This document shows positions 1 through 64,000 of a stretch of 64,000 nt of DNA, piece by piece. The stretch spans positions 167,028,981-167,092,980 of the forward strand of contig NC_068981.1 in NCBI RefSeq assembly GCF_001194135.2, read 5' to 3'. Under the pieces are notes generated by a model. That model was given only the letters and a program-made list of their open reading frames with translations. It made no database searches and was not told the origin of the DNA. Within the stretch, counting starts at the first letter, position 1; the number at the start of each line of letters is the position of its first letter. Source of the DNA: Octopus bimaculoides. Taxonomy: Eukaryota. Made by a program: the position numbers and the translations under genes.

Positions 1-184
1 AAAGGACTTCACAATCCCTAACTTTCTCTTATTTATGGACTGGGTACATTTTTCATGGTGTCAGCATTACAGAGGTTGTCTTATTCAAAAGGAAGCACAA
101 TAGTGGTGGGTGGCTTAATGTGATTGCACCAGCATAAGAGGAGTATGCTTTGTACTCAATAAATGTCAAGAGTAGCCAATAACC

Positions 185-400
185 TAAGACTTGCAAACAG
201 GAAGGAATAGAAAAGAGAGCAATAACAGCAGAAAGGACAGAAATGAGTGGGTGAAAGGAGCAAGAATACAGATGGAAAAAGCAGGGTTATTGGGAGTGAA
301 GTCTGCTTGGGAGTGGTTGGCAAAAGCAGAGATGGACAAAGACATGAGTAGTTGATGGGATAAAGTAAGAGTTAGTGATGTGTGGCTAACTATCCAAATT
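185..400 (-). mobile_element. Decayed LINE (CR1/Jockey-like) 3' fragment
   Basis: Translation SAFANHSQADFTPNNPAFSICILAPFTHSF resembles post-RT C-termini of LINEs; recalled similarity only. Confidence 0.4.
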
Positions 401-452
401 AGAGCTACTTTTGCACAAATATTTAAAGAAACTTGTACACTTCCATTTAAAC

Positions 453-819
453 CAGAAGTTCTCAAACTAGGGTGCACAAATCCCTAGAGGTACACAAAAG
501 AAATTACATAGGTATATGAGATTTGTTAAAACCCTGAAATTTTCAAGTAATCACCTACAACTATTTTTCACTGTTGCAACCTCAGGTTTAGTAAATAGTA
601 TCATGAAGAATACATTGACAAATATGTTGTTTGAAGGTCTTGACTTCCAGATATAATTAATAGCAAATAATACATTGTTTTATAGTATCTGTAAAATCAT
701 AGTACTATTGTTGGTTTTATAGCATCCAGCTTTTTAACCTAATATTCTTCACAAGGGGTACTCCATTACTGCCAGATGTGATGAATGGGTTCACTGGGAG
801 AAAAGTTTAAGAAACTCTG
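453..819. mobile_element. hAT-type MITE
   Basis: Imperfect 16-bp TIRs (cagaagttctcaaact / agtttaagaaactctg) and an 8-bp TSD atttaaac / atttaaat (7 of 8 match). Confidence 0.8.
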
Positions 820-1643
820 ATTTAAATGAAACCTCTTGACATTTTAAATTATTTTTCTAAACTTTTTATTGTAAAAAAATAATTTAAAATAACACTATAA
901 TCCATTATATAACTGTACAATTTTTCTCTCATCTATCTTGCCTGAAATATTAGCCTAAGAGATAAAAGATGATAATCTGGAAATTTTCAGAGTTTGGTTT
1001 TTTCTTAATAAAATTGTACACAACTTTGTAAAACATATTTTACTCCTAAAGTTGCTGTTAGTAACTGATATTGCAATGTTTGAATTAAATAACCTATATA
1101 AATACTACACTTTAATATGCCAAATTTATAAAAGGCATGTTTGGCTCTTTTTTTTTTATCCTAAGTATCCAAGAATGTCTGTTTCCCATGCTGGCATGGT
1201 CAGGACAGTTTAACAGCATCTGATGAATCTGGGAGTGGTGTGGAATTCCTGTGTCTGCTCTGTCATACTTTTCTATGGCTGAATGCTGTTCCTAATGCCA
1301 ACCACTTTACAGTATACTGAATACTTTTTTCATGGCACCAGCTTTAGTGAAGTTACTAAGTAACTATTCTTCAAGTCATTTTAACCACTTTAGTCTTACT
1401 ACAGTGCAGAACTAAAGGATGATTATGTTGGCAGGGAATGTCAATGAACATCAGTTTTCAGCTCATCGTTTTTCATGTAAAGCAAGATATATAAACATTT
1501 ATACACATGACTGGCTTCCTTACAGTTTCTGTTTATCAGTTTCACTTGTAAAGCATCAGCTGGTCTGGGGCTGTGTGTATACATGTATTCATAGATATGT
1601 GAAACCATATGCACATGTAATAAATCAAGTTTTAGTTTCTTGT

Positions 1644-1803
1644 TTTAAAATTTCTCTGTATTTTGGAAGCCATTTTTCTTAGATAGGAATGCTTTTCATT
1701 TTTGAACTTTGGTAGTTTCTCATTTTAAAATTTCTCTGTATTTTCGAAGCCTTTTTTCTTAAATAGAATGCTTTTGATTTTTGAACTTGGATATATTTTC
1801 ATT
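1644..1803. repeat. ~80-bp tandem duplication
   Basis: tttaaaatttctctgtatttt(g/c)gaagcc...tttttgaactt occurs twice in tandem with scattered mismatches. Confidence 0.8.
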
Positions 1804-1970
1804 TAAATCTTTTGAATTGCTTCACTAAAATGTACCATTACAGTCAGTACTTTTTTTTTGCTTGGTATACAAATTATTTAAAAAATATCTTTTAATGTTG
1901 CATATATATTCCATCTCTTTGTTTTGAATTTAATGAGTACAATTTGATAATTGTTCTTATTGTTATTTAG

Positions 1971-2107
1971 TTCCTAGAAATTTCCGGCTACTTGAGGAAT
2001 ATGAAGAAGGCCAATCAGGTGTAGGTGAGGGAATAAGCTGGGGATTGGAATCAGATGATGATCTTTTATTTGTCCATTGGAACGGGACCATTGTAGGTCC
2101 AGCTAAG
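1971..2107 (+). CDS. UBE2V: Ubiquitin-conjugating enzyme E2 variant (UEV/MMS2 family), first visible coding exon
   Basis: Acceptor tgttatttAG|; reads (V)[45 protein letters not shown]; donor AAG|GTgagc; 137 nt, phase 1 to 0. Matches the UEV N-terminal motif [10 protein letters not shown]. Not in the ORF track. Confidence 0.95.
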
Positions 2108-2254
2108 GTGAGCTAATATGTTCATTTCTGTATTAATAATTGATTACTTGTTTTTAGAGTAATTTAAAATCTTTTTTCTAATATGTAATATTTTTATTTG
2201 GAAAAATTAATCAATGTGATTTCACATACACACACATTATTATTATTATTATAA

Positions 2255-2410
2255 AGGCAGCAAGCTGGCAGAATCGTTAGTGTGCCAGGCAAAATGCTTA
2301 GCGGCATTTCATGTCTTTTTGTTCTGAGTTCAAATTCCACTGGGGTCGATGTAATCAACTATCCCCCTCCCCCAAATTTCCGGCCTTGTACATATAGTAG
2401 AGAGGGTTGT
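2255..2410 (+). mobile_element. tRNA-derived SINE (family C: ggcagcaagctggcagaatcgttag...), internally deleted
   Basis: tRNA-like head with B-box-like gagttcaaattcc and (att)n tail. Longer copies at 38265-38470 (+), 52870-53050 (-), and one split at 57590-59120 (-). Confidence 0.75.
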
Positions 2411-5400
2411 TATTATTATTTCTTTCATTATTTTCTCTGGATAAATTACTGAAATCTTACCATTTAAAGTCAGAAAATGTGTTATTGTTTTTAGATAAAT
2501 GAAAATTATTAAGAAATCTGTCTTTGTATTCTTTAGAAAGTCTAATATAACTCCACAATGAAAACCTCTGTGGTTAATTCATTCATAATCCTTCAAAATT
2601 TATGGTAAAATAGAAAAAAAAATACAGGAGCAATAACTTTTGCATATTTTTTAAAGTTTTCTCTCTCTAAATATGTGTCATCCTTCATGAGAGCTCTCTT
2701 TTGCATTGCAAGCTGCAAGATAAACCCACTAGTGATGGTGCCACAAATAGCACTCAGTATGCATATGTTATGTTTTTATGCATGTTTTTCCATGAATGTA
2801 TGGATTAGGTGAATATATTATTAAGGAATTGTTTTCCTGTTGCCAACCTTTATCTGTTTTCCATGTAAGAAATCTTATGTTTCACATTTTCGAAAGTACA
2901 AAGCAAGGTGATTTGATAGTGACAACACCACCACTTGTAGCTTGTGACTTGTATAGAATGCAAATGTAAACAACATGGATAGGGGAAACACACTCATTAT
3001 GTATATATGTATGGCAGACTTCCTTCACTTTCTGATTACCAAATTTATCAAAAGGCTTTGGTTGGTCCATCATTATAGTAGATGACACTTGCCCAAGGTG
3101 CTGTGCAGTAGGACTTGAAACAATGGTTGGAAAGTAAAGTTGTTAAGCACATAGCGATGCCTGACAAGGTTGGAGGAAGATATTTTAATAAACTATTGTA
3201 TGATTTGAAATTAAATTGTGCAGTGAGGAGGCTCTTTAGTTTTACTGACAGCAAGACAGTCTCTTTAGTTCTGGTGCCATGAAACAACACCCAGTACATT
3301 TTGTAAAGTGGTTGTTTTTTGGGACAAACATCCAGCCATAGAAACCACTTCAAACCTGAGACATAGAACAAGATGTGGTTTCCTCACCCATTGTATCCTA
3401 TCAAATTGTCCAACCCATGCTTGAATGGGAAGCTGACATAAAAATGATTATCTATACTAGTTTGGGCTGGATGTTTCACCATGTTTCGATCTCCTTTTGA
3501 GAGCTACTGCTACTGCTTCTATAGACTGTTGCTTGTCTGTCATTTCACTTGGTTTCTACAGCCGACCACTTTACAGACTGTATTGATTACTTCTTCATGG
3601 CACCAACACAAAGGAATTTGAATAAAGGGACTCAGTGCACTCTCTGCTCAAATTTTCCATCCACTACACAAGGTGTACTGGATGCATTTTTTGGTATCAG
3701 CACTACAGAAGTTGTCTTGCTCACCTGTCTCTTTGAGGCAGTGCAAGTTATCAGTTTTCTGTTATGACATTAGTGCATTATATGTACAGGTGCCTTCTAT
3801 ATAAGTAGAATTCTCAGAAGTAAACATGTGGATCAGGGAGGCAAAATGGGTGGGGAGTGATGTCAGCAATGAGGACTGACATGGAGAGTACTCAATAACA
3901 TGATTATATTACATTATAATAAAGCTCCATGTGTGTCCCATTGTTTTGATGTCATTTTCTATCATTAATAAAATTGTTGGTATTTTTGATTACACAGGTA
4001 TGCTAGTTGATATATAATGATGATTTAATGTATTATCTCAGACTGCTTCATCCTCTCTTTAACCTACTCCTCCCTTCTTGGATTACCACTTTCATGGATC
4101 TTCCTGTGCACTGTTTGATTTATGTCACACTAATCTACCTTGACTTCATGAACTTTACAATTTTTGCATTATATGTGTGTATGAGACACATCAGGACTCG
4201 GTTTCATATCTAGAGGTCTAGGATATTGAAATATCAAAAACACCAATGAATATTATCCTATGAAGTTTCTAGTAATTGCATTCTGCATTTGAAGATCTGA
4301 TAAGAAACGTAACTCATTACATATCGATTTTTTCATTGTTTGAAGTAAGTTATTTCCCTTAGGTTGATTAAAATATATTTAAAGTTAGACTTACAAAGTA
4401 TGACAAGGTTAAGGAAAGTGTTTCTGTAACTGCGATGTAGTAAAAAGTAAGAAATATAATGAACTACAAGATAAGTGAATTGCTGGTAAGGATTGACACT
4501 ATAAGACTTGGTAAAGTAAATGAAATAACAATATGTAGGTATAGTTGAAGAAAATTTGAACAAAGATATGTCAACTATACTTTTTCCTTCAGAAATATAG
4601 CAAAGAGAAATGCAAGCAAACTATCCTATTACATCTGTTGTTTGAATGGAATAGCATTCTACTCCATTCTTCGAGAGCTGCAGACAAAACAAATAGTACA
4701 AAAAGTTGTGTATTATGCATTGCTTAAAAGAGCCTCAGGATATGTGGATTTAAGATACTTGAATATCTGTCAGATCAGAGATCATCACCAAATGTTGCCA
4801 CTTTAGTAAATATTTTATCACAAGGCTTTGGTTGGCCCAGCATTATAGTAAAAGATACTTGCTCAAGGTTCTGTGCAGTAGGACTGAACTTGAAATATCT
4901 ACACTATCATATATACAATACTGAAAAGAATTGGAATTTTGCATATTGATGGAGGATAAGGGACTATGAAATTCTGTTTTCTGCTTATCAAATATTGTGA
5001 AGAAGTATTACTACATTTATAGTTATTGTTATCTGAGTTCCAGTATATGTACAGTAAGGCTTGTTTATGTAATTTTATATCCACAGCCGGTGAACAGTGC
5101 TTATTGGATCTCCAGTAGATCAGACACCAGCATTTATTGCAAAGCTACATGGAATTTCATAAAGCACTAGTTTTTCAGTTTTCTTACAGATATACACCTG
5201 CATAGTCTCTATCTACCAGATTCCACTAACAAGATATTGGTCAACTCAAGGCTATAGTATGTGCTGCACAGTGGAATCAAATTCAGAATCACTTCTTTTG
5301 AAGTAAATTTCTTGACCATAGTCATACATGCAAACATTGATTTTTGACTCTGATGAATTTAAGGATCATTATAGTTATATTGTAGTCTAGTTAATCTGAT

Positions 5401-5751
5401 TTAGTATCAAAGTCGACAGTTTATTGAAATCTCATTTAATGTTAAGTGGTTCATACATTATCTGTGCTACAAATCATTCATCTCTTCAGTGTGCAGTTTG
5501 ATTCCACTGGTTGGAAAGTGTTCTTGCAATAGACTATTATCCTGTCCAAGTGGAGATTTTTCTCTCCTTTGCTTTCTTCTCTTTTACCCATTCTGGTTTG
5601 GTTATATCTGAAGAAATTTGTTTTGCCCTGAGATACTCTATCGTCTTGTAATTATCTTGATAAGTAGGTGTTTCCACTGTTTACATCAGAAATCACAATG
5701 ACATTGGCATAATGAAAAATATTACCAGTTAGCTCACATTATACAATAATT

Positions 5752-5880
5752 GCAGCGTGGAAGGTATTTATAAGCTATTTAAAATACACAAAAACCGTTA
5801 CATTCATTTCAACATTTAAATTTAATTTGCCGAAATATTTTTGTGTGTTTTAAATGGCTTATAAACACCTTCCACGCTGC
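5752..5880. repeat. 43-bp inverted repeat with 43-nt loop
   Basis: 5752-5794 pairs with 5838-5880 with 3 mismatches (two are G-U compatible on the + strand RNA). Confidence 0.85.
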
Positions 5881-6687
5881 CATTGTTTTTTTTTTTCAGC
5901 ACACGAGCTCAGACCAGGTCACGTGCTATGCAAGTACATCACATACAGTAATAGAAGGAACAAGGGTGGCAACTCGGAACGTTTTTATTTATTAAGCTTC
6001 ATCAGCAGAAGTATTGTTGCCATTGCATCTGGTTTGCTCTCCAAAATGTTCATAAAAAAACAAACATTCTATATAGCAATGATATTAATTGGAAATTTCA
6101 TTATAAAAGGGGCACTGATCATATATTTAAGTAAACGGAAAAAGGTGTATTATCTGAACTGATTCTTTTTTTTTTCAACTTCCCCACACATTTCTCTCAA
6201 TAGATGGTTAGTAATAGTGTTGATGGTGGTTGCAATGAGAGTAGTTGGCTCTGAAACAATCTTGCAGTCCCATATATTTGACATTAATATATAAAATTGT
6301 TTGTATTGGTTTTATTTAGTTGAATGTTTACTTTTTTTGCCTTCTCCATATGCAGTGAAGATTATAGTAGCAATCACTACCGAGAGAGCTAATTAAGTAT
6401 GAGTGCATTAAAAATTTTGTTTCTTTTGTAATTTAAAAAAATTGTATGGAAAATAGTATGTGAATTAACTTTTATAGTTTTAATATTTTATATTTAATTA
6501 AAATAAAATGCTCAGTTGGATCTGGTTTAAAATATTTCAGTTTAGTGATTGAATACCAAAATACAAAGTGATCATTTCTAACTATACACATTGAAAAACA
6601 GTTCATTTCATAAAAATAATAATCTGTTGCCAAAGAGCTTAAAATACTTTTTCTAAATGTGTCATTTTCTAGACCTGGGCTAATGTA

Positions 6688-6911
6688 TTGGGTTGGTGCA
6701 TAATTATTGCGGCTTTTTTCAACAAATTTTATTCAACAAAAACAATAATATTTAACAAAAACATCTTTAAATGACGGTCTGACCGTCTGCCAAGCAAATG
6801 GGAAGCAGTAATTGAAGTAGATGGTGAATATGTTCTGGAATAATCATTTAAAGATGTTTTTGTTGAATAAAATTTGTTGAAAAAAGCTGCAATAATTATG
6901 CACCAACCCAA
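6688..6911. mobile_element. mariner-derived MITE
   Basis: TA|ttgggttggtgcataattattgc ... gcaataattatgcaccaacccaa|TA; arms extend ~68 bp; MADE/mariner-type TIR with TA TSD. Confidence 0.9.
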
Positions 6912-8469
6912 TATTTTCATCAAATTTGGATAATCTGTTTACCTTCTCCATGATTTAGGTGGCAGCTCCTTTGTAGTCTCTCTGTTGAGATGTTATTTAT
7001 ACCATAATGCTGTTCTGTTCTTTTGTAGTTTTAGAGTTTTTAGTATCTTAAGTACTGAATACATTTTTGTAAGGAATAAATGCTTAATAGCAAAGAAAAT
7101 TCTTAAAATAGTCATTTAGATTTTTAAAATATTGTTAATATTCATTGCAAGATATAATCTTATGGGAAATTAGAGACTCCTTTGGTAAGGCAAGCTTGAG
7201 GAAGAATCAGAATATCAGGTATTATTATATCAAGTCTTTTAAATAGTTGCATTTATTATATTACTCATCAATTACTAATTGGGCTCTGTTCATTAATTGT
7301 AGAGAATTGAGATTTTTAATGTCATGAGGACTTAATTGTCAAAAAAGATCACATTTTATTTTAAAATCCTTGTGTGTTAAGTGATTTTGCTCATTTTCTA
7401 CAACTACAGGTTTAATTTGTCAACACTTTGTATTTCTTCAATTTGTTGATTTTGTAAACTGCTGTAGTCAATCCATCTGCCTTTTATGCTGCCTTCATGT
7501 CTTGTCATGCTCTTATTACTAAAAATAACTTTCTGTAATGTTTTGTTGTTGCATGTTTTCTAGGTCTTGCACTGTGCCAAGATATAATTTATAAAAAAGG
7601 TGGGGGTGGGAAGCATAAGATATAATATATTAGTGAAAATGTAATTGAAAATAAAATGTTGGCAGATATTTTGCATCTCTTATTCTGTGACTGTTGAGAT
7701 GTTTCGTTTTGAATTAACACTTTAAATCTAAATAACATTATCCTACTACAACCACATCACAAGGAACCACCATAGGGTAAAACATATATTATGTGCTGCA
7801 ATATAGAAGTTTATGGGGATGGGGAAGTGAAATGGTCAAAGTATTGGATAAATATCTCAGGCGTTGAGCATCATCTTCAGGTTAATTTGTCTCACCTTTT
7901 AATGTTGAAATTCAGTTATAAACACTATTTTAATAAATGACTGATCTGTAAAATTACATATTCTTTTAGTGGTTTCAGTCAATAGACTGTAACCATACTG
8001 GGGTACAACCTTCAAGGGTTTTAACTAATCATATCAATCTCATATTTGTATCAATTTGTATTTACTGAATCACTGAGTTGTGCATTACCAGCAAACAGAT
8101 GCACTTCTTCACTGTAGTTTGTTTACTGAATTCCGCCTACAAGATATTGTTCAGTCTGAGACTATAGTAGAACACATATCCAAGGTTCCACACAATAGAA
8201 TTCCACTTGGAACCACATAGTTACAAGGTGAATCTTTTAACTATATGGCTATGTCAATGCACATATGCATATAGATGTTTTTAAGGAATATTTACTCCTC
8301 CATAGTCATGGACTTATTTACATTGTTTCTGACCATGGCTAATTAGCTTATTCAATTTGTAATATTTGATATAAAACTAAATTGTGATGTTTTTGTTTGC
8401 ATCATTCTTATTGATTGAAATTGATTGACATGGAGTGTGGTTTATATATATATATATTTTTTATTTCAG

Positions 8470-8595
8470 ACTCCCTATGAGGGTAGAATATATAATTTGA
8501 AGATAGAATGTAGTCCTAAATACCCAGAAGAACCTCCTAATATTAAATTTCTCACAAGAATTAAGATAAATGGTGTTAATGATACAAATGGAGTT
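8470..8595 (+). CDS. UBE2V: UBE2V internal coding exon
   Basis: Acceptor ttatttcAG|; [42 protein letters not shown]; donor GTT|GTaagt; 126 nt, phase 0-0. No HPN motif or catalytic Cys, as expected for a UEV. Confidence 0.95.
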
Positions 8596-9140
8596 GTAAG
8601 TTTAAATTCTTTTTCACTAATATTCTTTATGATGTTTTTTGATTGTGATATAATGACCAGTTAAGCATCGCTTATTATTTTGTAAAATGTTGTTTGTGTA
8701 CTATTAGGTCAGTTCTGATTGAGCAGGCTTAAGTAGTTGGCTGCACAACTAGATTGCAATCTACAGATCTAGAGCTTTGACTATTCCCTACCACTGCATG
8801 AGTTATGGCATGTATGAGGGTCTTGCTGCACGTTCTGACATACAGAGATTAATTGTAAGTGGTGCAGTATTGCAGTATGGACAGCTTGTGTCCAGTGTGT
8901 TTATCTATGTTTAGATTCTGGTGGCTACCACACTAGATAGCAGTAAGGTGAAGTCTGTCTGTCTGTGAAAGCTACTGGTCTTGATACTTAACACTGGTGC
9001 CTATCAGCAGAGTATATGGGGCTAATGAAGCTGTTGATGCTATTTCTTTTTTTTCTTTTTCCTGTCTCATACTATGTGAGCAAAAAATGTTTCTAAGAAT
9101 GGTGTTATAGATATCTTTGCTTGTTTGGGAGTGATTATGT

Positions 9141-9304
9141 TGTAGCAGGGGCAGTGAAGGTTGGGTCTCAGAGCTCACATAACCAAGTCTTCTATTTTTT
9201 TGTAGCAGGGGCAGTGAAGGTTGGGTCTCAGAGCTCACATAACCAAGTCTTCTNNNNNNNNNNAGGTTGGGTCTCAGAGCTCACATAACCAAGTCTTCTA
9301 TTTT
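9141..9304. repeat. 60-bp tandem repeat spanning a 10-N gap
   Basis: Unit tgtagcaggggcagtgaaggttgggtctcagagctcacataaccaagtcttctatttttt, in identical copies; copy number uncertain. Confidence 0.8.
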
Positions 9305-9660
9305 TAGTATTTTTGTTTTGTTGTGGAGCTTGAGATATAGTGTGTGGTGTTTTGTTTTTCGCATTATATTTGATATGGAAAAATTGGGGGGGGGGGGGTT
9401 AAGTAGAGCAGGCACTTTCTACAGTTGAATGAATGTATTGTTTGTTGTTAAAAATTGTTTCTATTGACCTATGATGTCATGTGAGTTCTCTGTGCACTAT
9501 TTTGCTTTCTTCACTTAATGATGTAATGGTATTGTATGTAATCTTGAGTATTTTGTCTTTTGTGTATGTAGCATGTTTATGTTGCTGAGTATGATGTTTG
9601 TAATTAATATTTTCTGGTATTTGGTAAGAGAAATATTGTTTTTGGCAGGTGGTACTTTAA

Positions 9661-9862
9661 TCTTTTAGCATTTAAACTGGCTATATCTGGCCAAAATATT
9701 CTGTGTTATGTTCAAACTACCTGGTCTGGCCTCTTACACCTACCCTACAATAAACATTCACATCATCAAAATCTTGAAGATTATGAGATAATACATGATT
9801 AATTCAAAAGAATGTGAATAAATAAGCATTACATTTGACAGAGTAATCTGAATGCTAAAGGG
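9661..9862. mobile_element. piggyBac-like MITE
   Basis: TTAA|tcttttagcatt ... aatgctaaaggg(a)|TTAA; a related partial copy at ~51560-51748 ends aatgctaaagag|TTAA. Confidence 0.65.
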
Positions 9863-10129
9863 ATTAAGCTTGTTTAGAAACCAGATATCTATGTTGGTAT
9901 GCTTGGAAGAGTTGTGGGGCTGAGCTTGTGTACTTTTGGAAAGATGCGACAATGATATCATCTGCATATAAGACGGTGTATGTTTTGAGGTGTGGAGTGG
10001 TTGTGTAGGTATTGGTTCTAGATCTTTCGTTGTATACTTCATAGTTTGCTAGCCAGCATTTTATGTTGTTTCATTGTGTTGAGTAGTTTAGAATATCCAG
10101 TGTTAGTTCTTGAGAAATTGAACTGTAGC

Positions 10130-10447
10130 TATGTCGGGTCACTGCCTTGAAGGGTTTAGTCGAATAAATTGACACAGTACTTATTTTTTAAGTCTGTAAC
10201 TTATTCTATCAGTTCTTTTGCTAAACCATTAAGTTAGGAGGTAAACAAACCAAAACCAGTTGTCAAGCAGTGGTGGGGTACAAAAACAAAGACATGCACA
10301 CATGAATACACACACACGATGGGTTTTTCTGTTTGCCTCTAACAAATCCACTCACAAAGCTTTGGTCAATCTGGGGCTATAGTAGAAGACTCTTGCCAAA
10401 GGTGCTGTGCAGTGGAACTGAATCCAAGACCACATGGTTAGGAAGTA
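10130..10447 (-). mobile_element. tRNA/CORE-type SINE (family A)
   Basis: Reverse complement of ...accttgggcaagtgtcttctactatagcc...; same family as 50468-50888. Fragments also at ~3035, 4815, 5190, 7965, 28300 and 54270. Confidence 0.8.
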
Positions 10448-11547
10448 ATGGTAGCACTTCTGGCTATTGTTTTGATATTTTGTGTGCGTGTGTGTATTGT
10501 TGGGTTGTAGTTTCATTTCAAAATAGTTTTTGTTTCATGCAGAGCCATCATGTGTTTGATGTATAACTGTATGATTTTTTCATGTTCAACTGCTATGACT
10601 TTCTGTGATAAATCTTTAATCTCTAACCAGCACTCTAGCTGTGACCATACCATCTTTTCTGATATATTATGTCCAGGACTGAGTTATCTTGTAATTGCAG
10701 TCATTTTTAATACATTTGGGTGAAGTTTGAAGGAAATTCAGCTTCTCTTTCTCATAGGTCAAAGAACTACATTAGGGCTTCCTCATTGACTTGTATAAAA
10801 ATATTTTATGAAATGTAGGCAAGTTTTATCATTTAAGAACTAACTAATGTAAAAATTATTGCTTGTGATTGCATAAGATTTTACGCTAAATGCATTTGTT
10901 ACCCTTTAAGCTCTGGTCTCAAGATTCCTGATAGCAACTAAAATATTTTTGTGACTTCATATAAAGTGATTAACTGGTACAAGAAAAATGCTTGTTAGTG
11001 GCAATCCTGTGATTGTACTTTTCCTTGAAAAACTTATATTTATTTTGTTTTATATATTTGATTGTTATGGAAATCTTTTCATCTTTATCAGTCAAAAAAT
11101 GCAGCTAGGATGTGAAAGAACCTTTTAAAAACACTCAAAACTTTGTTAGTTCCACATTAAATTTATTTGATGAGGTGTCAAAATTTTTGTCACATAATTG
11201 TAGACTTGATCATTGACACAGTTTCATCATCTGTGTCAGTGACTAGTTCACAGTTGTACGATGAAAATTTTCATACCTCATTGAATATATTTTAATTTAA
11301 AAGGATTTTTAACTGCTTTGTGTGTTATTAAATGACTCCTTCACTACGTAATTGCTTAAGTTTCAACACAGTCTTAGATCAAGCCACTTGTTAGTCAGGT
11401 ATAACTCAAAAACAATATTTTACAATTACTAATAAATTTTTATTTAAATGTGGAAATTCCAAACTTTTAGTAGGTTACTGTTTTATTAAAAAATATTCCA
11501 CCAGTTCTTTTAATTTCGTTGTCTTCTCATTTGTCCTCATTTTGCAG

Positions 11548-11694
11548 GTTGATCGGAAAAAAGTGTGTGTTCTTAATTGCTGGCAGAAAAACTACACAAT
11601 CAAACATTTACTAACTGAAATAAGACAATTGATGTACATGAAGGAGAATCAGAAGTTATCACAGCCTCAAGATGGTTCTATGTTCCAGAATTAG
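11548..11694 (+). CDS. UBE2V: UBE2V terminal coding exon
   Basis: Acceptor ctcattttgcAG|; VDRKKVCVLNCWQKNYTIKHLLTEIRQLMYMKENQKLSQPQDGSMFQN then TAG; aligns with the UEV C-terminus (W-Q-x-x-Y-x-I-K...KENxKLxQP). Confidence 0.95.
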   Translation, partial: VDRKKVCVLNCWQKNYTIKHLLTEIRQLMYMKENQKLSQPQDGSMFQN

Positions 11695-13684
11695 CAATTT
11701 TTCTCTACCTCTCTTTTTACAAATCTAGCAGTGGGCTGAACGAAAATCTATTTCTACTACTATTACACAACACCTATTATTTTTCTTTTCTTTCCCCCCA
11801 GCTGCAACCAACATCACTTAGCCTATCCACTTCCCCTCCGTTTTCTTTCTCTTTCTCTGTCCAGTTGACTGATGTAGTTATGGTCACATTCCTGTTCCCT
11901 CTATCTTTACCCCTTTTTTTGAGGACCCATGACTAAAATTAAGTCTCTATTTGTTCCCTCTTTCAATAATGCCAAGAAAAGAAATTCTGTTAACATTATG
12001 GCTTGTCTCCATTATATATGTCTAATTATTGCTTCTTTCTGGAGAATTTAATAAATTTATGTGCATAATTACTGTGCACTAGGCAAACCAGTTTCAATAT
12101 ACCAGTAAAGTTTAAAAGATTAGAAGAAATATCTGAGTGTAACTATGACAATCTTTATCTACAACAAAGTAATAATCCTCTTTCTCTTGATTTAAAAACA
12201 AAATCCTTTGTTCTTTCTTTAATCTAGTGATTCTGTTAAAGGCAGTGATCGGTAATTCTTGTGTAGGCTTTCTTTTTTTAAATTCTGAGCATTGCACACT
12301 CTGGATCACTTAAATCTTTTCTGGAATTTCTGGTCTTTAAAATGAAAGCAACTCTATAAGATAATCCATTAAAAAAAATACTTTGTGAAAGATACCCTGA
12401 AAAAAAAAAAAAAAAAGAATTTTTTTTTATATTTTATATTTTGCAAATAACAATAGAAAAGTGTGAGGGCTGGATGAGAGCAAACCTTATTTTGTGAATA
12501 TGTGCTTCAATTGCTTTAGAGATGGCTTACATTTTTTAGAGCCTAAAAACAGCACATTCACTCTGGGAAAAATGAAGTTAATGAATAAATTCAACTTTTC
12601 AAAGGTAGTGGTTCGTTATATAAGTCATAATTAAAGATAGAAATATTTTTCTTTCTCTTCTTCTTCTTCCTCTAATCAGCTTAGTTGTTGAAAAACACAT
12701 AACTCCTGGACATTGTTATTCTGGACAAAAAGGAAGAAAGTCAAAACAATTCTTTTATTTGTCCAATAATCTGAATCAATAAATTTGGTATAATAATAAC
12801 TAATGAAAAGGAAGAATCATTTTCTTTCAATAAAAATGGTTTACTGTTACTTCAGATTTAAATGAAAAAAATATATTTTCCCTAACATTAATTTTGGCAT
12901 TCATCTTTTCCTCTTGCTAATGCATTTTTGTGTTAAGTTCCAGGTGTTGACTTGGCAATCTCTGTACAAGTGGATAATAGCTGATGTAATTCTCAAATTA
13001 AAAATTATGAAGCATATAATCTCATGAGAATGTAAACGATTATAACATTGACATGTATATCTCCATAAACACTTTTTAATGCATATGAATGCATGTCCTA
13101 ATGTGTAGATTTTCAATGCAGGAGTATTGCTTGTGTAGACGTGTAAATACACATCTTTAGAAACATTAAATATATAGCCCTGTGCACTCTTCCATTTGTC
13201 AGCATTGATGTACATTTGTAAACTATATTGTTTGCCAAGGTGATTCATTTTATTGAGGATGTAGTAAGATCTAGAAAAATGTCATTTGTAACAGCTAAGT
13301 TAAAATGATTTACTTTTTTTTTTTTCCCCCATTTGTTTCCTAAAAAGAATACTAGGTTGGTCTGTTGGTTTCATATTTTATCTGAATGGACCTGTTAAAA
13401 GATATTTTTGCTTCGCTATCAAAAAAGCCACTGCAAATTTGGAGAACACTACCAAGACTCTTCTTCACTATGTTGGACTTGGCTTTTAGTAATTTTGATT
13501 ACTCTTCCAAATAAAGCTTAAAAGAACTAAGTTTTGTACCTCACGTGTCAGTTTTTATCAAAATGTATCCTTGGTACAGCTACAACAGTTCTACCTACTT
13601 TTCAAGTTAAAATTTTTAGTTCTTAATTAGTTTTTTTTTAACAATTAAGCAAGCAAGCTTTTTTTTTTAATTAGATTTGTTTTG

Positions 13685-13742
13685 AATAAATTTATTTCTA
13701 GGTTTTCAAGAAATAAATGTATGTCTTATAATTTGGAATAAA
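13685..13742 (+). terminator. Candidate polyadenylation signal cluster for UBE2V
   Basis: Three AATAAA hexamers (13685, 13712, 13737) within 60 nt, in a repeat-free U-rich tract downstream of the stop. Other AATAAA at 12050 and 13914. Confidence 0.3.
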
Positions 13743-14867
13743 CATACTGATAGTATTCTATAATGACTCTTGAGTGAAGCAATCTACTGCTGTTTTCCAG
13801 CTTTCTGTTTCTGTATGATGATGTTTTATTGAACATGTCATTTGATTAATTAAAACCTGTTGTTAAGCATTTTCTGTAGTTTGCATATTTAAAATTATCT
13901 TTTAAGGCAATATAATAAAAATACAGTAAAAATTTCAGGTTTTAATGTATGCATGTATGGCACTCTGTATGGGACTTGTTTAACTGTCTTTTCTGTAGCC
14001 TTATTTTATTTTTGCTTTAGATTGTCAAGTATTCCATTTATTTGAATAGCTAAATCTAATTTTTGTTGATTTTTTTTTTTTTTTAATTTATAATCTTAGT
14101 TATCTATGATGGTTTCTAAAATCAGGTTGCTTGATATAAAGAGTTGTGATTAATTGGAAATGGTCATTTGATGAATGACATCAAAATAAACATAGGAACT
14201 TTTTCAATCTCCTTGTTTTCTGATAGTTTTTTTATTATTATACTTGTTATATATACAAGTATATACATCATTATAAAGAAATATGTTATTTGATATGTTG
14301 TTATTACTTCCTAGTCTTTTCAATGAGTTTTTTCGCAACTGTTCTCTAATTGAATCTTAGATGTTCAGTTGGCCAAATGAATCCTCAGTAAGTAGTCAAG
14401 CTGCATAGATATTATATAACTAACATAGGAATTATGTCATTGTTCAGTGTCCTGAAATCTACTAATTTTATGTCTTTGCTTATTTTGGAAAGTATACAAT
14501 TTCATTGGTTTGATGTTTCATTATACTCTACTATCAAAATTTTAATTATTACCTTAAATATAATATATACTAATCAGATGAACCTTTTTATAAATATTTT
14601 GCTGTATGTAGCAAAATCTTGATGATTGACTTATTGTGTGAGGAGTTGTGGGTGATGTCTATATTCCTCAATTGAATGTTTGTAGAGATGAGTTTGGGAA
14701 TTTTGGTGTTAGATTTTGATTGATATCAATGATCCTGTGTTAATTTATTTGGAAAATGACATCTTTACATACCTGCTATTGTAAATTGACTTCTAATATT
14801 TTAAAACTATTCCTTACCAACTTAACTCATATCATGTTTACTATTTCAATATTTTGCAAGTTATGTA

Positions 14868-16150
14868 CAGGGTGATCCAAAAGTCACTGATGGGTTTCAA
14901 TTTTTTAATAACTTCCTTAACTTTATAAATAAATGCATGAAATTTTGATACAATAAAAAGAACACATTGGAAATTAATATGCACAAGTCAAATTTTGCAA
15001 CACCATCACATATGAAAATGACATTGCTTAGATGGCAGCCGCACCATAACACCCTCGAGTTTCAGACCCCACTTCTCTGATTTCTCTATTAATGTTCTCC
15101 TTCAGTTGCACCAGGGTCTCCAGTTTGTTGACGTAAACCGTCTCTTTCAGGTGTTCCCACAAGAAAAAATCCAGTCTAGTCAAGTCTGGGGAAGATGAAG
15201 GCTAGTTGACATTGACATAGAGGGAGATTGTTCTCTCGCCAAAGCACTGCCGTAACAACTGCATTGTTTCTCTTGCGGTATGAGAAGTTGTTCTACCTTA
15301 CTGGAACCACATGTGAGGTCTATTTTGAATGGCCTTCACGTTCCCCAGACTTGACTAGCCTTGATTTTTTTTTTTTTTTTCTTGTGGAGATACCTGAAAG
15401 AGAGGGTTTACATTAACAAACCTGAGATCCTGGTGCAACTGAAGGGGAACATCATCATCATCATCATCATCATCGTTTAACGTCCGCTTTCCATGATAGC
15501 ATGGGTTGGACGGTTTGACTGAGGACTGGTGCAAACGGATGGCTACACCAGGCTCCAATCTAATTTGGCAGAGTTTCTACAGCTGGATGCCCTTCCTAAC
15601 GCCAACCACTCAGAGAGTGTAGTGGGTGCTTTTACGTGTCACCCGCACAAAAATGGCCACGCTCGAAATGGTGTCTTTTATGTGCCACCCGCACAAGAGC
15701 CAGTCCAGGGACACTGGCAACGATCTCGCTCGAAAACCCTACAAGGCCAGTCAGGCGGTACTGGCAACGGTCACGCTCAGGATGGTACATCTTATGTGCC
15801 ACCCGCACAAGAGCCAGTCCAGAGGCCCTGGCAACGATCTCACTTGGCTTGCCGGGTCTTCTCACGCACAGCACATTTCCAAAGGTCTCGGTCAGTAGTC
15901 ATCAATAGAAAAATCAGAAGTGGGGTCTGAATCTCTTGAAAGTGTTATGGTGCCAATTTTGGAAAGTGCATGGGTGTGCAAAGCCAAAAATGTCATTTTT
16001 CATATGTGATGTAGTGGCATTGCAAAATTTGACTTGTGCATATAAATTCCATTATGTTCTTGATACTGTATCAAAATTTCATGCATTTATTTGTAAAGTT
16101 AAGGAAGTTATTAAAAATTGAAACCCATCAGTGACTTTTGGAACACCCTG
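14868..16150. mobile_element. Palindromic (fold-back) Tc1/mariner-superfamily element with nested SINE
   Basis: TA|cagggtgatccaaaagtcactgatggg ... cccatcagtgacttttggaacaccctg|TA. The inverted arms include transposase C-terminal SPDLT-x-LDFF on both strands. Confidence 0.85.
15450..15900 (-). mobile_element. RTE-tailed SINE (family B) with internal tandem modules
   Basis: (cat)n-gtttaacgtccgctttccatg...ggatgcccttcctaacgccaaccac; near-identical to 33997-34275; inserted in an aacatca/atcaatag target. Confidence 0.85.
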
Positions 16151-17298
16151 TAGATAATATTAAGTCATATGCTATTTGTATCCTCTAACTAATTCTGTCT
16201 AGTTTATTTTCCAGCTTCAATAATCTGTTCTAAGAACAAGGCTAGTCCTAGTAGGGATGCTAGAATTGTCAGACCAAGCAATTTAGAATGACACCATCAT
16301 TAAAAATATACCAGTATCTAAAAACATCAGCTGTTTGATACCATTATTACTGACACTACTATGCTTCTCTGTATGAAGCAGTAAGTGATTTTGTATGCAA
16401 GTTACACGTAGTATTAGATAATTTCTTAGAGATGTAGATAATTGTGAATTGAGATTTCAAACTACTTAAGGTCATAGTAGTTTGATAGTTTTGGAGAGAT
16501 AATTTTTTTTTTTTTTTAAATTTTGAAGACCTTGTGTCTATACTGAACTAGTCATATCTTCATGTAATGGTATTGTTACAGTGGTTAATTTATGGGACTA
16601 CTGACTTCATCCTTTTTAGTGGGAAATGATTTGATGTGGACACTGTATGTCTTTCCCCTTGCTGTTGGGTTGGTTACCATGTCACACAGCCATCACTGTT
16701 TGTGGCCAGATATGACAGGTTTTTAAACAACTTATTGCGTCCTGGACAAGATGCAGACCATAATATCTCTGAACAGAATGAAAGCGTAATGCTTTTTACG
16801 TATTGGAAACCAAATTTGCTCTTTAGAATAACCATAAAATTCATATTATTTAGAATTCATACCTACCTGCTGTATTTCTCTTTTCAGCTTACTTGCTAAC
16901 CCATATCTTATGCTATGGAGGTTCCTCCCTACTATCATTTAAATAGTTTCATTCTTAGACATCTGCATTTAACCCGTAAAGACTAATTTTGGCAAACTTC
17001 AGTCTCAAATGAGTGGCCACAAGCTAGTAGTTAAATATCCTACACCAAGGAAATGTCACACCACGGTACCTGAAGCATGATCAGTGAAGGAAATCAGGTC
17101 ACTTTATTCAGAATGTCTATCTAGATAAATTCTCACCCTACCATCACACTGTGAGTACCTTCAGAAGAATGATGCCAGGATGAGAGACTTGACAACAACC
17201 TTTTGGGACAATGGACTCTGCAGGCTAGGTTGGTAACTTAAATGGACATATTGAGGATATTGTAATGATTATTCTGATGTATATGGTGGCTATAGTTA

Positions 17299-17500
17299 TC
17301 TTAATATATAAATCTGAAATTGTGTGTTTGTGTGAAGCCTTTTTGAAAGTTTATAGAAATCCACATTTTCCACTTTTTCGTAAAAATGTTTACATCAATG
17401 GAATTTTCTCGATCTGAACTTTCCAGTGCAGTAATTAGATTTTTAAAATTCCGTTTACTTTGTGTGATTTAAGGGAGATTTGGCTGTCGTTTCTAGCAAC
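17299..17500 (+). mobile_element. Probable Helitron 5' end
   Basis: A|TCttaatatataaatctgaaattgtgtgtttgtgtg: TC start after A, then a TA-rich and (TG)n segment typical of non-autonomous Helitrons. Confidence 0.45.
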
Positions 17501-18317
17501 ATTTATATTCCTTCCCTTCTCCCTGTACCGGCGTTGTTATAGGGAGTAAGAGTAAAAGAGGGAGAGAGAGAGAAAGTGATACATACAAAGTCATAGATTA
17601 ACTTGGTTACATTTTACACTCTTACTTCTTCTTCCTCTCTCTAATATAATACCTTTCCTCTACCTCTAACATATTTTTCATANNNNNNNNNNNNNNNNNN
17701 NNNNNNNNNNNNNNNNNNNNNNNNNNNNNNNNNNNNNNNNNNNNNNNNNNNNNNNNNNNNNNNNNNNNNNNNNNNNNNNNNNNNNNNNNNNNNNNNNNNN
17801 NNNNNNNNNNNNNNNNNNNNNNNNNNNNNNNNNNNNNNNNNNNNNNNNNNNNNNNNNNNNNNNNNNNNNNNNNNNNNNNNNNNNNNNNNNNNNNNNNNNN
17901 NNNNNNNNNNNNNNNNNNNNNNNNNNNNNNNNNNNNNNNNNNNNNNNNNNNNNNNNNNNNNNNNNNNNNNNNNNNNNNNNNNNNNNNNNNNNNNNNNNNN
18001 NNNNNNNNNNNNNNNNNNNNNNNNNNNNNNNNNNNNNNNNNNNNNNNNNNNNNNNNNNNNNNNNNNNNNNNNNNNNNNNNNNNNNNNNNNNNNNNNNNNN
18101 NNNNNNNNNNNNNNNNNNNNNNNNNNNNNNNNNNNNNNNNNNNNNNNNNNNNNNNNNNNNNNNNNNNNNNNNNNNNNNNNNNNNNNNNNNNNNNNNNNNN
18201 NNNNNNNNNNNNNNNNNNNNNNNNNNTATATTTCTTACCTTCTACCTGTACACACAATCATTGACAACAATATAACTCATGTTCGTCAATGTTTGGTAAA
18301 TATACCACGATTTTCAC

Positions 18318-18412
18318 TAGGGTGTTAGGGTTCGGGTTTTAGGGTTAGGGTTTAGGGTTAGGATTAGGGTTAGTGTTACGGTTAGGTTTAGGGTTTTAGG
18401 GTTAGGGTTGGG
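18318..18412 (+). repeat. Interstitial degenerate (TTAGGG)n-like array
   Basis: About 14 imperfect units, e.g. ttagggttagggtttagggttaggattagggttag. Confidence 0.85.
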
Positions 18413-18746
18413 TAATCGTGCGGGTGTTAATCTGAAAAATTACAGATATGTGAAAAGTACCGACCCTGCCATCTATTATAACTTTTGTTGTTCTATTTAA
18501 TATATACATAGATTATGTCTCCAAAGAGAGTATGCTAGGGAAAGAAAGCAACCAGTTTAAAATGACAGCAACAGACTGCAGCTATTCACCACATTCCAGA
18601 AGCTACTTTGAACATAATGCAAAATGGTGCATCAACATCTTCTGCCTAATCTGATAGAATTCTGGCAAAACTGTGTAGCAACAGATCGCCAGCAATTGCT
18701 TCATCAGAAATTGCCATCCTACCTCCTACTAAAAGGGATTACCCTG

Positions 18747-18988
18747 CTATATATATAATCAGGGCAACACAAAAAGTTGTTTTGCACAAGCATTTCTACA
18801 GCCAATTAGACGGATGAAATTTACGTACGCTTAATAATGTTACGCCTTCAGACTTTCCCTATTAATTTCATCGTCTTTTGAATTATGAACATATTTACAT
18901 CATAAGTGTTTTTTCGTTGTAAGTCTTTCTTTTTTATCGTAGATGGCGTAATAAGTCACACCCGGACAACGTCGGGTTATACTGCTAG
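18747..18988 (+). mobile_element. Non-autonomous Helitron
   Basis: 3' hairpin acccggac-aac-gtcgggt (18960-18977), then tatactg CTAG|T; 5' ctatatatataat. Confidence 0.75.
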
Positions 18989-20780
18989 TAGTACATAAAA
19001 TGAAAAGGGATCAAGGTTCATGGAGTTTTGTGATATTAAAGACCTACTATTTGCAAGACTAACTTAAAAAAAATCAACCAATCATCTGATATGCAAATAC
19101 CATAAATCGGATGAACTTTCAAATGCCTCATGAAATGAGAAAGACATGTGAATACTGTCTTTTGTTCTCCATTATCATTCCCCATAGATTTGTGATGATG
19201 GTACTTGTCCTTACTAATGTCAAAGAAGCACAGACGTGTTACCATAGAAAGTTGTTCTGTAGTCTGGTGATCACTAAGAAAACTTAACCATTTGAATCCT
19301 GTGCCTGGTCTCCTGAGCCATTTGTGATTGGTTTTGACAGGGATTAGTGGCAAGGCTGTCATGGCATATATGCTACAATTTACAAACTCAGTTGGCTTAG
19401 TCTTGACATTTATGCTCGGCCTGTGCTGATGGTATCTGCATTGTCTTTGCTGGAATTTAGTTTTGTAGTGCCATGCCCCCTTTCACATTGCTGGATTCAT
19501 TATCTGAATCATTTTTGCTGTCACTACCTTCGCTTCCTGAACAGATTTCAAGTCACTATCCGGGAAATCTGCATCATTTTCAGTGTCTAATTCACTCCAA
19601 TATTTCAAGCACTCGACAAGCAGAGTATGGCTTCTGGCTCTTGCATTTTGATCTTGACAGCCCATGCTCATTTTCACACTGGGATTCATTTCATTGTGAA
19701 ATCTCCTTATTTCTACAAGAACATGCTGCCAAAACAATTGCACAGGGTGCAGATATATCTTATTTTTGGGTATAACAGATGTTCTGATTGGTTAATCAAA
19801 ACAGGGTTAAAACCTACATAATCAAACACCTGTGGTATTCAATGATCCTGCAGAATTTTACTGGTGCTATGGCATGTGCAGGCCTACGATTATCATCGCT
19901 ATACCAGTGTTACAGGTTCTAAGGATTAAATGAAGATAACTTGTTCAGTTCTCAGAAATCATTTTTGTACAGATATGCTGTTAGCAAGGTGAATCTTCTG
20001 TAAAGAATTTTGGAATGTAGGTTGGCATCTATAAGGGCCCAGTTCTGGTTGTAAGCTGACGTAGTTTTCATTGCAAAATCATTTAAAGAACTAGGGAAGT
20101 AAAACCTAGGGTTGAGAGGTTTTAAAGGAAATCTATCAAAGACAGAAGTCTTATTCAGAAAAGACTGGAATTTATTGCCATCTGGAAAGTGGCCATGCTC
20201 AATGTGCAGTAAAAGAATTGGTAGAAATTTCATGTATAAAGTACGGGTGTAGTGGAACAACAAGCAAACTCAGAGAGAGAGTAGGAGTAAAAATAGTTAG
20301 CAATGAGGGCACCCATGAAATACTTCCAAATGCTTGGCGGGTACTTTAGCAGCTGAAAGCTTCTGTTAGGTGGTCTAATTGACAGTGGATGAGAACATTT
20401 TGAAAGCCTTGTAGTCTAACAATAGAATAGAAAAAGTTCAGCAAACTATTACCTCTTTAGCATGATGACATAGGGTGGATGGGTCATCCTGGTGAGTCCA
20501 CAGTTATTACCTGCCTGGATGAAATGGAGGACTGTGTGTAACTTGTATGTTCCATTTTTTTTTTTAATGGTTTCTATTGCTGAGTGCCCTTCTAACATCA
20601 GCCACTTAGCTATATACTGCATCTATTTGATTGTTGCATCATCATTAGAGGTTATTATGCTCCAAGGAATAACAAGGAGTCCTTGATCCTATATGATCCT
20701 TCATTTGTACACCATTTACTTAACAGATTGTACTGGGTACATTTTATTATGACACCAAGCACTAGTGAGGCTGCCTTATA

Positions 20781-21951
20781 TTGGGTTCACTGAGAAAATT
20801 TTTGTCCTCATACATTTAATCTTATGTTTTATCAAAAATTTTAAATCATTGATACATTCTCCATTGTTCATGACTTTTTGCCCATGTTCCACTAGCTTGT
20901 TAATGACAGTGTTAAAAATCACCGGGTTTTAACTCAGAGAATTTATGGAGGCACATTCTCATTCCACATCATTGTTGAACAAAATGCTTCACAGACTGTT
21001 GGAGAGCAACTGAAAGGTGATAATTAAAGGTGCTATATCAGGAGAATACAGTAGATGTAGTAGAACTTTCCCACTAAGCACTTGAATAGCATTTTTGATC
21101 AAATTAGCAACATGGGGTTTTTTGTTGCTATGTTGAAGAAGCATGCAATGTTTTGGGTCAGGTTGTTTCAGCTGGATTTCCATGTTGAGCCAGTGCATTT
21201 GCTGAACACATTGACCATGTGATTGTTTTTGAGTATTTCGTAACAGATTATCCCTTACCAATCCTACCAAACACAGATCTTGGGCTTGCTTTTCTGTCAT
21301 TTTCCCCTCTACTTCATATTGACATAGATGCACTGTTTTTCATTGCCAGTGATGTGGTAAAGAAATTTGTGTGTGTACAAGTAACCAGGTGTTGAGCAAG
21401 CAAATTGGTGATAAGAGAGCACTGAAATTTGTCTCGTTTAGAGTGTGTGGCACCCATCTACAGAGTTTTGGAACCTTACTCTTTGAGTGAAGGGTGATGT
21501 TAACATGAGAGCATCCCATATGGATCCTTGTCATGAGCTCATTCAATTAACCTTCATTGAAGTGAGCAAGTCAGCTGCAATGTAGAGTACTTGAGATCGA
21601 ACATCTCCTTGGAGCATGAAAACCATTTCTGTGCAATTCTTTCTGTAATAGTGCCTTCTCTGTACGCAACATAAATATCTCAAGTGACTTTGGCAGGTTT
21701 GGAACCTTGATTCGAAGAGAAGCAGGTGTTGAAAATGATAAATTTTCCTTTTTTTAAAAAAAATTTTTTTTTTACTTTGCATTCAGAAAAGAGGTAAAAT
21801 TTATTCAACTTTTCAAAAATGATTAATAAGTGTTGTAGAGGAAGAACTGAGTTATAAAGAAATCTATAAAACACTGATAAAAAAAAAAAAAAAATTTGTG
21901 TTTATTCAAATAACAATGTTAAGAAACCAACCATTTTATCTGATTAGTCAA
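20781..21951 (-). mobile_element. Decayed mariner (DD34D-type) transposon
   Basis: Frameshifted motifs RWVPHTL, LQHSNKKPH and LLYSPDIAP; TA|ttgggttcactgagaaaa at the left end; right TIR degenerate. Confidence 0.8.
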
Positions 21952-21997
21952 TATCTTCTAAGACTAAAGTGTACTCTTCTGCACTATGACTTTTTCA

Positions 21998-22137
21998 CAG
22001 TGGTTCCCAATCCTTTTATTTAAATGAGTTTTTCCATGGACCCCTTTTAATATTCTTATCCTTGTGTAAATATATGAAATTTTGAATTTAGTTTGCTGAC
22101 CATCAGGGGTCAGCAGACCCCAGGTTGGGAACCACTG
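21998..22137. mobile_element. hAT-Charlie-type MITE
   Basis: Perfect 13-bp TIR cagtggttcccaa / ttgggaaccactg; no recognisable TSD. Confidence 0.75.
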
Positions 22138-22559
22138 ACCGAGAGGATGGACAGCCAACTATGATGAGGGTAGAAAAGAGTGTGATAGGAAAGATAGAGT
22201 AATTAGAGTGAGAGAATGGTAGAGGAGGGGAACAATGGAAGAGAGAGTGATGCCAATAACAAGGAGAAGAGTAATGACTGACAGTAGAGAAGGGTGATGA
22301 TTCGGTGTATCAAAAACAATCTCATATTACATGCAGAAGAGTATTACCTAAATTACAGTTGATGGGTAATCAAATAATGAAGACAAAAGATTTGGAGTGA
22401 ATAGCTTATGATCTATATCAGCAAAGTTCCAAGGTCAACATGCACAATCAATAATGATGGTAAGCTTGATGGTGAAGAACTAAATTTCATGATGAGTAAG
22501 GGCTGCTCAGTAGTTTGAGAAGATGAAGCAAAGAGTTATGTTATGGTGCAAAGTATACT

Positions 22560-22990
22560 TTGCAATAGTATTTGTACACCCTGTTGTATGAATTGGAGGC
22601 TTGAATGTAACACTGCAAGCATAAAAAAAAAACAAAAACTGCACACATTCATGCTAAGGTGTTAGGGGCAGATAATGAAAATCACTTGAAAAGACAAGGT
22701 CAACAACTCCATTATTCTAAAGAAAACCAAACTCCCTAGCATGGAAGAGGTATTGGGTGAAATGAAACCTCTGCTGGTTTGGAGATATCCATCCAAAGAA
22801 TGGCTAAAATACTCTTTTTACACTGGGTTAGGAGTATGAAAGAGCAGAATAGACTTCAACTAAGATACAAGAATGTAGTTAAACACACCATGAGGAGATT
22901 GAAGATTTGATTTCTACAGCTGAACCACACTGGTTCAGAAAAGAAACTTGCGGAGGAGAGTGATCAATTTTTGGCACTCAGACTCATAAC
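22560..22990 (+). mobile_element. RTE-type LINE 3' fragment
   Basis: Degenerate LCWFG...AKILF...LRYKNVVKHTMRRL, resembling the RTE LRWxGH...LRYKD tail. Confidence 0.55.
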
Positions 22991-23199
22991 TATATATTTG
23001 TCATTATCAACATTGACAGCCTATGGTGACTGATGATTTCACTAGTTTGGAAATGACAAAATGGTTCTTGCATACAATTATGGCGGAAAGTCTTAATTTA
23101 CATACAGAACACTTTAAACTTGAATAAATATTCACTGCACCAAATGTAAGCTATGGACTCATAAGAGATGCAGTGGAATCACAGGTAGATTAACAGATG

Positions 23200-23830
23200 A
23201 GGTCACCTTTGTGCGTAGCAGATGTGCAGGAACAATAAGCACAAGAACATATGGGACTTGGACTCTCAAATGTCCAGGTGGTTGTAGAGAGTTTCTGTTA
23301 CCTAGGTGACCAAATTAGCAATGGGAGTGGATGCTCTGGAAGTATTGTTTCTAGAATATGAATAGGATGGAAAAAGTTCAGAGATCTACTACTTCTGTTG
23401 GTAACAAAAGGACTTTCTCTTAGAATGAAAGGTAGATTGTATGATGCTTATGTTCAAAGGCTATACTCCATGGTAGAGAGACATGGGCTTTGAATGCAGA
23501 GGATATGTATTGACTAGAGAGGAAGGAAGGTAGTATGCTCTGCTGGATGTGCATGAATGACAAAGCATAAATGTGTTGAGAGATAAGATGAATCAAATGC
23601 AGCATGTATGAGGGGACATGATGTGTATGAATGAAGACAACTGTATAAAGAAGTGTCAGTCACTGAAAGTGGATGGCACATGAGGAAGAGAGAGACCCAG
23701 AAAGATATGGGATGGAGTGATGAGGACTGATCTGAGGGTGTTGCGGCTCGTGGAGGAAACGACAATGGACTGAGATGTCTGGCAATATGAGTGAAGACCT
23801 GCCCACATCAGCGAATCTGAGCTCTAGAAG
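23200..23830 (+). mobile_element. RTE-type LINE C-terminal fragment
   Basis: VVESFCYLGDQISNGSGCSGSIVSRI*IGWKKFRDLLLLLVTKGLSLRMKGRLYDA..., with stops and frameshifts. Confidence 0.8.
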
Positions 23831-24524
23831 CATTGTGTTCCACCCACACATAACAATAAAATTTTCACACGCTCTACCCCAACAAACCAAACTACATCCC
23901 CGTTTCCCAAACTGTTTCTTTTCTCTTCCTCTTTATACATTATGATTATTTCTACTTCCAAATCTAGCTTTCACTACCCTGCTTGCAATATCATTGCTTC
24001 CGCCCATCCCTTCCATATATTCTGATTATTCCCCTGCACTCCTTACTCGCAACTTCTTGGCAATACCCTGCCAGCACCTATCTCTCTCTTCCCTACTCTA
24101 CTATCCCAACTGCGCCCTGATCCCCATTTCTTGTAAGTATACCCTGGCACTTGCCACCATTCCTCTCCTGCTCTTGCTATCTCCTACTCTCTCTCCCTCT
24201 GGCTGAGTAATCATGTATTTCCTCTACAGCAACAAGCCTGTTTCTGCCCTCATTCTTGTTAACTCTTGCTCTCTCTTGTTGGGTAACCATGTACCTCCTT
24301 TACAGCAAGACATCTGTTTGTCTGTCACACTTTAACCGTTCATCATAACACAAGATCACCTCCTCCACTGCCCCTTCCCCCTCTCAAAGAATCCTTGTCA
24401 TGCAGAGTTACTTGGTGACCTTGCCATTGCAGGTGCCACTTAAAAGCACAGTTCACACTGTAAAGTGGTTAGCATTTGGAAGGGCATCCGGCTGTAAAAA
24501 AACCAGGCCAAAACAGACAGAATT

Positions 24525-24941
24525 ATTTCAGCATAAGAAGTTTAATATCAACCAAAATTTTCTTTTAGCTTTTCACATTTAGATTATCAAAAAATATCAT
24601 GGAATTTATCAAACAAAATATAGAATATTTAGCAACTGGTTATTTCAATTTTACTTTCCTTAGATGCAATTGAAGCTTTCAACACAGTATATCATCAACA
24701 TTGTTTAACATCCTCCTTTCATGCTGGCACAGGTTTGACGGTTTGACAGGAGGATGTTAAACGATGATGATGATGATATATTGTGTTGAAAGCTTCAATT
24801 GCATCTAAGGAAAGTAAAATTGAAATAACCAGTCGCCAAATATTCTATATTTTGTTTGATAAATTCCATGATATTTTGATAATCTAAATGTGAAAACCTA
24901 AAAGAAAATTTTGGTTGATATTAAACTTCTTGTGCTGAAAT
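24525..24941. repeat. Long inverted duplication (193/194-bp arms, 30-nt loop)
   Basis: 24525-24717 is the reverse complement of 24748-24941, with ~7 substitutions and 2 small indels by manual alignment. Confidence 0.95.
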
Positions 24942-26249
24942 TTCTTTGCTTGTTGACACAAGAAATTATCAACATTAAAACTGTTAATTCTAAGTCAAAA
25001 ATATCTAAAATATGAAGGAAGTGAAGAAGTATTCAATGTTTTATTGACTGGTGTACAATTTTAGTAAAACAAATTAAGAGTAAAAAAAAAAGTTACATTA
25101 GGTTCTCTGAATAATAAAATGCTTGACGAACTTGAACAGGGAATTACTTGAGTGATATTCATTGCATACACATTCAAGTAAAAATACTCCAAAAGCTAGC
25201 GTTCTTTTCTTTATAAAAATTCCAAATAGAAATGTTTCTGTGTTAAAAAATAAAATGTAAATAAAAAGGAAAACACATTCTTTTAGCAACCAATATCATA
25301 ACAGAAGCAAGAAACAAATTAAACCCTTGCTTGATTGTTTTAGAAGTGTAGATGTGAAGATTAAAAAACTTAAAAAGAAAAAAGTTAATTTTTTTTTTAG
25401 TGCACTTGGGAAGTGGAGGTTCTCAAGGAAAGGTTTAAAATCACTGTTAAAACATAAAGTGATATTGAAATCTTGCAAACGGAATAAATTTAAAGCAGCT
25501 TTACTCTGATAAAGTTGGCATTTTCAAAATAAACAATTCTTCATAGTAACGGCTTTAAAAAAAGTGAAGATATTACAAAGTGTATAAAATAGATTCAAGA
25601 TTTAAAGAACCTCATTAGTAAGTAAAAGCAAGCTGTCATAATAATCAATGTTATTCAAAGACTCTTTAGTAATGTAGCTGCCATACAAAAGATGATTACA
25701 ATTTAGAGTCAATATCAAGAAATATTTTCTTTATATAAGTAGAGATTGTTTATCACATAACCAGAGTCATCATATCTTTGATAGGTTTCTCAATACTATA
25801 GCTGTCAAAGAAGCAAAGACAACAAGGAATCAACAGTGTTGTTGAATATTTTTCTTCATCCCCATTCTAATGTCAATATGTAAGATCAATACTATAGCTG
25901 TCAGTGAAGTTTAAAAGAAAATTATTTACATCTTAGATTACTTGGTTCATTTGTTGGCAGCTCTGCTAACTGCAGACAGCATGGTTTAATGGATAACAAT
26001 AGATAAATTAAATAGGAAAGATTTAAATCATGATGTGAAGATCATAGTACAACCATCAGCAGTCCTAAAGTTTTCCCAGAGAAGGGTTGAGCAGTTTAAG
26101 ACATTATTCTTTAAAATATAAAGTGTAATCAGTTTGGTGCCTCACCACCACCTAAATGAGGAAAATAAACTATATATGATCAATTACATTTTATAAAATA
26201 CAGGGTGACTTGCTTATGACCTTTGCTGACCTTCTAGATTGAAGTTGAT

Positions 26250-26710
26250 GCAATCAACGTTCCTCTTCCACCTTTTGAAAGTCAACACTTGTGGGAAAGA
26301 TATGAGCTGGGAAGGAATTCCAGAGGACTAACATTCTTTGGAAGAAAGGGTCGGGTATAGTGAGGCCTGGTGGAAGGAGCACAAGCCCAACCCCACCCAG
26401 GTCTTGCTTTAATCACTGCACCCAAATGAGAAGAGACAGACAAGTAGGAGGGAATATTTGAATGGAGGTGGCACGTGGCTAGCTAGATCCAAGGAGCAGA
26501 GGCTATTATAGTAGTAGCAGAAAAGGCAGAGATAGGAGACAGCATGATTGTGGACCAGTAGCTGGAATATATCTATGAGTGACTTTAGGCTGATTAGTTG
26601 AGTAGCTCTTTTCTGGATGCAGTCTAGGATGTTTGTATGTGTAGTGGCACCATCCCAGACAAAAGAACAATACTTCATTGTGGTTCTCACTTAAGCTTTG
26701 TGGAGAACCA
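26250..26710 (-). mobile_element. CR1/Jockey-like LINE 3' fragment
   Basis: RTTMKYCSFVWDGA...LDCIQKRATQLI...LCLFCYYYNSLCS...LWNSFP: typical post-RT motif series. Confidence 0.8.
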
Positions 26711-28514
26711 ATAATTGTTGAACATCCAACTCATGCCAGCATGAAAAGCAGACGTTAAACAATGATGATGATCTTCTAACCTTGAAGAGACAAGCCAGTC
26801 ATTGGGATTTGGTCCTAGTTATGTTTAGTTGCTTATAGGTTTCATTGTGTGGCTTCTGTATCAGAACTGAATGGTGAAACTTAAAAGTAACAGTCACTCT
26901 TTATAATATAAAGTATATCTACTTTAACTGATGTAGAGCCCCAACCAAAATGTAATGTTTATTCACTGTACAACACATGCCCATATATATTAAACACTCA
27001 CTTCACAAAATCAGTTATATACTTTACTACCTATCTTGAACCTAGAAAGTTAATTTATTATCAAACAATTAAGTAAACAGATCATAAATATCTTAATATA
27101 TAACACTACCATACTAAGAGCAAAGTGATAGACATCATATGACATGGTGTTTATGTTGTGTCAAACTAAATCATAGTAATTCATATAAAATGTGCAAACG
27201 TCTATGATGTAGTAACTAGGATTACCATGTCATAATAAAGATTCTGAGCAGCTGATCTATCTCGATCACTGTATGCATTAACGAGCAATAATACATGATA
27301 CGGTATAATACACACACAAATGAGTGCATAAATGAAAGAAACTGGCATTCAATATATCAGGTAGGAGTTAAATATATTTTTAATAAATTTTACTCAGTTC
27401 CATATGACAATGTTTTGTGGGCACACAGGACAAGTGTATATCATGGTCATCTTGAATTTATCTAAAATCTCTCATTGACATCTGATGAGATGGACACATC
27501 CTATGCACCTACAAAACTTAAAGGTCATATGGAGCCAAGCCAGACTGTTATGTATATGTATACATACACCCATATACAGTATATGATGCTGAGGTGTTGC
27601 AAATTTAAAACAGAACATAAATGAATATTGAACAACTTCATGACGTTTGGGCGACCCTGTATAGCTCATTAATGGCATCTTGGCCAAGTACCTTTACCAA
27701 ACCTTGTGAATGAATCAGAGTTGAGCAAAACTGTGTAGAAGCTCATCAGATGGACTCTATCTATAATTCAAATGGTCCAGCCTAGTCATACTGATTCCGT
27801 TTGTGCATTAGAGTAAGTGTACATGTCTGGGAAGCACTAAGCCACCTCACATGCTAATTTTCAATAAGTAGGTTCTTTAGTTGATTGAACAACTGGACAC
27901 TCACATATCAAAATCAACATGAGAGTATATATTTGTTTTTTTTTTTACTTGCTAGCAAAAGTTAGATGGGGAGGTAGTAGAAGTAAGAACTTTATGGAAT
28001 GCTATTCCTGTCACCAACCCTTACCTGTGTTTCAAATAAAGAAAACAATTTCAAAGCAAGGAGTTAACAAATGATTTGTTGTTGGGAAATGTCAACAAAC
28101 GTCTCCAGTTGCAGTCTAGCCACAAATGGTGACATCATCATCTACAGCTCAGCCACAAATCATGAAGTCAACATATGTGGCATAACTAACTATGGTCTGT
28201 AAATATTTGTAGACACATATATGTAAAAATACTTGATTCAAAGAGAAAGGGGACCAAAAATAAATATGTACAATACAATGGTATAATTATGCATACGCAC
28301 AACTGGCAGACTTCTTTCAGTTTCCATCTGCCAAATTCCATCACAAGGCATTATTTAGCCAAAGGCTATGGAAGACTGGTAGGAAACATTTATCTAAGGT
28401 GTCATTGTGGGACTGAACTTGAAGTCACATAACTGAGAAGTAAACAATGTATGTATGCATATAGATACACACACACATCTGAAAACAAAATTGTCATTTC
28501 ACGTCTATTGTTCA

Positions 28515-28667
28515 AGCTGGCAGGGAATGGATGGTCTGACCAGAGCTGGCAGGGAATGGATGGTCTGACCAGAGCTGGCAGGGAATGGATGGTCTGACGA
28601 GAGCTGGCAGGGAATGGATGGTCTGACGAGAGCTGGCAGGGAATGGATGGTCTGACCAGAGCTGGCA
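28515..28667. repeat. 29-bp minisatellite, 5 copies plus a partial, derived from SINE family B
   Basis: Unit agctggcagggaatggatggtctgac(c/g)ag; runs directly into SINE sequence ctccagtctgatttggc. Confidence 0.9.
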
Positions 28668-28831
28668 AGCTGTACCAGACTCCAGTCTGATTTGGCATAG
28701 TTTCTATGGCTGGATGCTTTTACGTGGCACTGCCACGAGTACTTTACAATACCAGAAGGACTGATCTTAAAACTTTTGCTGCAGACTATATATATATATG
28801 CACACACATGCAGAAATAATCATCATAGTTA

Positions 28832-29105
28832 GTTGAACTTACAGTGCACTGGGAAAAGAGACCTGACATTTCTCACCAGCTGAAGGAAACCAAATTTCAG
28901 GACTTGGTTCATGAGGCACTAGTTAAGGGATGGCATGCAGCCTCATTCCCTACTGAAGTCAGCTACTGCAGCTTTTTAGCTGCATTGGTGCACTATTTCC
29001 TGCAGAAGATTGGTCTGTAACCCTGACAACTAAAGAAAGCCACCAAGGAGAGAGGCATGGCACCTGAAACCAGCTCAAGGTAGCTATGATTAACAAGAGA
29101 CCACA
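28832..29105 (+). mobile_element. Restriction-like endonuclease (RLE) non-LTR retrotransposon 3' fragment, HERO-like
   Basis: VELTVHWEKRPDISHQLKETKFQDLVHEALVKGWHAASFPTEVSYCSF, matching the ELTVPWE...K-x-x-KY...GW...PVEVGCRGF pattern. Confidence 0.7.
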
Positions 29106-29319
29106 AGTGAATTCTTCCAAAGGCAAAGACTAATTCAGTCCCTACTGCTCCGTTCAGGCAAAGCATACAAGTTAAAGGGTAAAACTCTTGTGGTCCTGAG
29201 ATACCTGCTGATGATACAGAAGAGTTTCCAACACTGATGGATTCAGAAAAGATTGCAATATCTCTGAGTTGCAAAGCATCTCTGATGTTTTTTTTTTCAC
29301 CTGTATATATATTAATATA

Positions 29320-30537
29320 TTAGGGTATTTGTAAAATAATTGTGTTTTTTCACCATGAAATACGAATTAACCATTCACGTCAGAATCATGGTCAAATGGG
29401 CGTGTGCTATCTAGAAATAGTATATCATCTCTTCTATCTGGCAGTCTGTCATTTATAATCATTTCGGTAATTAATCCCATGGGGGATAAGAACTTTATGA
29501 AACAAAAGTACTGTTACAGGAGCAATGAAAGACATTTGTGAAGTGTATCTGAATGCAGTGAAATCTCATACATGTCAGCTGTGGCTTAAAAGGTTTAAAG
29601 ATAGTGATTGTGACATATCCAACAAGCTTTGCTCTGTTACACGACCACTCAGAATGACGACCTTTTGAATGAGACTATTGTATTGGATCTACATCAAAGC
29701 ATCAGAAATTTGGTGCAAAAATTTAATGTATCATGTTCAATTATCCACGAACATCTCAAGCAACTTGGGAAAACATGCAGAGAAGGAATTTGGGTTTCAC
29801 ATGAGCTTACGCTTGAGAACTGATCACAATGTTCCACTATCTGCAGCAGTCTTCTAACCAGGAATAACAACCTGTCATTTCTTCAGCAAATTATTACAGG
29901 TGATGAAAAATGGGTTTTACATCACAACAGGAAATGAAAAAGACAATGGCTATCATGTAATGTGAGGTCAGTGCCAATAACAAAAACCAGAACTCCACTC
30001 ACAAAAATCCTTGCTTTGTGTTTAGTGGAACATTACAAGCTAATGGAACTTGGAAGCGCCATCAATGCAGATGTTTACTGCCAACAACTTGATTGTGTAA
30101 ATGAAACATTATGTCGAAAATGGCCAGCCTTGGTAAACAGAAAAGCTGTTATTCTCAAGCATGACAATGCATGGCCACAATCTTCAAAACAAACCCAAGA
30201 TAAAAAAAGATTGTTAGGATGGGAAGTTCTTCCACATCCTCCATGCTCACCTGACTTAGTACCTATGGATTTCCATCTGTTCTGATCACTAGAACCATTT
30301 TATAAAAGGCAAAATATTCAGAAACAAAGAGGAAGTAGAAAATAGTCTTTTAGACTTTTTTCAGGAAAAGAAATAGGTCTCTTTGAATGTGACATAAAAA
30401 AGTTACTTTCCCATTGGGCTGTGGTCATTGAAAACAATGGTGATTATATTCTTGATTAAAATTATTCAGATAAATGTAGTTTACATTTGTTTTTATGTCC
30501 TTTCTGGTAAAACAAAACTACTTTCCGAATACCCTGA
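29320..30537 (+). mobile_element. Full-length decayed mariner transposon
   Basis: TA|ttagggtatt ... aataccctga|TA, 1218 bp; motifs WVSHEL, ITGDEKWV, LKHDNAWP and HPPCSPDLVPMDFHLF in broken frames; followed by (TACA)n. Confidence 0.92.
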
Positions 30538-31989
30538 TACATACATACATACATACATACGTACACTACAATTTCAAAAAGATCCCACACACAATATAAT
30601 ATTTACTGAAGTTGGAAAATATCCTATTTAAATGTGGTACCATATAAACATTTCTCAAAAGTACATAAAAGATTGGAAAACATTAGAAAGTTATACAAAA
30701 TTATAAACAAACAATGCAGGTGGATTGTAAAAGAAATACTGTTCCTAACAAATGAAAGCTATAGCCTTAGGCATTAACTTAGACATTTATTAGTGAAGCA
30801 GACAATTTGACAGAAGTGATGGCCAATATGGATTTACAATCCAGATAACATACAAACATGAAATTTTAAAAATCAATTCCTAGTCATGAGTGAAGAAAAC
30901 ACAAAATGTATGCATTTTGAACAAATATTGTACAGCTTTATCATACAGTAAAAAATATCTCTTATTTGAAGTTTCTCTAAAATTAAACAACCAAATAATT
31001 TGCCATGACTGAAAGCAGAAAGCTGTTTCCTGTTGCGCACACAGACAGACAGACAGAAAGCCTGGCAGGAAAATCTAATGATTTTTAAAAGGTAATAAAT
31101 TTAATCGATAGTGATGAATGTTTGCAAGCTTGGTGATGTTGAGCAGCAAAAATGACACCATTTCAATAGCTGTTAAGCAATGGAATGCATACTGTCATGC
31201 CTCTGTGATTGAGATATAAATTTTAAGAGTGGTAACTCAATTACTCAAATGCAACAAAATTTTTATTTGTATTTCAATATGAGTCATCATGGATAATTGC
31301 GTAGTGGGAATATAACACTGTTGTTGGTGAAAATATCAGAGAATATTGAAGCTGTTAGGTGAGCTGTTGTGAGAGTCATTCTGCAGTTGGCATTTCAGGT
31401 TGTAGTATATGAAGTATACAGAACCTTGATTTAAAATTTCACTTTTGTATGATTGTGATTGTGCAAGAAATATCATCATCATCATTTAATGTCCACTTTC
31501 CCTGTTAGCATGGGTAGGACAAGGAACCAGTGAGCTGCAGGGCAGCATCAAGACCCAATGCCATCTTCAGCATGGCTTCTATAGCTGGATGCCTTTCCTA
31601 ATGCCAGCCACTTTATTATAGATAGGTAATGCAAGAAGACTGTGGAAGCCATTGTGATTAAAAGAAAGAATTACTGTCTCTAACAGGTGAGGGCAATATT
31701 TTTATGCATTAACTTTGACCACCACCATCAACATCACGATTGTCATCATTTTCCTCCTTTAACATATTTTCCCATGCTGGCATGGGTCAGATGGTTTGAC
31801 CAGAGTTGGCAAACCAGAGAGCTGCGCCAGGTTCCAGTCTGACTTGGCCTGAATTCTATGGTTGGATGTCCTTCCTAATGCCACCCAATGCTGGGTACTT
31901 TTAATGTGGCTTCAGCATGACCAGTAAACATCAAAGAATGTCTATAATTTCCATGGACTCTATAAAGAAATGTTTACTAAGCTTGTAAT

Positions 31990-32200
31990 TTTCCAGTCTT
32001 GTAAAATAATCCTAGACTTTTGTGAATATTTCCTTTGGGGTTACCTCAAAGGGAGAGTCTTTATCAATGAAAGAGATGGACTGAGTAAACTATTGGAAAT
32101 TTCAGCAATACCTCAAAACACGATGACACATAATGAAGAATTTTTGAGCTAAGGTATAAGAATGTATGTGAAACAATGGTAGGCATCTGGATGATATATT
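31990..32200 (+). mobile_element. Tc1/mariner-superfamily transposase fragment
   Basis: DFCEYFLWGYLKGRVFIN motif. Confidence 0.6.
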
Positions 32201-32329
32201 TAGACTAAATGAGTAGTTACTTACGTATTCCCTACATGTTTATAAATGGCAGACACCATTCTATACCTTCAGACAACAAAGGTTGTCAAAATCTATTGGA
32301 TCTTCTTGCTGGACCATATGTATGTGTGT

Positions 32330-32703
32330 GTGTGTGGTAAGAAGCTTGCTTCTCAATCACATGAGTCTGGGTTCAATCTCACAGCATGGCACCTTAGGCA
32401 AATGTCTTTTACTATAGCCTCAGGCCAATTAAAGCCTTGTGAGTAGACAGAAACTGAAAGAAGGTCATTATATGTATGTGTGTGTGTATGTGTCTTTGTG
32501 TCCCCCACCATCACTTGACAACTGATGTCGGCGTATTTACATCCTCATAACTTAGTGGTTTAGCAAAAGAGACCGATAGAATAAGTACCAGGCTTAAAAA
32601 AAAAAATAAGTGGTGGAGTAATTCATTCAACTAAAATTCTTAAAAGCAGTGCTCCAGCATGGCCAGTCATAAGACTGTGGCCATGCTGGGACATAAGTAA
32701 AAG

Positions 32704-32705
<2 letters not shown>
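32330..32705 (+). mobile_element. SINE family A, followed by (TA)n and a gap
   Basis: gtgtggtaagaagcttgc...ggcaccttaggcaaatgtc...ctccagcatggcc. Confidence 0.8.
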
Positions 32706-32763
<58 letters not shown>

Positions 32764-33608
32764 NNNNNNNNNNNNNNNNNNNNNNNNNNNNNNNNNNNNN
32801 NNNNNNNNNNNNNNNNNNNNNNNNNNNNNNNNNNNNNNNNNNNNNNNNNNNNNNNNNNNNNNNNNNNNNNNNNNNNNNNNNNNNNNNNNNNNNNNNNNNN
32901 NNNNNNNNNNNNNNNNNNNNNNNNNNNNNNNNNNNNNNNNNNNNNNNNNNNNNNNNNNNNNNNNNNNNNNNNNNNNNNNNNNNNNNNNNNNNNNNNNNNN
33001 NNNNNNNNNNNNNNNNNNNNNNNNNNNNNNNNNNNNNNNNNNNNNNNNNNNNNNNNNNNNNNNNNNNNNNNNNNNNNNNNNNNNNNNNNNNNNNNNNNNN
33101 NNNNNNNNNNNNNNNNNNNNNNNNNNNNNNNNNNNNNNNNNNNNNNNNNNNNNNNNNNNNNNNNNNNNNNNNNNNNNNNNNNNNNNNNNNNNNNNNNNNN
33201 NNNNNNNNNNNNNNNNNNNNNNNNNNNNNNNNNNNNNNNNNNNNNNNNNNNNNNNNNNNNNNNNNNNNNNNNNNNNNNNNNNNNNNNNNNNNNNNNNNNN
33301 NNNNNNNNNNNNNNNNNNNNNNNNNNNNNNNNNNNNNNNNNNNNNNNNNNNNNNNNNNNNNNNNNNNNNNNNNNNNNNNNNNNNNNNNNNNNNNNNNNNN
33401 NNNNNNNNNNNNNNNNNNNNNNNNNNNNNNNNNNNNNNNNNNNNNNNNNNNNNNNNNNNNNNNNNNNNNNNNNNNNNNNNNNNNNNNNNNNNNNNNNNNN
33501 NNNNNNNNNNNNNNNNNNNNNNNNNNNNNNNNNNNNNNNNNNNNNNNNNNNNNNNNNNNNNNNNNNNNNNNNNNNNNNNNNNNNNNNNNNNNNNNNNNNN
33601 NNNNNNNN

Positions 33609-33647
<39 letters not shown>

Positions 33648-33996
33648 TAAACACATACATGTCTTATTCTTTACATCTGCTTATATATATATATGTAACA
33701 CTTATAAGATATATAAATATATATATAATTCTGGTTCATTCCCAATGCGTACACCTTAGACAGGTATCTTCTGCTGTAGCCTTGGGCTAACCAAAATCTT
33801 ATTTGTAAGTGGATATGGTAGATAGAAACTGAAAGAAAGATATCACATACGCACACACATGTATATATGTATGTTTATATATTTGTACATATATATGTGT
33901 GTGTGCATAAATGTATATAGGTATGTGTGAGTCTGAAGCTCTTTGGATAGTTGTAAATGAGTATCACAACCATATAAGTTGGTCATTCATTTTCAG

Positions 33997-34760
33997 TCAT
34001 CATCATCGTTTAACGTCCGCCTTCCATGCTAGCATGGGTTGGACGATTTGACTGAGGACTGGTGAAACCGGATGGCAACACCAGGCTCCAATCTAATTTG
34101 GCAGAGTTTCTACAGCTGGATGCCCTTCCTAACGCCAACCACTCAGACTGTAGTGGGTGCTTTTACGTGTCACCCGCACGAAAACGGCCACGCTCGAAAT
34201 GGTGTCTTTTATGTGCCACCCGCACAAGAGCCAGTCCAGGGGCACTGGCAACGATCTCGCTCGAAAACCCTACAANNNNNNNNNNNNNNNNNNNNNNNNN
34301 NNNNNNNNNNNNNNNNNNNNNNNNNNNNNNNNNNNNNNNNNNNNNNNNNNNNNNNNNNNNNNNNNNNNNNNNNNNNNNNNNNNNNNNNNNNNNNNNNNNN
34401 NNNNNNNNNNNNNNNNNNNNNNNNNNNNNNNNNNNNNNNNNNNNNNNNNNNNNNNNNNNNNNNNNNNNNNNNNNNNNNNNNNNNNNNNNNNNNNNNNNNN
34501 NNNNNNNNNNNNNNNNNNNNNNNNNNNNNNNNNNNNNNNNNNNNNNNNNNNNNNNNNNNNTGTCTGTACGTATTGTCGTCGTCGTTTAACGTCCGCTTTC
34601 CATGCTAGCATGGGTTGGACGATTTGACTGAGGACTGGTGAAACCAGATGGCTACACCAGGCTCCAATCTGATTTGGCAGTGTTTCTACAGCTGGATGCC
34701 CTTCCTAAAGCCAACCACTCAGAGAGTGTAGTGGGTGCTTTTACGTGTCACCCGCACGAA
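33997..34760 (-). mobile_element. Two SINE family B copies flanking a gap (33997-34275, ~34570-34760)
   Basis: Both start with gtttaacgtccgc(c/t)ttccatgctagcatggg; could be one misassembled copy. Confidence 0.75.
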
Positions 34761-35546
34761 GTCATCTGTGAGAAACATATCTGGAAATAATACCATTCTT
34801 GAAAATAAATGAGGTTTGGCAACAGGAACAGCGTCTAGTTGCAGAAAAATCTGACTCAATGAATTCTGCCTGACCCTTGCAAACATGGCACAAGTGCATG
34901 CTAAAACAATGAGGACGATAATATAAAATTAGTAATAAAAACAAACTGAGACAAGAACTCATTACCACCTGTTCAGGTGAGCAATAGAATTGGTTGAGAG
35001 AGAAATGTGGGATTAAAAAGAATAAGGGCTGGGGACAGATATGAGAGTATGTCTTTGAAGGTATAAATCAGCAGATTCAGCCTCTGTAGACTGATCAATA
35101 AAGCTTGAAAGGATCAATGAGATACGTAACAAAAACCATTTATATATGTGTATATATATATATGGAATTAGTTAATCCTTAATCAATTAAACGGTTAAGG
35201 ATTATTTTCTAAAACTCGATTCTTGGAGGGTAGGCAATAGCAAGCAGCAATGCCTGCGCACGCGCATGTGTGTGTGTGTGTGTGTGTGTGGTGAGAGAGA
35301 GAGAGTACGTGAGAGTGACATTGTTAAGTTCAGATACTGAACTTTTCAAAAGTCTTGTAGAATATTACTTGTCCACTGATTAACAATGGACATGAGTAAA
35401 TTTTTTCTTTACACATGCATACATGTATGTATGCATATACACAGATATGTATGTATGTAAGTGTATACATATGTACGTGGAGAAATACAACAATACAGAT
35501 ATTGGAGAGTATAAAAGTAGTTAATTGTTCGTATTAAATATATCTG

Positions 35547-35848
35547 TCACAAACACTCTTTCAGTGGAGAATACTGCATGTCTCTTTGTTGGCCTGGTAT
35601 ACGGAATCCACTAGAACAAGCAATGTTATTACCATCATCAAATTCTTGGTTATTCATGTCACTAAATCTGATGCTAGCTTGGTCATCTTTCTGTTGATTT
35701 CTGTTGAGTCGTTTGACTTTGGTACAAATACGATGGTAGTATAAAAAGACAGAAAGGAAAATTAACAGGAAACAGACAAGAACAATAACAAAAATCACCG
35801 TGCCACTCAGTTTCTGAGATTCCACAGATGTCTTTGTTCTACCAAATC
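35547..35848 (-). CDS. MEGF9: MEGF9-like terminal exon: TM helix and cytoplasmic tail
   Basis: tctttcAG|GA; FGRTKTSVESQKLSG-TVIFVIVLVCFLLIFLSVFLYY-HRICTKVKR...DMQYSPLKECL then TGA; hydrophobic 22-mer followed by a basic stop-transfer sequence. Confidence 0.9.
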
Positions 35849-36776
35849 CTGAAAGAAAGAAATATAAAAGATATCAAAAAATTCCACTGTTAGAGAAATA
35901 TCAGAATGAAAAAAATGCAGAAAAGTTATCAATTTTTTCTTTTTGTTTAACATTAAATATTGTAATTTTCATCAACTATATTGGTACAGGTATAACTCTG
36001 TAGTTAAGAAATTTACTTCCCAATTTTACCAAAATCTGGGTAATCTATATGAAAAAAAAAAACAAAAATAAAAAAAGCCCAACTTCTTTGTTTTTCTTTT
36101 TTACAATATTCAGTTTCATAATCTGACCAAGAGTTAAATAGATATAAATGATCATACACCAAGTTTTCAAAATTAATGTTAATTTTAAAATTGCCCCATG
36201 AAGTTTTGATACCTACACAATACACTGTGTAACAAAAGTTTTATTTTCTTTTTATCTTTGGTCAGTAAGTGTCATTTCTTATTTGCTTCTATCTAGAAAT
36301 CAAAGGAAATGACAACTATTCCCTTCAAAGTTTGCTTTTGTGACCTGGACACCAATGTTTTGAAACTGACCTAATTTCCATTACATTTCAGACAGGTTCA
36401 ACACTGAGTTGCTGAGGCAGAAATATCATTATAGGAAATGTTCTGTTCAATACCAGAGATTTGCTTGTCAGTTACTTGACCTTAACCTCTTGAGCATTTC
36501 CCTTAATGGCTGACAATAAGTGCACCTCTGATCATGTGCAGGAGTAGTAGGGGAGCATTATAGTTATGTGTTGAGAGGGATTCTTTGGGGTTTGAATAAA
36601 TGTAACAAAAGCAAATTTTGAAAGAAATATTAGCTATTTTTCATACTTTCTAAGGGTAAGCAAATAAGAAATAACAGCTGCTACCCAAGGACGAAAATCG
36701 TGTTATGCTGTGTTATAGAGGCGAAACATAGATTAGAATTAAAAATAAAGAAAGAACTCAAACAATAATAATTCAC

Positions 36777-36881
36777 CTTCATATGTGCAATTCTTATGTA
36801 GAATTGGGTCACCAACATAACCAGGAAGGCAGTCATCACAAGCGAAACCAGTTGTATTATGACGGCAATGCATACATGCAC
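36777..36881 (-). CDS. MEGF9: MEGF9-like exon 6: laminin-type EGF
   Basis: ctttAG|GT; (G)[34 protein letters not shown]; donor GAAG|GTgaat; 105 nt, phase 1-1. The HNTTGFxC motif is shared with MEGF9/attractin-type LE repeats. Confidence 0.92.
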
Positions 36882-37366
36882 CTAAAGAAATATAAAACAC
36901 ATATTTTCTTTTCACCTTCAAATACTGTAGAAAGGAAATGACTACTATTCCCTTCAAAGTTTGCTTATCACTTGGTCAAGATGTATGAGCTTTTAATAAT
37001 GTTTAACACAATAGATTTTGGACCAGGCTGAATTTAACTATGTGGCTGCAAAACCACTTTAGCCAATCTTCTAATCAACCATCAGTGTGTCAGTCAGTTC
37101 TACAAGGCCCTATGTTTGGTTCCCTTTTATTCTATGTTTTTTGTCAACACTCATGAAAAATCTGTTGAAAACATGAGTTATTTGTAAAACTAAGATTAAG
37201 TGAGTGATTTTAAGATAGGCTGTTTGAACTAAAACCATATACAGCTTGGTTGAACATCAGATGCAGAGGAAAAGTTATAAAAAAATTCCTAAATCATAAG
37301 AATATTATATGTCTGACAATACAAACATTGCCAATAGTAACAAATTTGAAAAGCATAAAACCTTAC

Positions 37367-37525
37367 CAGTGCGGGGATTGCAAATCTCAGGGGAGTTCAG
37401 GTCAACATTGCCATTGCAAATGCACTTGGCACACATGTCATAATACGAAAAGTAGCCATTGTCACAAACGTCACAATTTTTACCATTATAACCCTTCTTA
37501 CAGTAGCAAGTAGCTACTTCTCCCA
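37367..37525 (-). CDS. MEGF9: MEGF9-like exon 5: laminin-type EGF
   Basis: ttcAG|TG; (V)GEVATCYCKKGYNGKNCDVCDNGYFSYYDMCAKCICNGNVDLNSPEICNPRT; donor ACTG|GTaagg; 159 nt, phase 1-1. Resembles the recalled human MEGF9 segment CKDGYIGPNCNKCENGYY...CQCHGHVDP...ICKPESG. Confidence 0.92.
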
Positions 37526-37636
37526 CTGAAAGAAATAGGTTAAAAAATAATAAGTAGTGTAAGAAAAATTAAAGCAATATAATGAAAAACAATCCATTTT
37601 AAGACAAAAAGATTATTATTATAAAAGTTCATTCAT

Positions 37637-38020
37637 CTACTTGTTTCAGTCATTTTACTGCAGGCCATGCTGAAGCACTGCTTTGAAGGGTTTTAACCGA
37701 ACAAATCGACACCAGGACTTATTTCTTTAAGCCTAGTACTTATTCTATCAGTCTCGTTTGCCTAAATGCTGAGTTACAGGAATGTAAACACACCAACACT
37801 GGTTGTCAAATGGCGATGGGAGGACAAACACAGATACAAAGACACACACACATATATATACATGATGGGCTTCTTTCAGTTTCCATCCACCGAATTCACT
37901 CACTTTGGTTGACCTGAGGCTATAGTAGAAGATACTGGCCCAAGGTGCCATGCAGTGGGACTGAACCTGGATCCATGTGGTTAGGAAGCAAGCTTCTTAT
38001 CACACTGCCACGCCTGCACT
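37637..38020 (-). mobile_element. SINE family A
   Basis: Full-length reverse-complement copy in intron 4. Confidence 0.85.
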
Positions 38021-38982
38021 TATGTGTTCTTGTGGTAGTATTTTCCCAAATTAAAGTCTAGACTTGGAAAACAAGAAAGGCTTGAAAATATAGTCAGGTG
38101 GGCAAGTGTTTTCATAACATTGAGTTGACCAATGCCTTGGGAGATAAATTTAGCAGGTGGAAGCTCTGTGGAAGCCCATCCTGAATGTGTGTGTGTGTGT
38201 GTGTGTGTGTAAATTAGTCCACTGAACAATAGCTTGAAATATCTAAGTGATGAGTAAGATGGTGAGCTGACAGAATTTTAAAAGCACCAGCAAAATGCTA
38301 ATGGCATTTCATCCACCTCTATGTTCTGAGTTCAAATTCTACTGAGGTCGACTTTGCCTTTTTATCCTTTTGGGGCCAATAAAATAAGTATCAGTTGAGC
38401 ACTGGGGTTGATGTAATCAACAGGCTCCCTCTGTCGAAATTACTGGCCGCGTGTCAAAACGTGAAAACAATATTTAAGTAACAAGTTATGTCCCTTTATG
38501 ACATTCATTAAATATAGATAGATATACCAAAGTACCAGGAGCAATATAATCAATCAAAACTGTTGACGCTCAGCATTTTGCCCGGTATACTAATGTTTCT
38601 ACCAGCTCACCGCCTTCTGAAGCAGAAATATTGTTATAGCAAATATTCTGCTCAATACCACAGACCTGCTTGTCAGTTGCTTGACTTTAACCACTTGAGC
38701 GTTTCCCTTAGTGGCTGGCAATATGTGCGTCTCTGATCACAAGCAGAAGTAGTGGGGGAGCATCATAGCTGTGTGTAGAGGATTCTTTGGGGTTTGAATA
38801 AATATAACAAAAGTAAAGTTTGAAGGAAGTATTAGCTATTTTCCATACTTTCTAGGGGTAAGCTAATAGGAAATAACAGTTGCTACCCAAGGACAAAAAT
38901 CATATTATACTGTGTAATGGACAAATTAACAGATTTGGTTATGTCATTGCTGAAGAAGAAAACAGATAAAAAATGGACTTAC

Positions 38983-39174
38983 CTAGGGTACAAAAGAAAC
39001 TCGACCTTGAATTGCAAGGGCAGGACAGGCAATAGCCATCTTTTTCATAGAAAAAGTGCTTACATTGATGACAAAACAAACCAGTATATCCTTCCCGACA
39101 GGGACATATCTCTAAGGAATTCAGGTCACATTTCTCACCGCCAGGTTTAACTCCAGGAGAGTGACAAGAACAAA
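38983..39174 (-). CDS. MEGF9: MEGF9-like exon 4: laminin-type EGF
   Basis: tttcAG|TT; (V)CSCHSPGVKPGGEKCDLNSLEICPCREGYTGLFCHQCKHFFYEKDGYCLSCPCNSRSSFFCTL; donor CTAG|GTaagt; 192 nt, phase 1-1. Confidence 0.92.
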
Positions 39175-40915
39175 CTGAAATATTAGACAATGTCAGATTT
39201 TGAAATAAGAGCAATTGTGTAAAAGTGAATGCCAGACAAAGAAATATAAAAAAAAAAAGAAAGAAAAATCCTCAAAAATAAAGAAGAAATGTGTAATTAT
39301 TAAGTATTTGGTTTACTGACAAATTACTAGAAACAAACCTTATCTTTGTTGTTAAACAACAAACTGGGGAACATTAAACATTGTGCATGAATGACTGTCT
39401 GGTAAGAAGTTTGCTTCTGAACTACATGGTCCTGGGTCCAGTTCCATAGTGTGGAACCTTGGGCCATAGTCTTATGTCATAGCCCCAAGCTGGCAAAAGC
39501 CTTGTGAGTGGATTTGGTAGATAGAAACGAAAAGAAGCCTGTCATATGTGTGTGGGAGGGGGGGATGTCTCCTTGTCTTGACACTGCAAGAATGTCTGGC
39601 CATGGGTAAATATTACCTTATTTAGAAACAACCATATTCATTTTAAAACTATAGATATAGTATCTTAGAGAGATTGGTCAAGAAATATGCAGCTTAAAAC
39701 TATAGATAAACTACATATTTTTAAGGGTGATAAGAAAATAAATACAGTTTTCCATATTAACAGGGGCTGGATAGTTTTGTTATCCAGCCATATTTGGTGT
39801 ACTGGGTTCATGGGTACACTGGATATTTGGGAACAAAAACAAAACATGAAAAATAACAACGATACCAAATCAACATACTCCCAGAAAAATGGTACGCATG
39901 CTCAGAAATGTTACACAATGTCAGATTTTGAAATAAGAGCAATTGTGTAAAAGTGAATGTCAGACAAAGAAATACAAAAAAGAAGAAAAAAACCCTCAAA
40001 AATAAAGAAGAAATGTGTAATTATTCAGTATTTGGCTTACTGACAAATTACTAGAAACAAACCTTATATTTGGCCACATCATATCTTGACCAATTTCTCT
40101 AAGATATTATATCTATAGTTTTAAAATGAATATGGTTGTTTCCAAATAAAGCAATATTTACCCATGGCCAGACATATAATTCGACAAAATTATCCCTAAG
40201 TCAGCTTCTACATGCCAGGATCAGATGATTCCTGCTTGTGCCACCTACCACTGCAGCTCCCAGACAGTAAGGCTAAAGTCAATCCCCCACCAATAATTCC
40301 ACACTCCAGGGGATTCAAATCAGGAGAGTAAGAGAGTCAAACGATCATAGAAAATATTGTGATCTTGGATTTAATTCGCGCTCTCCTCATAACAAAGCAT
40401 TTGTATTAGATGTCCCTGTGCACCACAAGTGAAAACGTGAACTTCACAAACTGTTTAGCAATGGCTTTCATCAACCAGCTGGAGTCATTGTTAATGATGT
40501 ACTGGACTTACTGGATGAACCCAGCCATTCTGGAGCCTGGTGTCGCCTCCTGGCCCACCAGTCCTCAGTCAAATCGTCCAACCCATGCTAGCATGGAAAG
40601 CGGATGTTAAACGATGATGATGATGATGAATGTGAATAAGGATTACATTTAACAGAGTAACCAGAATTTGGCTTATTTTTACTAGGTACAAGGAGGATCC
40701 ATGCAGAGAAAGAGGTACAGTTTATCAAGTTGAGAATTTTTCCCAAAGACCAACCTAAATTATCTATTTGAACATTTCAATTCAGAATCATAGAACTCAT
40801 ATCATCAAACAAANNNNNNNNNNNNNNNNNNNNNNNNNNNNNNNNNNNNNNNNNNNNNNNNNNNNNNNNNNNNNNNNNNNNNNNNNNNNNNNNNNNNNNN
40901 NNNNNNNNNNNNNNN

Positions 40916-41003
40916 GATACATAAATAGAGTAAAATGTGTTATTGAGAAGACCTTCAAGGCAAAACCATGTGACATCTGCTTTCACAGTTTTTGTGATGC
41001 TGG
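40916..41003 (-). CDS. MEGF9: MEGF9-like exon 3 (partial, runs into N-gap): FN3 strands C'-F
   Basis: Acceptor ttttctttatcaatttcAG|CC, phase 1; (A)SITKTVKADVTWFCLEGLLNNTFYSIYVS matches the FN3 L-x-x-x-T-x-Y-x-I-x-V signature. The donor probably lies in gap 40814-40915. Confidence 0.8.
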
Positions 41004-41077
41004 CTGAAATTGATAAAGAAAATTCCAAGATTGATAAAAAGCAATTTTATTGCTTGCGTGTGTGTGGTGTGTGTGTG

Positions 41078-41118
<41 letters not shown>

Positions 41119-41498
41119 TATTTGATAAGCCTTGTGAATGGATTTGGCAAACAAAAATTGAAAGAAGCCTTTCATATGTGTGTATGTGCATGCGTTACTG
41201 TCTCCCTGCCTTGACATTATACAACAGTCGTAAACAAATGTCACTGTTGTGCGAGTGGTGTCCCTTCATTTCCAATTTCCTGTCTCTGGTCATGGGGAAA
41301 TGTTAACTTGTCTGGAAACAAGTGAGAGTTGGAAAAGGTGAGGCAACCAGCCCTAGAAAATCTGCTTCAAGAAAATTCTGCCTGACCCATATGACTATGG
41401 AAAAGCGAACATTAAACTGATGAGGATGATCATATGATTCCTACCCTGCATTTAGGAAGTTGAGGCAAACATTCTCATGTTTTTTCTAAACATTATTA

Positions 41499-41660
41499 TA
41501 GGTGCAGATATGGCTGTGTAGCAAGAACTTGCTTCCCAACCACATGGTTTCAAGTTCAGTCTAACTGCAAGGCACCTTGAGCAAGTGTCTTTTACTATAG
41601 CCTCAAGCCGACCAAAAACTTGTGATTGGATATAGTAGATGGAAAGAAGATTGTCGTGTG

Positions 41661-41707
<47 letters not shown>

Positions 41708-41920
41708 ATGTCTTTGTGTCTGTGTTCTCCTCACCCATCACTGCTTGACAACCAATGTCAGTGTGTTTACGCCCCCCTGTAACTTACCGGTTAGGCAAAA
41801 GAGACCGACAGAACAAGTACTAGGCTTTAAAAAATAGTCCTGGGGTCAATTTGTTCGACTAAAACACCTCAAGGTGGTGCTCCAGTATGGCCGTAGTCAA
41901 ATGACTGAAATAAGTAAAAT
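41499..41920 (+). mobile_element. SINE family A with internal (TA)n
   Basis: ataggtgcagatatggctgtg...ggcaccttgagcaagtgtc...gactgaaataagtaaaa. Confidence 0.85.
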
Positions 41921-42701
41921 AACAAAAAAATCACAGAGACAATTGATCAGCAGTTAAGTTCTTTATGATCCAAGGGTTAAGAGCTTGAAATATTAAATTA
42001 AAAACTCAATGTTTTTGTTCAGTGTAGGTTTTCCAAAATATTCATTTATAACTTAAGGATTATCTCTCAAATTTAGAGGTAGGGTATAGTCAATTATACC
42101 AATCCTTATACTTGACTGGCATTTATTTTATCTACCCTAGAGGGACAAAAGGTAATAATGATGTTGGTAGTATTAAAACTCAGAATGTAAAAGATTATAA
42201 GTAAATACTTCATGGGATTTTGTCCGATGTTCAAATGATTCTGCCACACCAGTGCCCTAAATATAAATGATCCAAAATTATTTTGATATAGTTGGAAGAT
42301 TTGGACATAGAAGCAAAAACATCTAAATGCTTGAGATGAATTGTTCTTAAGATTATCAATCTCATTCTCATAAATAAAAGATTATTTTCATTTTATTCAA
42401 GCTCAGTGGTTGAATGGACAGTTTGCCTTGAAATAAAGTTCCTAGTTTGAATCTAGAACATATCAAAGAGTAAAAGCCCTAATGATGATTGTAGATCAAA
42501 TTAGTGTAAATTTTGAAAAACCACTTTCATTTCTAAAGATGAGGTTAAAAAAAAAAAAAAAACAGAAAAAAAAAACACTGCCATCTTGCAGGAACATCAG
42601 GTACCAAATTAGATTCTAAAAATCCTTAATCCAAGTTTACTGTAACCAGCATAATCTTCACCAGCAATCAGGTCAGCTTAGATTAAAACAAAATATTTTA
42701 C

Positions 42702-43106
42702 CTTCATCTGAATCCTTTTGTTTGTATTCAATTATATATTCATGTATATCACCAAATAAACCAATTTTGTTATTAACCATTTCATGGGGGGTTTTGTATG
42801 AGAATCCCTTGTTTACAGAATTCGTACTGTTTTCAGTTGATTGTTGTTCATTTTTTCTAAACTTAACAGGTTTATTTCCTGCTGTTTGATATGATTGATT
42901 TGGTTGACTTTCTTCTGATAATGGAATAGTAAGCTGGTGCAGTAATAAATCATTCGCATCTTTGTCAATATTTGCATGGCTAATATAATTGCTAGGTAGA
43001 AAGTATACAGGACGTTCCCAGATGAGGTAGTATTTATTTGAGGAGTCATTCTCATTGGAAAATTGGAATGCTTCAAGTTCAAATGGAGCCAAGGCAGATG
43101 ATATAG
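42702..43106 (-). CDS. MEGF9: MEGF9-like exon 2: FN3 strands A-C with long insertion
   Basis: Acceptor ttctttacAG|CT; 405 nt, phase 1-1; APFELEAFQF...YYLIWERP...GDIHEYIIEYKQKDSDE; donor GAAG|GTaaaa. Confidence 0.85.
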
Positions 43107-44997
43107 CTGTAAAGAAGAATAAAGAAATAACATAAATGAGAGAAATGAAATCTAACAATGTTCTTTTTAGAAAAAAAAAGAAAAAGAAAAAGACATTTAC
43201 TTCAGAAAATAAGATTACTAGATTGATTGCTCTCGTTATGCCAAGAACACCAGATTTAATACAAGTTTATTACCCAGTATTGTAAATGTTGGTCAGTTTT
43301 GCTATAACAAGTTCATGTCTTTGAAATTCTTTCACCACTTGCAATATAGCAAGTAGAACTTTTCCAATATTTGAAAATATTTTGTAGTCCCTAAGTTTTC
43401 AGTCTGATATTTTAGCAAATATATCAAGTTAAGTGCAAAAGGTACATGGCCTAGTGGTAGGGTGTTGCACTCATGACCACATGATTGTGGTTTTGATTCC
43501 CAGACCAGCAGTGTGTTGTGTTCTTAAGCAAAACATTTCATTTCAATTCTGTCCACTCAACAGTAAATGAGTAACCTTGCGACAGACTGGTGTTCTGTTC
43601 AGAGGTCAGAGGGAATGTTGACTAGCCTGTATGCCTGCCTTGCCAGTGAAGTGGCATCATTCAAAAGCTAAGTCAATGTGAGGAAGCACATTGGGTATAA
43701 GAACATCTGATACTCTGGTTGATGCAGTGGTATCAAGTTAAGTACACAGTGAAAAGTTATTGAAGAGAATTATTTTTGGTCACTAACTGGGACACATTTT
43801 CCCTTGCTTATAGACACATACACATAGTTTTCTATATTGTTAAATCAAAATTTTAACTTTTAAAAATTAATTTTATTAAGAAGATATATTTCTTCATCAT
43901 CTAATTGTACATTTAGTTCTCTGCGCTCGTTTGGCTTCCACATAGCTTCTGTAAACCAAATCCTGCACCACAGGACTAAACTCAGAGCCATATAATTCTT
44001 AAGCAAACTCGTAAACCATGATCAATGCCTATTATTGTGTAGCTCTGATTGAGTAGGCTTTTATCAAAGGTGTTCTGGTAGTGTCTATCCCTTTTATAAG
44101 GTAGCATGATGTGATGGAAATTTGGCTTTTATTTCTAGAAGGTGAAGCAAACCTGTAAAAGTTCTTTTGCTGGCACAAGGGGTTATACAGTCATCATTGT
44201 TAAGACTCTGATCAGACCTGATCAAGCAGACATTTCAGCTATAATCATACTTCTGCTTTCTGCTGTGCAGGAACCCAGAGACACATTATTCAGCATGGAC
44301 ATTTGGCTGCTACTTTTAGCAGGCTGAGTCACCCTGTAGAGTCTCCTTCACTGGCTTAGGTTTTTATAATTGTTGTTGTTTAGCATCAAGTTACTCTCAT
44401 TGAGTAGACTTATGATGAAAGACATTCCAGTCTTGACCATTCCATCTCTTTGCATGTCAAGAGCAATACTGTCCAATATGTCCACCTAGATTTTAGATGG
44501 TGGAGTGCAATTTGAGGGAGATTTGGCTGTTATTTTTAGCAGGTTGAGGGGCCAAGTAGAGGCTTCCTCATTTGCTTGATGATGTATATGCCACATATAT
44601 ATATGATGCAGTACATCCAAGTTTCCCCTCAATACCACCAACTAAACATGAAAGATATTGGATAATGGAGTTCTAGATATAAGCACAGACATGGCTGTGT
44701 GGTAAGAAGCTTGCTTGGTTCTGGGCTCAATCCCACTGTGTGGTACCTTGGGCAAGTATCTTTTAGTATAGTTCCAGGCTGATCATAGCCTTGAGTGTAT
44801 TTGGTAGATGGAAACTAAAAGAAGCCTGTTGTATATGTATGTGTGTGTGTGTGTATTTGTGTTTGTCCCTCACCTTTGCTTGACAACTGGTGCTGGTTTG
44901 TTTACATCTCCATAACTTAGCAGTTTGGCAAAATAGACTGATAGAATAAGTACCAGGCTTAAAAATAAGTACTGGGGTCAATTCTTTTTGATTAGAC

Positions 44998-45376
44998 TAG
45001 TGGTTCTCAATAATTTTTCTTCACTTATGAACCCCTTTGATTTCTTTTTTACTCTGGCAGATTCCTTTAACCATTTTATGTTAAAAAATAAGTTTTATAA
45101 ATACTTCTTTCAAAATTTCTATTTTGTTTTTCACATATTCACTTGTGTAGGTTTGCAATTTTGCAATAGAACTCTAAGAGAACATATTTCAGTGGCCAGA
45201 AACATGCTGAACTATGTAAAGCATTAGAGAAAGAAACCTGGTCGTTTCTTGCAATAAATACACCTAAAGCAAAAATTTTTTCATAGATCCTTAAAATACG
45301 ATTGTGGATCCCCAACTTACTATTTTGCTTAAGTGGACTCCCAAACATCTTTTTGGACCCCTGTTGAGAACCACTG
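44998..45376. mobile_element. hAT-Charlie-type MITE nested in a family A SINE (44685-45430)
   Basis: TIR tagtggttctcaa / ttgagaaccactg; flanks gattagac / gattatgg (degenerate TSD); SINE sequence resumes after the insertion. Confidence 0.85.
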
Positions 45377-45764
45377 GATTATGGACCCCAGCATAGCCAC
45401 AGCTTAATGACTGAAACAAGTATAAAAGATACAAACTGTCTGAAAAACAGGATGGTCATATCTGGAAAAGCTTTGATTATGATCCTAATCTCAATGTCAA
45501 GGTTATTCTGGGGCTAAAATAACATTTTGCTTAAAATGCAAGGCTTGTCGATAAAGAATTGACAGTAACTGGTTCTTTGATTGCCTTTATCAATGATTAC
45601 TTTGTCGCAAGCATTCAGACTGGATCTTCAGCCTTAGGATAGCATCTTTCCACCAATCTCAGGGGTCTTACAGAAGGGCATGACCTTGAAAGGGCAGGTG
45701 GCCCCAAAGGAGGACATAACCTGAAAGAGGTCATGATTAATGTGTATTTGTGTGTGTGTGTATA

Positions 45765-46262
45765 ATGTTAGATGCAGTGTGCAAGGAAGAATACTGCACT
45801 GGTTTGGTCATGTAATTCAGATGGATATCAATAGCTCCATAAAGAAGTACTGATCACTCAAAGTGGATGGAACTCATGGAAAAGGTAGACCCAGAAGAAC
45901 ATGGGATGAAGTTCTGAAGGATGACTTCAAGACACTGAACCTTTTGTTGGATATGACAAAGGACCAAGATATCTGGTGCCTTGCTGTAGTCAAGAAGACC
46001 TGTCCTCCACAGCAGAAGTGTTAAGGCTGCTTCCCATGATGAAAAGGATTGGCCTGCAAGAGTCATGTGCCAGTACCACATAAAAAACATTTGTGCCAGT
46101 ACCACATTAAAAGCATTCAGCTTTGGCCTTAGGAAGAGCATCCAGTCATAGAAACCAAGGCAAATCAGACTGAAACTTGGTGCAGCTCTCCTGCTTGCCA
46201 TCTTTGGTCAAACTATCCAACCCATGCCAGCATGGAAAATGGACGTTAAAGGATGATGATGA

Positions 46263-46265
<3 letters not shown>
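45765..46265 (+). mobile_element. RTE LINE 3' end plus SINE family B, then (TA)n
   Basis: LHWFGHV...GKGRPRRTWDEVLK; tail cccatgccagcatggaaaatggacgttaaaggatgatgatg. Confidence 0.75.
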
Positions 46266-46314
<49 letters not shown>

Positions 46315-47664
46315 CAAATTTTCAGAAAATAAAAGAGGAAGACAGGTGAAAGAACAACAAGATGCATTAGTTTAATGCTTGGGAAGAATGGAAAAGTCTT
46401 TGATGTTCCAAGCCTACATTCTTTGACAGAAAGGATTGAGAAGGAAAAATGGAGAGAGAACAAAAAAAAAAAAAAATGTGTAGGAATCAGTGGTTCAACA
46501 TGATGAAATGAACCCCTATACAGTTATCACAAGCATATTTTCCTTTCCTTTTTTGCCTAATGAACATTCTTATTATTATCAATCCCCTCTGTGTATGCTA
46601 CAAAGTACATATTTTGCTAACACAAGAGAGCAAAACAATCACATAATAAATGTAACATTCAAACTCAAAAGTTGTGATCTGAAGTAATTTGTCAATTATA
46701 TAAATCTGCTCAAGTGTTTGATATTTAGGTGTGTTGTGTTAAATTTCAGGTTTATAGTAATATAAATCAACTCAGTACTTAATTGGTGCTACACTTTATT
46801 GACCTCAGAAGAATGAAAAGCAAATTTGACCTTGATGGAATTTTGAACAACGAACGTAAAAAACTTTAAATACAATATGGTATTTTGTCCAATGCTCACA
46901 TAATTCTTGTGTATGTCATTTTACTAACATTCTAACCATGTCTATACTGTGTATGTTGGACTTTGAGCTGTAGATTTTAGCATTATTGTGGGACTTCTGA
47001 TAGACCAAAAAGGGGAAAACAATAAAAGAGTATGATGGTATTAATACAATTAATATGAAATTTGCAGTCAGTGCATTCTAAAAATATGTGGTGGAAAGAT
47101 GGCCCTAGGAATAAAGGATTGCATATATTAAGTGCAGAATTTATGGCAATAAATGCTAGCAAGCAGGTGTAAAGTGAGAGAGACAGAGAGAGAGAAACNN
47201 NNNNNNNNNNNNNNNNNNNNNNNNNNNNNNNNNNNNNNNNNNNNNNNNNNNNNNNNNNNNNNNNNNNNNNNNNNNNNNNNNNNNNNNNNNNNNNNNNNNN
47301 NNNNNNNNNNNNNNNNNNNNNNNNNNNNNNNNNNNNNNNNNNNNNNNNNNNNNNNNNNNNNNNNNNNNNNNNNNNNNNNNNNNNNNNNNNNNNNNGGAGA
47401 TAGAGCGGGAGAACAGCAGTTTTAAAATGAAGATTTCATCACAACAAACTAGTCAAGCAACTTATATTTTGATGGTTCAACATTCTCATTTGAATAAGAT
47501 AACACTTCTAATTTTTCACATATGTATAGTTCCCAAGACAAACTCAATTACTAATAATAACTAATTACGTACTAATTAGGGAAGTGGTTCCCAATCTTTA
47601 TGACTTTGTCATATACTGAAAATGAAACAAAAAGCATTACTGGTAAACTTCACATGGGATTTAG

Positions 47665-48058
47665 GCATGGCTGTGTGGTTAAGAAGCCTGCTTGGCAACC
47701 ATACAGCTTTGGGTTGAGTCCCAATACATGACACCTTGGCAAGTGTCTTCTACAATAGCCCCAAGTCGACCAATTGCTTGTGAGTGAATTTGGTAGATGG
47801 CAACTGTGGAAGCCCGTTGTGTGTGTGCATATATGTGTTTGTATATGTCTCCACTTTCACTGCTTGACAACCAGTGTTGGTTTGTTTACACCATGTAACA
47901 TAACGGTTTAACAAAAGAAACCGACAGAATAAGCACCTAACTTAAGAAAAAAAGAACTGGGTGTTAATTGGTTTGACTAAAAACCCTTGAAGCCGGTGCC
48001 CTAGTATGGCCAGTGTCCAATAACTGAAACAAGTACAGGATAAAAGATAAGTTAAAAA
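47665..48058 (+). mobile_element. Older SINE family A copy
   Basis: Diverged full-length copy, tail-to-tail with 48131-48547. Confidence 0.8.
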
Positions 48059-48130
48059 ATAGAAAACTTGTTTATATATTGTTTTGTTAATCCTAATAAA
48101 ATTCTTGTAATATAGAATACAATGTGTTAC

Positions 48131-48547
48131 CTCGTTTACTCTTTTACTTTTACTGGTTTCAGACATTTGACCGTGGCCATGCTGGAGCACCACCTTTAGT
48201 CGAGCAAATTGACCCCAGGACTTATTCTTTGGAAGCCTAGTACTTATTCTATCGGTCTCTTTTTGCCGAACCGCTAAGTTACGGGGACGTAAACACACCA
48301 GCATCGGTTGTCAAGCGATGCTGAGGGGACAAACACAGACACACAAACACACACACATATATATATATATATACATATATACGACGGGCTTCTTTCAGCT
48401 TCCGTCTACCAAATCCACTCACAAGGCTTTGGTCGGCCTGAGGCTATAGTAGAAGACACTTGCCCAAGGTACCACGCAGTGGGACTGAACCTGGAACCAT
48501 GTGGTTGGTAAGCAAGGTACTTACCACACAGCCACTCCTACGCCTAT
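48131..48547 (-). mobile_element. Young SINE family A copy
   Basis: Highly similar to the reverse complement of 50471-50888. Confidence 0.9.
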
Positions 48548-49431
48548 CTATCTATAATGTGCAAGTATTACGAATATGAATTTTCTAGTATAAATCATAT
48601 TATTAAAAATATACAGTGCACCGGGATAACTCTTGTGACATATGGAACACAAAAACATTTCTGTTTGACAAATTTGGTTAACCTTTTCAAATATAATTTC
48701 ATTCAAAACACATTGATGTACAGGTATAATTTCAGTGATGTCACACCATACGCACACATCATTACCATATTTGTTATTCTTATGTGACATAGAGCACTTA
48801 GTGAAGATCAGGATAAATTGGAATGCAACATGTCAAATAAAACTTAAGATAAAGATAAACAAAACAGCTTTTATAGATCTTTATATAAACACACAGGCTA
48901 TATACACATACAGCCATGCACAAGATTGTCCTTTATTAAAACTGGAGCTAAAAGGAGTGCTTCTATGTAGTCAATCTGCTAGAAAGAGAAGCTAAATCTT
49001 CCTTAAATCATACACTGTTACCATAGAAAAGGATACATTCCATGTGTTCCTAGGTTCATTGCTCATAGGAAGACTGGATGTTGCCAGCTGGGATGCCTCT
49101 GATTATAGATCTGCCCCCCCCCCACATTCTTGACCTCTGGTGCAAAAGGAAGTAATCTAAACATGCAACAAAAACAACAAAAATTTCTTATATGACAACA
49201 GAATGTCTGTTCACATACAGACACAAACACACACACTCATATATACACATGTATATATATATAAATACATAGTAAAAGAATACAAATAGTGTGGAAATGT
49301 TCAAATCCTGCTACACATGTTTTCATATCATGGCTGTTCATTTGTTCATTAATGTACTACATGACATGAATTACACAACCAAAATATTTTGTCTAGCATT
49401 TTGAATAACTGACAGGTAAAACTGATATCTA

Positions 49432-49465
<34 letters not shown>

Positions 49466-49565
49466 NNNNNNNNNNNNNNNNNNNNNNNNNNNNNNNNNNN
49501 NNNNNNNNNNNNNNNNNNNNNNNNNNNNNNNNNNNNNNNNNNNNNNNNNNNNNNNNNNNNNNNNN

Positions 49566-49600
<35 letters not shown>

Positions 49601-49689
49601 AGATAAAATAAAAAAGCAAGCTGAGTGTTGAATATAGCAGGCCCTTATCTAAATACTAAACTTGTCTCTGAATTCATTACTGATTTTCA

Positions 49690-50340
49690 TCTTGCTGACT
49701 GCATCTCTGTACATGGCTTGTAATGGCTTTCAAAAGCCACTCATCTACACTTAGTTCCCTTATTGGCCACCAGATTACAAAGTGTGGCATCCTGTTAAAG
49801 GCCTTTTCCAGGTCAACAAAAGTTAAGTATAGTGGCTCAGTCTTAACTAAGTACTTCCCATGCAGGTGGTACCTCTGCTAAGTATAAATATAGTCAAACT
49901 GCATTTCATTTAGGTTAATTCTCAACCCAATTAGTTGAGCTATAACTCTTCTGTAACTTTCATAACTTAGTCCAATAGTCAGATACCGCTGTAATTATCT
50001 CTCTTTAAAGCATCACTATTGCTTTTGCAGCAGTTGGTGATGATACTGGTATACCAGTCATTGGCTAATGCCATTCCTAATCAAATGTGCTATGATTTTT
50101 TTTCAATAACATTCAAGATGCAGTCCAACACTATGATGTCTCTGTAATTGCCTCTTTCTACTGCATCTCTTTTGATCTTGTAGCACTTTACAATGATACT
50201 GCTACACCAGCCATTTGGTATGATACTTCCTGCATTAGCTGATTTACCATTTTAGTGAGTTGCACACACCTTACTTTGCCAATCATTTTCAGTATATCGA
50301 CCACTATTCCTAATAGACAAGCAGCTCCCCAGTCACACTG
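49690..50340 (-). mobile_element. RTE LINE reverse-transcriptase fragment
   Basis: KYLVKTEPLYLTFVDLEKAF..., with a WW...SVDEWLLKA segment, degenerate. Confidence 0.75.
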
Positions 50341-50467
50341 CTGTTAGCTTGGATGCTTGTTTGTCTACATCAGAAGTTCTCAATGAATTTTTGCCTATGG
50401 ATCCCTCTGATTCCTATTTTGCTCAGGTGGAACATCATAACTATTCAATGTTTAAAAAATATTATTA

Positions 50468-50888
50468 TATAGGCGTAGGAGTGGCTGTGTGGTATAGGCG
50501 TAGGAGTGGTTGTGTGGTAAGTAACTTGCTTACCAACCACATGGTTCTGGGTTCAGTCCCACTACGTGGCACCTTGGGCAAGTGTCTTCTACTGTAGCCT
50601 CGGGCCGACCAAAACCGTGTGAGTGAATTTGGTAGATGAAAACTGAAAGAAGCCCGTCGTATATATGTATATATATGTATGTGTGTGTATATGTTTGTCC
50701 CCCCAATATCGCTTGACAACCGATGCTGGTGTGTTTACATTCCCGTAACTTAGCGGTTCGGCAAAAGAGACCGATAGAATAAGTACTAGGCTTCCAAAGA
50801 ATAAGTCCTGGGGTCGATTTGCTCGACTAAAGGCGGTGCTCCAGCATGGCCACAATCAAATGACTAAAACAAGTAAGAGTAAAAGAGT
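50468..50888 (+). mobile_element. Young SINE family A copy with duplicated 5' head
   Basis: tataggcgtaggagtgg(c/t)tgtgtgg twice; B-box-like gggttcagtccc; CORE-like accttgggcaagtgtc; tail aaaagagt. Confidence 0.9.
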
Positions 50889-51269
50889 ATATTTTCATAA
50901 TCAAACATTATTAGGAATTGTATAAAAAAAATGTTAAAATATTTTGTATATTGTAGAAGTATAACCAGTTCAGTGCACAAAAACTTTAACAATATCTTAT
51001 ATGGGCCCCAGTTGAAAACCACTGATCTGCATGATATAGACCAGACATGAGCACCTATCTATGCGATATAGTTCATCGTCAAACAGGTCACATGACTGTA
51101 AAAATTCAAGGTAATTTTTTGTTAGGTGTGCCGTTGAGAAAGTTTCACAGGCTACAGTTTACACATGACTGACATAGATCCTCTTTACCCATGCACTTTT
51201 TCTTTTGACAATCTCTCACAGTAGGAGTTCCACACCTCTTTCCTTTCAGCAACATTAACCCTTCAATAC

Positions 51270-51557
51270 TTGAGCGAAGTCGTTGCCAGTGCCACTGGAC
51301 TGGCTCCTGTGCAGGTGGCATGTAAAATACACCATTTGAGCGTGGCCGTAGCCAGTACCACCTGACTGGCCCTCGTGTCGGTGGCACGTAAGAGCACCCA
51401 CTACACTCTCGGAGTGGTTGGCGTTAGGAAGGGCATCCAGCTGTAGAAACACTGCCAGATAAGATTGGAGCCTGGTGCAGCCAGTTGGTTTGCCAGTCCT
51501 TAGTCAAATTGTCTAACCCATGCTAGCATGGAAAGTGGACGTTAAACGATGAACGAT
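51270..51557 (+). mobile_element. SINE family B
   Basis: ggcgttaggaagggcatccagctgtagaaac...cccatgctagcatggaaagtggacgttaaacgatg. Confidence 0.85.
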
Positions 51558-51916
51558 GGTCATATCTGACCCAAATATTCTACTTTGTTTTGTTCAAACT
51601 AACCTGAGCTGTCCTCTCACACCTACCCTACAATGTCATTTTGAAAATAAACTATCATATCACCAAAATCTCAAAGCCACAAGATAATGCATGGTTAATT
51701 CAAATGAATAAGCATTACATTTAACAGATTAAACTGAATGCTAAAGAGTTAAAAGTGAGAATACATTGAGCAGTCTCAGTACATTCCCTCCTCACTGGCA
51801 CCTTAGTTTTTTTTTTAGGCATACTGTCTTACAATCCAGAAAATCACATGATCCTCATATTGCAGAACATGTGCAAATCTCCTGTTTACTGCTTCTCCCT
51901 TAATTGAGAGACAAAC

Positions 51917-51924
<8 letters not shown>

Positions 51925-51952
<28 letters not shown>

Positions 51953-52270
51953 GTAGAAAGTAACAATACACATGCTTTGGACAAAGACAAAACAATTTCC
52001 ATACATATACAGACACACACATAAAAATACAAAGACAGAAATACACACAGACAAAAACACACACACACAGGCACAGAGACATATACAGATATACACACAT
52101 TACAAAAATAGACATACACATATACACACACATAGGCACAAATACACACTGACACTCACATGCACAAATGCACTTAGATACATACACATAAACATACTCA
52201 CTTACATATCCACATACCAATGCATACACAAAAATAGTACATACATACATGCTGATACACAGACAAATAC
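51925..52270. repeat. (GA)n plus degenerate (CA/TACA)n low-complexity tract
   Basis: Direct inspection; explains the overlapping Cys/Val- and His/Thr-rich ORFs. Confidence 0.9.
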
Positions 52271-53059
52271 ATATGCTGAAGGCTCCTACAGTTTACAGTC
52301 TTCACATCATCAAGCTGGTTGTTGTCTTTTCTAACCACATTGCCTCCTGTAGAAATGAACATTAATGGGCTTTGTCTGCAAACAAGTTCAGCACTTCTTG
52401 CCAAATATACATTTTGCCATTTTCATTGAATAGAAACTGGCCCTTTGGATAAGCATAAATATCCAAGTTTCAGTTTCCTTCTGCAATGAAATCAATATAG
52501 CCAATCAAGCTTTGATGGACAACTGCAATCTTTAAAGGTCAAGCAGTTGATATTGTCTACCACATATTCAGTGCATTGAAGAAATAAATCACAAAGTAAA
52601 CAGAAGTGATGCCATCAGACATATGGAATGGTAGGTAGTGTATATACGTATACAGAAAGAATATAAATATTATGTCTTAAGTGGGGATAAGGTATTTAAA
52701 ATTATAATCATTTGTTCTCAACTAAAGGAAAAATAGATCAATGGTTTCTTTTATTTTTTTTTTGCATTAGTTATTACCCAATCCAGCAGACCTATGACCT
52801 GAAGATGAACAGTTGTGGTTTTCCTAATTTTCTAAAAAAATACAACATTTTTTAATAACAATAATAAATATAATGGTATCAAATTTTGCTACAAGGGCAG
52901 CAATTTTGGGGGAGTGTTCAACTTGACTCCGAAAAGATGAAAGGCAAAGTTGACCTTGGCAGAATTTGAACTCAGAATGTAGTGACGGGCAAAATACTGC
53001 TAAGCATTTCGTTCAGTGCACTAACAATTGTACCAGCTCGCCACCTTAATCATAATAAT

Positions 53060-53960
53060 AATAATAATTTCATTTATTTGCCACAAGGGTAAAGGATGAG
53101 GGGGACAATACAAAGACAAAGTGTGGGGGTTTACATATAATGAAATAAAAAAAAGGGAAAAAATGGAAAGAAAGAAGTTCAGTATACACTGAAAAAGAAG
53201 GGACATATTCATAGTATATAAAGGTTAAAAGAAAAGTGGCAGGGAGGATGATAGAGATGTGACCCTCCTGATACAGGAAGGTCTCTAGGGATAATGGAGG
53301 AACCCCACTGTCCGAGATTCCCCTGAAACTCCCAAGAGCAAGTGACCTCTCCAATTCCTTCTCCCCAACTCACAGGTCTACACTTAGAGAGGTACCATCC
53401 ATTCTTACGATTTTTGCAACTTTCACCCACCTTTCAATAAACTCACTCAAGGACAGCACTTCCCTCTACACTCTCAATTTCTTTTTCAAGTGAAACTTAA
53501 AGAAGTCAATGAGAGCTCTACTAATGAGGAATGTATCTGTCCTCATGCCTTTCAGCCTTGCCTGCCTGATTGAAGGAGGGCAGCAGTGCAATCATCACTA
53601 GACTTGGCTGACAGATCGATCTGTCCCATACGTAACAACTGTTCAGCATAACTCCACAAGTCAGCAATGCCCATACACTGAACGAGGGCATGCAGAATGG
53701 TTTCGTCACTCTGCATGCACTTTGGACAAGTCCATCTGACAGCACATCCATGCCTGTAGAGTTTACCTCGAACCAGTAGTGCCTCCTGGTAGAACTGTAA
53801 AGCCAAGCACATCTGAACATTATCCATGATAGTTCCCGACTGGAAAGTTCTCCAGAACAGACAAGCCAGTTCGTTCTAATAATGTGGAATGGGCTGCTCA
53901 ACATGAAGAAAATTCTAACTGGGCCCTACCTGCAAAGTCATGCACTGTTTATCTTGATAT
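53060..53960 (-). mobile_element. L1/Tx1-clade LINE 3' fragment
   Basis: RGKLYRHG...TCPKCMQSDETILHALVQC (CxxC...ETxxH...C knuckle), with a 3' UTR and (att)n tail near 53060. Confidence 0.8.
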
Positions 53961-56900
53961 GAGATCACCATGTTGCGCACATATGAATGTAATGCATGTG
54001 CATGGTGTACCCTTATCAGATGGGTAGTTATGATGGGTACATTGGGCTCCATATATTTGTACCCCAGTGTCACTTTGATGGCATGTGCTGCTCTCTTTCA
54101 CATCATTGTTTTAAATGTCTGCTTTTCTATGCTTGCATGGGTTGGATGGAATTTGTTAGAGATGGATTTTCCAAAGTAGAATGCCTTTCTTGTGCTGCCA
54201 ACCCACTCCTGTTTCCAAGTAAGTTAATATTCCTTATGACCAAGCATGTTTTCAAGGGAAACAGGAGACAAAAGTATGCATGATAGTAGTGCCATGCAGT
54301 GGAAATGAACCCAAGATTATGTGGTTGGGAAGCAAACTTCTTACTACACAGCTGCATCTGCACCTATAAGTTTTCTTTTTTTAAGTAAGGTATGATTTAA
54401 AATAGATGTGTTGAGTTTTGCTAGTTGGGTCATAGACAATCGACAGCCACACCAAATAATCAAACTCAAATAGCAATTTTCCTAGATTGGCACAAGGCTA
54501 CAAATATGTAAAGCAAAGGTTATAGTTAAACAAATCGACTTCAGTACAAGACTGATAAGGATATGAATGAATGTCAAAGTCAACACTAGGTGAAAAGTGT
54601 ACTTTTCACAACCATTTTCTTCTGAACTTGCTTCAAGCCAGCTTCTTCCTCCTTTCTTCACTTTCGAAAGGACGAAACCTGAAATATTACAATCTACATA
54701 TATTCTACTACTGACCTTATGAAATTCAAGATTAGCCAGATTTGAACTAAGAATGTAGCAGACAAAATGAAATACAAGCTATTTTGGTGTGTTGTTCTAT
54801 ATTTTCTGTCACTATTTTCCTTTTTCTCCTCCTCCTCCTCTTCCTACCATTAATGTCGACAATTTGTTTCCAACAAAAGCACAAGGCATGAAATTTTAGA
54901 AGTGGAGCGTAGTTGATGTTTATCAACCTCAGAGGGATAAAAGGTGAAATTTGAATCTGGAATGTAAAGAGTTGAAAAATAACACTAACATGTTAACCTA
55001 CTCCAGCACTCTCTATACTCTTCCCTGTCACCATTAAGTAAACTACTTGAACTACGGCCATCTATGACTAGACTTGGGATGACTACGGGAGAGGTTTTTG
55101 GCTGTCTTCTCCAGGCAGGTGGGATTTGAACTCATAATGTAGAGAGCCGGAAAATATACCTGAAAGCACTTTTGCCAGTGCACCAATGACTCTGGCACCC
55201 TTCCACCCACTAGAGCAATGTCTGGGAATTGAACCCATGGTCTAGCGAACATCCTAACCACTAAGTCACTTGCCTTCACAATACAAATAATAATAATTTC
55301 TAACATTTACACAAGACCACCTTGTTGGTGTGGGTTAGCCAAGGGTTTGAAACACAGTAAATATTTCACTTGTCTAGAGCCTGGGTTCTCTCTTCTTTGA
55401 TGTCCAGTATCTATCTTAAAAGGCTTCTTTATAAATTTTTTTAAAATCTGCCATAGACTTATATTCTATACTGGATATTTTTATGCATTTGGTAATGTCT
55501 TCAGTCACAATTTACAACACATCTTGTTGCTACTCAGAGAAATATACAGAACTGAAGTAAATTTTTATGGTGCTTTCATTCTTCACAATATTTTGTATTA
55601 CTAACAAAAAGGCATTTGAAATATCCTTTGATACTTTTGGCATTCACATTTTAATTTTAATGAGACAAAGCAGCAGTGAAACTATTAAAAGTACAAACTT
55701 TAATAAATCTTCTTTGGAATTCTGTATAATTTACCCAGTATAACTGTAGCTAAGCAAACAGTCATGTTCATTTTTATGTAAAAAAAAAAAAAGAAAAAAA
55801 CTAGAAAAATGAAGAATTGAACTTTTGCAAAAGCATACATGCTTGAATTTCTCTCTCTCTCTCTAAACTTTTCTATAAAGATATTTTCAGTAAATCTAAT
55901 TTCAATACTGCATGTCTGCAATTTTTCTTTTTTCATATTCTTCCTTTATATATCTTGACATTTTGTTGAATGTCAACGAAAAATTTTGACATATAGGAAT
56001 TAGAATATCAAAATGAACTTTCTATCTTTTAACATTCCTCATTGGGTTACAAGTCTACATTCGTAAAAATGAAGCCTCATTCGAATAGATACGAAGATTT
56101 AATTAAGAAGTAAGTATATAAGTCAACTGAATTAATAACCCTAACCTAAATAAGCTATTGGTTTTTTAATTTATTTATCCAGGTGTGACAGGATGGAAAA
56201 CGTCTAGAGCTGCACAAAATATCTTTTATTACCTATGTGGCTATGCAGGAACCAAATTTGCTTAGTGGGTGCAAACCCAGGTCCAAAATTTCTCTTAGAA
56301 ACAAGGTCGATTTTCTCAACCTTTGTATAAAAAACAAAAACAGGTATAATAATAATAATAATAATAATAATAATTGTACATCAATCAAATCGTATAAATC
56401 CAATTATGGAAAAGTAATGTTTCAAATCAGATCAAAAACGTTTCTACGCTCGTTCGTTTGCAGGGGCATGTTCAAAATGTTTTCACTACCCTAAAAAAAT
56501 TATCGAGGGTGCAAACGTACCCGCTGTGTTTCTGAGCCAATGATCGAAGTGGACACAATTTGAACTAAGAAACATGGGACACAAATTAAAGAGTAAATAA
56601 TAAACATGTAGTCTTGTTTTCAAACTCCACCAAAGTCTATTGGATCGGAGTTAAATAACAAAATAGGGCAGATATACAGTCTAATTATACTATCTTCATT
56701 ATTTACATTTCTATTCAAATAAATGCTGTATAGAAACACAGTTTGAATTGCTCTTAATTAAATAGGACCAAGTTTCACGTGCTTTTCTATTTGTTAGACA
56801 TCCTCAACATCTGTCTACTTGCAAACAAATAAGAGTACTCTGGGAGTATAACGTACCATTCAAATTTTCACAAAAGCTTTTCGCCCTCAACCTCTAAAAC

Positions 56901-57638
56901 ATTCTAGTTGCCGGGCATTTGAAAAGAATAATGTTGATATAGCTAAATATTATTAAGAATTGTATTAAGATTGTTAAAATATTTTCTGCATTGTCTAAGT
57001 ATAACCAACTTTAAGGATACGGTTGAGAACCAAGAAGCAACAGTTACATCATCATCATCATCAATATTTGTGGAACTTGGTGGTGGGGTGTTAAATTTTA
57101 CGAGAGAATGAAAGCAGCATGTCATGCTCCGTTAAGAAAAAAATTTTTTTTTTTTCATATTCGTAATCTCCGAATCTAAAACGTAGGAATCCGAAAAATC
57201 TTTTTTTTTTTTAAATGCATTTTTCAAGGAGAGGTGCGAAACTGCATTAGCCCCGGAGGTTTGGCTGCTATTTCTAACAGATGGAGCGACAATATAGAAG
57301 CTCCTTCGTTGGTGTTTAACCACGAAGCCCACATTGTCGAAAGCCCTATAATTAAACGTCCAGCGATGACTATCCTGTTTCATATAATTTAGGACTGCAT
57401 TCTCCTATGTGGCATTTACTTTCTGAGAGAGAAGACGTGTAGTTTGTGAGATATTTGGCTGCTGAGACTAGCAGGTCGAGCGACTGCGTAGGGTAGATAA
57501 GATACTTTCACAGTGGTTCGTTTTATAGTTTGCGTTATAAATAAATGTGCAGGTAGTACTTAAAGATAATAATAATAATAATAATTTCAAAATTTTGGTA
57601 CAACACCAGCAATTTGCGGAGAGGGGATAAGTCCATTA

Positions 57639-59038
57639 CGGCGGAGGTAAAGACAATGGACCGCACCCCCTTTGGGATGTTTTTTCAATTTTTTTTTTAG
57701 AGGAACCCACTATATCGAGTGCAGAGATTCCGAATCTGCAAAAAAATCTGCATTTCAAAATTTAAATCCCCCCACCCCAATTTCTTAAATTTTCATTAAA
57801 AAAAAATTTTTTCTGGCGAAATACGTAGAAAAAAATACGGAGATTATGATTCTGAAAAAAAAAATTTTGTAAATTTTCAATTAAAAAAAGATAATAATNN
57901 NNNNNNNNNNNNNNNNNNNNNNNNNNNNNNNNNNNNNNNNNNNNNNNNNNNNNNNNNNNNNNNNNNNNNNNNNNNNNNNNNNNNNNNNNNNNNNNNNNNN
58001 NNNNNNNNNNNNNNNNNNNNNNNNNNNNNNNNNNNNNNNNNNNNNNNNNNNNNNNNNNNNNNNNNNNNNNNNNNNNNNNNNNNNNNNNNNNNNNNNNNNN
58101 NNNNNNNNNNNNNNNNNNNNNNNNNNNNNNNNNNNNNNNNNNNNNNNNNNNNNNNNNNNNNNNNNNNNNNNNNNNNNNNNNNNNNNNNNNNNNNNNNNNN
58201 NNNNNNNNNNNNNNNNNNNNNNNNNNNNNNNNNNNNNNNNNNNNNNNNNNNNNNNNNNNNNNNNNNNNNNNNNNNNNNNNNNNNNNNNNNNNNNNNNNNN
58301 NNNNNNNNNNNNNNNNNNNNNNNNNNNNNNNNNNNNNNNNNNNNNNNNNNNNNNNNNNNNNNNNNNNNNNNNNNNNNNNNNNNNNNNNNNNNNNNNNNNN
58401 NNNNNNNNNNNNNNNNNNNNNNNNNNNNNNNNNNNNNNNNNNNNNNNNNNNNNNNNNNNNNNNNNNNNNNNNNNNNNNNNNNNNNNNNNNNNNNNNNNNN
58501 NNNNNNNNNNNNNNNNNNNNNNNNNNNNNNNNNNNNNNNNNNNNNNNNNNNNNNNNNNNNNNNNNNNNNNNNNNNNNNNNNNNNNNNNNNNNNNNNNNNN
58601 NNNNNNNNNNNNNNNNNNNNNNNNNNNNNNNNNNNNNNNNNNNNNNNNNNNNNNNNNNNNNNNNNNNNNNNNNNNNNNNNNNNNNNNNNNNNNNNNNNNN
58701 NNNNNNNNNNNNNNNNNNNNNNNNNNNNNNNNNNNNNNNNNNNNNNNNNNNNNNNNNNNNNNNNNNNNNNNNNNNNNNNNNNNNNNNNNNNNNNNNNNNN
58801 NNNNNNNNNNNNNNNNNNNNNNNNNNNNNNNNNNNNNNNNNNNNNNNNNNNNNNNNNNNNNNNNNNNNNNNTTAAGTGAAAATTTAAGAATTTTTTTTAG
58901 GGGGTGGGGGAATTAACATTTTGAAATGCAGATTTTTTTTTTTGCAGATTCGGAATCCTCGCACTCGACATAGTGGGTCCCTGAAAAAAACAAAAACCAT
59001 CCCAAAGTGGGTGCAGTACATTGTCTTTACCTCTGCCG
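57639..59038. mobile_element. Long-TIR DNA transposon inserted in a family C SINE; interior is a gap
   Basis: cggcggaggtaaagacaatg... / ...cattgtctttacctctgccg; ~170-bp inverted arms; candidate 7-bp TSD tccatta / tcgatta. Confidence 0.8.
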
Positions 59039-59331
59039 TCGATTACATCGACTCCAGTGCTCAACTGGTATTTATTTTATCGACTACGATAAAGTTAAAG
59101 GCAAAATCGACTCTGCGAACACTTGGATCCATAACGGAGTGGATGAAGCAAAGATATATATATATATATATAAGTAGTTATGAAAGATGACATCGGTATA
59201 GAAACCAACAGAAATGTTACCAGGGAAAATACCAAAATACAACTGAAAATTTGGCGATCTTTAGTAGCATCACCAAAAATGTTCAGATAAGTTTATAATA
59301 AATTACAAACTTACTGTACGCAAGACACTAC

Positions 59332-59370
<39 letters not shown>

Positions 59371-60480
59371 GTGTATATCTGTCTATCAAATTTAACGTCA
59401 AAATTACATAACGTTTATTCCAGCGGATTTAGATTGTATGTTTTCTCCCCTCCATTCGTCAATTCAACACAAGTTGCTCATTATAGGGAATACTATAACA
59501 TGCTCTCCCGTGTTAATTATTTAGCAAAATAAAAAAGATCCAGCAGCAAAATGATATTTATTATGCTTCGTAGTAAACATGACTTGTTTAAAAATTATAC
59601 TCACTGACAAATATATATATCTATAACACTATTTGAAGCTTTTAAACAATATCTGCCGTATGTAAACACCATTTTTTCATGCATACAAACATACACACGT
59701 ACATATATATGTACAGTTTTATTTCCCGTTGCATCAGAATATAAAACCACGATGAGTATTTGTTGTCAAATGTGTGGAATGAATTTTCCGATTAGCAGTG
59801 CTTTATAATTAAGAACATCTTTATATATATATATAAGTAAAATCCCGCTAGTATTAAAACTGAAACAAAAGGGGGGAAATCAGACACGTGGAGACACAAT
59901 ATCTATCAAATGGAAAAAAAGCACAGTTTCCTTCTTTTAAAAATATTTTTGTTGTTCAGCCAGACTTAGGGTAAAAAGTGCAAAAGCGTTCCAGCCGTGA
60001 CAATCTCGTCCTTTTTTTCAGGCCTAGGAGATTCTGGATTACATTTTTCAATGGGCATCTCCTTTTTTCAAGATGGTAGGGTGTAATTTAAAGGATATTT
60101 GGTTGTAGTTTCTCAGCTTTTAGACATAGAAGTTTCATCATTGGTTCGATAATTTCTGTAAAACTAAACAGAAGCAGTCGCCCATTTATTCAGACACATA
60201 ATAAATAGAGATTATATAAAGTATCCCTTTCTTTATCTAAAAAGTTTTTCGAGGCAAAATAAATTATTAATATTGTTGGAAAACATTAATTCCACCTTTA
60301 AGATTTTTGATTCACAGAACGTAATGTTGCTAAATAAAATCTCACAAATAAATAATAATTTCATATTTATATATATATAATTTGATTACGAAATTTCAAT
60401 AGCTTCAATGACAATAACATTTCGTAAGTATACACAAAACAGCAACAGTAGTCCGATATAAAAAGAAAAGACAATCATAC

Positions 60481-60565
60481 CTGCATTTTGTGCTTTGTAA
60501 CAAGATATACAGCAGAGATATAGTAGAGAAATGACAAAGTTCATGGATAGAAGAAAATTAGACAT
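60481..60565 (-). CDS. MEGF9: FN3/laminin-EGF membrane protein (MEGF9-like), exon 1, signal peptide
   Basis: gcaaccATG at 60565 (the ORF-track start at 60586 is GTG); MSNFLLSMNFVISLLYLCCISCYKAQNA is hydrophobic; donor GCAG|GTatga, phase 1, compatible with exon 2. Linkage across the 17-kb intron is inferred. MEGF9 orthology is not established. Confidence 0.7.
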
Positions 60566-61636
60566 GGTTGCGGTAGTAGTTTCCACCGACTTACAGAATG
60601 AAATGGATCGACGATCCTGACGGCTGGTTCAAGTTTGGTTAGCAGGTGATTTGCCCTTGATTTAGTGAGACAGCGAAGAAGACAACTGAGATACGTGTGA
60701 TACACTTTATGTCTTAATGTTCTGTTTGCAATTTCATTTCACTCACAGTTCTTGTTGATCAGAGAGATTTGTGTAGAAAATTATGGTTTTATTGTGTAAC
60801 CCTTCGCAACAATTTGAACATGATAATATCTCTTAAAGCTGCTACTGCTTGATAATTTGCATTCTTGATTGAATTTGTTAATGAAAGAAGAGACAATATA
60901 TTTTATTTATACTTTTCCTTGGGTATCATTCACAGACAATTTCAAACTAATAATTTTTTTTTTTACATAAGCGTAATACCTCAGATTTATTGCGAGGTGC
61001 GATACGAAGATGCAACATTCGCATATTTCCTATAGCTAATGATTGAAACTGATTCTCAACGTTAGCTCGTCGGACATAACCTCCAACACCCAACTAAATA
61101 ACCTACAACCTCGCACATAAGGATCAGTGCAGCAGTATGCGGTTATTGTATTTTATTTGGATAATCTAACATTTTTTTTCCTTTTGCTTTAGCGTGTTGA
61201 ACTTTTCCTTTCAGAAGTTGCGACGTCACTGGTGTCAAGCCGTATCAGCTTTTGCCTTTCCCTTGCACAACATTGGTGGCGTGGAATGGGGAGAGTGGTA
61301 TGCATAGGCGACTGCTGGTTTTCCACTAACAATTTACCCAGACACGTGCCTCGGAGGGAAACTTTCTAGGTGCAATTTCATGGTCATTCGTGACCGAAGT
61401 GGGTATTTACTTACACACACACATGTATATATGATGATTGGTAATTGCTTCATCTTGAGAGATAATAGCCGTCCCATCAACACACACACCACAGTACAAT
61501 CACTCCGTTGACGAGCCCTTAGATAACTTTTAAGACCAGCTGCTGACTGACAGAGTTTAAAACCCAAGTGATAGATATTATTCAAGTTTCTTCTATAACT
61601 TTGCCCTTTGGAATCTGATTTTGAAGGAATGTTTTT

Positions 61637-63300
61637 GTGAACTCCAGGCGTCCCTGTCGTCTCATCATCTCCCCAGCCAAACTCTCGGCCCTTCGATCTC
61701 TCCGACGCCGCACTGACATCATTATAAAACCGGCCGACAAGGGTGGAGCCGTGGTGGTATGGCGCGCGGACCTCTACAAGTCCAAAGCTTTCCGTCAACT
61801 TCAAGACACTGCCTTCTACTGCCCTCTGACTCCACGCCCAGCTACCAACAGACTGTGTCCTCTACTATCCATGACCTCATCTCCTCCTCTCGTCTCCCCC
61901 GCCTCCAACCTCATTGTCCGCACCCCCGCACTCGCACCATTTACTTCCTCCCCAAAATCCACAAACCTAATAACCCTGGTCACCCCATTGTCTCCGCCTG
62001 TAACTTATCTCCAAATACCTTGACCATGTCCTTTCCCCCTCCTCAGTGGCTTCTCTCCCTTCTCACATTCATGACACCAACCATGCGCTTCGTTTGTTCA
62101 ACTCTTTCTCCTTCCTTCCTGGCCCCTCTAAACTCTCGACATCCAGAGTCTTTACACGGTGATCTCTCACCATGAGGGACTGCGTGCACTCAAACATTTC
62201 CTTGACCTCCGACCCAACCCCCAACCCGACACCTCCTCACTCGTTCGTCTGGCCGAACTTGTCCTCTCACTCAACTGCTTCTCGTTCGCGGGCAATTTCT
62301 ACCAGCAGAACTTGAGAGTGGCCATGGAAACGAGAATGGGCTCCAACTATGCGAACTTGTTCGTTGGCTATGTTGAGGCCCAAACATTCTCAAGTNNNNN
62401 NNNNNNNNNNNNNNNNNNNNNNNNNNNNNNNNNNNNNNNNNNNNNNNNNNNNNNNNNNNNNNNNNNNNNNNNNNNNNNNNNNNNNNNNNNNNNNNNNNNN
62501 NNNNNNNNNNNNNNNNNNNNNNNNNNNNNNNNNNNNNNNNNNNNNNNNNNNNNNNNNNNNNNNNNNNNNNNNNNNNNNNNNNNNNNNNNNNNNNNNNNNN
62601 NNNNNNNNNNNNNNNNNNNNNNNNNNNNNNNNNNNNNNNNNNNNNNNNNNNNNNNNNNNNNNNNNNNNNNNNNNNNNNNNNNNNNNNNNNNNNNNNNNNN
62701 NNNNNNNNNNNNNNNNNNNNNNNNNNNNNNNNNNNNNNNNNNNNNNNNNNNNNNNNNNNNNNNNNNNNNNNNNNNNNNNNNNNNNNNNNNNNNNNNNNNN
62801 NNNNNNNNNNNNNNNNNNNNNNNNNNNNNNNNNNNNNNNNNNNNNNNNNNNNNNNNNNNNNNNNNNNNNNNNNNNNNNNNNNNNNNNNNNNNNNNNNNNN
62901 NNNNNNNNNNNNNNNNNNNNNNNNNNNNNNNNNNNNNNNNNNNNNNNNNNNNNNNNNNNNNNNNNNNNNNNNNNNNNNNNNNNNNNNNNNNNNNNNNNNN
63001 NNNNNNNNNNNNNNNNNNNNNNNNNNNNNNNNNNNNNNNNNNNNNNNNNNNNNNNNNNNNNNNNNNNNNNNNNNNNNNNNNNNNNNNNNNNNNNNNNNNN
63101 NNNNNNNNNNNNNNNNNNNNNNNNNNNNNNNNNNNNNNNNNNNNNNNNNNNNNNNNNNNNNNNNNNNNNNNNNNNNNNNNNNNNNNNNNNNGGCAATGAC
63201 ACCTCGGTCTCACGCCATTTCCGCTCTACCTGTCCGTGTTCAGATTGTCCTTGCACAGGGGCCATCCGGACTCCTGTTTGTGCCGTGAACAGGGATTAAT
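61637..63300 (+). mobile_element. Penelope-like retroelement (RT; endonuclease region mostly in gap), frameshifted
   Basis: IIIKPADKGGAVVVW, YFLPKIHKPNNPGHPIVS, LDIQSLYTVI, AMETRMGSNYANLFVGYVE; after the gap, SVSRHF. Confidence 0.9.
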
Positions 63301-63690
63301 CTTCTCTCTTCGCTCCTTTGCACCACATGGGCTCAACTCTCCTCCCCTCTTCATCTAAGCTCCTCCTCTTGCCTCTCTCTCTCCCTCCCTCCTACTTCCT
63401 CCCAACCTCCCTCCTACTTCCTCCCACCCTCCTCTCCTCTCTTGCTCTGATTTCTACTTCTCCACCCCTACTCTCTTTCTCTCTTCTTTCATACCCACCT
63501 TCCCTTTCCCACCTTCATCATCAACCCTCCTTCATAAGCCCACCCCACGCCTACACATTCCTACCCCACTTTCCCTATCCTTCCCATCCCACCCCATCCC
63601 ATCCCCTGCACCCTCTCCCACATACCCCACCTCTACCCCACTCTTTGCCTACCCACATACCCTACCTCTTTCCCCACCCTCAGCCTAATC
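63300..63690 (+). repeat. C/T-rich low-complexity tract
   Basis: About 390 nt dominated by C and T; source of the Leu/Pro/Ser ORF 63318-63722. Confidence 0.8.
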
Positions 63691-64000
63691 CACAGGCCAA
63701 AGGTGTTCTCCCATCAGGATAATGCTTAGTCACATACAGCGAGGATGACATTCCAAAGGTTGGAGCAGTTTGAATGAGAAACAATGCCCCATCCGCCATA
63801 TTCACTGGACATTGCCCCATTCGATTATCATTTATTCTGCAGTCTTCAAAATTATTTAGATGGAAAAAATATGAATTCTGTAGATGAGGTCAGAACAGTA
63901 CTAGAAGAGTATTTTTCATGATGGACAAGTGAATTTTGGAAGAGGGGCCTTACAAGTCTACCAGAAAGATGGAAGAGCATTGTAGAAAATGAAGGAGAGT
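63690..64000 (+). mobile_element. mariner transposase C-terminal fragment
   Basis: HQDNA*SHTA...MPHPPYSLDIAPFDYHLF...KRGLTSLPERWKSIVENEGE. Confidence 0.85.

Follow-up and report, generated by a model that had tools for sequence, protein, structure and literature searches.

The first description of vertebrate MEGF9 (EGFL5) is that of Brandt-Bohne et al. (2007, Biochem J 401:447), as cited in PMC11703103. Its architecture is taken here from fetched sequences (P0050, P0054 and P0108) together with Pfam, and like the octopus protein described below it is a type-I single-pass protein whose ectodomain ends in laminin-type EGF (LE) repeats and whose cytoplasmic tail is short; the last two LE repeats are homologous to those of octopus, with laminin gamma1 LE modules as the best PDB match. 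The differences between the two are as follows. First, vertebrate MEGF9 has five LE repeats and the octopus protein three. Secondly, the vertebrate N-terminus is rich in Pro, Ser and Thr over about 200 aa, whereas octopus has a fibronectin type III (FN3) domain with a disordered loop insert. Thirdly, the stalk that joins the last LE repeat to the transmembrane (TM) helix is far longer in vertebrates. Finally, vertebrate MEGF9 carries the juxtamembrane motif PFWTIELKEDNISFSS, of which octopus keeps KDDQASIRFS only, without PFWTIEL, and the vertebrate proteins end in ..NxYKA or FKV where octopus ends in YSPLKECL. MEGF9 of the hemichordate Saccoglossus kowalevskii (XP_006825306.2, P0043) shares the tail motif, as LPFWTIELRKDDSMSFNDY, and, unlike octopus, has five LE repeats that follow straight after the signal peptide without FN3; because it has no mucin-like N-terminus, that region is not family-defining. 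The original prediction for this locus described vertebrate MEGF9 as having five LE repeats and no FN3, which is true of the fetched vertebrate sequences and of Saccoglossus.

Other proteins share parts of this architecture. The best sequence and structure match of octopus LE2-LE3 is laminin gamma1 III3-5 (PDB 1klo and 1npe; E = 9e-18, 39% identity; Foldseek E = 4e-8), with the common eight-cysteine LE pattern, although laminin is a secreted heterotrimer subunit without a TM helix. Usherin, attractin/MEGF8 and netrin receptors have domain types in common with the octopus protein (LE, FN3 and a single TM helix), but are far larger, differ in domain order (LE precedes FN3 in usherin) and are without the tail motif; none was recovered by HMMER as a full-length match in a single stretch.

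Exon structure and the gap in exon 3

The Octopus bimaculoides gene occupies the minus strand from position 60565 down to 35547 of the window (the whole 64,000-nucleotide stretch of DNA analysed), in seven exon pieces:

60481..60565, minus strand: exon 1, with ATG at 60565, predicted signal peptide MSNFLLSMNFVISLLYLCCISCYKAQNA, a phase 1 end and donor GTATGA
42702..43106, minus strand: exon 2, 405 nt, phase 1-1, predicted FN3 strands A-B (aa ~29-63), 83-aa insert (aa 64-146) and start of strand C
40916..41003, minus strand: exon 3, visible 88 nt, predicted FN3 strands C'-F (..VKADVTWFCLEGLLNNTFYSIYV), directly abutting the run of N
40814..40915, minus strand: assembly gap, covering the 3' 80 nt of exon 3 (predicted FN3 strand G and linker), the GT donor and ~75 nt of intron 3
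38983..39174, minus strand: exon 4, 192 nt, phase 1-1, LE1 and first half of LE2
37367..37525, minus strand: exon 5, 159 nt, phase 1-1, second half of LE2 and first half of LE3
36777..36881, minus strand: exon 6, 105 nt, phase 1-1, second half of LE3
35547..35848, minus strand: exon 7, short stalk, predicted TM helix GTVIFVIVLVCFLLIFLSVFLYY, 64-aa cytoplasmic tail and stop TGA at 35547-35549

All visible acceptors are AG and all visible donors GT, all junctions are phase 1, and the internal exon lengths (405, 192, 159 and 105 nt) are divisible by three; the seven GT-AG-bounded, phase 1 exons that had been proposed were thus all located. The visible coding sequence translates to 192 + 251 aa, in keeping with the ~445 aa claimed for the protein. 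A tblastn search with the 471-aa O. sinensis orthologue matches only the seven exon blocks at both the O. bimaculoides and O. sinensis loci, with no further exons in introns or behind the other gaps (47199-47395, 49466-49565 and 57899-58871, all within intron 1), and a tRNA scan of the window found none.

Exon 3 ends within the 102-N gap at 40814-40915, which makes the FN3-to-LE junction unreadable in the window, and this gap is the reason that RefSeq splits the gene into two fragments, LOC128249049 (N-terminal 203 aa) and LOC106881922 (C-terminal 158 aa). The junction can be bridged through O. sinensis, whose locus (L001) is free of gaps and colinear with the flanks: window position 40916 corresponds to L001 22209 and position 40813 to L001 22365, with 95.5% identity. 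The 155-nt interval between them (L001 22210-22364) fills the gap colinearly and contains ...SANYSTSSFRSAEFLLYTDENNSSKTN + G|GTAGAG, which keeps the reading frame and phase 1. It provides 26 missing whole codons and completes the partly read codon on either side of them. Overall, the O. bimaculoides and O. sinensis loci align colinearly at 85–93% identity, with exons 93–96% identical (96.5% for exon 1) and without indels or stops, and the seven orthologous O. sinensis exons, when joined, translate exactly to XP_029640575.1 (471 aa). Exon 7 is identical to RefSeq XP_014787932.2. From these sequence comparisons we are confident that the locus is one seven-exon gene, whose product of about 471 aa is a MEGF9-family protein that crosses the membrane once.

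The current RefSeq annotation would instead have two separate genes here, as XP_052827480.1 and XP_014787932.2 are distinct entries and the gap conceals the junction between them. We regard this as very improbable. The N-terminal model finishes in junk (..FYSIYCTHEPSTPNMAG) precisely at the gap, and the split therefore looks like an assembly artefact; the 158-aa model begins in the middle of LE2/LE3 and could not fold alone. The phases agree (1-1), the gap-free O. sinensis locus gives a single 471-aa product, the corresponding protein is likewise a single one in Argonauta, Sepia and other molluscs, and the whole ORF is present on a decapod transcript contig. Under the single-gene reading, the two 'uncharacterized' RefSeq fragments belong together as a single MEGF9-family gene of ~471 aa, and joining them is of value mostly for annotation.

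Domains of the predicted protein

The order proposed from the window, signal peptide - FN3 - three LE repeats - TM, is borne out by Pfam for the LE stretches, by AlphaFold2 (AF2) and Foldseek for FN3, and by the O. sinensis locus. The AF2 model was made on the O. sinensis orthologue and is a predicted rather than an experimental structure. Its hydrophobic N-terminus forms a helix at residues 2-21, and the 23-aa hydrophobic stretch near the C-terminus lies in a helix at 384-424, so that the predicted topology is that of a type-I protein, with a signal peptide at the N-terminus and one TM helix close to the C-terminus.

The B-C loop of the FN3 domain holds a disordered insert of 83 aa (aa 64-146), which divides the domain in two, is rich in Asn, Gln and Ser, and is fast-evolving. 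Pfam fn3 (PF00041) finds aa 147-192 of the window protein with E = 0.012 and 16.2 bits, under the gathering cutoff of 25, and scores 18.4 bits on the O. sinensis orthologue, also under the cutoff, whereas 15 of 16 family members match at E ≤ 0.01 (best E = 4e-10). In the O. sinensis model there are seven strands (37-46, 49-59, 149-158, 166-171, 176-179, 187-196 and 200-209), with pLDDT of 84–95 for residues 147-210, 75–86 for 31-60 and below 50 for 64-146. Foldseek against the PDB ranks laminin gamma1 LE modules first, followed by dozens of FN3 domains at a probability of 1.00, with target TM-scores of 0.76–0.86 at best for alignments spanning the insert. The FN3 signature is present, with W58 (..YLIWERP) in strand B and LEGLLNNTFYSIYVSA for the L..L.P.T.Y.I.V.A pattern of strands E-F. 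The model thus points to a real FN3 fold, a predicted seven-strand beta-sandwich composed of residues 29-63 and 147-210. Three relatives have an uninterrupted FN3 domain (P0031, P0036 and P0120, from ENA, Logan and JGI assemblies), and the inserts of gastropods and bivalves are longer, rich in Ser, Thr and Asn, and contain two conserved cysteines that are absent in cephalopods. Because the insert splits the domain, threshold-based annotation overlooks FN3, and does so in every cephalopod entry.

The LE repeats are recognized readily, with Pfam EGF_laminin scoring 67 bits on the window protein (cutoff 21; three stretches, E = 1.6e-18) and matching all 16 family members. All 24 of the LE cysteines are in register and the 24 cysteine columns are invariant in the 16 members; the last repeat is about 17 aa from the TM helix. 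Octopus and all of the mollusc orthologues have three repeats, compared with 4–5 Pfam stretches in deuterostomes, and no extra cysteine-rich exon that could encode a further repeat is present in the window or the O. sinensis locus. Exon 5 aligns with the laminin gamma1 LE modules (1klo, E = 9e-18). We considered nidogen binding as a mechanism, as LE3 aligns to laminin gamma1 III4, and rejected it: the loop varies within the family and its Val is never kept. Cephalopods are only part-way similar (NVDLNSP, NIDPNSP) to the laminin nidogen-binding loop NIDPNAV, which is not conserved family-wide, and our literature search found no functional link between MEGF9 and nidogen.

Relationship to MEGF9 and distribution in molluscs

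Word-indexed homologue searches returned few relatives (1 and 6 matches), and it was an exhaustive HMMER scan of 1.84 billion representatives that uncovered the family. Proteins of 450–600 aa align with query residues ~146-445 as one stretch, from Sepia, Physella, Haliotis, Ylistrum, Sinanodonta, Batillaria, Bulinus, Candidula and Plakobranchus. The same arrangement of signal peptide, split FN3, three LE repeats, TM helix and tail is found in XP_029640575.1, O. vulgaris CAI9716401.1 ('MEGF9') and Argonauta hians, and the octopus layout is shared by Sepia pharaonis CAE1160631.1, Plakobranchus ocellatus 'MEGF9', Haliotis, Physella, Ylistrum and Sinanodonta, although the non-octopod orthologues differ from octopus in retaining PFWT[IV]EL. 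Identity to the octopus protein is ~90% in O. sinensis, 61% in Argonauta, ~36% in decapods and 20–29% in gastropods and bivalves. The decapod orthologue P0274 (507 aa, with the same layout) is a single unbroken ORF on a 1,664-nt contig assembled from SRR8281687; this is spliced transcript evidence, from a relative rather than from O. bimaculoides itself.

The domain order had been thought unusual and perhaps specific to cephalopods, a view that does not hold, since FN3-3LE-TM is standard in cephalopods, gastropods and bivalves. The original prediction also allowed that this could prove to be the ordinary architecture of invertebrate MEGF9; that is largely so in molluscs, and the hemichordate Saccoglossus differs. 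Judged from sequence, the octopus gene is the molluscan form of MEGF9 and no cephalopod novelty, with an ordinary layout that is already in public databases. Entries under MEGF9 or FN3 names include CAI9716401.1, Plakobranchus ocellatus (with Pfam fn3) and Pecten maximus, and a Batillaria entry is already titled 'Fibronectin type-III domain-containing protein'. Specialists will find no surprise in these findings. Our literature search on MEGF9 with FN3 or laminin-type EGF found no invertebrate forms.

The resemblance of the octopus tail to that of MEGF9, noted originally as KDDQASIRFS against KEDNISFSS, is probably a genuine homology: decapod cephalopod and other mollusc orthologues have PFWT[IV]ELKDDH..VNFS, beside the vertebrate PFWTIELKEDNISFSS. 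An HMM built from deuterostome tails alone scores 18–27 bits on mollusc proteins and matches none of the fetched laminin-size proteins, and a search with the tail profile returns short fragments only, of which the named matches are all MEGF9 and the rest unnamed vertebrate proteins. The octopus tail itself has no match to the deuterostome tail HMM, so its membership of MEGF9 is traced through a chain from octopods to decapods and other molluscs and from these to deuterostomes. Octopus LE2-LE3 also align to LE4-LE5 of Saccoglossus MEGF9 with 38% identity. On these alignments the O. bimaculoides gene is, with high probability, orthologous to the MEGF9-family gene of other molluscs.

It could be argued that these proteins form a lophotrochozoan-specific family of FN3-LE receptors, distantly paralogous to MEGF9 and sharing with it LE repeats and a brief motif in the tail. 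In their number of domains and at the N-terminus they are unlike deuterostome MEGF9 (three LE repeats rather than five; FN3 rather than none), similarity beyond the LE repeats is confined to the ~20-aa motif (18–27 bits), and RefSeq names are mostly 'uncharacterized' or 'laminin subunit alpha-like'. We consider such paralogy improbable, however, because no second protein with a MEGF9 tail was seen among the mollusc matches, PFWT[IV]ELK[DE]D lies at an equal distance past the TM helix, LE2-LE3 match the last two LE repeats of MEGF9, and mollusc members are already named MEGF9 in three source databases.

The octopod tail and proposed function

The 64-aa tail contains KDDQASIRFS, YSPL and a C-terminal ECL, all present in exon 7 as predicted. 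Decapod cephalopods, gastropods and bivalves all carry the complete motif PFWT[IV]EL[KR].D..[IVM].F; octopods retain no more of it than KDDQ..IRF, with RLNRNQQ in place of PFWTIEL. A juxtamembrane PFWT[IV]EL that is otherwise conserved from molluscs to vertebrates has been lost in octopods. The Y-x-x-L of YSPL is kept in all mollusc orthologues, and the C-terminal ECL of octopus is EDM, EDL or ETM in the others.

Loss of the motif raises the question of whether the O. bimaculoides copy is decaying or non-functional. The overall dN/dS of ~0.47 (from ~40 substitutions only) is not very low; it is ~0 in FN3 strands A-B, ~1.1 in the FN3 insert and 1 or more in the stalk/TM segment. Nonetheless, the seven visible exon pieces are open, without frameshifts or stops, the 24/24 LE cysteines are intact, the visible splice sites are all canonical and exons are more conserved than introns. 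Moreover, O. sinensis and Argonauta are also without the motif, their genes are intact, and the shared absence indicates an old loss. Decay is therefore extremely improbable.

The octopus protein is a type-I membrane glycoprotein in which the signal peptide is followed by the FN3 domain, the three LE repeats, a short stalk, a TM helix and the 64-aa tail. By analogy with other LE/FN3 proteins, the ectodomain probably binds a ligand in the extracellular matrix or on the cell surface. The three LE repeats should form a rigid rod, which would keep the FN3 domain and its loop at a distance from the membrane. Because the tail has no enzymatic domain it would act through short linear motifs: YSPL (YxxL) may be an endocytic sorting signal or an SH2-type docking site, and the C-terminal E-x-hydrophobic (ECL) would fit a class III PDZ ligand. 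A role as an adhesion or guidance receptor, put forward originally, is putative.

We speculate, tentatively and with some doubt, that molluscan MEGF9 arose from a phase 1-1 exon-shuffling domain exchange, undescribed in the literature, in which an FN3 domain with a large, fast-evolving and probably glycosylated loop insert took the place of the mucin-like region and the first two LE repeats of deuterostome MEGF9, the loss in the octopod tail being additional. If true, the loss of PFWT[IV]EL in octopods would imply a rewired intracellular coupling. MEGF9 is poorly understood and we know of no ligand for it; if the FN3 loop binds the ligand or is the counterpart of the mucin-like region, a comparison of the two forms could help to find one. 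What the protostome and deuterostome forms have in common is the final two LE repeats, the TM helix and the motif in the tail, while their N-termini are wholly different; the shared parts show the conserved core of MEGF9.

Organization of the gene and completion of exon 3

The window is AT-rich (36% GC) and repeat-rich, with nine N-runs. On the minus strand, from 60565 down to 35547, seven segments are open and bordered by canonical splice signals; they are the exons (E1–E7) of a gene for a type-I membrane protein of about 471 aa:

60481–60565, minus strand, E1, with the ATG at 60565
42702–43106, minus strand, E2
40916–41003, minus strand, visible part of E3
38983–39174, minus strand, E4
37367–37525, minus strand, E5
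36777–36881, minus strand, E6
35547–35848, minus strand, E7, with the stop codon TGA at 35547–35549

The acceptors are AG and the donors GT wherever they are visible, the junctions are phase 1 throughout, and the internal exon lengths are divisible by three. The visible translation is in two pieces, the first (192 aa) containing the signal peptide and an N-terminal domain, and the second (251 aa) three laminin-type EGF (LE) repeats, a stalk, a transmembrane (TM) helix and the tail. The original prediction had described these exons and this layout accurately, and the gene is a real, ordinary one.

E3 directly enters the N-run at 40814–40915 and its 3′ end and donor are unread in the window, so that the junction between the fibronectin type III (FN3) and LE parts cannot be verified from the window alone. 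Comparison was made with the orthologous Octopus sinensis locus (L001, CM016859.1), which is without gaps and aligns colinearly with window positions 61432 to 35000 (85–93% identity). The window sequence before the gap stops at L001 position 22209 and that after it picks up at 22365, with 95.5% identity; of the 155 nt between, 80 nt complete E3, and a donor (GTAGAG) and intron sequence (75 nt) follow. The E3 remainder encodes ..S ANYSTSSFRSAEFLLYTDENNSSKTN followed by the G of a split Val codon, giving a completed exon of 168 nt (phase 1-1). Joined in order, the O. sinensis exons at the seven orthologous positions yield exactly XP_029640575.1 (471 aa), and a tblastn search of both loci with this protein found no exon blocks beyond the seven. 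The other three flagged gaps are in intron 1.

The 102 N of the exon-3 gap match 155 nt in O. sinensis, and the 973 N at 57899–58871 match just some 500 nt at that colinear locus, so the length estimate for this latter run looks too large. Most of the assembly gaps have long microsatellites of the dinucleotides (TC)n, (AC)n and (TA)n beside them (41040–41120, 32620–32760 and many other sites), which probably caused the gaps. Copies of a single SINE-like interspersed repeat (pairwise identity 78–95%), several of which adjoin assembly gaps, including one just downstream of the exon-3 gap, are present together with two mobile-element remnants:

15451–15850, plus strand, SINE-like copy
33987–34275, plus strand, SINE-like copy
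34576–34760, plus strand, SINE-like copy
51272–51552, minus strand, SINE-like copy
40531–40629, minus strand, SINE-like copy
46123–46266, minus strand, SINE-like copy
29962–30285, plus strand, mariner/Tc1-type transposase ORF remnant (E=4e-5 for Pfam Transposase_1, slightly short of the cutoff)
53552–53827, minus strand, intron 1, retroelement remnant with a reverse-transcriptase zinc-binding region (28.2 bits for Pfam zf-RVT, over the cutoff)

Because of the assembly gap in E3, the gene stands in the current O. bimaculoides RefSeq annotation as two separate 'uncharacterized' models. XP_052827480.1 (P0003, 'uncharacterized protein LOC128249049') is identical to the N-terminal part and terminates exactly at the gap in 11 junk residues, read from a wrong frame or intron; the C-terminal part has an identical counterpart in XP_014787932.2 (158 aa), and these matches place the window in O. 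bimaculoides. The gap was spanned artificially by an older model of 419 aa, and the O. sinensis and Argonauta orthologues carry the name 'laminin subunit alpha-1(-like)'.

A split FN3 domain

The Pfam fn3 matches to the window protein (16.2 bits) and the O. sinensis protein (18.4 bits) are both below the cutoff of 25 and are limited to the domain's C-terminal half, because an 83-aa insert splits it. Among the 16 aligned family members, 15 match fn3 at E≤0.01, the best at E=4e-10. AlphaFold2, run on the 16-member alignment with the O. sinensis protein (about 90% identical to the window protein) as target, models seven strands, two at residues 37–59 (pLDDT 75–86) and five at 149–209 (pLDDT 84–95), with the intervening segment 64–146 below pLDDT 50. 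Foldseek searches of the PDB return dozens of FN3 domains, all at probability 1.00 and ranked after laminin LE matches, with target TM-scores of 0.76–0.86 at best, when the alignment crosses the insert. On the family alignment, the model and these structural matches, the N-terminal domain is a genuine FN3, with the 83-aa insert predicted to be a disordered extension of the B–C loop. Between the two Octopus species, FN3 strands A–B are without amino-acid changes, and dN/dS is about 1.1 for the insert and about 0.47 for the whole gene, the latter from about 40 substitutions.

A 382-aa relative (L002; ENA ERZ25072999, 501–1649), encoded by one intron-free ORF on a 658-kb contig, has an uninterrupted FN3, three LE repeats and a TM helix, followed by a tail with FWTVQLRDDHE. 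Together with the fetched proteins P0036 and P0120, it shows that the FN3–3LE form also occurs without the loop insert.

Relationship to MEGF9

HMMER, run exhaustively over 1.84 billion representatives, found many proteins of 350–600 aa that cover residues ~146–445 in a single stretch, and giant laminin-like proteins that match the LE repeats only. The single-stretch relatives include those of cephalopods (Sepia), gastropods (Physella, Haliotis, Batillaria, Bulinus, Candidula, Plakobranchus) and bivalves (Ylistrum, Sinanodonta, Pecten), and the layout of signal peptide, split FN3, three LE repeats, TM helix and tail is common to all of these. Outside the octopods their tails contain (R/K)PFWT[IV]E[LM]K.D..[VI][ND]F and end in Y-x-x-L-x-E-x-hydrophobic. 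Vertebrate proteins that the HMMER scan also returned (P0050, P0054, P0069, P0084, P0108 and P0110) have NAPFWTIELKEDNISFSSY as the corresponding motif, and a hemichordate protein named MEGF9 (XP_006825306.2) has LPFWTIELRKDDSMSF.

An HMM built from deuterostome tails only gives 18–27 bits with the mollusc proteins; it has no match among the large laminin-like proteins fetched, and does not reach the octopod tails. The named matches of a tail profile are all called MEGF9 or are vertebrate proteins without a name of their own. Octopus LE2–LE3 share 38% identity with LE4–LE5 of Saccoglossus MEGF9. The mollusc tail scores and this LE identity bear out the family originally proposed, and from these sequence comparisons we conclude that the gene most likely represents the molluscan form of MEGF9.

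In octopods the family tail has taken a derived form: O. bimaculoides (tail, 35547–35740), O. sinensis and Argonauta have all lost the juxtamembrane PFWT[IV]EL. This motif is conserved in vertebrates, in a hemichordate and, among molluscs, in decapod cephalopods, bivalves and gastropods. Retained are YSPL and KDDQASIRFS, the latter being the segment that had been likened to KEDNISFSS of MEGF9.

The molluscan layout and its possible role

Deuterostome MEGF9 has five LE repeats and no FN3, whereas the mollusc form has three LE repeats with an FN3. The original prediction was right about architecture and family but wrong on one point, the layout not being unusual for the clade: within molluscs FN3–3LE–TM is the rule. 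The Plakobranchus 'MEGF9' entry already has a precomputed PF00041 match, the Batillaria entry is already named 'Fibronectin type-III domain-containing protein', and a spliced transcript contig of a decapod cephalopod contains a complete, unbroken FN3–LE–TM ORF; for molluscs, FN3–LE–TM is thus largely the standard MEGF9 architecture. We found no description of this form in the searchable literature, where it appears undescribed, but the data are not new, the entries being in databases already.

Loop a of LE3 (37367–37420) reads NVDLNSP in cephalopods and NIDPNSP in a decapod, resembling NIDPNAV, the nidogen-binding heptapeptide of laminin gamma1 III4. A role for LE3 as a nidogen-binding module was rejected, as the loop likeness is not kept across the rest of the family.

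Vertebrate MEGF9 is reported to be a single-pass protein with nervous-system expression that is under developmental regulation (Brandt-Bohne 2007, as cited in PMC11703103). The readable parts of the octopus protein contain six N-x-S/T sequons, of which one (NQS) lies in the insert and five are extracellular, and the product would be a cell-surface glycoprotein. A rigid LE rod may present the FN3 and its loop for binding to matrix or another cell, and the short tail may signal or sort through its YxxL and C-terminal E-x-hydrophobic motifs, the latter presumably a class III PDZ-ligand pattern.
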